From: Candidatus Vogelbacteria bacterium RIFOXYD1_FULL_51_18
GTDB taxonomy: Bacteria > Patescibacteriota > Minisyncoccia > Phycocordibacterales > UBA9988
Direction: 5' to 3'
Assembly (NCBI GenBank): GCA_001823095.1
Contig: MHTL01000002.1
Span: 1-49,598 of the forward strand
DNA length: 49,598 nucleotides
Part shown: piece after piece, positions 1 to 49,598 of the stretch
How positions within the stretch are numbered: the first letter of the stretch is position 1
How the letters are laid out: each line of letters starts with the position of its first letter
Position numbers and translations under genes: made by a program
Notes under the pieces: generated by a model
Told to the model about the DNA's origin: nothing
The model's input: only the letters and a program-made list of their open reading frames with translations
Databases searched by the model: none

Positions 1-51
1 GCAATCCTAGCATACTTTAAAAGTGTCGGCTAATCTGCTAGAATCCGCTTT

Positions 52-738
52 ATGTCAACACATGCATCACAAAGCGGAGCGCGCGTCTTCCTCTGGCTTT
101 TAGGCCTCACGCTCATTGCGCTTGCAGGGTTTATTGTTTATATGGCAACGCGGGATGGGGGAGGAGGGAGTGGAACCCTCGCGCCGGGGCTGAAGAATGA
201 TGATCATGCAAGAGGAGCAAGCTCCAATACGCTTGTTTTTGTGGAGTACAGCGATTTTGAGTGCCCCGCGTGTTTAGCGGCGCAACCGGCACTACGCTCG
301 TTGTACGCTGAATTTGCTTCAACGACGACCTTTGTGTACCGTCATTTGCCCTTGTCCCAGCATAAAAACGCAGAGCTTGCAGCGCTTGCCTCCGAGGCGG
401 CCGCCAAGCAGGGCAAGTTTTGGGAGATGCACGATACGCTTTTTGACAGCCAACGGGAGTGGGCGGGAATACCAAATGACCAAGCAAAAGCGTACTTTGT
501 GAAGCTTGCCGAAGGACTTACCCTTGAGACAGTGCGTTTTGCTGTCGACATGGAGAGCGAGGAGCTCCGCGTGCGAGTGCGGCGCGACGCCGATGAGGCG
601 GCGCGCATCGGCGTGCGGGGCACGCCAACCTTCTATGTTAATGGGGTCCAGCTGAAGGTAAAGAGTTTTGATGACCTGCGTGTAGCGCTCCTTGCCCTGA
701 ACGCAGTTGAAGGGTTTGCTACAAGTACAACTCAATAA
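52..738 (+). CDS. DsbA-family (thioredoxin-fold) disulfide oxidoreductase, membrane anchored
   Basis: N-terminal TM helix, EYSDFECPAC active site, cis-Pro loop GVRGTPTF; adjacent to VKOR. Confidence 0.92.
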   Translation: MSTHASQSGARVFLWLLGLTLIALAGFIVYMATRDGGGGSGTLAPGLKNDDHARGASSNTLVFVEYSDFECPACLAAQPALRSLYAEFASTTTFVYRHLPLSQHKNAELAALASEAAAKQGKFWEMHDTLFDSQREWAGIPNDQAKAYFVKLAEGLTLETVRFAVDMESEELRVRVRRDADEAARIGVRGTPTFYVNGVQLKVKSFDDLRVALLALNAVEGFATSTTQ

Positions 739-1178
739 TGACATACAAAACAGTAGCAGGATTCTGGATTGCGCTCGCTTTCCTCGGGCTTATAGATGCG
801 GGCTATATTACGGTGAAGTACTACTCGGGCGGTGAGGTGGCCTGTCCCATCACCGGCGGCTGCAGTGATGTGCTCACGAGCGCCTACAGCCAGATTATGG
901 GCTTCCCCGTCTCTGCTTACGGCCTCATCTTCTACCTCGCAGCGCTCTTGCTCGCATTCCTCTACCTTGATAGTGGCAGAAAGTGGATTGAGAACGCCAT
1001 GCCCTTACTTGGGTTTACGGGCTTTCTCTTCACCCTCTGGTTCGTGTATCTCCAAATTTTTGTCATTGAGGCAATCTGCTTTTACTGCATGGTCTCGGCG
1101 CTCCTCTCCACCACCATCTTTGCCCTTGCTCTTGCCGCATTTCTCACGCATCGGGGGGAAACAGCTATTCAAGACTGA
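738..1178 (+). CDS. Vitamin K epoxide reductase (VKOR) family DsbB analogue
   Basis: ACPITGGCSDVLTSAYS loop cysteines, CFYC redox motif, several TM helices; start overlaps dsbA stop. Confidence 0.92.
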   Translation: MTYKTVAGFWIALAFLGLIDAGYITVKYYSGGEVACPITGGCSDVLTSAYSQIMGFPVSAYGLIFYLAALLLAFLYLDSGRKWIENAMPLLGFTGFLFTLWFVYLQIFVIEAICFYCMVSALLSTTIFALALAAFLTHRGETAIQD

Positions 1179-1182
1179 ACCG

Positions 1183-1256
1183 TGGTGCGGGTAGGGAGAA
1201 TCGAACTCCCGTCTCATCCTTGGCAAGGACGTGTTCTACCACTAAACCATACCCGC
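1183..1256 (-). tRNA. tRNA-Gly(GCC)
   Basis: Reverse complement GCGGGTATGGTTTAGTGGTAGAACACGTCCTTGCCAAGGATGAGACGGGAGTTCGATTCTCCCTACCCGCACCA: cloverleaf, GCC anticodon, TTCGA T-loop, encoded CCA. Confidence 0.97.
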
Positions 1257-1392
1257 CTTCGTTCGCCGCCACGGGCGGACTTCGGCGAGGTAAACCCGCC
1301 GCATTTCGTTATCCTATCAGAGCTTTGGCGTAGGTTCAACGTCGGGACGATAAAGAGCTTGACAGAATCTTATCTCTCTTGCTACGCTTGCC

Positions 1393-1470
1393 GTAGATGA
1401 GAGCACAGGTTGGCTAATTCATCTACTTCCTGTGCTAGCCCGTCGCGCCATGCGCGGCGGGCTTCGCTAC
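1393..1470 (+). ncRNA. Candidate small structured RNA (interleaved 8-bp helices plus GC hairpin)
   Basis: Promoter TTGACA(1359)-18-TGcTACGCT(1383); 1393-1400 pairs with 1419-1426, 1402-1409 pairs with 1429-1436; hairpin 1437-1463. Confidence 0.4.
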
Positions 1471-1519
1471 TTGTGCTATAATTAACGAGAACGTACTTTA
1501 TTCTTCAGGAGGTGTAAGA

Positions 1520-1744
1520 ATGGTAATTGGAACAAAAGAACTGTCACTTATTGGCGAGTACTGCACACTGCTCAACACAGAGGGCGTACAGGCCGCCGAT
1601 ATATTTCTGGCCCATTTAGCGCCCGAAGACTGGACGATGGTCAGGAATGAGGCTCTGGCTGCTCGCTTCATTTTCACTCACCGTCCTTCTGGAAATAGAC
1701 CTTATCCACTCCCGTCTGCAGGTGCATACCCAGCTGCGCTATAG
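1520..1744 (+). CDS. Small hypothetical protein (74 aa)
   Basis: TGcTATAAT promoter at about 1474-1482 and strong AGGAGGT RBS before the ATG. Confidence 0.6.
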
Positions 1745-1751
1745 TGCAGAG

Positions 1752-1886
1752 GTGAAAGCCTATTGCTACCTCAACGGGCGTATCGTCCCGCTTGCCAAAG
1801 CGGGACTTTCTCTTTCTGACCTCGGCGTCCTGCGTGGCTATGGGGTCTTTGACTTTCTGCGTACCTACAACGGCAAGCCTTTCTGA
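1752..1886 (+). pseudogene. Truncated class IV PLP aminotransferase (IlvE/Dat/PabC-like) N-terminus
   Basis: [13 protein letters not shown]...[23 protein letters not shown] is a typical class IV N-terminus but stops after 44 codons. Confidence 0.8.
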
Positions 1887-1924
1887 AAGCATGTCGAGAG
1901 CTTACTGCTCGATATTAGCTCAAC

Positions 1925-1958
1925 AAAAACCCTATCCGCTGCAGCGGATAGGGTTTTT
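1925..1958. terminator. Bidirectional terminator, perfect 34-bp palindrome
   Basis: AAAAACCCTATCCGCTG|CAGCGGATAGGGTTTTT between convergent genes. Confidence 0.8.
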
Positions 1959-1968
1959 ACAGGGCAGG

Positions 1969-2241
1969 TTATTTGACCGCGTCCTTTAATGCTTTTGCGG
2001 GGCGGAATTTGGGAACATTCATCGCTTTCACCTGAATGCTCTCTCCTGTGCGCGGGTTGCGCGCGGTGCGTGCCGCGCGAGCCTTTACTGAAAAGATTCC
2101 GAGCCCGGCAATGGAGACCTCTCCGCCTTTTGCGAGCGTGGAGACGATCGCATCAATCATGGCGTCAACTGCCTCTTCGGCAGATACCTTAGTTCCGCCA
2201 ATCTTCTGGTAGACGACATCGACGATACTTTGCTTATTCAT
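1969..2241 (-). CDS. hup: HU family DNA-binding protein
   Basis: MNKQ...GGEVSIAGLGIFSVKARAARTARNPRTGE...VPKFRPAKALKDAVK. Confidence 0.97.
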   Translation of the reverse strand: MNKQSIVDVVYQKIGGTKVSAEEAVDAMIDAIVSTLAKGGEVSIAGLGIFSVKARAARTARNPRTGESIQVKAMNVPKFRPAKALKDAVK

Positions 2242-2319
2242 AAACGTGTGCTCTAGTTGGTAATAACGCGACCTTAGTAATACTAGCTATAAGTATACCA
2301 AGCTAGTCTTGCCTGTCTA

Positions 2320-3858
2320 CTATCGGGCATATTCCACCACCCGCGCCTCGCGGATAACGGTTACTTTGATTTCTCCCGGGTACTTAAGCTCGCGCTCTAT
2401 CCTAAGCGCGATTTCGCGCGCCATTCGGCGCGCTTCCACGTCGCCAACCTCCTCGGGGACCACGAAAATGCGTATCTCGCGTCCCGCTTGGATGGCGTAA
2501 CTCTTCTCAATGCCGGCAAAGGAGCTGGCAATGTTCTCCAAGTCGGTGAGCCGCTTGAGGAAGTTCTCCACGCTGTCGCGCCGCGCGCCAGGCCTGCCGC
2601 CCGAGATGGCGTCGGCAACCTGCACGATGATGGATTCAATGGTCTCGTAGGGGTATTCCTCGTGATGGCTGCGCATGGCCTTGATGATTGATTCATCCAC
2701 GCCAAACTTCTCCAGTATTCTGATGCCGATTTCCACATGAGTTCCCGGCACCTCGTGGTCAATCGCCTTGCCGATGTCATGCAGAAGCGCTCCCACCTTG
2801 GCCACCGAGACGTCAGCGCCGAGCTCCTCGGCAAGCATACCGGCAATGTGGGCCATCTCAATGGAGTGGGTGAGCACGTTTTGCCCATAGCTGGTGCGGA
2901 AGTGGAGCCGGCCCAGTATCATAAGCACGCGCGGGTCCAGGTTAAGCGCGCCGGTTTCGTAGGCGGCCGCTTCGCCTTTCTCCTTGATAATTTTATTAAT
3001 CTCATTTTTTGCCTTCTCCACCATTTCCTCAATCTTTGCGGGTTGAATGCGCCCATCGGCGATGAGATTCTCCAAAGCAGCCTTGGCAATGTGGCGGCGC
3101 ACGGGGTCAAAGGAGGAAATAGTGATGGCGCCTGGCGTATCGTCAACAATCAGTTCAACGCCCGCCATGCGCTCAAAAGCGCGGATGTTGCGCCCTTCCT
3201 TGCCGATAATCTTCCCCTTCACGTCGTCGGAGGGGATAATCACGGCGGTAGACATAATCTCCGGAGTAGAAGAGCTCGCAAGGCGCTGGATGACAGTGGC
3301 GAGAATGTCTTTAGCGCGGCGCTCCAGCGTCTCTCCCGCTTGCGTTTCCAACTTGCGCATGCGCACAGCGAGGTCTTCCTCGGCCTCGCGCTCAACGCTC
3401 TTGACGATCTCAGCGCGCGCCTCATCGCGTGAGAGGCCGGCAATCTCTTCCAGTTTCTTGGCGCGCTCTGCCTCCAAAGCCACGCCACGCTCCTTAATTG
3501 TCCTCACCTCCTCAACCTTCGCTTTAATACTCTCCAATTCGCGGTCAATATCAACCTGTCGCTTGTCCAGAGTCTCGTCTTTCTTAATAAGGTGCTCTTC
3601 TTTTCTTTTGAGTTCCTGTTCTTTTTCTCGTTCCTTTTCCTTTGCCTCCTTCAGGAGCCGTTCGGACTCCTTTTCCGCTTCGGCAATGCGACGCTGCGCC
3701 TCCGCCTTGGCATCGAGGAACGTCTGCTTGATGGTGAGCTCCATAGAGCCCTTCTGGCTCAAGGTGATGAGCCAGCGGAGTATGTATCCCAGCACCACGC
3801 CGGAGAGCCCCGTTGCCGCGAGGAGAAGAATCAATTTTGTAACATTCATAGGCGACAT
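2320..3858 (-). CDS. rny: Ribonuclease Y (start may be 3849)
   Basis: N-terminal TM and coiled coil, KH motif KGKIIGKEGRNIR, HD domain LLHDIGKA, ADAISGGRPGAR. Confidence 0.97.
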   Translation of the reverse strand: MSPMNVTKLILLLAATGLSGVVLGYILRWLITLSQKGSMELTIKQTFLDAKAEAQRRIAEAEKESERLLKEAKEKEREKEQELKRKEEHLIKKDETLDKRQVDIDRELESIKAKVEEVRTIKERGVALEAERAKKLEEIAGLSRDEARAEIVKSVEREAEEDLAVRMRKLETQAGETLERRAKDILATVIQRLASSSTPEIMSTAVIIPSDDVKGKIIGKEGRNIRAFERMAGVELIVDDTPGAITISSFDPVRRHIAKAALENLIADGRIQPAKIEEMVEKAKNEINKIIKEKGEAAAYETGALNLDPRVLMILGRLHFRTSYGQNVLTHSIEMAHIAGMLAEELGADVSVAKVGALLHDIGKAIDHEVPGTHVEIGIRILEKFGVDESIIKAMRSHHEEYPYETIESIIVQVADAISGGRPGARRDSVENFLKRLTDLENIASSFAGIEKSYAIQAGREIRIFVVPEEVGDVEARRMAREIALRIERELKYPGEIKVTVIREARVVEYAR

Positions 3859-3979
3859 CTGTCGCCGTGACTACATCAGACTAACCACGCGTGGCGGACC
3901 TCCCTACTGGCAGGCAGGATACAGAGGTAAACTTTAAGGCTCGATGTATACGCTGACAATCTGATTTCACGGAAGACAG
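3859..3979 (-). ncRNA. Candidate 6S-like RNA upstream of rny
   Basis: Long interrupted closing stem (CTGTC/GACAG, CCGTGA/TCACGG, ATCAGATTG/TAGTCTGAT, GCGT/ACGC), own sigma70 promoter, position upstream of rny. Confidence 0.5.
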
Positions 3980-4005
3980 TAACAATAAAAAACGTAATAA
4001 TCTGT

Positions 4006-4034
4006 ATCATACCAGAACTCGCCTCGCGAGTCAA
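4006..4034 (-). promoter_or_regulatory. Sigma70 promoter for candidate 6S RNA/rny
   Basis: TTGACT (4034-4029), 17-nt spacer, TGgTATGAT (4014-4006). Confidence 0.7.
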
Positions 4035-4043
4035 AACCTCCCC

Positions 4044-4634
4044 TTATGCCTTCTTTGCTTGAAGTATTTTATCAATGAGACCGTACTTCTTTGCCTCTTC
4101 AGAGCCCATCCAATTGTCGCGCTCGGAATCACGCTCAACAATGTCGGGACTCTTGCCGGTATGCTTGGCAAGGAGCATGTTGAGCCGGCTTTTAAGCTTG
4201 AGGATGTAGCGCGCGTTAATCTCAATGTCGGTGGCCTGGCCCTGGAAGCCGGAGGAAATCTGGTGGATCATGATGTCGGAGTTGGGAAGGCAGTAGCGCT
4301 TACCCTTGGCGCCGGACGCAAGGAGAAAGGCGCCCATGGAGGCCGCGACACCCACGCAGATGGTGGAGACGTCAGGCTTGACGTATTGCATTGTGTCGTA
4401 GATGGCGAGCCCTGCGGCTACCGAGCCGCCCGGCGAGTTGATGTAGAGGAGCATGTCCTTCTGCGCGTTCTCCGATTCCAGAAAGAGCATCTGGGCAATG
4501 ACGAGGTTTGCCACATGGTCGTCAATGGGACCGCCGAGGAAGATGATGCGGTCCTTCAGGAGGCGCGAGTAAATGTCGTAGGCGCGCTCGCCGTAGGTGG
4601 ATTTTTCGATAACCGTCGGGATGAGAATTGACAT
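4044..4634 (-). CDS. clpP: ATP-dependent Clp protease proteolytic subunit
   Basis: [45 protein letters not shown] (catalytic Ser), MIHQ; start trimmed from the 4847 ORF. Confidence 0.97.
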
Positions 4635-4807
4635 AATTGAAATATAACGTACTAAGTTTTGAGTGTCAATCCCTTGTAATGCCATGGAGAGTGCCGGAGG
4701 ATAGGTAGGCATGGGCAATCCCTTACTCATCAGCAAAGACCTTATTCCACCGGTCTTGCACTGACTTTTCCATGTGCAAACTATAACAAAACGTGGTCGA
4801 GAATAAA

Positions 4808-4837
4808 AAGCCCGACGATGATAAATCGCGGGCTTTG
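4808..4837. terminator. Intrinsic terminator-like hairpin after the histidine phosphatase gene
   Basis: AAAGCCCG...CGGGCTTT inverted repeat with A/T flanks. Confidence 0.55.
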
Positions 4838-4863
4838 CGGATAACAATAAGGGGTAGATGGCA

Positions 4864-5526
4864 TCACGAATCTTCTTGAAGGCGCGTGATGGGAAAACTA
4901 TGCTTCTTGAGAGGCTTATTTAAGGTGTAGTGCCCGTCATTTCCTCTTGTAAGAATTCGGCACTCACAGTTGCCAAGATTGCTAAATGACTCAAAAAGCT
5001 CCTCTTCCCAACCCATGATAATCATGAGCAAGACTCGGAATTCAAAGCCGTGAGAAAACACGACGATGTCATCCTCTGTCTCTTTCTGTAAGGTAAACAT
5101 CTTCTCCTTGAAAGCTCTCAACCTGCTAATCATACTGGCTACGCTTTCTCCGGTGGGGAATGTATATCGTAGAACTCCAGTCTTGTACCGTTCAGCTTCA
5201 ATCCCAGGTCTATTTTCGGCAGTGATTTTACCCCAATCTTGCTTTACGATGAGCGGCTCAACCTCAATTTGGACATTTACATGATCCGGCAGTTTCGGCA
5301 AAATAATTTTAAGCGTTTGCATGTTTCGAACGCCGGGAGAGGTGTAGAATCGAACGCAGGTGGCATTTTTTAGAAGCTGGGCTAATGTTGCACCAAAATT
5401 TTGAGCCTGCTGGATTCCTTTTTCGGTAAGCGGAATCTCGAGGTCATTCAGTACATCATAGATATTGTTATCTATATCTTCAAGAGACTCTGCATGCCTG
5501 CAGATGATTATTTTTGGATTCTCCAC
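4864..5526 (-). CDS. Histidine phosphatase (phosphoglycerate mutase-like) family protein
   Basis: IICRHAES (RHG-like), [21 protein letters not shown]. Confidence 0.88.
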
Positions 5527-5579
5527 GATACTATCCTTTCTGGTTGGTTTTTCTTTCGTTTCGCAGTAAACTCAATTTA

Positions 5580-6143
5580 ATGAGTAGCCTAGACGATAAG
5601 GAGAACAGTGAGGCATTGATGGTATTGTGCGACAAGGATATTTTCCCGGATGCGCTAGATCTAACCAGTGTAGTTTGGAAAGATCGTCTAACCGGCAAAG
5701 TTGTTCTCTTCAATGAAGAGAACGAGATTGCTTTAATCGGTAATAAGGTAAACGATTTTTTCCTGTTGCCCGGAGGCGGGATAGAGAACGCTGAGTCTGT
5801 TGTCGAGGGTGTCAAGCGTGAATGTCAAGAAGAGACGGGTTGCGAAATCGAGATTCAGAATGCGCTTGGTATAACCGAGGACTTCCGTGCTCGTGACGGT
5901 AGACACTGCATCAGTTACGGATATTGTGCGAAAACCATCTCTTACGGCACTGCGGTTCCCACTAAAAAAGAGACCGATATCGGTGCCTACGTGAGATGGC
6001 TTTCTTTACCCGAAGCAATTGCATTGTTCGTATCACAAGAAAAAAAGGTAAAGGCTGGCGAGGTAAAGTTCTACAACACCTGCTTTAACATATTTCGTGA
6101 TTCGCTTTTTGTCCGCCGCGCTCAAGACATTATTCAGGGATAG
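5580..6143 (+). CDS. NUDIX hydrolase
   Basis: Nudix box PGGGIENAESVVEGVKRECQEETG. Confidence 0.9.
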   Translation: MSSLDDKENSEALMVLCDKDIFPDALDLTSVVWKDRLTGKVVLFNEENEIALIGNKVNDFFLLPGGGIENAESVVEGVKRECQEETGCEIEIQNALGITEDFRARDGRHCISYGYCAKTISYGTAVPTKKETDIGAYVRWLSLPEAIALFVSQEKKVKAGEVKFYNTCFNIFRDSLFVRRAQDIIQG

Positions 6144-6624
6144 TCGCCGTTCTGATTTTATTGATGATGTAGCTTGTTGATATTTCTTCCTCGTTATAAC
6201 GCGGCAGAAATCTGATCTTGGTGCGGGGTGATGCAATCATAATGTTTTTCATTCGTTGCTCCATCTTTTCCGTATTGCTTGGTTCTTCTCCAAACACAAC
6301 GCTATCCGGCTTCAACAGATGTAACGTTTCAAGGTTGCTGGGACTGATATCAGATATGTACGCGAAATCGACAAACCTGATACTTGCAACCATTTTTGCT
6401 CTCTGCTTCTGGTTGATTATCGGCCGCAATGAATCCTTATACTTTCGAGCGTATGAATCTGAAAGTACTGCGACCACAAGTAAGTCTTCAAGCGAAGCCG
6501 CGTATTCCAATAGATGGATATGCCCAACATGGATGAGGTCGAAGCATCCTCCGACCATCGTGAATCTTTTACTTTGTGGCAAGACATTCTTGACCTCTAT
6601 AGCACTTTGGAATATATTGCTCAT
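6130..6624 (-). CDS. Cytidylyl/adenylyltransferase (HIGH family; RfaE-II/TagD/RibL-like)
   Basis: GGCFDLIHVGH, RPII, ISTSYII; AAGGAG RBS. Confidence 0.88.
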   Translation of the reverse strand: MSNIFQSAIEVKNVLPQSKRFTMVGGCFDLIHVGHIHLLEYAASLEDLLVVAVLSDSYARKYKDSLRPIINQKQRAKMVASIRFVDFAYISDISPSNLETLHLLKPDSVVFGEEPSNTEKMEQRMKNIMIASPRTKIRFLPRYNEEEISTSYIINKIRTATIPE

Positions 6625-6807
6625 AATAGCTCCTTTTGTAAATGTACAATTCTGTTTTGACTCTGGACTCTATAAACATTATATATAAAAGACAGAAAAA
6701 GTCAATCCCTTCGTCCGTAATACTGCAAAATTGAAAAAATCAAAGATTAAAATGACAATGCAAAGTGTAAAATTTTAAATTTTTTCTCTATTTTCCATTT
6801 TGATATT

Positions 6808-7827
6808 TTATTTTTGATTTTCCAAAAATTTAAGTACAAGCTCATTGGTAAGCTGGCCTGCCACATGCGTATGCAGACGAGAGGGATCGGCATCCGGGTA
6901 ATGCTCTAGCAAATGGGCAACTTCATGCGAGATCTCTTCTTCATTCGGCGCGAGCTTCTCCATCTCGGCGATTTTAGCGAGGATGAGTCCCAGTGAGACG
7001 CGCCTCTCGGCATCCGCCTGCCAAACTGCGCGCAATTCGTCCTCTGTTTTTTTGATGTGGGCGAGGTAATCGGGGAACTTGAGTCCCATATGCTCGATAT
7101 TTGCGCGCAGTTCCGCAAGCATTTTCTCTGTTTCTGCGGCAACCAGCGCTCGCGGTACTGTAATGGGTGTTTGTGCAAGGATGGCCTCTAATGCCCTCAT
7201 CCGCCGCTTATCGCGCGTCTTTACTTCTTTTTCTTCCTGGAGGTTCTCTTGTATTTTTGTTTTTAATTCATCAAGAGAAGCAAATTTTCCCACACTGTGC
7301 GCAAATTCATCGTCCGCCGCGGCGGATGCAGGGAGCTCCATTCCATCGTTTCTCCGCGCTTCCCGCAACTCATTCAGTACGGACTCCACTTCTTGGTTGC
7401 TTACGGTAACAGGTTCTGCTTCTTGCGCGAATTCTTGTTCAGCGATTCTGTGGTAATCGGGGAGCTTCACCTCCGGCGTCACGGCAGTCTTAATGGCAAA
7501 GCCCAAAGGGTTATCCTTGGCGAGCTTGGTGATGGTGATTTCAGGGCGGCCGATGGCGTCAATGTTCTGTTCGGCGAGCATTCCCGGGTATTCTGCCGCA
7601 AGCGTCCGCTCCGCCATTTCGTACAGGACGGCAGATTCACCAACATTCTGGACGAGCACCTTCTCGGGAATATGTCCGGAGCGGAAGCCCTCAATGTGTG
7701 CATCCTCCCCCAACTCCTTCACTGCACTTCCCCAGTATGACATAAAAAGCTCTACCGGGATTTCTCCCGTGAGCGTCTTCTCTGATGGCCCGGAATCAGT
7801 TACGGTGAGGGTAATTTTACCTACCAT
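6808..7827 (-). CDS. tig: Trigger factor (short form lacking FKBP domain)
   Basis: Ribosome-binding IEGFRSGHIP, PEVKLPDY, DDEFA; only 339 aa. Confidence 0.93.
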   Translation of the reverse strand: MVGKITLTVTDSGPSEKTLTGEIPVELFMSYWGSAVKELGEDAHIEGFRSGHIPEKVLVQNVGESAVLYEMAERTLAAEYPGMLAEQNIDAIGRPEITITKLAKDNPLGFAIKTAVTPEVKLPDYHRIAEQEFAQEAEPVTVSNQEVESVLNELREARRNDGMELPASAAADDEFAHSVGKFASLDELKTKIQENLQEEKEVKTRDKRRMRALEAILAQTPITVPRALVAAETEKMLAELRANIEHMGLKFPDYLAHIKKTEDELRAVWQADAERRVSLGLILAKIAEMEKLAPNEEEISHEVAHLLEHYPDADPSRLHTHVAGQLTNELVLKFLENQK

Positions 7828-7844
7828 AGACCGCTACTCTAACA

Positions 7845-7882
7845 AAAAAGCTTCTCCGTAGCGAGCTATAGGGAAGCTTTTT
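7845..7882. terminator. Intrinsic terminator hairpin
   Basis: AAAAAGCTTC...GAAGCTTTTT. Confidence 0.6.
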
Positions 7883-7894
7883 ATTTATTCAATC

Positions 7895-8137
7895 TTACTC
7901 CGCAACGGCGGCCTCCAGATCAGAGAGGTCAATAGCGGTCTCAATATCTGCATCAATGGCATTGAGCTCGTCCGAGCTCGTTGCCGTTGTGGTTGCGGTA
8001 GTAGTGGTTGCTGTCGGCGCCGGTACGGGCTCTTCTACCGGTTTCATCACGGCGACGTAAATGCCGCCTGCGACAAGAAGCAGAATAACGATGATTGCTC
8101 CGATAAGCGCTCCCTTTGAACTTGTTTCTCCTTCCAT
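7895..8137 (-). CDS. Small single-pass membrane protein with Thr-rich stalk
   Basis: TM helix, PTATTTTATTTATS, acidic tail. Confidence 0.75.
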   Translation of the reverse strand: MEGETSSKGALIGAIIVILLLVAGGIYVAVMKPVEEPVPAPTATTTTATTTATSSDELNAIDADIETAIDLSDLEAAVAE

Positions 8138-8144
8138 AGTAGTG

Positions 8145-8720
8145 CTAATTAGCTGATGATGTAGTAGTAGACGTAGTTGCCATGCTTGCTGGCGCAGTTA
8201 CTGTGCCGAGCGCTCCGGCAATGTCTTGCCGCGCAGCTTTGATTTTGGCAATTGCATCGGCAAGCAATTTGCGAGGCTCACCGATTTTCTTCTTGGCGTC
8301 GGAGAGGCCTTTCCGTACGTCGTCTCCTCCGAGCACGCTCTCAACGTCGGCCACAATCTTTTTTGCAGTGTCCGCAGTGTTTCCCAAAAGTGTCTTAGCG
8401 TCCACGAGATTCTTCTTTGCACTCTCCAACTTGGTTTGACCCTCAGCCGAGAGTCCGCGCGCCTCAATCTTTGCAATTCGCGTCTCCATGCGGGCAATGA
8501 TACTCTTGAGCACTTCAATGTGGCGGGCAATGTAGCCTCTAAGCCGCTCCGCCTTCATTTTTGCTATCCCTTTCCTGTTCTCTACTCTCTGTTGCGCTTG
8601 TCCCGCTTCCCTTTGCGGGGCTTGCCCCGCCGTAGGATTTGCCTGTGCCGACGCAATAGCCGGAGCAAGGCCGATGAGAACAAGGACGAGCGCGAGGCCG
8701 ATGGATAATCCTTTACGCAT
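8145..8720 (-). CDS. Secreted helical/coiled-coil hypothetical protein
   Basis: Signal peptide ending ASA-Q, Lys/Ala-rich helices. Confidence 0.75.
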   Translation of the reverse strand: MRKGLSIGLALVLVLIGLAPAIASAQANPTAGQAPQREAGQAQQRVENRKGIAKMKAERLRGYIARHIEVLKSIIARMETRIAKIEARGLSAEGQTKLESAKKNLVDAKTLLGNTADTAKKIVADVESVLGGDDVRKGLSDAKKKIGEPRKLLADAIAKIKAARQDIAGALGTVTAPASMATTSTTTSSAN

Positions 8721-8770
8721 ATTCTTATTTCTAGCTACTAATATGCCTACCTGTCCGCAGTATAGACGCT

Positions 8771-10783
8771 TTATGCCATCAGCGCAACCAAGAGGAGCGC
8801 AATGATGTTCAGTATCTTAATCATGGGATTAATGGCCGGCCCGGCCGTATCTTTATAGGGGTCGCCCACAGTATCGCCGGTTATGGCCGCCTTGTGCGCG
8901 TCAGAACCCTTCCCGCCCAAATGCCCTTCCTCAATGTACTTTTTGGCATTGTCCCAGGCGCCGCCGCCGGAGGTCATAGAAATGGCCACAAAGAGGCCGG
9001 TGATGATGCTCCCCACCAAAAGGCCGCCGAGGGCGATAGGTCCGAGAGTGTAGGCGACGATGATTGGCGCGAGCACCGGGATGAGCGCCGGGGCAATCAT
9101 CTCCTTAATCGCGGCGGCAGTAACAATATCAACACTCTTTTTGTAATCAGGTTGCGCAGTCCCCTGCATGATGCCGGGAATTTCCCTAAACTGTCTGCGC
9201 ACCTCCTCCACCACCTTCCCGGCAGTTTTCCCTACTGCTTCCATGGAGAGCGCCGCAAAATAGTAGGGGAGTAGCCCTCCGATAAAGAGCCCAACGATCA
9301 CCATGGGGTTCCCCAGAGAGAAGCTTGCAAAACTGATATCTGTTCGGAGCGCGGTAAGCTCCTGCGTGTAGGAGCTAAAGAGGACGAGCGCGGCAAGTCC
9401 TGCCGAGCCGATGGCATAACCCTTGGTCACCGCCTTGGTGGTGTTGCCCACCGCATCCAGGGGGTCGGTGACGTCGCGCACGTTCTTGGGGAGTCCCGCC
9501 ATCTCGGCAATGCCGCCGGCATTGTCGGTAATGGGACCAAAGGCGTCGATGGCAATAATGATGCCGGCAAGCGAGAGCATGCTCGTTGCCGCAACGGCGA
9601 TGCCGTAGAGCCCCGCCGCGTAGTGCGCCAACAGAATGCCGATGACAATGGTAATGAGGGGGAGCGCCGTTGCTTTCATGGAGACGGCAAGGCCTTGGAT
9701 GATGTTGGTGCCGTGTCCGGAGAGAGACGCTTTTGCAATTGACTGTACGGGCGCATATTTTGAGCCCGTGTAATACTCGGTAATAACCACAAGCGTGCCG
9801 GTGACAAAAAGTCCGGTGAGCCCTGCTCCGAAGAGAGCTCCTACACTAAAGAGCCCGTTACTCCCCATGAGCGCCTTGGTGAGCGGGTAGAGGAGCGCTG
9901 CCGCTAAGACTGCAGCCGCAATAAGGGCCTTGTAGAGGGCCCACATAATGTTCGTGCTCCCCGGTGAGAGTCTGGCAAACCATGTGCCGATAATGGAGGC
10001 AATAATGGCAATGCCGCCGATAGCGAGCGGGTAGATGATTGCCGGCGCGTAGCCCGGGAAGGTGAGCACGCCGAGCAGTATCGCCGCAACCAAAGTAACC
10101 ACATAGGTCTCAAAAAGGTCTGCCGCCATGCCGGCGCAGTCACCCACATTGTCACCCACATTGTCAGCAATAACAGCAGGATTGCGCGGATCGTCCTCGG
10201 GGATTCCAGCTTCAATCTTTCCCACAAGGTCGGCGCCTACATCAGCAGCTTTGGTAAAAATGCCGCCGCCGAGGCGGGCAAAGACCGAGATGAGGCTCGC
10301 GCCGAGCCCGAGCCCAATAAGGCCACGGACATTCCCTGTTATGGCGTAAAAACCGGAGACGGAGAGGAGCGCAAGTCCGACGACGAGGAATCCGGTAACC
10401 GAGCCGCCCCGGAAGGCAAGAGAGAGCGCTTGAGAGAGGCCCTTTTTAGCGGCCTCTGCCGTGCGGACGTTGGCCCGTACCGAGACATTCATCCCTATGT
10501 AACCGGCAAGCGCTGACGCGACGCCGCCGATGAGGAAGCCTATCCCCGTAAGGAGGTCAATAAAAACGGAGAGAATGATAAACAGGACAATGCCGATGGC
10601 AGCGATGCTGCGGTATTGGCGATTCAAATATGCCCGCGCACCCTCTTGGATGGCTGCTGCAATAGAGAGCATTTTTCCGTCTCCCGCCGGCTCGCGCGCA
10701 ATTCTCCGAGCAAGGCCGAGCCCATAGAGGAGCGCGACAGCGCCGGCCGCGATGGAAAAGATAAGGTAGTTGCTCATATACAT
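8771..10783 (-). CDS. hppA: Membrane-bound pyrophosphatase, probably K+-independent H+-PPase
   Basis: [41 protein letters not shown]; GNTTKA (Lys = K+-independent type). Confidence 0.95.
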
Positions 10784-10784
10784 A

Positions 10785-11927
10785 TTATTCTTCTGCTGTT
10801 AATAGTTCCGGTGATGTAATGTCAATCTTCCAACCGGTAAGCTTGACGGCAAGGCGCACGTTTTGCCCACCCTTGCCCACAGCAAGCGAGAACTGGTCGG
10901 GGGCGACGTCCACTCTTGCCGCTCGTTCCGTTTCGTTCAGCTCAATGTTCAAGACCTTGGCGGGGGAGAGACCGTTTTCGATAAACTTCTTCGGGTCCTC
11001 TGACCACTCGGTGATGTCAATTTTCTCTCCACCAAGCTCGCTGATAACAGCGGTTACCCGAGCGCCGCGCTGACCAACGCAGGAGCCGACAGCGTCAATA
11101 TTTTGGTCGTGCGAGATCACAGCGAGCTTGGTGCGGGAGCCCGCTTCGCGGGCAATTGCTTTAATTTCCACAGTGCCTGTCGCAATTTCAGAAGCTTCGA
11201 TCGAAAAGAGCTTGGCCACAAACTGCGGGTGCGAGCGCGAGAGACGCAGAGAAATACCTCGGGGCGTATCTTCCACAGCGTAGAGATACGCCTTGATGTG
11301 CTCGCCTTGGCGGTAGTATTCGCCAGGGATTTGTTCTTCGCGTGGGAGGATAGCCACAGTGCGTCCGAGGTCCACAAAGATGGCGCCGCGCTCCATGCGT
11401 TGCACCTTGCCACTCACGATCTCTCCTTGCCGTGCCTCATATTCTCCGAGAATAGACGTTTTTTCTGCACGACGGATGCGCTGAATGATGACCTGTTTTG
11501 CAGTCTGGGCAGCGATGCGCCCGTAGTCTCCCTTTGCCTCTAAGGGGAAAATCAGCTCCTCGCCGGGGGCCACATCTTTTTTAATCTTTTTAGCATCATC
11601 CAGCATGATGTGGTGTTCCTCATTGAAGGTAACCTTGCGCTCGCTTGAGGGGAGCTCGCCTTCGGGCAGTTCAACAATCTCTTCGTCTTCTCCCTCTCCC
11701 GCCGCGCGTAGCATTGACTCGTCAACCACGATCTTGACCTGGTGAAACTCCGCATCCCCTGTTTTTTGATTGAAGGTAGCGCGGACAATTTGCCCTTTCT
11801 TGCCGTAATCCTTTTTATAGGCGGCAGCCAGGGCATCCTCAATGGCATGCAAAATCTCCTCGCGGGGGATGCCCCGCTCCTCCTCAAGCTCTCCGAGTGC
11901 GGCCTGTAAGGCCTTTAAATCCATCAT
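10785..11927 (-). CDS. nusA: Transcription termination/antitermination factor NusA
   Basis: [15 protein letters not shown]1 domain, [29 protein letters not shown]. Confidence 0.97.
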
Positions 11928-12123
11928 AGTGCTCTTTTTAGTAAATAAATCGCCCGTTCCCTCTCGGTACGGACGTAACAATCTTCCAGTAAGACCCCAG
12001 TATAGCACCTCCATACCGCCTGTCAATGTTATCCACCGTAGCCAGTGGGAGCAATATGGAGGACTTGCTATACTGTGAGGAAGGGAAAAATCCCATCATT
12101 ACTCGTTTACATAATTATTGCTC

Positions 12124-13206
12124 ATGAAAAAAATATTCTTCCTCACCGCAGTCGTTCTCGGCATCGTCGCCCTCTCCGCCAGCTGGCGGATTGCGTCTGC
12201 GCAAACGTGGACTGCCCCGCTCCTCGCGCCACCAAGCGGCAACACGCTCCCGCCGATTAACGTGGGGCCTGTCCAGCAGGAAAAAGTCGGTCCGCTCATT
12301 CTTAAAAATTCCAATGCCAATGTGCAGACACTCATTCTGCGTAACACTGACGGCAGGGGAGCAATCCAGGCAACTGACCTCCAAAATCGGCCTCGCTTCC
12401 AAATAAATACTGCGCAAGATGGTTCATGGCGCCTCTACGACTTTGCAGGAGGGGTATTTGAAAGCATCTGGTCTCGCGGAGGCAAAATCGGCATTGGCGG
12501 GAACTTCACCACCCTTGCCGAGTCTCTGGAAATAAGGGGAGCATTGCGGTTAGTCCCTATTGGCACTAGCGCCGGCACCAACTCAAACGCAAGCAACCCC
12601 GGCACCATTCGCTATAATACCAATACCGGAGATTTGGAGGGTTATACAGCAGAACCTTCAGCAAGCTGGAAGAGTTTGACGGTAGGTGCGTTACCCATCT
12701 GTTCTGAAGGCCAGACACTTAAGTCGGTAAGCGGAACATGGACGTGCAGCGATGGGGGGGCAGGGTGGAAGCAATATACAACTACCCTTGGGCCTGGAAC
12801 AGCACAATGGCAGGTTTTTAACATACCAAATGCAATAATGGATGATTATTGTCGTGATGAAAATGGTTGCAAGGTGGCAGTAGGCATGCGGAATTGGAAT
12901 TCAAGCAACCAAGGCCAAACTCTTATATCAGATCAGGCAGGGTACCTGGTGCTCTCTCGCACAGGAGGAAATCAATGGAGGTATTCTGTAACGTATGGAA
13001 CCGATGCTAGCGCAAATATCTATGGCGGCGGGGAAGAGCAGGTGTTCAATCAAAATCTCCAGAATTACGGCAATTGTATATTCTCTGATGCAGATACCGT
13101 CGATGCTTCAGGCAATAGGAGGGATACACAAGTAGGATGGTCGCTACTAAAAAATGGAGGCACTACAAATAGTTCGCTCTCCTGTCTCCTTATCCTCACT
13201 GACTAA
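12124..13206 (+). CDS. Secreted fibre-like hypothetical protein
   Basis: Signal peptide; WTAP..APPSGN..PPINVG..QEK motif; GKIGIG/GTIRYN beta-fibre-like segments; Cys-rich C-terminus. Confidence 0.75.
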   Translation: MKKIFFLTAVVLGIVALSASWRIASAQTWTAPLLAPPSGNTLPPINVGPVQQEKVGPLILKNSNANVQTLILRNTDGRGAIQATDLQNRPRFQINTAQDGSWRLYDFAGGVFESIWSRGGKIGIGGNFTTLAESLEIRGALRLVPIGTSAGTNSNASNPGTIRYNTNTGDLEGYTAEPSASWKSLTVGALPICSEGQTLKSVSGTWTCSDGGAGWKQYTTTLGPGTAQWQVFNIPNAIMDDYCRDENGCKVAVGMRNWNSSNQGQTLISDQAGYLVLSRTGGNQWRYSVTYGTDASANIYGGGEEQVFNQNLQNYGNCIFSDADTVDASGNRRDTQVGWSLLKNGGTTNSSLSCLLILTD

Positions 13207-13290
13207 TCCGCTATCAACAGGTCGGGCTTAAAGTATAGAAAGGGGTCTGGTATACTAGAAGAGTATTACCAGCCCTTTTCTTGTGTACAC

Positions 13291-14175
13291 ATGAAAAAAA
13301 TTATTTTTATATTAGCAACACTTCTCACGACGCCGTTTGCTCATGCCCAGTGGGTCGGGCCAGTCTACGCTCCGCCTGCTTGCCCTGCTGGCTCGCCCGG
13401 CTGTGACGCACCAATTAATGTTTCGGTGATTCCCCAGACCAAGGAGGGGGGGCTGACGCTTGGAGGGAAATTCAAATCTTTTAACCAACTATTGAATTTC
13501 AACAATAATACGTTTAATATCTTTGGCCGCGCTTTTGCCACAGGGAAAACTGCCGGCGATACGGGGGATGTATGCATAGACTCAAACAAAAACGGCATTT
13601 ATGACGCCAATGACCAGTGCATCTCGTCGTTTAAGCTTCCTGACCCGAACAGCTTTCTTGGCGAGGGAGGCGAGGCGTGGACACTCTATTATAATGCAGT
13701 TGAGAAAAAGTGGCTCCCAACGTGGCTCCTGCGTATCTACTCTGATGCGAGCACCAACCGAGACAGGAAGTTTGGCATGGTCGTGGTAGGCGAGCCAAGC
13801 CGGAGCAACATCGGGTGGGAAGCTCCGCCGGGTTCAGATAACTTATACAACTCATTCTGTACGCAATCAGGCATTTGTTATGACCGCAACGATGTCTCAT
13901 TCCGCGTGTGGGGCCCCGCAACCTTTGTGGGACCGTCGCAGAGCGCGGGGGCTATTGCCGCCGCAGAGCCGGCGCACCTGCACGATGACACCGCGGTACG
14001 CATCTTTGGCGAGGTGACGGGAACTGGCGGAGGCGTTGCGCCTACCGATGATCCCGCGCTGTGGGTAAACGGGAAGGTCGCCTTCCCAGCGCTCCCGGTG
14101 GATACCACCAACTCTGCAACACATTTTGTCATCAGTAACCCCAATGGCGTTCTCTATCTTAAACCGGCACAGTAA
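13291..14175 (+). CDS. Secreted hypothetical protein with the same N-terminal motif as 12124
   Basis: Signal peptide; QWVGP..APP...DAPINVS...QTKEGGL. Confidence 0.75.
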   Translation: MKKIIFILATLLTTPFAHAQWVGPVYAPPACPAGSPGCDAPINVSVIPQTKEGGLTLGGKFKSFNQLLNFNNNTFNIFGRAFATGKTAGDTGDVCIDSNKNGIYDANDQCISSFKLPDPNSFLGEGGEAWTLYYNAVEKKWLPTWLLRIYSDASTNRDRKFGMVVVGEPSRSNIGWEAPPGSDNLYNSFCTQSGICYDRNDVSFRVWGPATFVGPSQSAGAIAAAEPAHLHDDTAVRIFGEVTGTGGGVAPTDDPALWVNGKVAFPALPVDTTNSATHFVISNPNGVLYLKPAQ

Positions 14176-14797
14176 TTCTGTCGGAAGTGAGACCCGCCGC
14201 GGCGGGTCTCACTTCCTGCTGCCTGTTTTGGTGTTTAGTTTCTTTCTGCCTGTTGTTGCTTCTGCCGCAGTCCCTGCTGATCTCACAACCACAACCTACT
14301 ATATCAAGAGTGCGCCTGATGGTAGCCTGATGCGCACAGAGCGCGCTTTAGTTGGCTTTGAAATAAATGTGCGCAACGTTACTCCGTTAGCTTCATGGCA
14401 GAGTAATGCGCTGGTGCAGAGCCCGACGGTCGGCTCATCGCTTGTCTCGCGCTCTACGCTCTATGACCTCGGCGGCAACTGGATACTCGATAATCAGAGG
14501 CTCTGTGCAGGCGCTCCGCCGGCTGGCGGATGCAGCAATTTTCGTCTCAAGGGATTTTTGCAATACTATTCTATAGGCGCGCAGGTAACGGTGCGCGCTG
14601 TGCCCGCGCTTGGGTACCGTTTTATCAAGTGGACGGGCGTGCCCTACGGACTTACGGGAAGTATTTCCGGCCTCTCCACCGCATCCGGTCCTCGCGGCTT
14701 CGCACTCACGCCCTGCGCGGAGAGCATAAACCCCACCTGCAGTTTCAGAGTATCTAATCAACTCACGGGATTGCGAGCTGTGTTTGATAGGATCTAA
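14126..14797 (+). CDS. Secreted protein with divergent InlB B-repeat-like domain (start uncertain)
   Basis: YSIGAQVTVRAVPALGYRFIKWTG...C...PTCSF...AVF; hydrophobic signal h-region from about 14214. Confidence 0.65.
   Translation: MSSVTPMAFSILNRHSNSVGSETRRGGSHFLLPVLVFSFFLPVVASAAVPADLTTTTYYIKSAPDGSLMRTERALVGFEINVRNVTPLASWQSNALVQSPTVGSSLVSRSTLYDLGGNWILDNQRLCAGAPPAGGCSNFRLKGFLQYYSIGAQVTVRAVPALGYRFIKWTGVPYGLTGSISGLSTASGPRGFALTPCAESINPTCSFRVSNQLTGLRAVFDRI
14183..14216. repeat. REP-like perfect 34-bp palindrome
   Basis: GGAAGTGAGACCCGCCG|CGGCGGGTCTCACTTCC. Confidence 0.8.
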
Positions 14798-14860
14798 ACT
14801 TATCAACTATTTTACATCCGCCGCAGTCGGACTGCGGCGGATTATTGCTATACTAAATGC

Positions 14861-16615
14861 GTGCACACTGACCTAGAGCGGTTGAAAGTGTTTTTGGTTG
14901 ACTCCGGCTTGGTAAGCGAAGCCGATATTGATGCGGCCTCCGAGGAGGGACACACACGCAATCTTTCTTTCCAGGATATTCTCATTTCGCAGGGTAAGCT
15001 TTCTGAAGATGAGTTGCGCAAAGCGCAAGCGTATATCTTAGGCATCCCCTTTGTCTCACTTCAGGGGGAGAAAATAGATTTTTCCGTGCTCTCTACCATT
15101 CCCGAGCCGGTTGCTCGCAAATACAACATTGTCGCCTACAAGCGCAGTGAGACGGCGCTTGAGGTTGCCATGCTGGACACGGAAGACCTCGAGGCAATTG
15201 AGTTTGTAAAAAAGAGCGTGGGGCTGCGCATCCTTGCGCGACTCACCGACACCGAGAGTATGCGGCAGGCCCTCGTCCAATACCAAAAGAGTCTCAAGGC
15301 CGAGTTCGGCGACATCATCCAGAAAGAGGCCAAATCTATCACTGCGCTTTCCGAGAATATGAGTCCGGAAGAGGGCAAAGAAGCGCTCAAAAAAATGGCC
15401 GAGGACCTGCCCGTTGTGCGCATCGTGGACACCCTGCTCTCCCATGCGATCATTCAAAAGGCGTCCGACATCCACGTTGAGCAATACGAGCGGGAAGTGG
15501 TCATCCGCTACCGCATTGACGGCATTCTCCACGATGCCATGATCCTGCCGAAGAACGTCGGTCCCGGCATCATTGCGCGCGTTAAAGTGCTCTCTAGCCT
15601 GCGCCTGGATGAAAAGCGCCTCCCCCAAGACGGTCGCTTTAAAATAGATTCGCAAGGGACCAAGGTCTCTTTTCGCGTCTCCATACTCCCCACCTACTAC
15701 GGCGAGAAGGTGGTGATGCGCCTCCTCCCCGACGCGGTAAAGGGCTACACCCTGGAGGGGCTCGGCTTCCACGGGGCGGGGCTTGAACGCGTCCATGACG
15801 CAACGAGGAAGACGACGGGCATGATTCTCGTGACCGGCCCGACGGGGAGCGGCAAGTCAACCACGCTCTACACCATTTTGGATATTTTGAACAAGCCTGA
15901 CGTCAACATCTCCACTATTGAGGACCCGATTGAGTACCAGATGGCGCGCATCAACCAGACGCAAGTCAAGCCGGACATTGGTATGACCTTTGCCGCCGGC
16001 CTGCGTTCCCTCATGCGGCAGGACCCCGACATTATTATGGTGGGAGAAATCCGCGACAAAGAGACGGCAAATCTTGCGATCAACGCCGCGCTCACGGGCC
16101 ACCTCGTGCTCTCTACACTCCACACCAACTCGGCGGGGGCCACCATCCCGAGAATGCTCGATATGGGCGCCGAACCATTTCTCCTTGTGTCCACCATCAA
16201 TGTGATTGTCGCCCAGCGTCTCGTGCGCAAGCTCTGCAGGACGGAAAAGGAGGAATATCGGCTGACTGCCGCCGAGGCTGAAAAACTGGCAAAGGAAGTT
16301 GACCTCCCGCGAGTACTGAAAGTCCTTGAAGCGGAGTCTATTATTAGCCCCGGTACACCGATCACTGATGTTCCCTTCTTTAAGCCTAGACAAACTCCTG
16401 ACTGCCCCGAAGGTTATTCTGGCCGTATTGGCATCCACGAGATCATGGCCATGTCCCCCATCGTGAAGGACATGGTGATGAAGGGTGCAACAGCCGCGGC
16501 CATTGAGGAGCAGGGACGGAAGGAGGGGATGCTCTCTATGATGGAGGACGGCATTTATAAGGCGGCGCAGGGTATTACCACCATTGAGGAGGTGCTCCGC
16601 GTCGCAGCAGAGTAG
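14861..16615 (+). CDS. pilB: Type IV pilus assembly ATPase (PilB/GspE)
   Basis: ASDIH, RLPQDGR, Walker A GPTGSGKST, TIEDPIEY, RQDPDIIMVGEIRD, GHLVLSTLH. Confidence 0.93.
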   Translation: MHTDLERLKVFLVDSGLVSEADIDAASEEGHTRNLSFQDILISQGKLSEDELRKAQAYILGIPFVSLQGEKIDFSVLSTIPEPVARKYNIVAYKRSETALEVAMLDTEDLEAIEFVKKSVGLRILARLTDTESMRQALVQYQKSLKAEFGDIIQKEAKSITALSENMSPEEGKEALKKMAEDLPVVRIVDTLLSHAIIQKASDIHVEQYEREVVIRYRIDGILHDAMILPKNVGPGIIARVKVLSSLRLDEKRLPQDGRFKIDSQGTKVSFRVSILPTYYGEKVVMRLLPDAVKGYTLEGLGFHGAGLERVHDATRKTTGMILVTGPTGSGKSTTLYTILDILNKPDVNISTIEDPIEYQMARINQTQVKPDIGMTFAAGLRSLMRQDPDIIMVGEIRDKETANLAINAALTGHLVLSTLHTNSAGATIPRMLDMGAEPFLLVSTINVIVAQRLVRKLCRTEKEEYRLTAAEAEKLAKEVDLPRVLKVLEAESIISPGTPITDVPFFKPRQTPDCPEGYSGRIGIHEIMAMSPIVKDMVMKGATAAAIEEQGRKEGMLSMMEDGIYKAAQGITTIEEVLRVAAE

Positions 16616-16619
16616 CGCT

Positions 16620-17837
16620 ATGAAGTACTCATTCCGAGCAACAAACAGCGTGGGTGAGGAGGTCAATGGCGAACGGGACGCGCAGGATTCGCTCGGACTC
16701 TCCCGAGCGCTGCGCATGGAGGGACTCTCGCCAATACTCGTCAAACCTATCCCGCAAAAGAGAGAACTGCTGGACCAACTTCTTGGGTCTTTCAGGAGTC
16801 CCCTCTCTCTCCACGACAAAATACTCTTTGCGAGTAATCTTGGCGCCATGATTGAGGCGGGACTCTCACTCTCCCGCGCGCTTGAGGTTATTGAACGGCA
16901 GGGCGGGAGCACTCGCTCTAAGGCGGTTGTTCACACGATTGCCGAGCGGGTACGCGGCGGCGGGAGCCTCCATGATTCTCTTGCGCTATACTCAAACATT
17001 TTCCCGCCGATCTTTATTGCCATGGTTGCGGCGGGGGAGGAATCGGGCAAGCTCTCCCAGTCGCTCGGCATTATTTCCTCCCAACTTGAAAAGAGTTACG
17101 AACTGCGGCGCAAAATTCGCGGGGCTATGATGTACCCCGCAGTCATTGTTACGGTTATTATTCTCATCGGGATTCTCATGATGATTTACGTGGTGCCGAC
17201 GCTCACCGCGACTTTCAAGGACCTCGGCGTTGAGCTCCCGCTCTCCACGCGATTGGTGATTTGGTTCAGCGACTTCGTGAGCGCGCGCAAAATTTTCACA
17301 CTCCTCGCCTTCCCCGTTATTCTGCTTGGCTTCTGGCGTGGCCTAAAGATCCCGAGCGTGAAGCGTCTTTTTGAAATATTGGTCCTCAAACTCCCCCTCA
17401 TTTCGCCGCTCATACAAAAAATAAACTCGGCCATGACGATGCGCACCATTTCCTCGCTCGTTTCCTCCGGCGTCTCAATGGTGGAATCTCTGCGCATCAC
17501 CGAGGACGTACTGCAGAATCACGCCTACAGAGAACTGCTCCGGCATGCGCGCGAGAGCGTGCAGAAAGGGCTCCCGCTCTCTGCGAGTTTCCGCGGAAAT
17601 GAGAAACTCTACCCTATCCTTGTTGGAGAGCTCACGGCAGTCGGGGAGGAGACGGGAGACCTGCCCGGCATGCTCATGAAGGGGGCAGAATTTTATGAGA
17701 AGGAAGTGGAACAGGTGACCAAAAACCTCTCAACCATTATTGAGCCCGTGCTCATGGTGCTCATCGGTATTGTCGTCGGCTTTTTTGCTATCGCTATGCT
17801 TGGACCAATGTATTCGCTCACCGATGCAATCAAGTAG
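16620..17837 (+). CDS. pilC: Type IV pilus platform protein (PilC/GspF)
   Basis: AGEESGKL, AMMYP, VGEETGDL, IIEP; two T2SSF repeats. Confidence 0.93.
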   Translation: MKYSFRATNSVGEEVNGERDAQDSLGLSRALRMEGLSPILVKPIPQKRELLDQLLGSFRSPLSLHDKILFASNLGAMIEAGLSLSRALEVIERQGGSTRSKAVVHTIAERVRGGGSLHDSLALYSNIFPPIFIAMVAAGEESGKLSQSLGIISSQLEKSYELRRKIRGAMMYPAVIVTVIILIGILMMIYVVPTLTATFKDLGVELPLSTRLVIWFSDFVSARKIFTLLAFPVILLGFWRGLKIPSVKRLFEILVLKLPLISPLIQKINSAMTMRTISSLVSSGVSMVESLRITEDVLQNHAYRELLRHARESVQKGLPLSASFRGNEKLYPILVGELTAVGEETGDLPGMLMKGAEFYEKEVEQVTKNLSTIIEPVLMVLIGIVVGFFAIAMLGPMYSLTDAIK

Positions 17838-19656
17838 CACACAACGGACCTGCGTAACCGGCAGGCGGGGATTAACGCTCGTAGAAGTGCTCGTCGGCAT
17901 CGCCATTTTTCTCATCATCTCTCTCGGCATTTACGAGGGCTATGCTGGCATCATGAGGCTCGTCGGCGCGTCAAAAATCCGCACGCTCGCCATGCTTGCG
18001 GCCAATGAGGAGATTGAGCTTATCCGAAATTTTCCTTACGGAGATGTCGGCATTGAGCAGGGAATCCCGCTGGGCATCATCCCTCGTGAGCAAACGGTAG
18101 TTAAGGGCGGGGTGAGCTTTCTCCTGCGCACTACGGTGCGCAACATTGACGACCCTTTTGACGGGACCATCGGCGGGAGCCCCAACGATCTCTCGCCCGC
18201 TGATTACAAGCAGGTTGCCATTGATGTTGGCTGTCCTGCCTGCAAAAATTTTTCCACCACTACCGTTACCACAACGATTGCCCCGAAAAATCTTGAGAGC
18301 ACAGGGAGCAACGGCGCGCTCTTTATCATCGTCTTTGACGCCAATGGTGTCGGCATTCCCGGCGCAAGCGTCCATATTGAAAATCCAAGCGCCTCTCCCG
18401 CGATTGTCATCAATGAGCTCACCAACAACGACGGCATGCTCCAGCTTGTTGATGTTCCGCCCGGAACCTTTGCATACCAAATTACCGTGACCAAGGCCGG
18501 CTATTCAACGGCGCGCACCTATCCCGTTGACGATCCTGATAATCCCAATCCCTCGCAGGTTCATGCGACGGTCGCTACGGGGGCGCTCACCGAGATGAGC
18601 TTTGCCATTGATCAGGTGTCTACACTCTTGGTTGAAACAGTACGCGAGAACTGCGAAGCGGTTCCGGATTCTTCTTTTACCCTCCATGGGGCAAAAACAG
18701 TCGGCACTGACCCGACCATCTACAAATACGACCAGAGCCATGTGACGGGGAGCGATGGCAGGACAACCATAAATTCCTTGGAGTGGGATACCTACACTCC
18801 CGCGCTCACTGAAAGCTCGCTGGACTTTGCGGGCTCGTTGCCCCTCTCTCCTTTTGCGCTCAATCCCGGAGCGGAACTGACGCTGCGACTGGTGATAGCC
18901 ACAAAGGACTCAAACACGCTTTTGGTGACCGTAAAGGATGTGGCAGGAGGACTTCCGCTCTCCGATGCGACAGTTATACTCTCTCGGACGGGATTTTCAG
19001 AATCAAAAGTGACGAATCGCGGTCATCTGACTCAAACAGACTGGTCGGGCGGCGGCGGACAGGTTCTCTATAATGATGAGACAAAGTATTACAACGCGAA
19101 TTCAATTGATAACGGGGGCGGCGGCGGAGTGCCCGCCGGCGAGCTTGCGCTTGCGACTGTGCTGGAACAATACGCAAGCGCCGGGAATCTGGAGTCATCC
19201 GTTATGGATACTGGCGGCGCTTCCACGACCTACTACACGCTACTCTGGGAGCCCGGCAACCAAGCGACTTCTACGGGAACGGAGAGCATCAGGTTCCAAA
19301 TAGCCACAGGCAATGATCCTGCAACGACTACATGGAATTATCGCGGTCCTGACGGGAGCTCCGGGAGTTACTACAGCATCTCAAACGGCAGTATCAGCGC
19401 GACGCACAGCAACGAGCGCTACCTGCGCTACACACTACTCCTGCAAACTGCGGATACCTCGGTGAGTCCGTCATTGAGCAATCTGTCGGTGACCTACGGC
19501 TCGCTCTGCACTCCCTACGGCCAGGCGCTCTTCCAGGGGCTTGAGCTTGGAACCTACACGGTGACCGTCGGGCGAGCGGGGTACCAAACCTACACCAATG
19601 ACAGCGTCTCCATTGGCGGCGCGTGGCAAGGGCTAGACGTCTCACTTTCACCATGA
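17824..19656 (+). CDS. Large minor pilin with beta-sandwich (carboxypeptidase-regulatory-like) domains
   Basis: Class III signal RRG|LTLVEVLV; repeated G.Y..TV.KAGY motifs. Confidence 0.85.
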   Translation: MQSSSTQRTCVTGRRGLTLVEVLVGIAIFLIISLGIYEGYAGIMRLVGASKIRTLAMLAANEEIELIRNFPYGDVGIEQGIPLGIIPREQTVVKGGVSFLLRTTVRNIDDPFDGTIGGSPNDLSPADYKQVAIDVGCPACKNFSTTTVTTTIAPKNLESTGSNGALFIIVFDANGVGIPGASVHIENPSASPAIVINELTNNDGMLQLVDVPPGTFAYQITVTKAGYSTARTYPVDDPDNPNPSQVHATVATGALTEMSFAIDQVSTLLVETVRENCEAVPDSSFTLHGAKTVGTDPTIYKYDQSHVTGSDGRTTINSLEWDTYTPALTESSLDFAGSLPLSPFALNPGAELTLRLVIATKDSNTLLVTVKDVAGGLPLSDATVILSRTGFSESKVTNRGHLTQTDWSGGGGQVLYNDETKYYNANSIDNGGGGGVPAGELALATVLEQYASAGNLESSVMDTGGASTTYYTLLWEPGNQATSTGTESIRFQIATGNDPATTTWNYRGPDGSSGSYYSISNGSISATHSNERYLRYTLLLQTADTSVSPSLSNLSVTYGSLCTPYGQALFQGLELGTYTVTVGRAGYQTYTNDSVSIGGAWQGLDVSLSP

Positions 19657-20288
19657 TGCATAACATGTCACAGGTGAAAGTGGTTACCGTAAGCCCGTCG
19701 AAGGGGTTCAGTCTTGTAGAAATGCTTGTTGTGATTGGAATTCTCGGCATCATCGGACTTGCGCTCTCAAACTTTCAAGTAGACGTATGGAGGCAGAACG
19801 CGGCGCAGCAGTCGGCGCTTGAGGCGGAAGGAGAACTGCGCAATACGCTCCGGCAATTTATGCATGATGTGCGCGGCGCCTCGCAGAGCAATACCGGCAG
19901 TTACGCAGTAGAGCTTGCCTCAAGCGCTGCGCTCACCATCTACAGCGACGTGGATGGTGATGTGAACCGAGAGCGCGTGCGCTACCGGCTCGTCAATGGC
20001 ACGGTCACCCGCGGCACTACCAAGCCGACGGGATCGCCGGCGAGCTACCTTGACGCAAATGAGAGCATACAGACCATGGTGCGCTCCGTGGCGACTGCCA
20101 CAACGCGCTTTGATTACTTTGACGGGAGCTATATGGGCACAACATCTCCGCTTACTGTCCCCGTTGACCACTCGCGCGTGCGCTTCATCCGTTTTACCAT
20201 TGCCGTAGACAAGGATCCCTCTCTCCCGCCTGCGGCGATTACCATGACGGGCTCCGCTGTCGTGCGCAGTCTCAAAGATAATTTTTAA
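19653..20288 (+). CDS. Minor pilin (PilW/GspJ-like)
   Basis: KG|FSLVEMLVV prepilin cleavage/methylation motif. Confidence 0.88.
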   Translation: MMHNMSQVKVVTVSPSKGFSLVEMLVVIGILGIIGLALSNFQVDVWRQNAAQQSALEAEGELRNTLRQFMHDVRGASQSNTGSYAVELASSAALTIYSDVDGDVNRERVRYRLVNGTVTRGTTKPTGSPASYLDANESIQTMVRSVATATTRFDYFDGSYMGTTSPLTVPVDHSRVRFIRFTIAVDKDPSLPPAAITMTGSAVVRSLKDNF

Positions 20289-20290
20289 TC

Positions 20291-21736
20291 ATGCGCAAAA
20301 TACCTCTCCAGCGCGGCTACCTCATCATCCACACCATCGTCTATGGAGCTATTGCGCTTATCCTTATCACCGGGCTCGCCAACTGGGGGAGCGTTAATAT
20401 CCGCGCCGGGCGCGATGCGGCGTTGCGCGAGCAGGCCTTCCAGATTGCCGAGGCGGGCATTGAGTACTACCGCTGGCACCTCGCGCACGCTTCTACCGAC
20501 TATCAGGACGGCGCTGGCGCCCCCGGGCCCTACGTGCACGAGTACCGTGATGCGACCGGAGCAGTGATCGGGACCTTTACGCTCACCATCACTCCGCCGC
20601 CAGTTGGCTCTACACTCGTCATTGTGGTCTCGGAAGGAGTCGTAACCGCAAATCCTTCCATCACGCGCCGCATTGAAGCAAAGTTTGCCATTCCCTCCAT
20701 CGCCAAGTTTGCCTTTGTTGCCAATTCCAAGATGCGTTTTGGCGCGGGAACGGAAGTGTTTGGCCCTATCCACTCCAATGACGGTATCCGCTTTGACGGG
20801 TTGGCGCACAATCTGGTGACGAGCTTTAAATATAGCTACGACGACCCTGACCACAGCGGCGCCGACGAGTACGGCGTACACACGCATCTCTCTCCCAGCG
20901 ACCCTGTCCCGCCTGTGCCACCACCGCCCGGCACGCCGCCCTCGCGCACGGATGTTTTTATATCGGGGCGGCAAGTAAGCGTACCGGCAGTGGACTGGAA
21001 CGGATTTACTCAAGACCTTTCGCAGATGAAGACCGATGCGCAGACAAGCGGGCGCTATTTTGCGGGATCGGGCGCGCTGGGCTACAACATCGTGCTTAAG
21101 ACGGACGATACCTTTGACCTCTACACGGTGACGAGCCTCGTGAGCCCTCAATCAAACTGCTATAACTCGCAGAACCAGAGCGGTTGGGGAACCTGGAGTA
21201 TTGCCAGTGAGACCCTGCTGGGCAATTACGCCTTCCCCGCGAACGGACTCGTCTTCCTTGAAGACAACGTATGGGTTGAGGGAACGATTTCCAGTGCGCG
21301 GCTCACCATTGCGGCGGGGCGCTTCCCTGAAAGCTCGTCAACAAATGCCAATATCATCGTCAATGAGGACATCCGTTACACTAACTACGACGGCGCTGAC
21401 GTGCTAGGTCTCATTGCGCAGGGTAATATAAATGTCGGGCTAGTGAGCAATGATGTGCTTACCATAGACGCGGCAATTGTTGCAAAAAATGGCCGCGCGG
21501 GGCGCTACTACTATCGCTACGCGTTCTCAAAAAGCTGTTCGCCTTACCACCAACGCGATACCATCAACCTCTTTGGCATGATCGCTACCAAGGAGCGTTA
21601 CGGCTTTGCCTACACGGACGGCAATGGCTACGAAACACGTAACATCATTTACGACGGGAACCTTCTCTATGGTCCGCCGCCCTCCTTCCCGCTCACCTCG
21701 GACCAGTACCAGACAATTTCCTGGCGGGAGCTCTGA
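20291..21736 (+). CDS. PilX-like minor pilin
   Basis: RG|YLIIHT (no Glu5), QAFQIAEAGIE PilX-type motif. Confidence 0.82.
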   Translation: MRKIPLQRGYLIIHTIVYGAIALILITGLANWGSVNIRAGRDAALREQAFQIAEAGIEYYRWHLAHASTDYQDGAGAPGPYVHEYRDATGAVIGTFTLTITPPPVGSTLVIVVSEGVVTANPSITRRIEAKFAIPSIAKFAFVANSKMRFGAGTEVFGPIHSNDGIRFDGLAHNLVTSFKYSYDDPDHSGADEYGVHTHLSPSDPVPPVPPPPGTPPSRTDVFISGRQVSVPAVDWNGFTQDLSQMKTDAQTSGRYFAGSGALGYNIVLKTDDTFDLYTVTSLVSPQSNCYNSQNQSGWGTWSIASETLLGNYAFPANGLVFLEDNVWVEGTISSARLTIAAGRFPESSSTNANIIVNEDIRYTNYDGADVLGLIAQGNINVGLVSNDVLTIDAAIVAKNGRAGRYYYRYAFSKSCSPYHQRDTINLFGMIATKERYGFAYTDGNGYETRNIIYDGNLLYGPPPSFPLTSDQYQTISWREL

Positions 21737-21753
21737 TGCGCTATACTGGGATG

Positions 21754-22563
21754 ATGAGAGATAGTATCCTTGCCTGTAATTGGAAGATGAATCCCGGGCG
21801 CCGCCACGAGGCGGAGACCCTCTACCAAGGGCTCGTAGCCGCAAGTAAGGCGCTTAAAGCTTCTGAAATCTGGATTGCTCCGCCTACGCCCTTTATAGAT
21901 GGCTTGCGCGAACGGCGGATTTTCAAGCGGCTCTCTCTGGGGGCTCAAGACTGCTCGCGCTTTACGATGGGCGCCCACACCGGGGAGGTGAGCGCTGCAA
22001 TGCTCAAGGAGGCGGGCGCACAATTTGTGATTGTCGGACACTCCGAGCGCCGCGCCATGGGGGAGAGCGATACGGACGTGAATACGAAGGTGCAGTATGC
22101 GCTGAAGGCAAGAATCACCGTGCTTCTGTGTGTGGGAGAAAAGCTCCGTGACGGAGATGGGGAGTACCTTGCGGTTATCGCGAGCCAAGTGAGGAGCGCA
22201 CTCATGGGCGTGCCCAAGAGCGCCTCGTGCCGCCTCGTGATTGCCTATGAGCCGGTGTGGGCCATTGGTGAGCATGCGGCGGCGCCCGCAACCCCGGAGG
22301 ATTTCAGAAGCGTCTCCATCTACATTAAAAAAGTGGTCAGCGAGCAGGTGGGCGCTGGCGCCGCGCTCTCGGTGCCGGTTCTCTACGGCGGCTCGGTGTC
22401 AAAAGACAATGCTATGGGTTTCTTGGACGAGGGGCATGCGGACGGGCTCCTCATCGGGAGGGAGTCGCTCAAACTCTCTGCCATGAAGACAATCATCGCT
22501 GATGCCGAAGCGCTCGGGCGGGCGCGGGCACAGAGAAGCAGAAAACATGAGAGAACTCGCTAA
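21754..22563 (+). CDS. tpiA: Triosephosphate isomerase
   Basis: NWKMN, GHSERR, AYEPVWAIG, YGGSV. Confidence 0.96.
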   Translation: MRDSILACNWKMNPGRRHEAETLYQGLVAASKALKASEIWIAPPTPFIDGLRERRIFKRLSLGAQDCSRFTMGAHTGEVSAAMLKEAGAQFVIVGHSERRAMGESDTDVNTKVQYALKARITVLLCVGEKLRDGDGEYLAVIASQVRSALMGVPKSASCRLVIAYEPVWAIGEHAAAPATPEDFRSVSIYIKKVVSEQVGAGAALSVPVLYGGSVSKDNAMGFLDEGHADGLLIGRESLKLSAMKTIIADAEALGRARAQRSRKHERTR

Positions 22564-23668
22564 GCTTAAAGAGAAAAGCCTGCGCGGGAAGCATGTGCTC
22601 CTGCGCCTTGACCTTAATGTTCCTATTGAAGAGGGAAGGGTGATTGATCGCTTTCGCCTTGACCGCGCGCTCCCGACAATTGCGTCCTTGCGCAAGGCCG
22701 GCGCCAAGACCATTATCCTCTCTCATCTCGGGCGTGCGGGGGGCTCGCTCCTGCCAGTGGCTCGCGAGCTCAACAGCGTTATTGACGCGGGCTTTATCCC
22801 CGCGCCTCTGCGGGAGGTGCACAAAACTTTGCGCGAACTCGGAGACGGCGGTGTGGTGCTCTTGGAGAACCTGCGGCGCGACCCCGGGGAGGAAAAGGGG
22901 AGCGCGGCCTTTGCAAAGGCGCTTGCCGCGCTCGGGAATATCTATGTCAACGACGCCTTCTCCGTTTCGCACCGCAAGCATGCGAGCGTGTACGCCCTGC
23001 CGCGGCTCCTCCCTCACTATGCGGGACCCTTGTTTGTGGAAGAGGTGAGTAATTTAAAAAAGGCCTTTAGCCCGCGGCACCCCTTTGTGCTGATTTTGGG
23101 TGGCGCAAAGTTTGAGACCAAGGTGCCCGTGCTCAAAAGATTTTTAAAGATCGCCGACCGCATTGTGGTGGTGGGAGCCATCGCGCATGCCTTCTTTAGG
23201 GCGCAAGGTTGTGAGCTCGGCAAATCGCGCATAGACAAGAGCGTGTCGGCAAAACCCTTCCTGCGGGCGGTGAAAGACGGACGCATTATCCTCCCGTCCG
23301 ACGCGCTTGTCTCTAATGGCTCTGCGGTTGAGGGAAAGGCGGTGACTGCGCTCGCGAAGGGGGACACGATTGTTGATATCGGACCGCAGGGGATTGAGGA
23401 GCTGCGCAGAGCGCTCAAGGGCGCGAAGATGATTCTCTGGAATGGCCCTTCGGGCAACTACGAGAGCGGCTACGGCGGTGGGACGGTGGCCATCGCGCGC
23501 ATGATTGCACGCTCCTCCGCATACTCTATCGTGGGAGGCGGCGATACCGTCACCGCTGTGCAGAAGACAGGGCTCATATCCAAATTTGATTTTGTCTCCA
23601 CCGGCGGCGGAGCCATGTTGAGCTACCTCGCCACTGGAACTCTCCCGGGTATTGAGGCACTTGACTGA
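22547..23668 (+). CDS. pgk: Phosphoglycerate kinase
   Basis: RLDLNVP, SHLGR, LLENLR, YVNDAF, GGGDT, STGGGA. Confidence 0.96.
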   Translation: MRELAKLKEKSLRGKHVLLRLDLNVPIEEGRVIDRFRLDRALPTIASLRKAGAKTIILSHLGRAGGSLLPVARELNSVIDAGFIPAPLREVHKTLRELGDGGVVLLENLRRDPGEEKGSAAFAKALAALGNIYVNDAFSVSHRKHASVYALPRLLPHYAGPLFVEEVSNLKKAFSPRHPFVLILGGAKFETKVPVLKRFLKIADRIVVVGAIAHAFFRAQGCELGKSRIDKSVSAKPFLRAVKDGRIILPSDALVSNGSAVEGKAVTALAKGDTIVDIGPQGIEELRRALKGAKMILWNGPSGNYESGYGGGTVAIARMIARSSAYSIVGGGDTVTAVQKTGLISKFDFVSTGGGAMLSYLATGTLPGIEALD

Positions 23669-23686
23669 AGTCTGACTCCAGTCAAT
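23661..23686. repeat. REP-like palindrome, copy 1 (TTGACTGRAGTCTGACTCCAGTCAAT)
   Basis: 25/26 identical to the copy at 35622-35647. Confidence 0.75.
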
Positions 23687-23720
23687 CAACTTGCCGCTAT
23701 CAGTTCATCTGATGGCGGTT

Positions 23721-24167
23721 TTATTTTACCACGCTGGAATCTGATGAAGGCGGGTTTGCCAATTCTGCTCTGATTGTGGCGGCGGCAGTGGAGAGCTCGG
23801 TGGGAGAAACATCTTCTTTGCCTCCCCAGTGCACGTGCCCATCATCCTTATAGCGCGGCATGATGTGCACATGAGAATGGAATATGAGTTGTCCCGCGGC
23901 CCCCTCGTTATTCCAACCAATGTTAATGCCGTCAGCTTTAGTTGAGGACTGTATTGCTGTTGCAAGCTTTTGTAGAACTGGCCCTACTTCACGCAAGAGT
24001 TTTGCCGGCATATCAAAGAGATTGCGATAGTGCTTTTTAGATACAAGGAGTGTATGCCCCACATGGAGGGGCTTGATGTCTAAAAACGCCACAAAGCGTT
24101 CATCCTCGTAGACTTTCTCGGCAGGAATAGCCCCTGCTATAATCTTGCAAAAGACGCAGTCCTCCAT
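23721..24167 (-). CDS. HIT family nucleotide hydrolase
   Basis: MEDCVFCKII, FLDIKP, GHTL, FHSHVHIMPR. Confidence 0.93.
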   Translation of the reverse strand: MEDCVFCKIIAGAIPAEKVYEDERFVAFLDIKPLHVGHTLLVSKKHYRNLFDMPAKLLREVGPVLQKLATAIQSSTKADGINIGWNNEGAAGQLIFHSHVHIMPRYKDDGHVHWGGKEDVSPTELSTAAATIRAELANPPSSDSSVVK

Positions 24168-24197
24168 GCCACCAGTATATGCTACAATGCTCTCGTT

Positions 24198-25877
24198 ATG
24201 AAGCGAGAACTCGACGACCTTTTGGAAATCCTCCTCACCCGCCGTGGCATCTCTTCCGACGAGCGAGAGCGCTTTCTCCACCCATCTTACGAACGCGACC
24301 TACACGACCCTTTCCTCTTCTCACACATGGAACGCGCAACAGAGCGCATCCTCTCGGGGATCGCGCGTGGCGAGCAGATTGCCATCTTTGGCGATTACGA
24401 CGCCGACGGCGTGCCCGGCACTGCCGTCCTCGCCTCGTGGTTTAGAAAAGTTGGCGCTCCCGCTCGCATCTACATCCCCAATCGCCACACCGAGGACTAC
24501 GGCTTAAGCGAGCGGGCCCTCCGCGAGCTTGCCGGCGGAAGCGTAACGCTGCTCATCACCGTCGATTGCGGCATCAGCAACGCCGCAGAAGTGGCGCTTG
24601 CGAAGGAGCTGGGTATGGACGTTATTATTACCGATCACCATCTCCCTCCGGAGATACTTCCGGACGCGTATGCGATTCTCAATCCCAAGTGTGATGGAGA
24701 GAACTACCCCTTCAAAGAACTCTCTGGCGCCGGAGTGGCGTTTAAGTTTGTGCAGGCACTCGTGCGTTGTCCCGACGCCCCCGCCGTTGGCGGGGTAAAC
24801 TGGGAAAAGTGGCTCCTTGACCTGGTGGCCATAGCCACCATCTCCGACATGGTGCCGCTCTCGGGCGAGAATCGCGTGCTTGCCTACTTTGGCCTCTCGG
24901 TACTGCGGCAGACGCGGCGGCCGGGACTCCGCGCCCTCCTCAATGAATTACGGGTGAATCCAGCCGAGCTTACCGAGGACGACATTGGCTACCTCATCGG
25001 GCCCCGCATTAATTCAGCAAGCCGGATGAGCCACGCCATGCACGCCTTCACCTTGCTTATGACGGAAGACATGCGTGAGGCGCAGGCGCTTGCGCGCGAG
25101 CTTGAGGCACAGAACCGCGAGCGCAAAGAATTGGTGGAGGTGATAATGGAACATGCGCACGGGCTCCTTGACGCATCTACGCTCCCGTCCTTGATTGTTG
25201 TCGGCCACGGGGGATGGAGTCTCGGCGTACTCGGTCTTGCCGCGAGCCGTCTGGTAGAGACCTATCATCGTCCGGTTTTTGTATGGGGAATCAATGAGGA
25301 CGGATTCATGAAAGGCTCCTGCCGTTCTGACGGCACGGTGAATGTGGTTGAGCTTATGCGGAGCGTTGGGGAGGGAGGACTCTTTGCAAACTACGGCGGG
25401 CATCGCGAGGCTGGTGGCTTTATGGTGGCCGAGGGGAGGGAGCATGAGCTTGCCGAGCGTCTCATCGCGGCCTACGAACTTTTGAAAAAGCCGGCATCTC
25501 TAAATGGAGGCATCAAAACGGACTGTACGCTCTCGCTCTCCGATGTGACGCAGGACACCTACAACATCATTATCCGGCTGGCCCCCTTTGGTATGGGGAA
25601 TGAAAAGCCGCTCTTCCTCTTTGAGGGGGTGGAGGTTGCTGGCGTGCGCAACTTTGGCGTTAAGAATGCACACGTGGAACTTCTCGTACGCTCCGCTACT
25701 TGCCCCGCCAGAGGCGTGGTTCCCGCTATCGGATTTTTTGCGCGGCGGACAGTGCCACACGCGCATACGCTTAAGGAGTGCGATTGGGTTGATGTGGTGG
25801 CGCATCTGGATCGTTCCACATACCGATCCCGCCCGACGCTCCGCCTGCGGCTCGTGGATGTCTCGCGCGTGGCATGA
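24198..25877 (+). CDS. recJ: ssDNA-specific exonuclease RecJ
   Basis: GDYDADG, ITVDCG, ITDHH, PRINSASR, GSCRS, GGH. Confidence 0.95.
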   Translation: MKRELDDLLEILLTRRGISSDERERFLHPSYERDLHDPFLFSHMERATERILSGIARGEQIAIFGDYDADGVPGTAVLASWFRKVGAPARIYIPNRHTEDYGLSERALRELAGGSVTLLITVDCGISNAAEVALAKELGMDVIITDHHLPPEILPDAYAILNPKCDGENYPFKELSGAGVAFKFVQALVRCPDAPAVGGVNWEKWLLDLVAIATISDMVPLSGENRVLAYFGLSVLRQTRRPGLRALLNELRVNPAELTEDDIGYLIGPRINSASRMSHAMHAFTLLMTEDMREAQALARELEAQNRERKELVEVIMEHAHGLLDASTLPSLIVVGHGGWSLGVLGLAASRLVETYHRPVFVWGINEDGFMKGSCRSDGTVNVVELMRSVGEGGLFANYGGHREAGGFMVAEGREHELAERLIAAYELLKKPASLNGGIKTDCTLSLSDVTQDTYNIIIRLAPFGMGNEKPLFLFEGVEVAGVRNFGVKNAHVELLVRSATCPARGVVPAIGFFARRTVPHAHTLKECDWVDVVAHLDRSTYRSRPTLRLRLVDVSRVA

Positions 25878-26287
25878 TAGCGCTCTACACAGACGGCGGC
25901 GCGCGTGGCAATCCCGGGATTGCCGGCGCAGGCGTGCATATCCAGAACGAAGAGAGCGAGACGATTGAGGATTGCAGTAAGGCGCTGGGGACAGCTACCA
26001 ACAACGAGGCGGAGTATCACGCCGTCATCCTCGGTCTCTCGCGGCTTATAGAGCGCTACGGAGGGGCGCTTACAGGGATGCAGGTGGAGCTGAAGTTAGA
26101 CAGCGAGCTGATTGGACGTCAGCTCATAGGGACGTATCGCGTCAAGAGCCCTAGACTGCGCGCGCTTTATAATGAGGTGACCCGCCTGCGACACTCCGTG
26201 CCGCTCTTGACCATTACCACCATCCCGCGCGAGGAGAACAAAATAGCAGATAAACTTGCAAATAAAGCGATGGACGGACAAAAGTAA
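25874..26287 (+). CDS. Ribonuclease HI family protein
   Basis: YTDGGARGNPG, TNNEAEY, DSEL, PREENKIADKLAN. Confidence 0.92.
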   Translation: MIALYTDGGARGNPGIAGAGVHIQNEESETIEDCSKALGTATNNEAEYHAVILGLSRLIERYGGALTGMQVELKLDSELIGRQLIGTYRVKSPRLRALYNEVTRLRHSVPLLTITTIPREENKIADKLANKAMDGQK

Positions 26288-26370
26288 GGTTCGCACTATT
26301 CATTTTTTTTCGCGCTTTACCCGCCGTGGCGGGCTCCGACGCGACTCAAAAAATGAACAGCGCTCACCTT
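26286..26370. repeat. Long interrupted hairpin with nested CCCGCCGTGGCGGG palindrome
   Basis: AAGGT..TTCATTTTTT..TCGCG / CGCGA..AAAAAATGAA..ACCTT; inner palindrome 26320-26333. Confidence 0.6.
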
Positions 26371-26375
26371 CTTCA

Positions 26376-26870
26376 TTAAAAAAATCTGACCAGTGCAAGT
26401 GCTCCTGCAAGAATCAACAGCTGTGAAATTACTGCGCTAGCACTCCACCGCAATTTTTTTGAATGCATAAAATCTTGGAAGTCTTGGTTCCATTGCAAAA
26501 ATCGTGAAGGAAATCCTGCGTGGAGAGCCGAGAGGAGGTCAGGGAGAATTGAACCAAGTCCAAGGAGGAAGAGGGGGAGAGGGTGTGCGAGAAAATTTTC
26601 CAGTCCAAGCGCCGCGACAGCAAGCGTTGCGCCGAGCGCTATGTCAAAGCCGACCCGCCCGCAGTCGTGGATGAGAAAATCCAAGAGATTGAAGCGCGGC
26701 GGGTTGGGCCCCTCATTAAACGCATAGCGCAGTTTATAGTCGTAGTGGGGGACGGTATCGGCGAGGTAGTGGCTCCCCAGCGCAAACGCAAAAAGCGCCA
26801 CAGGCGGCACTGCGCCAACGAAGGGCGCTCCGAGAGCGCCGGCAATGGCAATATGCGTGGCGAGTGTCAT
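26376..26870 (-). CDS. Membrane protein, putative metal-dependent hydrolase (YdjM-like)
   Basis: MTLATH, SHYLADTVPH, GSILPD, H near C-terminus; hydrophobic. Confidence 0.7.
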   Translation of the reverse strand: MTLATHIAIAGALGAPFVGAVPPVALFAFALGSHYLADTVPHYDYKLRYAFNEGPNPPRFNLLDFLIHDCGRVGFDIALGATLAVAALGLENFLAHPLPLFLLGLGSILPDLLSALHAGFPSRFLQWNQDFQDFMHSKKLRWSASAVISQLLILAGALALVRFF

Positions 26871-26931
26871 GGCAACTAGTGTAGCAAAAGAGACTTGCCA
26901 CGGCGAAGCCAATGTGGATTATACTGGGTAG

Positions 26932-28308
26932 ATGCTCGCGCTCCTTATTGGCGCCGCGCTCGCACTCTATGGGTGGAGGGTGGGAGACCGGGCGATTTCC
27001 CTCATAGGGTTTGCGATTTTTGTGCTCGGACTTGGGTTTTTACGTTATGCGGCGCTCACAGGGGAGAGCTCTCTCCCCCACTATGGCCGAACTGTGCTTA
27101 CCGGCACGATTATTGACTACCCGGACCAGCGCGAGAGCTCGGTGCGCGTGGTCATAGAGCCGGAAGGTGAACACGAGCGCGTGCTCGTAATGGCTCCCGT
27201 AGGGACGCAACTTGTCTACGGCGATACGGTGCGGGTCACGGGCGCCATTGCAGTGCCAAAAAATTTTAAGACCGATACCGGAAGGGACTTTGACTACACA
27301 GGGTATCTGCGGCGGCAGGGGATTAGCCGCGAAATTTCTTTTGCGGATATAGAAGTGCTTGAACCGGCAAGTCTCTCGCTCAAAGGAGCGCTTTTTGCAT
27401 TCCGTCGCGCGATTGAAAAGCAATTGCACCAAACCCTCTCCGAGCCGGAAGGCTCGCTCGCGCTCGGCATGCTCCTGGGCGGCAAGGCGGGACTCGGAGA
27501 TGAACTTACCAAAGTGTTCCAGCGCGCGGGCATCATCCATATTGTTGTCCTCTCGGGCTACAACATTATGCTTGTTGCGGAGGGAGCGCGCCTCGCGCTT
27601 GCGCGCGCACCCTTCTTTGCGCGGATGACGGGGAGCGGGACATTTGTCGTTCTCTTTGTGCTTATGGCGGGAGCCGAGCCGGCGGCGCTGCGCGCAGGCG
27701 CCATGGCGCTCATCGCGCTCCTCGCCCGCGCGACGGGGAGGCCATACACGGCCCTGCGCGCGCTTACGATTACCGCCGCCGCCATGACGCTGTGGAATCC
27801 GCTCATTCTCACACATGACCCGGGCTTTATTCTATCGGTGCTGGCAACGCTCGGTATCATTCTCTTGACTGACCCTATTTCAAAAAAATTCTCACGGATT
27901 AGGTGGAAGTTTTTGCGCGAGATTCTTGCAACAAGCACTGCCGCATATGCCGCGGTGCTCCCGTACCTGGCGCTCCAGATCGGCGCAGTGAGCACGGTGG
28001 CGCTCCTCGTTAACCCGCTGGTGCTCCCGCTTGTTCCGCTTGCCATGGCGCTTGGCACCGCCACCGCCGTGCTCGCGTTTGTAAGCCCCGCTCTTGCGCT
28101 CGTCACGGCGCTACCGCTCATTCTCATCCTGCGCATTATGATTGCTGTTGCCCGCGCCTTTGCCGCGCTCCCTCTTGCCTCGCTCACCGTCCCCGCATGG
28201 AGCGGGTATGCGCCGATGTTCGTGTATGTTGGTGTGGGAGTGTGGTATTGGTGGTATAGAAAAAGAAAAAGCCCCGACACGCTTGCGCGATCGGGGCAAA
28301 TAAACTAA
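26932..28308 (+). CDS. comEC: ComEC/Rec2 DNA-uptake channel (DUF4131-like OB plus Competence domain)
   Basis: FDYTGYL, GIIHIVVLSGYN, RAGAM, DPGFILS. Confidence 0.92.
   Translation: MLALLIGAALALYGWRVGDRAISLIGFAIFVLGLGFLRYAALTGESSLPHYGRTVLTGTIIDYPDQRESSVRVVIEPEGEHERVLVMAPVGTQLVYGDTVRVTGAIAVPKNFKTDTGRDFDYTGYLRRQGISREISFADIEVLEPASLSLKGALFAFRRAIEKQLHQTLSEPEGSLALGMLLGGKAGLGDELTKVFQRAGIIHIVVLSGYNIMLVAEGARLALARAPFFARMTGSGTFVVLFVLMAGAEPAALRAGAMALIALLARATGRPYTALRALTITAAAMTLWNPLILTHDPGFILSVLATLGIILLTDPISKKFSRIRWKFLREILATSTAAYAAVLPYLALQIGAVSTVALLVNPLVLPLVPLAMALGTATAVLAFVSPALALVTALPLILILRIMIAVARAFAALPLASLTVPAWSGYAPMFVYVGVGVWYWWYRKRKSPDTLARSGQIN
28271..28297 (-). terminator. Terminator for the 28344-29888 gene, inside the comEC 3' end
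   Basis: GCCCCGA...TCGGGGC followed by TTTTTCTTTT on the minus strand. Confidence 0.55.
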
Positions 28309-28343
28309 CTTGATACTTGAGACTTGGCGCTTAAGCCCCTATC

Positions 28344-29888
28344 TCATCCTTTTCCACCGTCATCCGTGCGGATTTTGTGGGGGAGCGTGATGCTAAACAC
28401 GTTGATTGCCCCCAAATCTGTTTCCCAGAGGCTGTTATGCCATGACATTCTTCCGAAGCTAAAACCTCTCGGAAATGCAACAGGATATCCCCACCCAATA
28501 GTGATGGACTCGAACAGGAGTTCGGTGTAACTCTCGGAGTTAGCATCAGGAGCGAGAGAGGCATACACATCTATTTGCTTCTCTACCGGCCAATTGCCGT
28601 CCCACGAGCTCTCACTCATGTCAAAGAGCCACACGACCCCTTCTTCTTTCTGAATGCGTATCCCCTGGAATCCAATCGTACCGATGACCAATTTAAGGTC
28701 AGTGAGAAATGAGTAAGGAATAACATCTTTGTTTTGCGTCGAATCTGGGGCCTCCGGTACTGGTGTTTCCGGAATTTCTACCGGAGCCCATTCCCTCTCC
28801 GCGATTTGCCAGATGCCTCCCTTGCCTTGAGCACGGATAGGCATGTGAGCAATCAGTTTGCCTGTGTTGCCCGGGAAAATACCCTCACAACGCCTTACGA
28901 TATCAAAGACGGCCGTGCCATAGGGATTAAGCAGAAAGAATTGATTTTTCTGCGGTTTCCCCACGACAGCATTTGCGCGCATGTCGCTCGGTAGAGCGGG
29001 TGAACGATCTTGCCACCCGAACTCGTTGAACGACCCTCGGACATTGTATTCCATAATGCGTAGTGCGCTCGGGTCCAATAGGTCCAGTGCAGGGGCAATA
29101 GTTCTGTACGCACGACCATCATAATTATTCTTTGTACTCTTGAGTGAGAACTCCAGGACAAGCAATAACTTGTCACCTGCTCTAAGGTAGAGCTTCGGAA
29201 TGTCCATGGTGCGGAACCCAAATCGAATGACTCCTTCGCGGACCATGCCACGTACGGGGACTTGCCGTTTCAGTTTTCCGTCCTCGTCAACAATGATGTA
29301 GTAGAGTGTTGGATTCGACAGCTCGTTGAAATCGAGCATACGATTCTCCTGCCCGGTAATGGGTGCGTTGACGATGCGGTTTACCATAAAAATGGCAAAC
29401 CGGATATCAACAGCGTCCGCATTCTGATCTTCCACCAACCATGTTCGGTACATGCGGACGGTTTCGTAGTCTTGGAGGTTTACGGCGGTAATCGTTGGCT
29501 CCGTGTTTGACTCGGGTACGTAGGGTTGGTCTGAAGTATCTAATCCGTACCATGCGGGGAGTAGCGTGACTATAGGCGCAAACTTACCTTCTGTTCCCGG
29601 CGGCAGGGGGATATCGTAATCCACACTCCCGCCTCCGCCACTACCACCACCGCCACCAGCATCTTTGTTGGCCTTGGCTTCAGTGCGTTTCTTGATGAAG
29701 GCCTGCGCTAGAGGAACAAACTCCTCCGGCGACTGGGGGGTCTGGTACTGTTGCTCTCCTGATGCGCCCGCAATGAGCGTGGGGGAGAGAGGCGCACCCT
29801 CGGCAGTGCCGAAGTATATGTACAATGCAACTGTTGCTCCCACTAAGATTACCAACCATGCCCAGAAGACGATCTTTTCTCTCTTCAT
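28344..29888 (-). CDS. Membrane-anchored hypothetical protein (about 514 aa)
   Basis: N-terminal TM, Gly-Ser linker, consensus promoter 29951-29979, AAGGAG RBS. Confidence 0.75.
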   Translation of the reverse strand: MKREKIVFWAWLVILVGATVALYIYFGTAEGAPLSPTLIAGASGEQQYQTPQSPEEFVPLAQAFIKKRTEAKANKDAGGGGGSGGGGSVDYDIPLPPGTEGKFAPIVTLLPAWYGLDTSDQPYVPESNTEPTITAVNLQDYETVRMYRTWLVEDQNADAVDIRFAIFMVNRIVNAPITGQENRMLDFNELSNPTLYYIIVDEDGKLKRQVPVRGMVREGVIRFGFRTMDIPKLYLRAGDKLLLVLEFSLKSTKNNYDGRAYRTIAPALDLLDPSALRIMEYNVRGSFNEFGWQDRSPALPSDMRANAVVGKPQKNQFFLLNPYGTAVFDIVRRCEGIFPGNTGKLIAHMPIRAQGKGGIWQIAEREWAPVEIPETPVPEAPDSTQNKDVIPYSFLTDLKLVIGTIGFQGIRIQKEEGVVWLFDMSESSWDGNWPVEKQIDVYASLAPDANSESYTELLFESITIGWGYPVAFPRGFSFGRMSWHNSLWETDLGAINVFSITLPHKIRTDDGGKG

Positions 29889-30008
29889 TTCTAATCTCCT
29901 TGTTTTCAATGATCAACCCCGTAAAACGGGGTTTTATAAGCTCTTTTTACATGATAGCATGTTTTTATATCTTTGTCAATCTTCCGCGTGAGGAGCTACA
30001 ATGGAGTC

Positions 30009-30860
30009 ATGCAGAAGCTCAAAATTGGGGTTTTGGCAGGATTAACTCTCCTCACCGCGCTTGTGTGGTATGCAGTCTGGCAGGAAGAGCAGAGGGGGCT
30101 CACCGTGGCTTTTTTGGATGTTGGGCAGGGCGATGCCGTTTATATAGAAGCTCCCAACGGCAATCAACTCCTTATCGACGGCGGGCGGGGGAGGGCAGTC
30201 CTGCGGGAGCTCGGCGCTGTAATGCCTCTCTATGACCGCAGCATTGATGTGGTGCTGGCTACACACCCTGACGCCGACCATATCGGCGGGCTCATCCCGA
30301 TGCTGGAATCCTACCGCGTGGGCGCGGTGATTGAGTCCGGCAATGAGCGCGAGACGGCGGTGACTGTAGGTTTTGAAAGAGCCGTGGCGCAGGAGGGGGC
30401 ACTGCGCGTTGCCGCGCGGCGCGGAATGCGCGTTGATCTCGGGGACGGCGCCGTGTTTACTATCCTGTATCCGGATAGGAACGTTGCACGAGTGGAATCA
30501 AACGAGGCGTCCATTGTGGGCCAGCTCCGCTACGGCAGTACCACCGTGCTCCTCACGGGCGATGCGCCCGCAAGTGTGGAGCGCATTCTTATTGCAAAGG
30601 ACGGTAGCGGGCTACAGAGCACGGTGCTCAAGCCGGGTCACCACGGTTCGCGCAGCTCCTCTGTGCTGGAGTTCCTTGCCGCTGTTTCGCCGGAGCTCGC
30701 CGTTATCTCGGCGGGCACGGGCAACAGCTATGGGCATCCGCACACGGAGGTGCTTGCGCGCCTCGCACAATCAAAAATCCGTACCCTGCGTACGGATGTG
30801 GAGGGGAGAATTATATTGAAGAGCGATGGGCGGCGCTTGAGCGTGAGTGCAGAGAAGTAG
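30009..30860 (+). CDS. ComEC-associated MBL-fold metallo-hydrolase
   Basis: FLDVGQGDA, LIDGG, THPDADHIGG, LLTGD, HHGS, NSYGHPH. Confidence 0.92.
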   Translation: MQKLKIGVLAGLTLLTALVWYAVWQEEQRGLTVAFLDVGQGDAVYIEAPNGNQLLIDGGRGRAVLRELGAVMPLYDRSIDVVLATHPDADHIGGLIPMLESYRVGAVIESGNERETAVTVGFERAVAQEGALRVAARRGMRVDLGDGAVFTILYPDRNVARVESNEASIVGQLRYGSTTVLLTGDAPASVERILIAKDGSGLQSTVLKPGHHGSRSSSVLEFLAAVSPELAVISAGTGNSYGHPHTEVLARLAQSKIRTLRTDVEGRIILKSDGRRLSVSAEK

Positions 30861-31047
30861 TAAGGTGCTTTTTTGCCTTGAGACAGCGTGTGCAGATTTT
30901 GATTCTCCCGCCACTAGGCAGGCGTGCCCACTGTAGGTTCAAAAAAACACGCCGCTTGCCGGTCGGATTGTACTTAGTGGCGCGCACGCGGTTGGAGTAG
31001 CCTCCCGCAATGCGGCTCCCGCGCCCGCACAGTGGACAAACTTTCAT
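30811..31047 (-). CDS. rpmB: 50S ribosomal protein bL28 (Zn-ribbon type)
   Basis: MKVCPLCGRG...KRRVFLNLQ...KICTRCLK. Confidence 0.85.
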   Translation of the reverse strand: MKVCPLCGRGSRIAGGYSNRVRATKYNPTGKRRVFLNLQWARLPSGGRIKICTRCLKAKKHLTTSLHSRSSAAHRSSI

Positions 31048-31102
31048 AGGTGTTGAGTGGCCAAAAGGTATGGTATCATAAAGCTCCCCATTTGCAAGAA
31101 AT

Positions 31103-31714
31103 ATGTTTGAGACCCTATTCCTTATTCTCATCCTCATATTCTCGGTTGTTATCCATGAGGTTGCCCACGGCTACGCCGCAAGCGCCTTGGGCGATGATAC
31201 CGCGCGCCACGCGGGCAGGTTGACCCTCAATCCTTTAGCGCACCTTGACCCGGTGGGCTCGGTACTGGTGCCTCTCGTGCTCGCGCTCCTGCCCGGGGGG
31301 CTGATTCTCGGCTGGGCCAAGCCGGTTCCCTACAACCCTTACAACCTGCGCGCGCGGCGCTTCGGCCCTGCTATCGTTGCGCTCGCAGGGCCGCTCGCCA
31401 ACATCTGCTTGGCGCTTTTGATGGTAGTCGCGGTGCGGCTCCTGCCCGTGGCGGGCATCGCGCTCTCGGAGGCGCTCTTTGCAGGCATCGCCTCCATTGT
31501 GCTTATTAACGTGGTGCTGGCGCTTTTTAATCTCATGCCCGTGCCGCCCCTCGACGGCTCCAAGGTGCTTTTCTCGCTCCTGCCGTACCGTTACCATTTT
31601 ATAGAGGAGGCGCTGGAGCACTACTGGTTCATCTTCCTCCTCGCGGCGCTCCTCCTCTGGCCTTACCTCGCCAGTTTTGTCATCGCCCTCACCACACTCC
31701 TCTTGGAGGTCTAA
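31103..31714 (+). CDS. Site-2 protease (M50) family
   Basis: HEVAH, LTLNPLAHLD, GWAKPVP, AGPLAN, FNLMPVPPLDG. Confidence 0.93.
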   Translation: MFETLFLILILIFSVVIHEVAHGYAASALGDDTARHAGRLTLNPLAHLDPVGSVLVPLVLALLPGGLILGWAKPVPYNPYNLRARRFGPAIVALAGPLANICLALLMVVAVRLLPVAGIALSEALFAGIASIVLINVVLALFNLMPVPPLDGSKVLFSLLPYRYHFIEEALEHYWFIFLLAALLLWPYLASFVIALTTLLLEV

Positions 31715-31980
31715 ACACCCCACCCCTTACCCCTCTCGCCCTTGGGGGAAGGAGCAGGGGGGTGGGGTTTTATAGACTCACCGTATTTTTGCGTAATAAA
31801 AAATCATATCACTTTTCTACGATCGTAGAATTTTGGTATGATTTTTATATGTGGTAAAAATGGATTGAAAAATTTACTGCTTTGGCGGCAAATTCTTTGA
31901 AATAAACTGAGTAAAGTAAAAGGCCACCAACTTTTTTGCTGGTGGCCCTGCGACGCCGAACATGGCTGGACATCCGGTAG

Positions 31981-32319
31981 TTACTTGCTGTGATTTTTCC
32001 TGAATTCAATAGCAAGCTCGATGACCTTCTGGATGACTGGGCCGGGACAAGCTTGAAGCCCCGCCTTCGCAATCTCACGATATGCCTGCTGCTGTTGAGG
32101 GGTGAGCTCATCGTAGCCGTCGGGGCTTTTCCAATCTTCGGGAAAGACGTCAGGGACGAACTCGAGGATCTTCTCTATCTGATCTCGGACGATTGGATAG
32201 AACTCGACCTGCCGGAAATAGAAATAGTCCTCGATTTCGTGTAAAACCTCGGCCTCTCCGCTCAAACGAGCTCCAAGGGACTCCAGATGTTCGACCTGCT
32301 GGAACAATGATTGCGCCAT
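31981..32319 (-). CDS. Hypothetical protein (112 aa)
   Basis: AGGAGG RBS, AT-rich upstream promoter, downstream terminator GGCCACCA/TGGTGGCC. Confidence 0.7.
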   Translation of the reverse strand: MAQSLFQQVEHLESLGARLSGEAEVLHEIEDYFYFRQVEFYPIVRDQIEKILEFVPDVFPEDWKSPDGYDELTPQQQQAYREIAKAGLQACPGPVIQKVIELAIEFRKNHSK

Positions 32320-32540
32320 GGCAACCTCCTATTCAGTTTTATCGGTGCAATATCTAACAATGATATTAGCAAAATGATCATAAAAGTCAACACTAAAAAT
32401 AATAAAATTATGACGGCCGTCTTGAAATTATTATCAGTTTGAAACTTGGTCATTAGAACCTGCTACTTACCGCCCCGACACATCGGTGTCGCGGGCTTTT
32501 TCTTGCACATTTTTGGCGCGTATAGTAGAGTTACGCTCGT

Positions 32541-32963
32541 ATGCCGACAATTAATCAGCTCGTCCGCCGCGGGAGAAAGCGGCAGGTCAAGAAGGCACGC
32601 ACCGTCGGGCTCGCGCGCGGTTTCAATACGCTCAAAAATAAACCTGTTTTCTACCCGTCTCCATTCAAGCGCGGCGTGTGCATCCAAGTCAAGACCACCA
32701 CGCCTAAAAAGCCGAACTCCGCTCTGCGCAAAATTGCCCGCGTGCGCCTCACCAACGGCATGGAGGTGACTGCCTACATCCCCGGCGAGGGGCACAACCT
32801 GCAGGAGCACTCGGTGGTGCTTATTCGCGGTGGGCGCGTCAAGGACCTCCCGGGTGTGCGCTATCACATCGTCCGCGGCGTGCTGGACACCAGCGGGGTG
32901 GAAAAGCGCCGCCAGTCCCGCTCGCTCTACGGCTCAAAAAAGAATACGGTAGTCGCCAAATAA
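32541..32963 (+). CDS. rpsL: 30S ribosomal protein uS12
   Basis: [32 protein letters not shown]. Confidence 0.99.
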
Positions 32964-32968
32964 AATAT

Positions 32969-33448
32969 ATGAGAAGGAGTGTAAAAAATCGGAATAAGCC
33001 GGCGCCGGATTACCGTTTCAACTCCGCGCGTGTTTCGCAGTTTGCAAACTATGTGATGGAGCGCGGCAAAAAGAATGTCGCGCAGAAAATTGTTTACGGC
33101 GTGCTGGAGAAAATCGGAAAGGAGACGGGCCAGAACCCGGTGGAGGTCTTTGAGTCCGCCATCAGAAATGCGGGACCCACGGTAGAGGTGCGCTCGCGCC
33201 GCGTGGGCGGCGCCAACTACCAAGTGCCGCACGAGGTGCGCCCCGAGCGCCGCACCTCATTGGCATTGCGCTGGATGATTGCCGCCGCGCGCGCAAAAAA
33301 GGGAGCGCCCATGGCAGAAAAACTTTATGATGAAGTCGTCGCCGCCTCGCAGAACCAGGGCGAGGCGGTAAAAAAGAAGGAGAACGTCCACAAGATGGCG
33401 GAGGCCAACCGCGCCTTTGCCCACTTTGCCTGGACCTCACGCAAATAG
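32969..33448 (+). CDS. rpsG: 30S ribosomal protein uS7
   Basis: VEVRSRRVGGANYQVP, HKMAEANRAFAH. Confidence 0.99.
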   Translation: MRRSVKNRNKPAPDYRFNSARVSQFANYVMERGKKNVAQKIVYGVLEKIGKETGQNPVEVFESAIRNAGPTVEVRSRRVGGANYQVPHEVRPERRTSLALRWMIAAARAKKGAPMAEKLYDEVVAASQNQGEAVKKKENVHKMAEANRAFAHFAWTSRK

Positions 33449-35620
33449 ATGAACGGCAATCTCGAGAAGACACGCAACTTTGGCATCATTGCGCACATTG
33501 ACGCTGGCAAAACAACGGTGAGCGAGCGCATTTTGTTCTACACCGGCCTCTCGCACAAAATCGGCGAGGTGCACGAGGGCGCGGCGGTGATGGACTGGAT
33601 GGAACAGGAGCGCGAGCGCGGCATCACCATTACCTCTGCCGCAACGACCGCCTTCTGGGTGCCAACGTACTTGTCCGCCGAAGTCCGCCACGACGGAGCG
33701 GATGCAAAAGGCGATACCGCCTCTCCGTATCGCTTTAACATCATTGACACTCCCGGCCACATAGACTTTACCGTTGAGGTAAAGCGGAGCCTGCGCGTCC
33801 TTGACGGCGCCGTCGTCGTTTTTGACGGAGTTGCCGGCGTGGAGCCGCAGAGCGAGACTAACTGGCGCTATGCCGACGAGGGGAAGGTGCCGCGCATCTG
33901 CTTTATTAATAAATTGGACCGCACGGGCGCCTCGTTTGAGCACTCCTTTGCAACTATTTTGGACCGCCTCACTCCTAACGCGGTGCGCATACAGATTCCC
34001 ATTGGCGAGAGTGAGGCGCATGAGGGCGTCATAGACCTTCTCATCATGAAGGCCTACTCTTTTGAGGGCGACAAGGGCAAGGAGGTGATTGAAAAAGAGA
34101 TTCCCGAGAATCTCCGCGCGGCGGCCGAAGAGTACCGTGACATGTTGGTAGAAAAAATTGTTGAGCACGACGATGCCGCTATGACCAAGTACCTCGGCGG
34201 AGAGGAAATTCCCGTACAGGAGCTCAAAAGAATTTTACGCGCGGCCTGCATTGCCAACAAGCTCGTACCCGTCTTCTGCGGCTCGGCGCTCAAAAACAAG
34301 GGCGTCCAGCTGATACTGGACGCAGTGGTGGACTACCTGCCCTCTCCGCTGGACATCCTGCCGGTAAAGGGGCTTGACCCGGTGACGGGAGAGGAGATTC
34401 TGCGCCACGCGACTGATGACGAGCCATTTGCGGCGCTTGCCTTTAAGGTGCAGACTGACCCCTTTGTGGGCCAGCTGACTTACTTCCGCGTGTATTCGGG
34501 AAAGGTGGAGGCCGGCTCCTACATTTATAATGCGACGACGGGCACCAAGGAGCGTGTGGGACGCATTGTGCGCATGCACGCTAACCATCGCGAGGATGTG
34601 AAGGAAGTGCACGCGGGAGAGATTGCCGCTATGGTGGGACTTAAGAGTAGTAAGACTAGCGATACGCTCTGCGATGCCGAGCACCCCATCCTCTTGGAGA
34701 AGATTGAATTCCCCGAACCGGTGGTGTCTTTGCGTATTGAACCAAAGACGAAAGCCGATCAGGAGAAGATGGGCATGGCGCTCAAGCGTCTCTCTGACGA
34801 GGACCCGACCTTCCGCATCAAGTCCGACCAGGAGACGGGGGAGACGATTATTTCCGGCATGGGCGAACTGCACTTGGACATCATTGTTGACCGTATGAAG
34901 CGCGAGTTTAACGTGGAGGCAAATGTGGGTAAGCCGCAGGTAGCCTACCGCGAGACCATCACCGGCACCGCAGAGGTAGAGAATAAGTACATCAAGCAGA
35001 GCGGCGGCCGCGGCCAGTATGGCCACGTGCGCATCCGTGTTAAGCCCTTGGACAAACACATCCCCGAGGGCGCAAAGATTCCCAAGAACGTCACGCGCGA
35101 GCATAATTTTGAATTCATCAACAACATCAAGGGCGGCATTATCCCGCAAGAGTATATTCCCGCAGTGGAGAAAGGCATCCGTGAGGGCATGAGCCGCGGG
35201 GTGCTCGCGGGCTTTGAGCTCGTTGATATATCCGTTGACCTCTATGACGGCTCCTACCACGAGGTGGACTCATCCGAGATGGCCTTTAAAATGGCCGGCT
35301 CCATGGCGCTACAGGATGCGGCGCGGCGGGCCAATCCGGTAATCCTTGAACCGATTATGAAGGTGGAAGTGGTAACGCCGGAGAAGTTTATGGGCGATGT
35401 GACGGGTAACCTTTCGTCCAAACGCGGGCAGATTGAGGGCATGGAAGAACGCGGTGGTAACCGCGTGATTCGCGCCAAGGTACCTCTTTCGGAAATGTTT
35501 GGCTACGTCACTTCCCTGCGCTCCATGACGGAGGGGCGGGCAACCTTCACCATGGAATTTTTGGAGTACGCCATCGTCCCCCAGAGTGTCGCCACCGGCA
35601 TCATTGAATCGCGCAAGTAA
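33449..35620 (+). CDS. fusA: Elongation factor G
   Basis: [30 protein letters not shown]. Confidence 0.99.
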
Positions 35621-35649
35621 ATTGACTGGAGTCTGACTCCAGTCAATTT
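35619..35649. repeat. REP-like palindrome, copy 2
   Basis: AAATTGACTGGAGTC-T-GACTCCAGTCAATTT right after the fusA stop. Confidence 0.75.
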
Positions 35650-35653
35650 ATGC

Positions 35654-35779
35654 AAAAAGAAAAGGCCCCGAGCGGGGGCCGAAGGTGAGGTGGGAGCTAA
35701 GAGAGGATTTTGCGCCTGTTAAGGATTAGCAGGCGACGGGGGCAATGTTCTTAAGCCAGAATACTGACTTTTGCTACTT
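35654..35779 (-). ncRNA. Candidate small RNA of about 125 nt between fusA and tuf, opposite strand
   Basis: TTGACA(35815-35810)-18-TGaTATAAT(35794-35786) promoter; GGCCCC-loop-GGGGCC-TTTTCTTTTT terminator; two internal hairpins. Confidence 0.55.
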
Positions 35780-35986
35780 TCTTCCATTATATCATAGAAC
35801 TATATCATTTGTCAATATCCAGTGGTAAATCCACCATTGAGCCGTAGTTTTGGACTTGCTCCGTGTCCGCCACGGCGAATGTGCGGGGTTGACTTCCAGT
35901 GGAGGTCTGCTAGTATCCTAGTACGCATTCTGCGCGCTTTTTATTGTGCACAGTCGTGTTATTTATAAGTTATCTATCATAAAAGT

Positions 35987-37180
35987 ATGGCAGACAAATT
36001 TGACCGTTCCAAGCCGCACGTCAACGTCGGCACCATCGGGCACGTTGACCACGGCAAAACGACGCTCACCGCGGCTATTTTGCATGTGCTGAACCTTGCG
36101 GGCAACAAGGTGAAGATGCGCGGTGTCAACGAGATTGACAACGCCCCCGAGGAGCGCGAGCGCGGTATTACCATTGCACTCTCGCACAACGAGTACGAAA
36201 CGGCAGCCCGCCACTATGCGCACATTGATGCGCCCGGCCACGCCGACTACATTAAAAACATGATTACCGGCGCCGCGCAGATGGATGGCGCTATCATTGT
36301 GGTTGCGGCAACGGACGGCGTGATGCCCCAGACGCGCGAGCACATCCTCCTGGCCCGCCAAGTTGGCGTGCCTAAGATTGTGGTCTTTCTCAACAAGGTA
36401 GACATGGTTGACGACAAAGAACTCGTTGACCTTGTGGAAGAGGAAGTGCGCGATCTCCTCACCAAGTACGAGTACGACGGCAAGGGCGCGCCGGTCATCC
36501 GCGGTTCTGCGCTCAAGGCGCTTGACGCAAAGAGCGCTGACGACGAGGCGGCCAAGCCAATTCTGGAACTTGCCAAGGCGCTTGACGAGTACATTCCCGA
36601 GCCGGTTCGTGATACATCCAAACCCTTTCTCATGCCGATTGAAGACATCTTCTCCATTGAAGGCCGCGGAACCGTAGTTACCGGACGCATTGAGCGCGGC
36701 GTGGTAAAGGTGGGTGAAGAAGTTGAGATCATCGGCCTCAAGGCAAGCGCTAAGACGACGGTGACTGGTATTGAGATGTTCAACAAACAGCTGGACGAGG
36801 GGATGGCAGGCGACAATGCCGGCGTCCTCCTGCGCGGTGTGAAGAAGGAGGACATTACTCGCGGCCAGGTGCTGGCCAAGCCGGGATCAGTCACGCCGCA
36901 CACCGACTTTGAGGCGCAGGTTTACATCCTTAACAAGGATGAAGGCGGCCGCCACACTCCGTTCTTCAACGGCTACAAGCCGCAGTTCTACATCCGTACC
37001 ACCGATGTGACCGGAGAGGTCACTCTCCCCGATGGCGCCGAAATGGTCATGCCGGGCGACACGGTCACCTTCAAGGTAAAGCTCGTTGCCCCGGTGGCGC
37101 TTGAGGAGAAGCTCCGCTTTGCCATCCGTGAAGGCGGCCACACCGTCGGCGCCGGTTCTGTTACCAAGATTACCGCTTAA
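35987..37180 (+). CDS. tuf: Elongation factor Tu
   Basis: [28 protein letters not shown]. Confidence 0.99.
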
Positions 37181-37181
37181 T

Positions 37182-37595
37182 ATGGCAGTCGCTCTCGTTA
37201 AGCCTAAGGCCGCGCCTCGCACTGCTGCGCAAAAGCCGCGCGGTGCACGCAAGCCTGCGGTAAAGAAGGCGGCGGGAGGCGGACTAGAGATGGGGAAGCT
37301 CCGCATCCGCATCTCTGCCTACGAGAACAAGGTGCTGGATGCCTCGGTCAAGCAGATTATGGACACTGCACTGCGCTATGATGCGACCGTGCGCGGCCCG
37401 GTGCCCTTGCCTACGGGCATCAAGCGCTACACGGTCAACCGCGCGTCCTTTATAGACAAGAATTCGCGGGAGCAGTTTGAAATGCGTATCCACAAGCGGC
37501 TCTTGGATATCCTCAATCCCAATCCCAAAATCGTGGAGAGTCTCACTAACCTCTCCCTGCCCTCTGGCGTTCACATTGACGTCAAGATGATGTAG
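37182..37595 (+). CDS. rpsJ: 30S ribosomal protein uS10, with basic N-terminal extension (alternative start 37290)
   Basis: KLRIRI, GPVPLPT, SREQFEMRIHKRL. Confidence 0.97.
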   Translation: MAVALVKPKAAPRTAAQKPRGARKPAVKKAAGGGLEMGKLRIRISAYENKVLDASVKQIMDTALRYDATVRGPVPLPTGIKRYTVNRASFIDKNSREQFEMRIHKRLLDILNPNPKIVESLTNLSLPSGVHIDVKMM

Positions 37596-37604
37596 TAATC
37601 TATT

Positions 37605-38219
37605 ATGAAGTATTTACTCGCCACAAAGATAGCGATGACGGAGCTCTTTGATGAGAGCGGCAATGCCCATGGCGCAACCGTCCTCAAAACCGGCCCTCTT
37701 ACCGTAACGCAACTGCGCACAAAGGAGAAGGACGGCTATGCCGCGCTCCAGGCGGGATTTGTGGCGGCTAAGGAGAAATCGCTCACCAAGCCTCTCAAGG
37801 GCCATCTCAAGGCTTCAGGAGGGCTCTTTAAACATTTGAAAGAGTTTCCATTAGATGGCGACATGGAAGTGAAGGTGGGAGATACGGTAGGCCTGTCCCA
37901 ATTTGCCCCCGGCGATACCGTTACCGTGCGGGGCATCTCTAAGGGCAAGGGCTTCCAGGGTGTGGTGAAGCGGCACGGCTTCCACGGCGGACCGCGCTCG
38001 CACGGCCAAAAGCACTCCGAGCGCGAGCCTGGCTCCATCGGCGCCTCTGGCGTCCAGCGCGTGTACAAGGGTGTCCGCATGGCCGGCCGCATGGGAGGAG
38101 ACGCGATTACCGTTAAAAATCTCACTGTGCTTAAGGTTGACGCAGAGCGTAGCGAGCTCTATCTTAAGGGTGCAATTCCCGGGCGCCGTGGGACCGTGCT
38201 TACCGTCATTGGCCGCTAA
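37605..38219 (+). CDS. rplC: 50S ribosomal protein uL3
   Basis: SKGKGFQGVVKRH, GRMGG. Confidence 0.98.
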   Translation: MKYLLATKIAMTELFDESGNAHGATVLKTGPLTVTQLRTKEKDGYAALQAGFVAAKEKSLTKPLKGHLKASGGLFKHLKEFPLDGDMEVKVGDTVGLSQFAPGDTVTVRGISKGKGFQGVVKRHGFHGGPRSHGQKHSEREPGSIGASGVQRVYKGVRMAGRMGGDAITVKNLTVLKVDAERSELYLKGAIPGRRGTVLTVIGR

Positions 38220-38228
38220 GATAACACT

Positions 38229-38894
38229 ATGGAACAGGAGCTCTACACATGGGAGGGTAAAAAAGCTGGCACCGTCACCGTGCCGGAAGAGCTCTTTGCC
38301 TTGCCCTGGAATGCCGACCTTGTGCACCAGGTCATTACTGCTATGCAAAGCAACGCCCGTGCGGGCACTGCGCACGCCAAGGGGCGCGGTGAGGTACGTG
38401 GCGGCGGCAGGAAACCTTGGCGCCAAAAAGGCACCGGACGTGCCCGCCACGGCTCAAGCCGTTCGCCAATCTGGAAGGGCGGTGGAGTGACGCATGGACC
38501 GACTAATGAGCGCAACTATGACCGCAAAATTAGCAAAAAGATGCGCAATAAGGCTCTGCTTACTGTGCTCTCGCAAAAGCTCCGCGACAAGGAACTCCTT
38601 TTTGTGCAATCAAGCGTTCTCAAAGCGCCCAAGACCAAGGAGGCGGCGGCGAGACTCGGCAGTTTAGCCGAAGCTCTCGGGTACCCGCATTTGCGCTACC
38701 TGCGCGGCAAGCGCGCGCTCATCACGACCCCGACTCTTGAGGAGGCGATGGTGAGGAGCTTCCGTAACATACCCAGCGCGCGTGTTGAGGAATTGCGCAC
38801 CGTGAGCCCCCTGGACCTCATAAGCTACCAGTATGTGATTATGGAGAGCCCCGCAGAGAGTCTTAAGGCGCTTGCAGGGCGTGTAAAAAAATAA
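38229..38894 (+). CDS. rplD: 50S ribosomal protein uL4
   Basis: GGGRKPWRQKGTGRARHGS. Confidence 0.98.
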   Translation: MEQELYTWEGKKAGTVTVPEELFALPWNADLVHQVITAMQSNARAGTAHAKGRGEVRGGGRKPWRQKGTGRARHGSSRSPIWKGGGVTHGPTNERNYDRKISKKMRNKALLTVLSQKLRDKELLFVQSSVLKAPKTKEAAARLGSLAEALGYPHLRYLRGKRALITTPTLEEAMVRSFRNIPSARVEELRTVSPLDLISYQYVIMESPAESLKALAGRVKK

Positions 38895-38895
38895 T

Positions 38896-39198
38896 ATGGC
38901 GCAGATTGCACACAACATTAAACGGAGTTCGCAGATGCTTATAAAACCCCATATAACCGAGCGCGCTTCAATTCTCTCTGAAAAAGGCGCGTATGTGTTT
39001 GTGGCGTCAGAGCGCGCGACCAAGCGCGATATCGCGCATGCCGTTAAGGAACTTTACAATGTTACTCCCGTCAAGGTGAACGTCATCTCGGTCCCGTCCA
39101 AACGCCGCATCGGGCGCCGCGGCATCCGCGGTGTGCGTCCCGGTTTTAAAAAAGCGATTATATTCCTCAAACCAGGGGAGAAGATTGACCTCGGATAA
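38896..39198 (+). CDS. rplW: 50S ribosomal protein uL23
   Basis: KPHITE, FKKAIIFLK. Confidence 0.96.
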   Translation: MAQIAHNIKRSSQMLIKPHITERASILSEKGAYVFVASERATKRDIAHAVKELYNVTPVKVNVISVPSKRRIGRRGIRGVRPGFKKAIIFLKPGEKIDLG

Positions 39199-39200
39199 TC

Positions 39201-40043
39201 ATGAAAAGCTACCATCCCACAACGCCGTCCCGCCGTCACATGACCACCATCACCTACAAGGGTGTTCTTACCCGTGGGGAGCCGCACAAAGCGCTTACGA
39301 GAGGGGGCAAGCGCCATGTGGGGAGGAATGCGGATGGGCGCATTACTGTGCGGCATAAGGGAGCAGGGCATAAGCGCCTCTACCGCGAGCTTGATTTTAT
39401 GTACAATAAGTACGACATGCCCGCCACGCTTGAGTCGGTTGAGTACGACCCCAACCGCTCCGGCTTTATTGGCGTGGCGCTCTACCGCGATGGCGAACGC
39501 CGCTACGTGCTGGTACCGCAGAGTATGAAAGCGGGTGATACCTTTACGGTCTCTGAAAAGGCGGAGCTTACGGTAGGCAACCGCGTGCCGCTCAAGCGCG
39601 TTCCTGCGGGAACCTTTATATACAACATTGAGCTCAAACCCAAAGGCGGCGCTAAGCTCGTGCGCTCGGCGGGAAGCTTTGCGGAGGTGTTGGGAATACA
39701 TGCCGGCTCTGTGAACGTCAAACTTCCCTCATCGGAGGTGCGCCGTATCAGTGAGAATGCTTGGGCCTCGGTGGGGGCGGTTTCAAACGAGGAGTACAAA
39801 TTGGTAAATATCGGCAAGGCCGGCCGCTCGCGCTGGATGGGAATCCGGCCAACAGTGCGGGGGAGCGCCATGAACCCGGTAGATCACCCATACGGTGGTG
39901 GTGAAGGCCGTCAGGGAAGGGGGACGCGCCGCGCTAAGAGCGCATGGGGCAAGCCGACGGGCAAGGGGCAAAAAACACGCCGTCCCAAGAAGTATTCAAA
40001 CGTGCATATTGTCTCCCGCCGCAAGGTAGGCAAGCGTAGTTAA
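39201..40043 (+). CDS. rplB: 50S ribosomal protein uL2
   Basis: EYDPNRS, RGSAMNPVDHPYGGGEG. Confidence 0.99.
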   Translation: MKSYHPTTPSRRHMTTITYKGVLTRGEPHKALTRGGKRHVGRNADGRITVRHKGAGHKRLYRELDFMYNKYDMPATLESVEYDPNRSGFIGVALYRDGERRYVLVPQSMKAGDTFTVSEKAELTVGNRVPLKRVPAGTFIYNIELKPKGGAKLVRSAGSFAEVLGIHAGSVNVKLPSSEVRRISENAWASVGAVSNEEYKLVNIGKAGRSRWMGIRPTVRGSAMNPVDHPYGGGEGRQGRGTRRAKSAWGKPTGKGQKTRRPKKYSNVHIVSRRKVGKRS

Positions 40044-40070
40044 TACTCCAGACCAGAGTATAATAGGAAT

Positions 40071-40628
40071 ATGGACTGGAACGTGATTATTCCTATTGCG
40101 GCAACGGTCATTGCCGGTGTTATTGCATGGTTTTTAAAGAATACCATTGAGAATTTGGTGAATACCGACAGGAGGATAGAGGTGAAAGTAGACAGAATTG
40201 AATCGTTTATCAAAGCCGCTTCTAACTCAATCGTCGAGATACAGACTCTCTTGGGCGGAAGAGGTTTTACTATCAATCAGAAACTTGCGTATGCCCCGGG
40301 CAGCCCTCTCAAACTGACTGATTATGGGGAGACGATAATGAATGAGAGCGGGTTCTATACGATTCTGAAAGAGAATGGTGACTTTTTTGTTGATCTTGTC
40401 AAAAGCAAGAATCCGCAGACAAACTATGATATCCAAGATTACTCTATGGCAGTGCTCAAAGAACTGGCAGATGCAAACAACCTGTTGGCAATACCTCTTA
40501 AGGAATATGCCTTTAATGAGGGCTTACCCCTTGAGATCGTACTGAACAGCGCGGGCATTGTGTTGCGGGATGAAGTGATGAAGGAATTGAGTTTTGGAGA
40601 CGCTACCCTTGATAAAAAACCATTGTAA
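40071..40628 (+). CDS. Hypothetical single-pass membrane protein
   Basis: N-terminal TM, SPLKLTDYG and YDIQ segments; AT-richer than flanks; TATAAT 6 nt before ATG. Confidence 0.75.
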   Translation: MDWNVIIPIAATVIAGVIAWFLKNTIENLVNTDRRIEVKVDRIESFIKAASNSIVEIQTLLGGRGFTINQKLAYAPGSPLKLTDYGETIMNESGFYTILKENGDFFVDLVKSKNPQTNYDIQDYSMAVLKELADANNLLAIPLKEYAFNEGLPLEIVLNSAGIVLRDEVMKELSFGDATLDKKPL

Positions 40629-40713
40629 TCTAGTGGGTGGATAAATGAGTTTGATGGCACGGAGCCTCGGGTGTATAATGAATTCAGGTCTTTTTAGTAA
40701 TAAATTCATAGCT

Positions 40714-42924
40714 ATGATACGAAAATTAGTGGTACTCGGTGTTATCGTTATCGCAGTGTTTGCGGTAGCGGGCCAGGCGCAGGCGGCAACCTGCACCCTC
40801 TTGACCGTCAACTTGCGCAATGGGAGCTCCGATGCACTCATTGGTAGCCAGGTAAGCTCGCTCATTCACTTTTTGCAGGAGTCCGGTCATATCTCCTCTG
40901 CGGTTGCGCTGACACCAGGCCGGATGACCTTTGGTCCGCAGACACTCGCGGGACTTAAGAGCTTCCAAGTGTCCGAACGGCTGGCGCCAACGGGGGTTGC
41001 CAATCTCGCCACGCGCTTTCGCATCTTTGCGCGATCCTGCGGGGCAGGGAGTATTACTCCAACTCCCACGGTCTCTGGCTGGCAGGCGGGAAGCCCGCGC
41101 ACAGTCACTTGGAATCGTGCGCTCATACGCGCGGCAAACGTGGAGCTGGCGCTTAAAAAGATTGATACTTCTGCACGCTATGTGATTGCCGCGGCAACAT
41201 CTAACGACGGCTCCGAACTCCTCGTCCTGCCTTCATCGCTTCCTGCTGGCTACTACGACCTTGAGGTGCGCTTTGTGTTCACCTTTGGCGGGAAGAACTA
41301 CGCGCTTGGCTACCCGGCCGCCGCCGCGCGGCAGGTGAATGTGGCGGCAGTAAGCTACTCCGGTGGGGGAGGCGTGAGAGGAGAAAGTAACGCGCAACGG
41401 GAAGAACGCGAAGCGCGCGAACGCGAAGCGGCCGCAGGCTCCTTTGATACCCTCTCGGCGCCCGGGATACTAGTAAACGGAGCCATAGGGACGCTTAATG
41501 TGAGAGGCACTAATATTGCCCGTTATGACGTCATATTTACCTGTGCGAGCAGTTATGCCGCTGCATACCATTCATTAACGGGAGAAGTCTTCTGTGCTTC
41601 CTCGCGTCCGGCATACAACCTTGGAACTATTTCTATTTCTGGTTCCGAAGGGTCACTTAACTTCCAAGCAGTTAACCCTAGCGTTTCTCAGAATGGAATA
41701 ATGACGCTAACTGTCCGTGCCTATAATTCCGCAGAGTCTCTTGTCGATGAGAAATCAGTGACGATTACAGTAACTCCGTACGGAGGAGTATCGTCTTTTG
41801 GGCTTACGGTAGATAAGTCAGGGACTCTTAGCTCTGGAACATCAGTCAATATCACCAAGTCTTACAGTAATCTTGCACGAGTTGAGTCAGTGATGACCTG
41901 TAGCGCGGGGATATCAGCACGGAATATAAGTAATCAGGAACTCTGTAACACAGGGACAAAGAGCGAGGGTGTACCATCGTTTGCGACTGGCGACCTCCTG
42001 TATGCGACTCTCACAAACAGCTCTGCAGTGACTGGCAACATGAGCTACACCGCACGCGGATACAATTCTGCAGGAACATTGATTGGCAGCAGAACGATTA
42101 GCTTGAGCGTGGCGCCGGCTTCTGCACAATCTTCACTCGGCGCTCTCTCGGTGAGTGGCGGTAACACTATTCTCTCGGGCACTTCAGCAAATGTATACCA
42201 AACATTCAGCAATGTTGCCCGGATTGAATCAGACATGCTCTGTGGCCTCGGTGTGAGCGCTATGAATATTAGCAGCAGTGCAAGCCAGAACTGGTGCAAT
42301 AGCGGCATACGCACTGAAACCCAACCATCCACTGCCACCAATCGCTTGCTCTCCTTCACTTTCACCAACAGCGGCCAATCAAACGGCACGGCAGCGCTCA
42401 CTACCCGCGGCTACAATGCCTCCGGCGCGTTGGTGGGAACACAGTCAACAACCCTTACCGTGACGCCGGCGCCTTCAGCCCTGCCGCAGCCATCGCCTTC
42501 TCCTTCCGGATCTTTCAGTTACCTCTCGCTACCTTCGATTATTCTCGGCGGGACGACGGGTACACTGTACGCGAGCGGCAGCGGGATCAGCCACTACACG
42601 GTTGATTTCAACTGCGGTTCCCTTGGCGGTGCATACATTTACCATCCCACCTCTGGAGAACTCTATTGCTCATTCCAGCATGCTTCCATCACTGTTGCCG
42701 GTCCAAACGCCTCACTCTCGTTTCTTGCGATGAACACATCCGGCACAGCCAAAAGTGTTTCGGTTACTGTGCGCGCGTATCGATCTGACGGATCGCTCGT
42801 TGATACGAAGTCAGCTGACGTTAGAGTAAATTCGGCTTCTGCGCTCGCTCCCTCTTCTACCCAATACGGCGCGGTGGGCGCATTGCTCCAGCAGTTTATC
42901 AATCTCATACTTAATTCACGGTAG
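40714..42924 (+). CDS. Secreted surface protein: peptidoglycan-binding-like domain plus four Ig-like repeats
   Basis: Signal peptide; FGPQTLAGLKSFQ...PTG PGBD-like motif; four repeats of about 110 aa, each with two Cys. Confidence 0.8.
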   Translation: MIRKLVVLGVIVIAVFAVAGQAQAATCTLLTVNLRNGSSDALIGSQVSSLIHFLQESGHISSAVALTPGRMTFGPQTLAGLKSFQVSERLAPTGVANLATRFRIFARSCGAGSITPTPTVSGWQAGSPRTVTWNRALIRAANVELALKKIDTSARYVIAAATSNDGSELLVLPSSLPAGYYDLEVRFVFTFGGKNYALGYPAAAARQVNVAAVSYSGGGGVRGESNAQREEREAREREAAAGSFDTLSAPGILVNGAIGTLNVRGTNIARYDVIFTCASSYAAAYHSLTGEVFCASSRPAYNLGTISISGSEGSLNFQAVNPSVSQNGIMTLTVRAYNSAESLVDEKSVTITVTPYGGVSSFGLTVDKSGTLSSGTSVNITKSYSNLARVESVMTCSAGISARNISNQELCNTGTKSEGVPSFATGDLLYATLTNSSAVTGNMSYTARGYNSAGTLIGSRTISLSVAPASAQSSLGALSVSGGNTILSGTSANVYQTFSNVARIESDMLCGLGVSAMNISSSASQNWCNSGIRTETQPSTATNRLLSFTFTNSGQSNGTAALTTRGYNASGALVGTQSTTLTVTPAPSALPQPSPSPSGSFSYLSLPSIILGGTTGTLYASGSGISHYTVDFNCGSLGGAYIYHPTSGELYCSFQHASITVAGPNASLSFLAMNTSGTAKSVSVTVRAYRSDGSLVDTKSADVRVNSASALAPSSTQYGAVGALLQQFINLILNSR

Positions 42925-42971
42925 ACACACATAGCTTCTGTTTTTGCGTCGCATTGTGATATAGTTGAGAA

Positions 42972-43247
42972 ATGCAGAAGTTGCCTCAAATATTCAAATC
43001 CATACTCTGGGCCCATGATTTTGATAAATGTGATCCTGAAAAGATGAAAAAAACCATAATCATTCAAGCTCTTAGCTATGGCACATTAGACCATTGGAAT
43101 TGGATCAGGTCGTTTTATGGAGATGCCGAGATAACAAACATCTTATCCAGTGTCCCAATGACCGAGATCCGATCCAAGACTCGCGCATTGATAGAGACAA
43201 TTTTTAATTTCAATGATTGGAATTATGCACCCAGAGGTTCTAAGTGA
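42972..43247 (+). CDS. DUF6922-like small protein, partner of the nucleotidyltransferase
   Basis: ILWAHDF...IIIQALSYGT...W....YG pattern; overlaps next gene. Confidence 0.7.
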   Translation: MQKLPQIFKSILWAHDFDKCDPEKMKKTIIIQALSYGTLDHWNWIRSFYGDAEITNILSSVPMTEIRSKTRALIETIFNFNDWNYAPRGSK

Positions 43248-43836
43248 AAAAACTAAAGCTGTTTGGGATACGTGTGGTTTTTTGAAGGGTTTTTATTTGG
43301 CAGGTGGAACCGCGCTGGCTCTTCAATTGGGGCACAGGATTTCAGTTGATCTGGATTTTTTTTCCGATAATCCCATACAGAGAACTCTCTTGTCTGAAAT
43401 TGAAGGAATTTTTGGACCGGTACATATCTTGGTAAAAAATAAAGACGAGCTCACCGTTATTGCAGATGAAGTCAAAATAACTTTTCTCTATTACCCGTTT
43501 CTTTTATTACACCAAACAGTGTCTACTGGCGTCGTCCCGCTTGCGAGCGTTAAAGATATTGCTTCAATGAAAGCGTATACTCTGGGGAGGAGACAATCAA
43601 TAAAAGATTATATTGATTTGTATTTCATCTTTTCAAAAAATCTAATTTCTCTTTCGGATGCGATGGGAGAAGCAAGGCAAAAATATGGCGATGCGTTTAA
43701 CGACAGACTTTTTTTGGAACAATTACTGTATTCAGATGATTTAGAAGATGAAGAAATTAATTGGCTCCAAGAGAAGGTCGGCAAAGAAACGATGAGTGAT
43801 TTCTTTTCTGTCTTGATCACACAAGCCAAATTATGA
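43225..43836 (+). CDS. AbiEii/AbiGii-like nucleotidyltransferase (type IV TA-like)
   Basis: FYLAGGTALALQLGHRISVDLDFF, MKAY, KDYIDLY. Confidence 0.88.
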   Translation: MHPEVLSEKTKAVWDTCGFLKGFYLAGGTALALQLGHRISVDLDFFSDNPIQRTLLSEIEGIFGPVHILVKNKDELTVIADEVKITFLYYPFLLLHQTVSTGVVPLASVKDIASMKAYTLGRRQSIKDYIDLYFIFSKNLISLSDAMGEARQKYGDAFNDRLFLEQLLYSDDLEDEEINWLQEKVGKETMSDFFSVLITQAKL

Positions 43837-43917
43837 TTGGACGGGAGCTTGACTTGCAAAGCTCCATGGGTATACTATGAATAGTGCCCTGCGGGGCTTT
43901 TTATTTAGAATAGAACA

Positions 43918-44097
43918 ATGAGCATTGGAAGCTACTTTGAGGAGACCAAGCGCGAGCTTGGTCACGTTAATTGGCCGACGCGCAACCAGTCGGTGAATTT
44001 TACTCTCACTGTTATTGTCTTTTCTGCTGGCATCTCGCTCTTCCTTGCCCTCTTTGACCTCGTCTTCACCTTTATCCTCGGCAAGCTCATCGTGTAA
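43918..44097 (+). CDS. secE: Preprotein translocase subunit SecE (not in ORF track)
   Basis: MSIGSYFEETKRELGHVNWPTR...FD; 59 aa, directly before nusG. Confidence 0.93.
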   Translation: MSIGSYFEETKRELGHVNWPTRNQSVNFTLTVIVFSAGISLFLALFDLVFTFILGKLIV

Positions 44098-44117
44098 GCT
44101 CGCGCGTTTTTATATAT

Positions 44118-44675
44118 ATGGCAGAAGAAGCACTACAAGCAGAACCCTCGCGCGACAAGCGCTGGTACGCCATCCACACCTACTCGGGCTACGAGAATAC
44201 GGTGCTCCGGAACCTTAAACAGCGCATTGAGTCGCTGGGCATGGAAGACAAGATTTTTAACGTGATTGTGCCGATTGAGAAGGTTGTGAAGGTAAAGGGA
44301 GGCAAGCGCGTAACGGTTGAAGAAAAAATCTACCCGGGCTATGTGCTGGTTGAGATGGTCTATGACCCCGAGAGCTGGTACGTGGTCAGGAATACCCCGC
44401 GGGTGACCGGCTTTGTCGGCTCCGGCGTGATCCCCGTGCCTCTCAACGAGCGCGAGGTTGCCGAGCTTTTTGCCCGCATGGGGGACGAGACAGTCAAGCA
44501 TACCATTGAGCTCGTGCCCGGCGAGGCGGTGCAGATTGTAGACGGGCCTTTCAAGGATTTTGAGGGCACGGTCTCTGAAGTGGATACCGACCGCGGCAAG
44601 GTCAAGGTGCTCGTCTCCATGTTTGGGAGAGAGACGCCCTTAGAGCTTGATTTCTTGCAGGTTAAGAGAATTTAA
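44118..44675 (+). CDS. nusG: Transcription factor NusG
   Basis: WYAIHTYSGYE, YPGYVLVEM, RNTPRVTGFVG, KOW DGPF, FGRETP. Confidence 0.98.
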   Translation: MAEEALQAEPSRDKRWYAIHTYSGYENTVLRNLKQRIESLGMEDKIFNVIVPIEKVVKVKGGKRVTVEEKIYPGYVLVEMVYDPESWYVVRNTPRVTGFVGSGVIPVPLNEREVAELFARMGDETVKHTIELVPGEAVQIVDGPFKDFEGTVSEVDTDRGKVKVLVSMFGRETPLELDFLQVKRI

Positions 44676-44716
44676 GGAGCGTAGCGACTATAAATTCCTT
44701 AACCCCGCCCTCACTT

Positions 44717-44942
44717 ATGTTCTATACATACGTGATCAAACGACAAGGCGAACGTGGGTACTATATCGGCTATACCGCAGATTTGCGAAAAAGGCTCAAA
44801 CAGCAACAGTGCTAGACAAAATTGTAAATTACTATATTATGAGGCCTACCTTACCGAGAGCTTAGCGCGACGAAGAGAGTACAAGCTCAAGCAGTTCGGT
44901 GGCGCATGGAGTTCGTTACGGGAGCGATTAGATATTAAGTAA
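44717..44942 (+). pseudogene. Frameshifted small GIY-YIG nuclease flanked by 10-bp inverted repeats
   Basis: MFYTYVI...YYIGYTADLRKRLKQ, then a 1-nt shift near 44805 into ...LLYYEAY...ARRREYKLK; ACCCCGCCCT (44702)/AGGGCGGGGT (44942). Confidence 0.85.
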
Positions 44943-44992
44943 GGGCGGGGTGGTGATTTTCTAACTCACTCCGTTCGTAAGAAAATCATCCT

Positions 44993-45415
44993 ATGGCAAA
45001 AAAAGTTACCAAAACAGTTAAATTGCAAATTGCAGGCGGCAAAGCAACACCAGCGCCGCCGGTGGGCACCGCGCTGGGGCCGACCGGCATCAACATTGGC
45101 GACTTTGTGGGCAAGTTCAACGCGGCGACGGCGCAGATGGCGGGGGACATCGTCCCCGTGATTGTAAGTATCTACGATGACCGCAGTTTTGATTTTATAT
45201 TAAAAACACCGCCAGTCCCGCAATTTATTTTGAAGGCCGCAAAAATTGATAAGGGAGCAGGCAAAACAGGCATGCAAAAAGCGGGGAGCATCACCAAGGC
45301 GCAGGTGCGCGAGATTGCGGAAAAAAAGATGGTGGACTTGAATGCCAAAGATATTGGAGGCGCTATGCATATGGTCGCGGGCACTGCCCGCTCAATGGGG
45401 GTGGAAGTAGTCTAA
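44993..45415 (+). CDS. rplK: 50S ribosomal protein uL11
   Basis: GKATPAPPVGTALG, KTPP, AGTARSMG. Confidence 0.98.
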   Translation: MAKKVTKTVKLQIAGGKATPAPPVGTALGPTGINIGDFVGKFNAATAQMAGDIVPVIVSIYDDRSFDFILKTPPVPQFILKAAKIDKGAGKTGMQKAGSITKAQVREIAEKKMVDLNAKDIGGAMHMVAGTARSMGVEVV

Positions 45416-45457
45416 GACACCGAGTGCTCAAATTCAAATTCCCAACACTCGGTGTCT
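45415..45457. repeat. 12-bp inverted repeat after rplK
   Basis: AGACACCGAGTG / CACTCGGTGTCT. Confidence 0.6.
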
Positions 45458-45534
45458 GCCAAGACTTGCAAAAGGCAAGCTTCTTCTGTATGACGGAGGG
45501 AGGAAAACGATCTTTGACGTGAAAGGAGCGTAGC

Positions 45535-46641
45535 GTGAAGCATAAAAGGAGGTACGAAGGAGTCCTGCCGCGACAGATGCTTGTTGATCTTATTCGCACC
45601 GGCTACATTGCTGGTGCGGTAGAGGCCCAGGCAAATCCGTCATCTATTGATCTCTCACTTTCAGAAGAATGCTACCGTGTGGAAGGGATCGTACAGCCGC
45701 GCATCGGTGAGCGCGTTGCAGATCTGCTTGGCTGTGTGGGAGCTATTCCCCATGAGCTCTCACACCCTATGGAGGTTGGCGTCTCGTACCTTGCGCGGCT
45801 CCGGGAACGCCTGCGCTTGCCGCGAGAGGTCTATGGCTACTGCAATCCAAAATCCAGCACGGGCAGGAATGATGTGCACGTGCGCGTGCTTGCCGATGGC
45901 GTCCCGCGCTTTGATGCGGTAACGCCGGCGGGGCACAAGGCGGAGCTCTGGCTCGCCATCACCCCAAAGTCCTTCCCGGTGGTGATCCATCCCGGAGAAC
46001 GTGTGGCGCAAATGCGTCTCTTTACCGCGAACACGCGCTTCTCGGAACTGGAGCTTGAGGTGGAGATAAAGCGCAACTCGCTCGTCTTCTCTCCGGGCGG
46101 TCGCCCTTTAGAGTATGATGACCTTAAGATTACCGATGCCGACGGGTCGGTGCTCCTCACCTTGAGTTTGCGTAACGGCGCAATAGGCTACCGGTGCCGG
46201 CGGCCGTCCCGCGTGCTTGATTTTTCACAGCGCGGCTACTGCTGGGAGGACTATTTTGAGCGCATCCGTGCCGAGGAGGGGATGCTGCGCTTGCGCCGCG
46301 GCGAGTTCTATGTGCTTTCAACGCATGAGTGCGTTTGCGTGCCGCCCCATCTCTCCTGCGAGGCGGTGGATATGGACTCGCGCACCGGAGAGTTCCGCTC
46401 CCACTATGCCGGCTACATTGATGCCGGTTGGGGTTTTGGGAAGAATGGGAAGGGGAAGGGTAGCCCCATTACCCTTGAAGTGCGCCCTTTTGAGGATCTG
46501 GTTATCCGTGAATGGCAAGCCTTTGCTAAGATTCGCTTTGAGCGCATGGCGGCGCTACCTGACGCGCACTACGATGAGCTAGCCACCTCACACTACCGCG
46601 GCCAGCGCGGCGCCCGCCTCTCCAAGCACTTTGCGCAATGA
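45535..46641 (+). CDS. dcd: dCTP deaminase, long two-domain form
   Basis: NPSSIDL, NPKSSTGR, HYAGYIDAGWG, TLEVR, YRGQ..RLSKHF; next to thyX and tmk. Confidence 0.88.
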   Translation: MKHKRRYEGVLPRQMLVDLIRTGYIAGAVEAQANPSSIDLSLSEECYRVEGIVQPRIGERVADLLGCVGAIPHELSHPMEVGVSYLARLRERLRLPREVYGYCNPKSSTGRNDVHVRVLADGVPRFDAVTPAGHKAELWLAITPKSFPVVIHPGERVAQMRLFTANTRFSELELEVEIKRNSLVFSPGGRPLEYDDLKITDADGSVLLTLSLRNGAIGYRCRRPSRVLDFSQRGYCWEDYFERIRAEEGMLRLRRGEFYVLSTHECVCVPPHLSCEAVDMDSRTGEFRSHYAGYIDAGWGFGKNGKGKGSPITLEVRPFEDLVIREWQAFAKIRFERMAALPDAHYDELATSHYRGQRGARLSKHFAQ

Positions 46642-46679
46642 AAAAACCCCTGTCCGCCGCGGCGGACAGGGATATTTTT
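46641..46679. terminator. Bidirectional terminator with CCGCCGCGGCGG core
   Basis: CCCTGTCCGCCGCGGCGGACAGGG between convergent dcd and thyX. Confidence 0.75.
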
Positions 46680-46685
46680 GTGCCG

Positions 46686-47468
46686 TCATACCTTGCGATG
46701 CGCTGTGCAGAAATGCGGGTGCCCGCCTACGTCAGTGACTGTGTAATCGCGGAAAAGGTTTGGGTAGCGCTCCTGCATGAGGCGGCCGACCTGGCCGAAG
46801 ACGATGCGGATTTCTTCTTCTGCGGCGGGATCAGTACGCATCTCAAGCACGTGGCGTATGGCGCGGATGTTCCCGCTCCAGCCGATGGCCGTGGCGAGTC
46901 CGATAGGCGCGATGCGACGAAATGCTGAAGTGAGCACCTTTTTTACCCCAAAATCCCTCATTTCATCGATGTGAAAGAGTTCAGCGAGTTTGTACTGTAG
47001 CCCCTCTAGGTGTTCGAACGCTCTGCCCATAATCTCCATTGCCTCCGGGCTTTCTCTGATGATCGTTGGCGCCCAGAATCCGAGGTCAGTGAGCCTCACA
47101 AAACGCAGACTCTCTTGCGAGATGGCAACACCAGCTCGGTGGCGGACAAGCTCATGCGTGAATACGCGAGAGACGTCGGCAAAAGCAAAGTTAATTACTG
47201 CATGCTCCATGACGGAACCGTGTCCAACTTCTATGACGTGGTCAATATACTCCTTGTTGCTCTCACGCACCTTCCGGATATTGGGGTTGAGACCGATTGC
47301 GAAGCTCTTGTAGCAGAGTTTACCGTAGAACTCGGTGAGCTTTTCGGCATCCGATTGCGCATTCGAGTCCCAGTGGGGAGCGCCGATGTGCTCCAGGTAA
47401 CTCTGCATGCCCTCGGGAATGATTCGCGTTTCTCCCACGAGAAACACTCGGGGCTTTACCTCTTTCAT
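46686..47468 (-). CDS. thyX: FAD-dependent thymidylate synthase
   Basis: GHGSVMEH, SRVFTHELVRHR...SQESLRF (RHRX7S-like), AEEEIR. Confidence 0.94.
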   Translation of the reverse strand: MKEVKPRVFLVGETRIIPEGMQSYLEHIGAPHWDSNAQSDAEKLTEFYGKLCYKSFAIGLNPNIRKVRESNKEYIDHVIEVGHGSVMEHAVINFAFADVSRVFTHELVRHRAGVAISQESLRFVRLTDLGFWAPTIIRESPEAMEIMGRAFEHLEGLQYKLAELFHIDEMRDFGVKKVLTSAFRRIAPIGLATAIGWSGNIRAIRHVLEMRTDPAAEEEIRIVFGQVGRLMQERYPNLFRDYTVTDVGGHPHFCTAHRKV

Positions 47469-47641
47469 AATGTGCCTCCTCGTGTGAATGTTCTTGACTT
47501 CCCGCATCCTAGCTTTTCTCTGCTATACTTGCAAGGTGCTTATGGTGAAGGTGAAAAAATTGCGCAGGTGCGGTAGCATGGGTTCTTGATATTTGATAGA
47601 CTGGCGGCAGAACGCACTTTGTATGAGAAAGGAGTTTATAG

Positions 47642-48271
47642 ATGTCTTTGATTGCGATAGAAGGCGGTGAAGGAGCGGGGAAGAGCGCCCTAGTAAAAGC
47701 GCTCTCTATGGAGTTCACGGGGTACCCCATTACCTTTGTTCAGGAACCCGGCACGACTGCTCTTGGCAGAGAAGTGCGGAACCTCCTGATGGATCGGGAA
47801 ATGAGCCTGGGAGCGGAATTTTTTCTCTTTCTTGCGGCGAGGGCGCAACTTGCAGAAGAGATCATGGTCCCCGCGCTTAAGAAGGGCAGGCATGTTGTCT
47901 GCGACCGCTACTGCGCATCTACGTTTGCCTATCAGATCGTTGGGCGGGGCAGGAGGGATCTCACAGAGACTTTTTTGAGAGCGCAAGAACTTTTCCCGAT
48001 GCCGGACCGTTACATCTATCTTGTTGTGGATCCGAGTATTGGGCTCACGCGCAAAGAGGGGTCTCATCAGGCCTTAAATCGTTTTGATCAAGAGTCACTG
48101 GATTTTCATCGCCGGATCGGTGACGGTTACGATGAGTTTTTTGCCTCCATTGAAGATACGGTACATGTTCTGCGCATTGATGCCAACATTCCCGAAGGGG
48201 AAGTCCATGACGCGGCTATTGACATCATTGCTCCACTCATCGGCGCGAGCAAATTCGCATTCAGTAAGTAA
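47642..48271 (+). CDS. tmk: Thymidylate kinase
   Basis: IEGGEGAGKS, EPG, CDRY, AYQ. Confidence 0.94.
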   Translation: MSLIAIEGGEGAGKSALVKALSMEFTGYPITFVQEPGTTALGREVRNLLMDREMSLGAEFFLFLAARAQLAEEIMVPALKKGRHVVCDRYCASTFAYQIVGRGRRDLTETFLRAQELFPMPDRYIYLVVDPSIGLTRKEGSHQALNRFDQESLDFHRRIGDGYDEFFASIEDTVHVLRIDANIPEGEVHDAAIDIIAPLIGASKFAFSK

Positions 48272-48284
48272 TGTTTGTGCCACC

Positions 48285-48313
48285 ACCGCCACACTCTGTG
48301 AGAGTGTGGCGGT
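48285..48313 (+). terminator. Hairpin terminator after tmk
   Basis: ACCGCCACACTCT-GTG-AGAGTGTGGCGGT. Confidence 0.65.
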
Positions 48314-48466
48314 TTACTTATCCACTTCCTCCCCGTTGCCCTCGTGGGGGGGGTGTTACAATAAAACGGTTACTAACCTTTGTCGAAAGGTTTCAGCGGC
48401 GCTTAGTTTTATAACTTAGTATTTGGTGCTTGATACTCAGTACTTAATACTTGCAACTTTTGTACC

Positions 48467-49486
48467 ATGTCCACGAATTATCAAAAGCAGATCGCTAAGA
48501 ACAAAGGGGCGGTTATTAGCACTCTCGTCGTTGCCTTTCTTGCTACTTATATGGTAATGAGCAATGGAGGGTTTTCATTAAAAAGCGCGAAGGTCGCCGG
48601 TGTGCCACAAGGAGCAGAAGAAGCGGCTGCACTGGAGCAACTTGCGCAGGTGAGTAGTGTTGGTACGGCGGCGAATATTCCTGTTATCACTTCTTATGCT
48701 ATTTTCGGTTACGGGTCAGCAACAAGCACACTTGTTTTGTCTGGATCGGGTTTCTCTACCACAAGTAACATGGTTACTATATGCCGTGTGACCGAATCAG
48801 GCGCATGTGCATCAAGGCGCCCTGATGTCATCTTTATCTATGATATTCGGGCATTTCCCGAATCTGCAACGTCATCGAAAATCGCATTTAATCTTCCTAG
48901 AACATATTCTAACGGGACTCTTACGCAAGTGTATCAACCTCATCTGCTAGCTGTATACAATAAAACTACAAAAAAATATTCAGGGAGAATACGCCTGCAA
49001 TCCCTATTGCATGGTGACCAAATAGTACCCGCCGCAATATGGACGTTAGTCAGTGCTCCGGGGCCAATAGTAACTCGTCCCAGCTATCTTGGGGCAACTA
49101 GCACGATTACTGCGCAGATGACCTTTCGTGTTAGGGCGCAGGGAGGGACACTTCTAAAACCAAACATCAGAGACTTTGGCCTTGCATTTGTCTCGTCACT
49201 CTCCTCTACTTCCTCTATACAAAATGCAACAAAGGTTATTGGCGCAGGATATCCCGGTTTTTACTCAATAATTGATAGTATCTCTCCGTCTGATAGTTCA
49301 GTTGGCGATGGCGGTGAATATTTAGTAACAGTTAAAAGTATATTTGTGCCGCAACGACAAAATCAACGGACTGAACTTGTGTATTACACAGCAACATCTA
49401 CGAAAGCAATGATAGGCGGTAAGGTATATTACTCTACTGGTAACAATGGAAAAGGCTGGCGCACTACCGGTGTTTATTTTCCTTAA
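48467..49486 (+). CDS. Membrane-anchored surface protein, possible IPT/Ig-like domains
   Basis: N-terminal TM; PVITS...LVLSGSGFS...N.V IPT-like pattern; Ser/Thr-rich. Confidence 0.72.
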   Translation: MSTNYQKQIAKNKGAVISTLVVAFLATYMVMSNGGFSLKSAKVAGVPQGAEEAAALEQLAQVSSVGTAANIPVITSYAIFGYGSATSTLVLSGSGFSTTSNMVTICRVTESGACASRRPDVIFIYDIRAFPESATSSKIAFNLPRTYSNGTLTQVYQPHLLAVYNKTTKKYSGRIRLQSLLHGDQIVPAAIWTLVSAPGPIVTRPSYLGATSTITAQMTFRVRAQGGTLLKPNIRDFGLAFVSSLSSTSSIQNATKVIGAGYPGFYSIIDSISPSDSSVGDGGEYLVTVKSIFVPQRQNQRTELVYYTATSTKAMIGGKVYYSTGNNGKGWRTTGVYFP

Positions 49487-49500
49487 CCAATAAGTCTTTT

Positions 49501-49532
49501 AAAAAAGTCTCCGCTACGGCGGAGGCTTTTTT
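49501..49532. terminator. Terminator with CCGCTACGGCGG core
   Basis: AAAAAAGTCTCCGCTACGGCGGAGGCTTTTTT. Confidence 0.7.
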
Positions 49533-49598
49533 GATGGGAGATTTCTGCTAGAATGGCCATGAGAGGCAAGGAACAAGTATCAAGTAATAAGTATCAAG

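What the first reader, a model, noticed from the sequence alone, without database searches (positions are those of the whole stretch)
39..42974. Widespread leaderless-mRNA architecture: -10 hexamer 6-9 nt before start codons
Seen: a TANNNT hexamer, often TG-extended, ends a short fixed distance before the start codon with no SD. Cases (spacer in nt): dsbA TAGAAT 39 (7), aminotransferase remnant TATAGT 1740 (6), clpP TATATT (6), NUDIX TAAACT 5567 (7), tig TAGAGT (8), pilB TATACT 14849 (6), tpiA TATACT 21742 (6 to ATG 21754), HIT TATACT (6), recJ TACAAT 24183 (9), 26870 TACACT (7), comEC TATACT 26920 (6), MBL TACAAT 29997 (6), 40071 TATAAT (6), 42972 TATAGT (6). Established: sigma70 transcription starts about 6-8 nt after the -10 box. 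Inference: transcription begins at the start codon, so leaderless translation may be a dominant mode in this CPR lineage, whose ribosome may also lack uL1.
Basis: partly seen in the sequence, partly recalled or inferred. Interest (0 to 1): 0.75.

Follow-up and report, generated by a model that had tools for sequence, protein, structure and literature searches.

The report
Leaderless gene starts in anti-SD-less Parcubacteria
In this tiny uncultured groundwater bacterium, about a quarter of all genes sit directly behind a promoter, so their messenger RNAs should begin at the start codon; this way of starting genes is known from other bacteria and is seen here in a lineage whose ribosome has lost its usual mRNA-docking sequence.

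Summary
All 14 cited hexamer-to-start pairs are in the sequence with the stated spacers.

Genome-wide (634 kb, 603 genes with a complete 5' end, my own gene caller), TANNNT ends exactly 6 nt before the longest-ORF start in 82 genes. Dinucleotide shuffles give 13.8 +/- 3.8. It ends 6-9 nt before the start in 167-168 genes (28%), against 52.6 in shuffles.

The hexamer is a sigma70 promoter element, not a ribosome site:
- It carries an unselected TG extension and a TTG -35 at 17 bp.
- It also precedes tRNA genes.
- It is at background level where genes overlap.

The 16S tail reads CUUCC where CCUCC belongs. uL1 was not found, and rplK is followed by dcd rather than rplA.

"Dominant" is overstated. 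The pattern covers 40-54% of genes that must be first in their unit. A small AAAGGAG (Shine-Dalgarno-like) class also exists. No transcript data could be obtained.

This is a known kind of organisation (Deinococcus-Thermus, Actinobacteria) in a new lineage. This scan has already noted the same pattern in at least 8 other CPR genomes.

The parts
39..54 (+). Extended -10 tgcTAGAAT, 7-nt spacer, ATG of a DsbA-like thioredoxin. TTTAAA lies 17 bp upstream of the hexamer.
1740..1754 (+). TATAGT, 6 nt, GTG 1752 (44-aa remnant inside a 79-aa ORF). The weakest cited case.
   Evidence: (no Pfam match)
4632..4646 (-). TATATT, 6 nt, ATG 4634 of clpP. Consensus TTGACA lies 17 bp upstream.
   Evidence: (CLP_protease 15-193 on model 3-181)
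5567..5582 (+). TAAACT, 7 nt, ATG 5580 of a NUDIX hydrolase.
7825..7841 (-). tgtTAGAGT, 8 nt, ATG 7827 of trigger factor.
14849..14863 (+). tgcTATACT, 6 nt, GTG 14861 of the pilB-type ATPase.
   Evidence: Among 77 orthologous loci, 34 have TANNNT 5-10 nt before an in-frame start.
21742..21756 (+). TATACT, 6 nt, ATG 21754 of tpiA. The box begins 6 nt after the stop codon of the upstream gene.
   Evidence: TIM 5-249 on model 2-243
24165..24179 (-). TATACT, 6 nt, ATG 24167 of a HIT protein. It lies back to back with the recJ box.
24183..24200 (+). tgcTACAAT, 9 nt, ATG 24198 of recJ.
26868..26883 (-). tgcTACACT, 7 nt, ATG 26870 of a 164-aa protein with no Pfam match.
26920..26934 (+). TATACT, 6 nt, ATG 26932 of comEC.
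29997..30011 (+). TACAAT, 6 nt, ATG 30009 of a metallo-beta-lactamase-fold protein. An in-frame TTG at 29973 lies upstream.
32526..32543 (+). TAGAGT, 9 nt, ATG 32541 of rpsL, with TTGCAC 17 bp upstream.
40059..40073 (+). TATAAT, 6 nt, ATG 40071 of a 185-aa protein with no Pfam match.
42960..42974 (+). tgaTATAGT, 6 nt, ATG 42972 of a DUF6922 protein.
43906..43920 (+). TAGAAT, 6 nt, ATG 43918 of secE.
1477..1522 (+). Contrast case, not leaderless: strong ttgtgcTATAAT box, then about 30 nt of leader with AGGAGGTG 7 nt before ATG 1520 (74-aa ORF with no Pfam match).
44993..46641 (+). rplK (uL11) is followed by dcd where rplA (uL1) normally lies. dcd has GATCTTTGACGTGAAAGGAG before its GTG.

Best explanation
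These are ordinary sigma70-type promoters, mostly of the extended -10 type with consensus TGcTATACT and often a TTG-type -35 17 bp upstream. They are placed so that RNA polymerase starts at, or 1-3 nt before, the start codon. The resulting mRNAs have no 5' leader and no room for a Shine-Dalgarno site.

By inference, translation starts when a ribosome with initiator tRNA binds the 5'-terminal AUG, as for leaderless mRNAs elsewhere. This fits an organism whose 16S rRNA has lost the CCUCC anti-SD.

About a quarter of all genes, and about half of the genes that must head a transcription unit, are built this way, including genes separated by only 15-60 nt from the gene before. Genes that overlap or abut the previous gene lack the box and most likely start by translational coupling. 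A further set has short SD-less leaders, and a few per cent carry an AAAGGAG motif.

Shown: motif, geometry, enrichment, promoter identity, conservation in relatives, altered 16S tail, uL1 not found. Inferred: the transcription start position and the mode of ribosome loading.
For: (1) Sharp positional peak. TANNNT at spacer 6 occurs in 13.6% of 603 genes; at spacers 7, 8 and 9 in 5.5, 5.0 and 4.6%; neighbouring spacers give 2.3-2.8%. Shuffle z-scores are 17.9 and 16.4.

(2) Gene-call-free tests give the same peak.

(3) Promoter identity. In 167 sites aligned on a hexamer selected only as TANNNT, T is 0.52 and G is 0.62 at the TG-extension positions. T 0.51, T 0.38 and G 0.38 stand 23-21 nt upstream, which is a -35 at 17-bp spacing. 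Examples: clpP TTGACA-17-TATATT, rpsL TTGCAC-17-TAGAGT, dsbA TTTAAA-17-TAGAAT.

(4) The same motif (PWM score 8 or more) lies within 120 nt upstream of 19 of 40 tRNA genes, where about 3.4 are expected.

(5) Context. With TGnTAnnnT at 6-9 the counts are: divergent 24/142, gap of 60 or more 21/167, gap 15-59 11/89, gap 0-14 3/101, overlap 5/91. Controls are 0-5.

(6) Start codons are ATG in 150/168 genes behind a box, against 303/435 in the rest. TTG occurs in 1 of 82 at spacer 6.

(7) A sigma factor with regions 3 and 4 lies in one 417-aa frame.

(8) Conservation. In a same-genus genome (median 69% protein identity), 13 of 15 orthologues with a clean N-terminal alignment keep a start codon with TANNNT 5-10 nt upstream while the spacer sequence differs; 18 of all 32 do so under naive mapping.

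(9) TGnTAnnnT at 6-9: G000 62/583 (control 2), G001 28/249 (1), G018 23/261 (3), G017 14/127 (1), E. coli 0/92 (1).

(10) The 16S tail reads GGAAUUCUUCCGAA against the consensus GGAUcACCUCCUUu. All 21 genomes of the order with this region assembled lack CCTCC.

(11) SD 4-mers at spacers 4-10: 72/584 against 42/584 at a control offset here; 34/92 against 1/92 in E. coli.
Against: - No transcription start is mapped. No RNA run holding this DNA was listed, so transcripts starting further upstream cannot be excluded.
- Gene starts come from my own ORF and dicodon caller, not an established program.
- Only 82 of the 168 sites have the exact spacing of 6. Spacers 7-9 would leave 1-3 nt of leader if the start is 7 nt after the box.
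- 58 of 142 divergent genes show no box near any candidate start.
- Strong boxes also occur 20-120 nt upstream of starts. Window examples are 13251 to ATG 13291 and 31074 to ATG 31103.
- The PWM was trained on the spacer-6 set, so its count at spacer 6 is circular.
- A minority of genes carry AAAGGAG at SD distance. The one before dcd is kept in G001 and G003.
- Of 32 orthologue pairs, 14 failed the naive conservation test.
Confidence: 0.85

Rival explanations
1. The boxes are real promoters, but the mRNAs are not translated in the leaderless way. Transcription starts a few nucleotides before the AUG, or at variable positions, and a 30S subunit picks the first AUG of a very short, unstructured leader by some 5'-end-proximal rule.
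For: - 86 of 168 sites have spacers 7-9.
- Among 77 pilB orthologues, many carry TGnTATAAT 12-25 nt before the ATG, that is, short SD-less leaders.
- In the window, the box at 13251 lies 34 nt and the box at 31074 lies 23 nt before an ATG without an SD.
- IF3 and a four-domain S1 protein are encoded.
Against: - The mode is exactly 6 nt, which puts the A of ATG at the canonical +1.
- The strong ATG preference, with TTG in 1 of 82 at spacer 6, fits a 5'-terminal purine start and leaderless initiation.
Confidence: 0.08
2. The TA-rich hexamer is a translation signal on longer mRNAs, a non-SD ribosome site read by this unusual ribosome, rather than a promoter.
For: - The organism lacks the anti-SD and needs some start-site cue.
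- No transcript data exist.
Against: - A TG extension and a -35 TTG at 17 bp accompany it.
- The same motif precedes tRNA genes.
- It is at background where genes overlap (TANNNT 8/91 against 2-5 at controls), although those genes also need translation.
Confidence: 0.04
3. The pattern is an artefact of base composition, of stop codons of upstream genes (TAA/TAG read as TANNNT), or of start-codon choice.
For: - 8 of 170 hexamers begin with the upstream gene's stop codon. Window examples are 20291 and 38229.
- The intergenic DNA is AT-richer than the coding DNA.
Against: - Dinucleotide shuffles reach at most 25, against 82 observed.
- Control offsets give 31-69, against 168.
- Starts were chosen without reference to the motif, and a test with no gene calls gives the same peak.
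- E. coli shows no peak with the same scripts.
Confidence: 0.02

Closest known systems
TA-led (leaderless) genes of bacteria: Zheng et al. 2011, BMC Genomics 12:361 (PMC3160421; abstract and passages read)
   Same: A TANNNT signal with its first T about 12 nt before the start codon is read there as a -10 box of a leaderless gene, and was validated against dinucleotide shuffles. That is the same geometry and logic as here.
   Different: That survey predates CPR genomes. Its table gives averages of Deinococcus-Thermus 39.4%, Aquificae 26.5% and Actinobacteria 19.2%. This genome gives 28% raw, or about 19% net by my cruder count, and its 16S lacks the anti-SD.
Deinococcus-Thermus '-10 region adjacent to ORFs': PMC12340547 (2025; passages read). 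D. deserti: PMC4007540 (abstract as shown in the search listing)
   Same: The -10 motif TANNNT next to ORFs was shown experimentally to act as a promoter for leaderless mRNAs. In D. deserti, 60% of mRNAs are leaderless or nearly so.
   Different: In that phylum the TANNNT motif coexists with a GGAG ribosome-site motif (passage read). Here the 16S anti-SD is altered and SD use is close to background. Nothing here is tested experimentally. 'Patescibacteria' occurs 0 times in the main text of PMC12340547.
Anti-SD-lacking, uL1-lacking subgroup of Parcubacteria: Tsurumaki et al. 2022, RNA 28:1041 (PMC9297842; passages read)
   Same: The same lineage-level traits are seen: the CCTCCT motif is missing from the 16S 3' end in lineages that overlap the uL1-lacking group. 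I reproduce this in 21 of 21 order members. In a class sample, 32 of 92 tails are CACCTCC, and all 15 uL1-positive genomes with a readable tail keep CACCTCC.
   Different: That paper calls the functional link unclear, and the word 'leaderless' occurs 0 times in it. The promoter-at-start architecture is the piece added here.
GeneMarkS-2 'group C' genomes (bacterial leaderless transcription).
   Same: A genome class in which a promoter box, not an RBS, is the main signal just upstream of many starts.
   Different: I could not run that program, and I do not know whether CPR genomes were classified by it.
Bacteroidia SD-independent initiation (PMC7797042 and PMC13000453; abstracts as shown in the search listing)
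   Same: SD motifs are largely unused.
   Different: There the anti-SD is present but sequestered by ribosomal proteins, and the mRNAs have leaders. Here the anti-SD sequence itself is changed and many mRNAs should have no leader.

Membership tests
Bacterial leaderless (TA-led) gene architecture | TANNNT box whose first T lies about 12 nt before the start codon (spacer about 6) | tested here: met
   The peak is at spacer 6: 82 of 602-603 genes, with a tail at 7-9.
Bacterial leaderless (TA-led) gene architecture | Enrichment above dinucleotide-preserving shuffles of the upstream regions | tested here: met
   82 against 13.8 +/- 3.8, and 167 against 52.6 +/- 7.0, in 300 shuffles.
Bacterial leaderless (TA-led) gene architecture | The box is a promoter element (sigma70 features, and use at non-coding genes) | tested here: met
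   TG extension and -35 TTG at 17 bp. 19 of 40 tRNA genes have the motif upstream. A sigma factor with regions 3 and 4 is encoded.
Bacterial leaderless (TA-led) gene architecture | Transcription start mapped at or within a few nt of the start codon | not testable with these tools
   No RNA run holding the stretch was listed.
Bacterial leaderless (TA-led) gene architecture | AUG (or GUG) at the 5' end, with TTG avoided | tested here: met
   ATG 150, GTG 12 and TTG 6 of 168. At spacer 6 the counts are 74, 7 and 1.
Anti-SD-lacking / uL1-lacking Parcubacteria (Tsurumaki 2022) | 16S 3' end without the CCTCCT motif | tested here: met
   The tail reads GGAAUUCUUCCGAA. No CCTCC occurs in the 120 nt that follow.
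Anti-SD-lacking / uL1-lacking Parcubacteria (Tsurumaki 2022) | No uL1 gene | tested here: met
   PF00687 finds nothing in six frames of a genome rated 99% complete, while 14 of 14 control genomes match. rplK is followed by dcd. A missed gene in an unassembled gap cannot be fully excluded.
Anti-SD-lacking / uL1-lacking Parcubacteria (Tsurumaki 2022) | Affiliation with Parcubacteria | tested here: met
   Most of the 80 kept loci for the PilB protein come from MAGs titled Paceibacteria, Paceibacterota, Taylorbacteria, Kaiserbacteria, Parcubacteria, Patescibacteria or 'uncultured Candidatus Saccharibacteria'. No tree was built.
Bacteroidia-type SD-blind ribosome | Canonical anti-SD present but sequestered | tested here: not met
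   The anti-SD sequence itself is altered.

The most novel reading that the evidence does not exclude
In the anti-SD-less Parcubacteria the 5' end of the mRNA, not a ribosome-binding sequence, is the general start-site selector. Promoter placement has taken over the job of the Shine-Dalgarno site.
- Even closely packed genes carry their own promoter inside or just after the preceding gene.
- Short SD-less leaders are read from the first AUG.
- Only overlapping genes are coupled.

The class as a whole was already SD-poor. SD 5-mers occur in 26 of 442 genes in seven genomes that keep the anti-SD, against 19 of 92 in E. coli. uL1 was lost first: every uL1-positive genome with a readable tail keeps CACCUCC, and some uL1-negative ones do too. 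The unused anti-SD then decayed, mostly by C-to-U changes, into a small hairpin.
Probability: 0.3. Interest if true: 0.65.

Novelty: new member of a known kind. Interest (0 to 1): 0.45.

Why it matters
- Gene calling. Gene finders tuned to Shine-Dalgarno sites will misplace starts in these genomes. In the window, clpP, HIT, MBL and tpiA all start downstream of the longest ORF.
- Mechanism. It gives a concrete answer to a question a published survey left open: how a ribosome without an anti-SD finds its starts (PMC9297842; passages read).
- Novelty. I found no paper linking leaderless mRNAs with CPR or Patescibacteria in the four searches. The five papers that hold both 'leaderless' and 'candidate phyla radiation' do not make the link; I checked passages in three of them and saw only the listing for the other two. 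Papers in subscription journals are not covered by these searches.
- Tool value. If confirmed by 5'-end mapping, the promoter consensus would be useful for the few cultivated Patescibacteria.
- Limit. The principle is not new, and this scan has reported the same pattern in at least 8 other CPR genomes.

Tried and rejected
- RNA evidence. One search for sequencing runs listed no RNA holder of window 20001-30000, so I laid no reads.
- Alternative SD for the altered tail. GGAAG/GAAGA/AGGAA, which would pair with UUCUUCC, show no positional peak before starts.
- Second anti-SD. CCTCC occurs once in the 16S gene, at position 1442, within the segment that the Rfam model aligns to helix 44, where an apparently complementary GTGGAGG lies on the other side of the 138-nt insertion (my reading). 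No separate CTCCTTTCAAAGATC exists in the genome.
- Weak SD use through CUUCC. I tested whether the CUUCC tail supports weak SD use in the genus. G001 has the same tail but shows no SD excess (11/249 against 7-11 at controls), so I dropped the idea.
- RNase P loss as an explanation for promoters abutting tRNA 5' ends. An RNase P RNA match (E 2e-17, below the gathering score) and RnpA are both present.
- Stop-codon artefact. It accounts for only 8 of 170 hexamers.
- GATCTTT as a genome-wide element. 78 sites were found, and the 8-mer GATCTTTG occurs 21 times against about 17.7 expected, so it is not enriched. Only 10 of the 78 lie before starts.
- Rows dropped. In one search, 3 of 80 pilB loci were dropped as truncated. 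In one search the ORF picked for G018, G019 and G023 was probably not dcd, so I did not use those three. In one search, 3 of 95 pattern matches are not 16S.

Full report
**Material and method**

The window is contig C2 of a 633,812-base genome in 20 contigs, rated 99% complete. No gene finder was available. I therefore wrote an ORF and dicodon caller, which gave 611 genes, 603 of them with a complete 5' end.

To keep the test free of circularity, I defined starts without looking at upstream motifs. One definition is the first ATG/GTG/TTG of the open frame ('longest'). The other is the start that maximises the coding score ('core').

**The observation**

All 14 cited hexamer-to-start pairs are present with the stated spacers. 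Six of the 14 have a TGn extension.

Pfam confirms the gene names: DsbA-like thioredoxin, ClpP, NUDIX, trigger factor, PilB-type ATPase, TIM, HIT, RecJ, ComEC and MBL fold. The proposed N-termini fit the domain models, for example TIM 5-249 on model positions 2-243, Trigger_N 7-154 on 3-144 and ClpP 15-193 on 3-181.

The GTG at 1752 is the weak case. It lies inside a 79-aa ORF and gives 44 residues with no family match.

The same rule picks out three further starts in the window:
- rpsL (TTGCAC-17-TAGAGT-9-ATG).
- secE (TAGAAT-6-ATG).
- tuf, weakly (TATCAT-6-ATG).

**Is it more than chance?**

Yes.
- Among 603 genes, TANNNT ends 6 nt before the longest-ORF start in 13.6%. It ends 7, 8 and 9 nt before in 5.5, 5.0 and 4.6%. 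Spacers 1-5 give 2.3-2.8%, and 8295 internal in-frame start codons give 0.3-1.3%.
- 300 dinucleotide-preserving shuffles of the 40 nt upstream give 13.8 +/- 3.8 (maximum 25) against 82 observed at spacer 6. For spacers 6-9 they give 52.6 +/- 7.0 against 167.
- With no gene calls at all, ATG follows the 994 TGNTANNNT sites of the genome at spacer 6 in 6.6%, against about 1-2% elsewhere. Of those 66 ATGs, 39 open at least 100 codons. The counts at other spacers are 25 at 7, 14 at 8, 12 at 10, 10 at 22, and 0-8 at the rest of spacers 0-24.
- The most enriched hexamers in the 20 nt before starts are TATACT, TAGAAT, TGCTAT and ATGCTA.
- 100 kb of E. coli K-12 run through the same scripts shows no such peak: 2 of 92 at spacer 6, and 0 of 92 for TGnTAnnnT at 6-9. 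It shows a clear SD peak instead, 34 of 92 against 1 of 92.
- Stop codons of upstream genes account for only 8 of 170 hexamers.

**What the hexamer is**

I aligned 167 sites selected only as TANNNT at spacers 6-9. They show features that were not selected:
- T 0.52 and G 0.62 at the two positions of the TGn extension.
- T 0.51, T 0.38 and G 0.38 at 23-21 nt upstream of the hexamer, which is a -35 TTG with the canonical 17-bp spacer.

A position matrix of the box finds a site scoring 8 or more within 120 nt upstream of 19 of 40 tRNA genes, where about 3.4 are expected. Thirteen of these lie 8-32 nt from the mature 5' end.

The box follows transcription-unit logic. TGnTAnnnT at 6-9 occurs before:
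- 24 of 142 genes with a divergent neighbour.
- 21 of 167 with a gap of 60 nt or more.
- 11 of 89 with a gap of 15-59 nt.
- 3 of 101 with a gap of 0-14 nt.
- 5 of 91 overlapping genes.

Control offsets give 0-5.

A sigma factor with regions 3 and 4 in one 417-aa frame is encoded. A translation signal would not carry a -35, would not precede tRNAs, and would be needed at overlapping genes too. I therefore read the box as a sigma70 -10 element.

With the hexamer at -12 to -7, the modal spacer of 6 puts the A of ATG at +1. Behind such boxes the start is ATG in 150 of 168 genes, against 303 of 435 elsewhere. TTG occurs once among the 82 spacer-6 genes. This fits a purine start of transcription and the AUG preference of leaderless translation (established knowledge, recalled).

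**How common it is**

By motif-independent starts, 168-170 of 603 genes (28%) have TANNNT at 6-9. Control offsets give 31-69, so the net figure is about 19%. If any candidate start up to the core start is allowed, the count is 227 of 603, against 59-91 at controls.

Among genes with a divergent upstream neighbour, which must head a unit, the share is 57 of 142 (40%) to 77 of 142 (54%).

Among the strongest boxes (matrix score 10 or more) within 200 nt upstream of starts, 51 lie at spacers 6-10 and about 60 elsewhere, where about 20 are expected by chance. The count at spacer 6 is inflated because the matrix was trained there.

Of 448 same-strand junctions, 192 are overlaps or gaps under 15 nt: 91 overlaps and 101 gaps of 0-14 nt, including 32 overlaps of 4 nt and 11 of 1 nt. 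These genes most likely start by coupling, which is an inference.

The architecture is therefore the commonest recognisable start signal, but it does not cover most genes. The share is in the range that Zheng et al. 2011 report for Actinobacteria (19.2%) and Aquificae (26.5%), and below Deinococcus-Thermus (39.4%) (PMC3160421, passages read).

**Ribosome side**

The single 16S gene (C11:9-1677) ends GGAAUUCUUCCGAA where the Rfam consensus has GGAUcACCUCCUUu. No CCTCC follows in the next 120 nt.

All 21 genomes of the same order in which this region is assembled lack CCTCC. Most read GGAAUAUUUCAAUUUGAA or similar.

In a sample of 151 genomes of the class, 95 rows matched the h45 motif, and 3 of them are not 16S. 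By my count of the printed rows, of the remaining 92:
- 32 carry CACCTCC.
- 12 carry TCTCC.
- 48 carry neither.

uL1 (PF00687) is not found in this genome, while 14 of 14 control genomes match. It is found in 22 of the 151 class genomes. All 15 uL1-positive genomes with a readable tail have CACCTCC, and 17 uL1-negative genomes have it too.

In the window, secE-nusG-rplK is followed by dcd rather than rplA.

This reproduces the overlap reported by Tsurumaki et al. 2022, who call the functional link unclear and never use the word 'leaderless' (PMC9297842, passages read). S1 (four domains in a 450-aa frame) and IF3 are encoded.

**Relatives**

TGnTAnnnT at 6-9 nt, with the control offset in brackets:

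| Genome | Count | Control |
|---|---|---|
| G000 | 62/583 | 2 |
| G001 (same genus) | 28/249 | 1 |
| G018 | 23/261 | 3 |
| G017 | 14/127 | 1 |

Pooled over smaller samples, with my sums of the printed spacers 20-23 as background:

| Group | Count | Background |
|---|---|---|
| Five anti-SD-less genomes of the order | 33/355 | 2 |
| Eight anti-SD-less genomes of other orders | 33/577 | 4 |
| Seven genomes with CACCTCC | 15/443 | 6 |

The signature is thus clade-wide and looks stronger where the anti-SD is gone. However, relatives are not independent, the samples are 40-280 kb each, and the anti-SD-positive genomes are more AT-rich. I call this suggestive only.

SD 5-mers are scarce even in the anti-SD-positive genomes: 16 of 239 and 10 of 203, against 4-9 at controls. 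E. coli gives 19 of 92 against 1-2.

Orthologue by orthologue, G001 keeps a start codon with a box 5-10 nt upstream in 13 of 15 cleanly aligned pairs, while the spacer letters differ. Under naive mapping the figure is 18 of all 32.

For pilB, 34 of 77 Parcubacteria loci have the box 5-10 nt before an in-frame start. Many of the rest have TGnTATAAT 12-25 nt upstream, which means very short leaders.

**What does not fit**

GGAGG/AGGAG/GAGGT stand 4-11 nt before 42 longest-ORF starts, against 14-16 at four control offsets. The flanking consensus AAAGGAG was not selected for.

Of the 48 such genes, 36 are divergent or follow a gap of 60 nt or more. In the window these include:
- dcd, thyX and tmk.
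- A cytidylyltransferase.
- Two proteins with no family match.
- A 74-aa ORF behind a strong TATAAT box with AGGAGGTG.

The dcd motif, with GATCTTTGA upstream, is kept in G001 and G003. Yet G001, which has the same 16S tail, shows no overall excess (11 of 249 against 7-11).

I cannot say what reads this motif. Pairing with the CUUCC tail would need a G-U wobble and at most 5-7 pairs (my own pairing by hand).

Leadered, SD-less genes also exist, for example the box at 13251 before ATG 13291 and the box at 31074 before ATG 31103.

**Verdict**

It is overstated on 'dominant' and on 'no SD', and no transcript 5' end has been mapped.

This is a known architecture in a lineage for which I found no description in four literature searches. 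Earlier notes of this scan report it in at least 8 other CPR genomes. Those are unchecked AI notes, and I do not count them as evidence.

Noticed in passing
window 45490-48271, also 1477-1744, 6624-6660(-), 29888-29920(-), 32319-32350(-); genome-wide: A minority of genes carry a canonical-looking AAAGGAG 6-10 nt before the start, although the 16S lacks CCUCC. The count is 42 against 14-16 at control offsets. In the window they include dcd, thyX and tmk. Several also have GATCTTT 5-15 nt upstream of the motif. The dcd case is conserved in G001 and G003, but G001 shows no global excess. This is unexplained.
   Followed up: partly
window 44993-46641: secE-nusG-rplK is followed directly by dcd. 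The usual rplA (uL1) slot after rplK is empty, which agrees with the genome-wide absence of a PF00687 match.
   Followed up: yes
G000 contig C11:1660-1690 (locus L001/L030) and loci L012-L032: The stretch that replaces the anti-SD can form a 3-4 bp hairpin. The stem letters differ between genomes in a compensatory way: TTCC-GAA-GGAA here and in G001, TTCA-AAT-TGAA and TCCA-AAT-TGGA in others. This was read by eye; no covariation statistic was run.
   Followed up: partly
G000 contig C11, about 1450-1590 (locus L001): A 138-nt insertion in the 16S gene, at the position the Rfam model aligns to the helix 44 loop.
   Followed up: no
G000, 40 tRNA genes: Several tRNA genes have the -10 box only 7-11 nt before the mature 5' end (for example Phe, Arg, Leu, Asp), so their precursors would have almost no 5' leader. 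An RNase P RNA match (E 2e-17, below the gathering score) and RnpA are nevertheless present.
   Followed up: partly
G000 contig C9:8759-8832 (-): ARAGORN calls a 74-nt tRNA with anticodon UUA, which would read the stop codon UAA. It has one mismatch in the anticodon stem and a -10-like box 7 nt upstream. TAA is the commonest stop of my gene calls (312 of 604), so the code does not look reassigned.
   Followed up: partly
window 40044-43836: The S10 ribosomal-protein operon (rpsJ-rplC-rplD-rplW-rplB) stops after rplB. Two large proteins with no Pfam match (185 and 759 aa) follow, then a DUF6922 / AbiEii-like pair, and then secE-nusG-rplK. GC content is 0.489 for window 40001-45000, against 0.55-0.58 for the windows between 15001 and 40000.
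   Followed up: no
window 24138-24200: The HIT and recJ promoters lie back to back: AGTATA-tgc-TACAAT, with the two -10 boxes 3 nt apart on opposite strands. A second strong box (ccctgcTATAAT at 24138) lies 54 nt upstream of the recJ ATG, inside the HIT coding region.
   Followed up: no
window 47524-47590: A strong box ctctgcTATACT is followed after 6 nt by a GTG that opens only 17 codons. It lies 112 nt upstream of tmk and may be a leaderless mini-ORF or a leadered tmk promoter.
   Followed up: no
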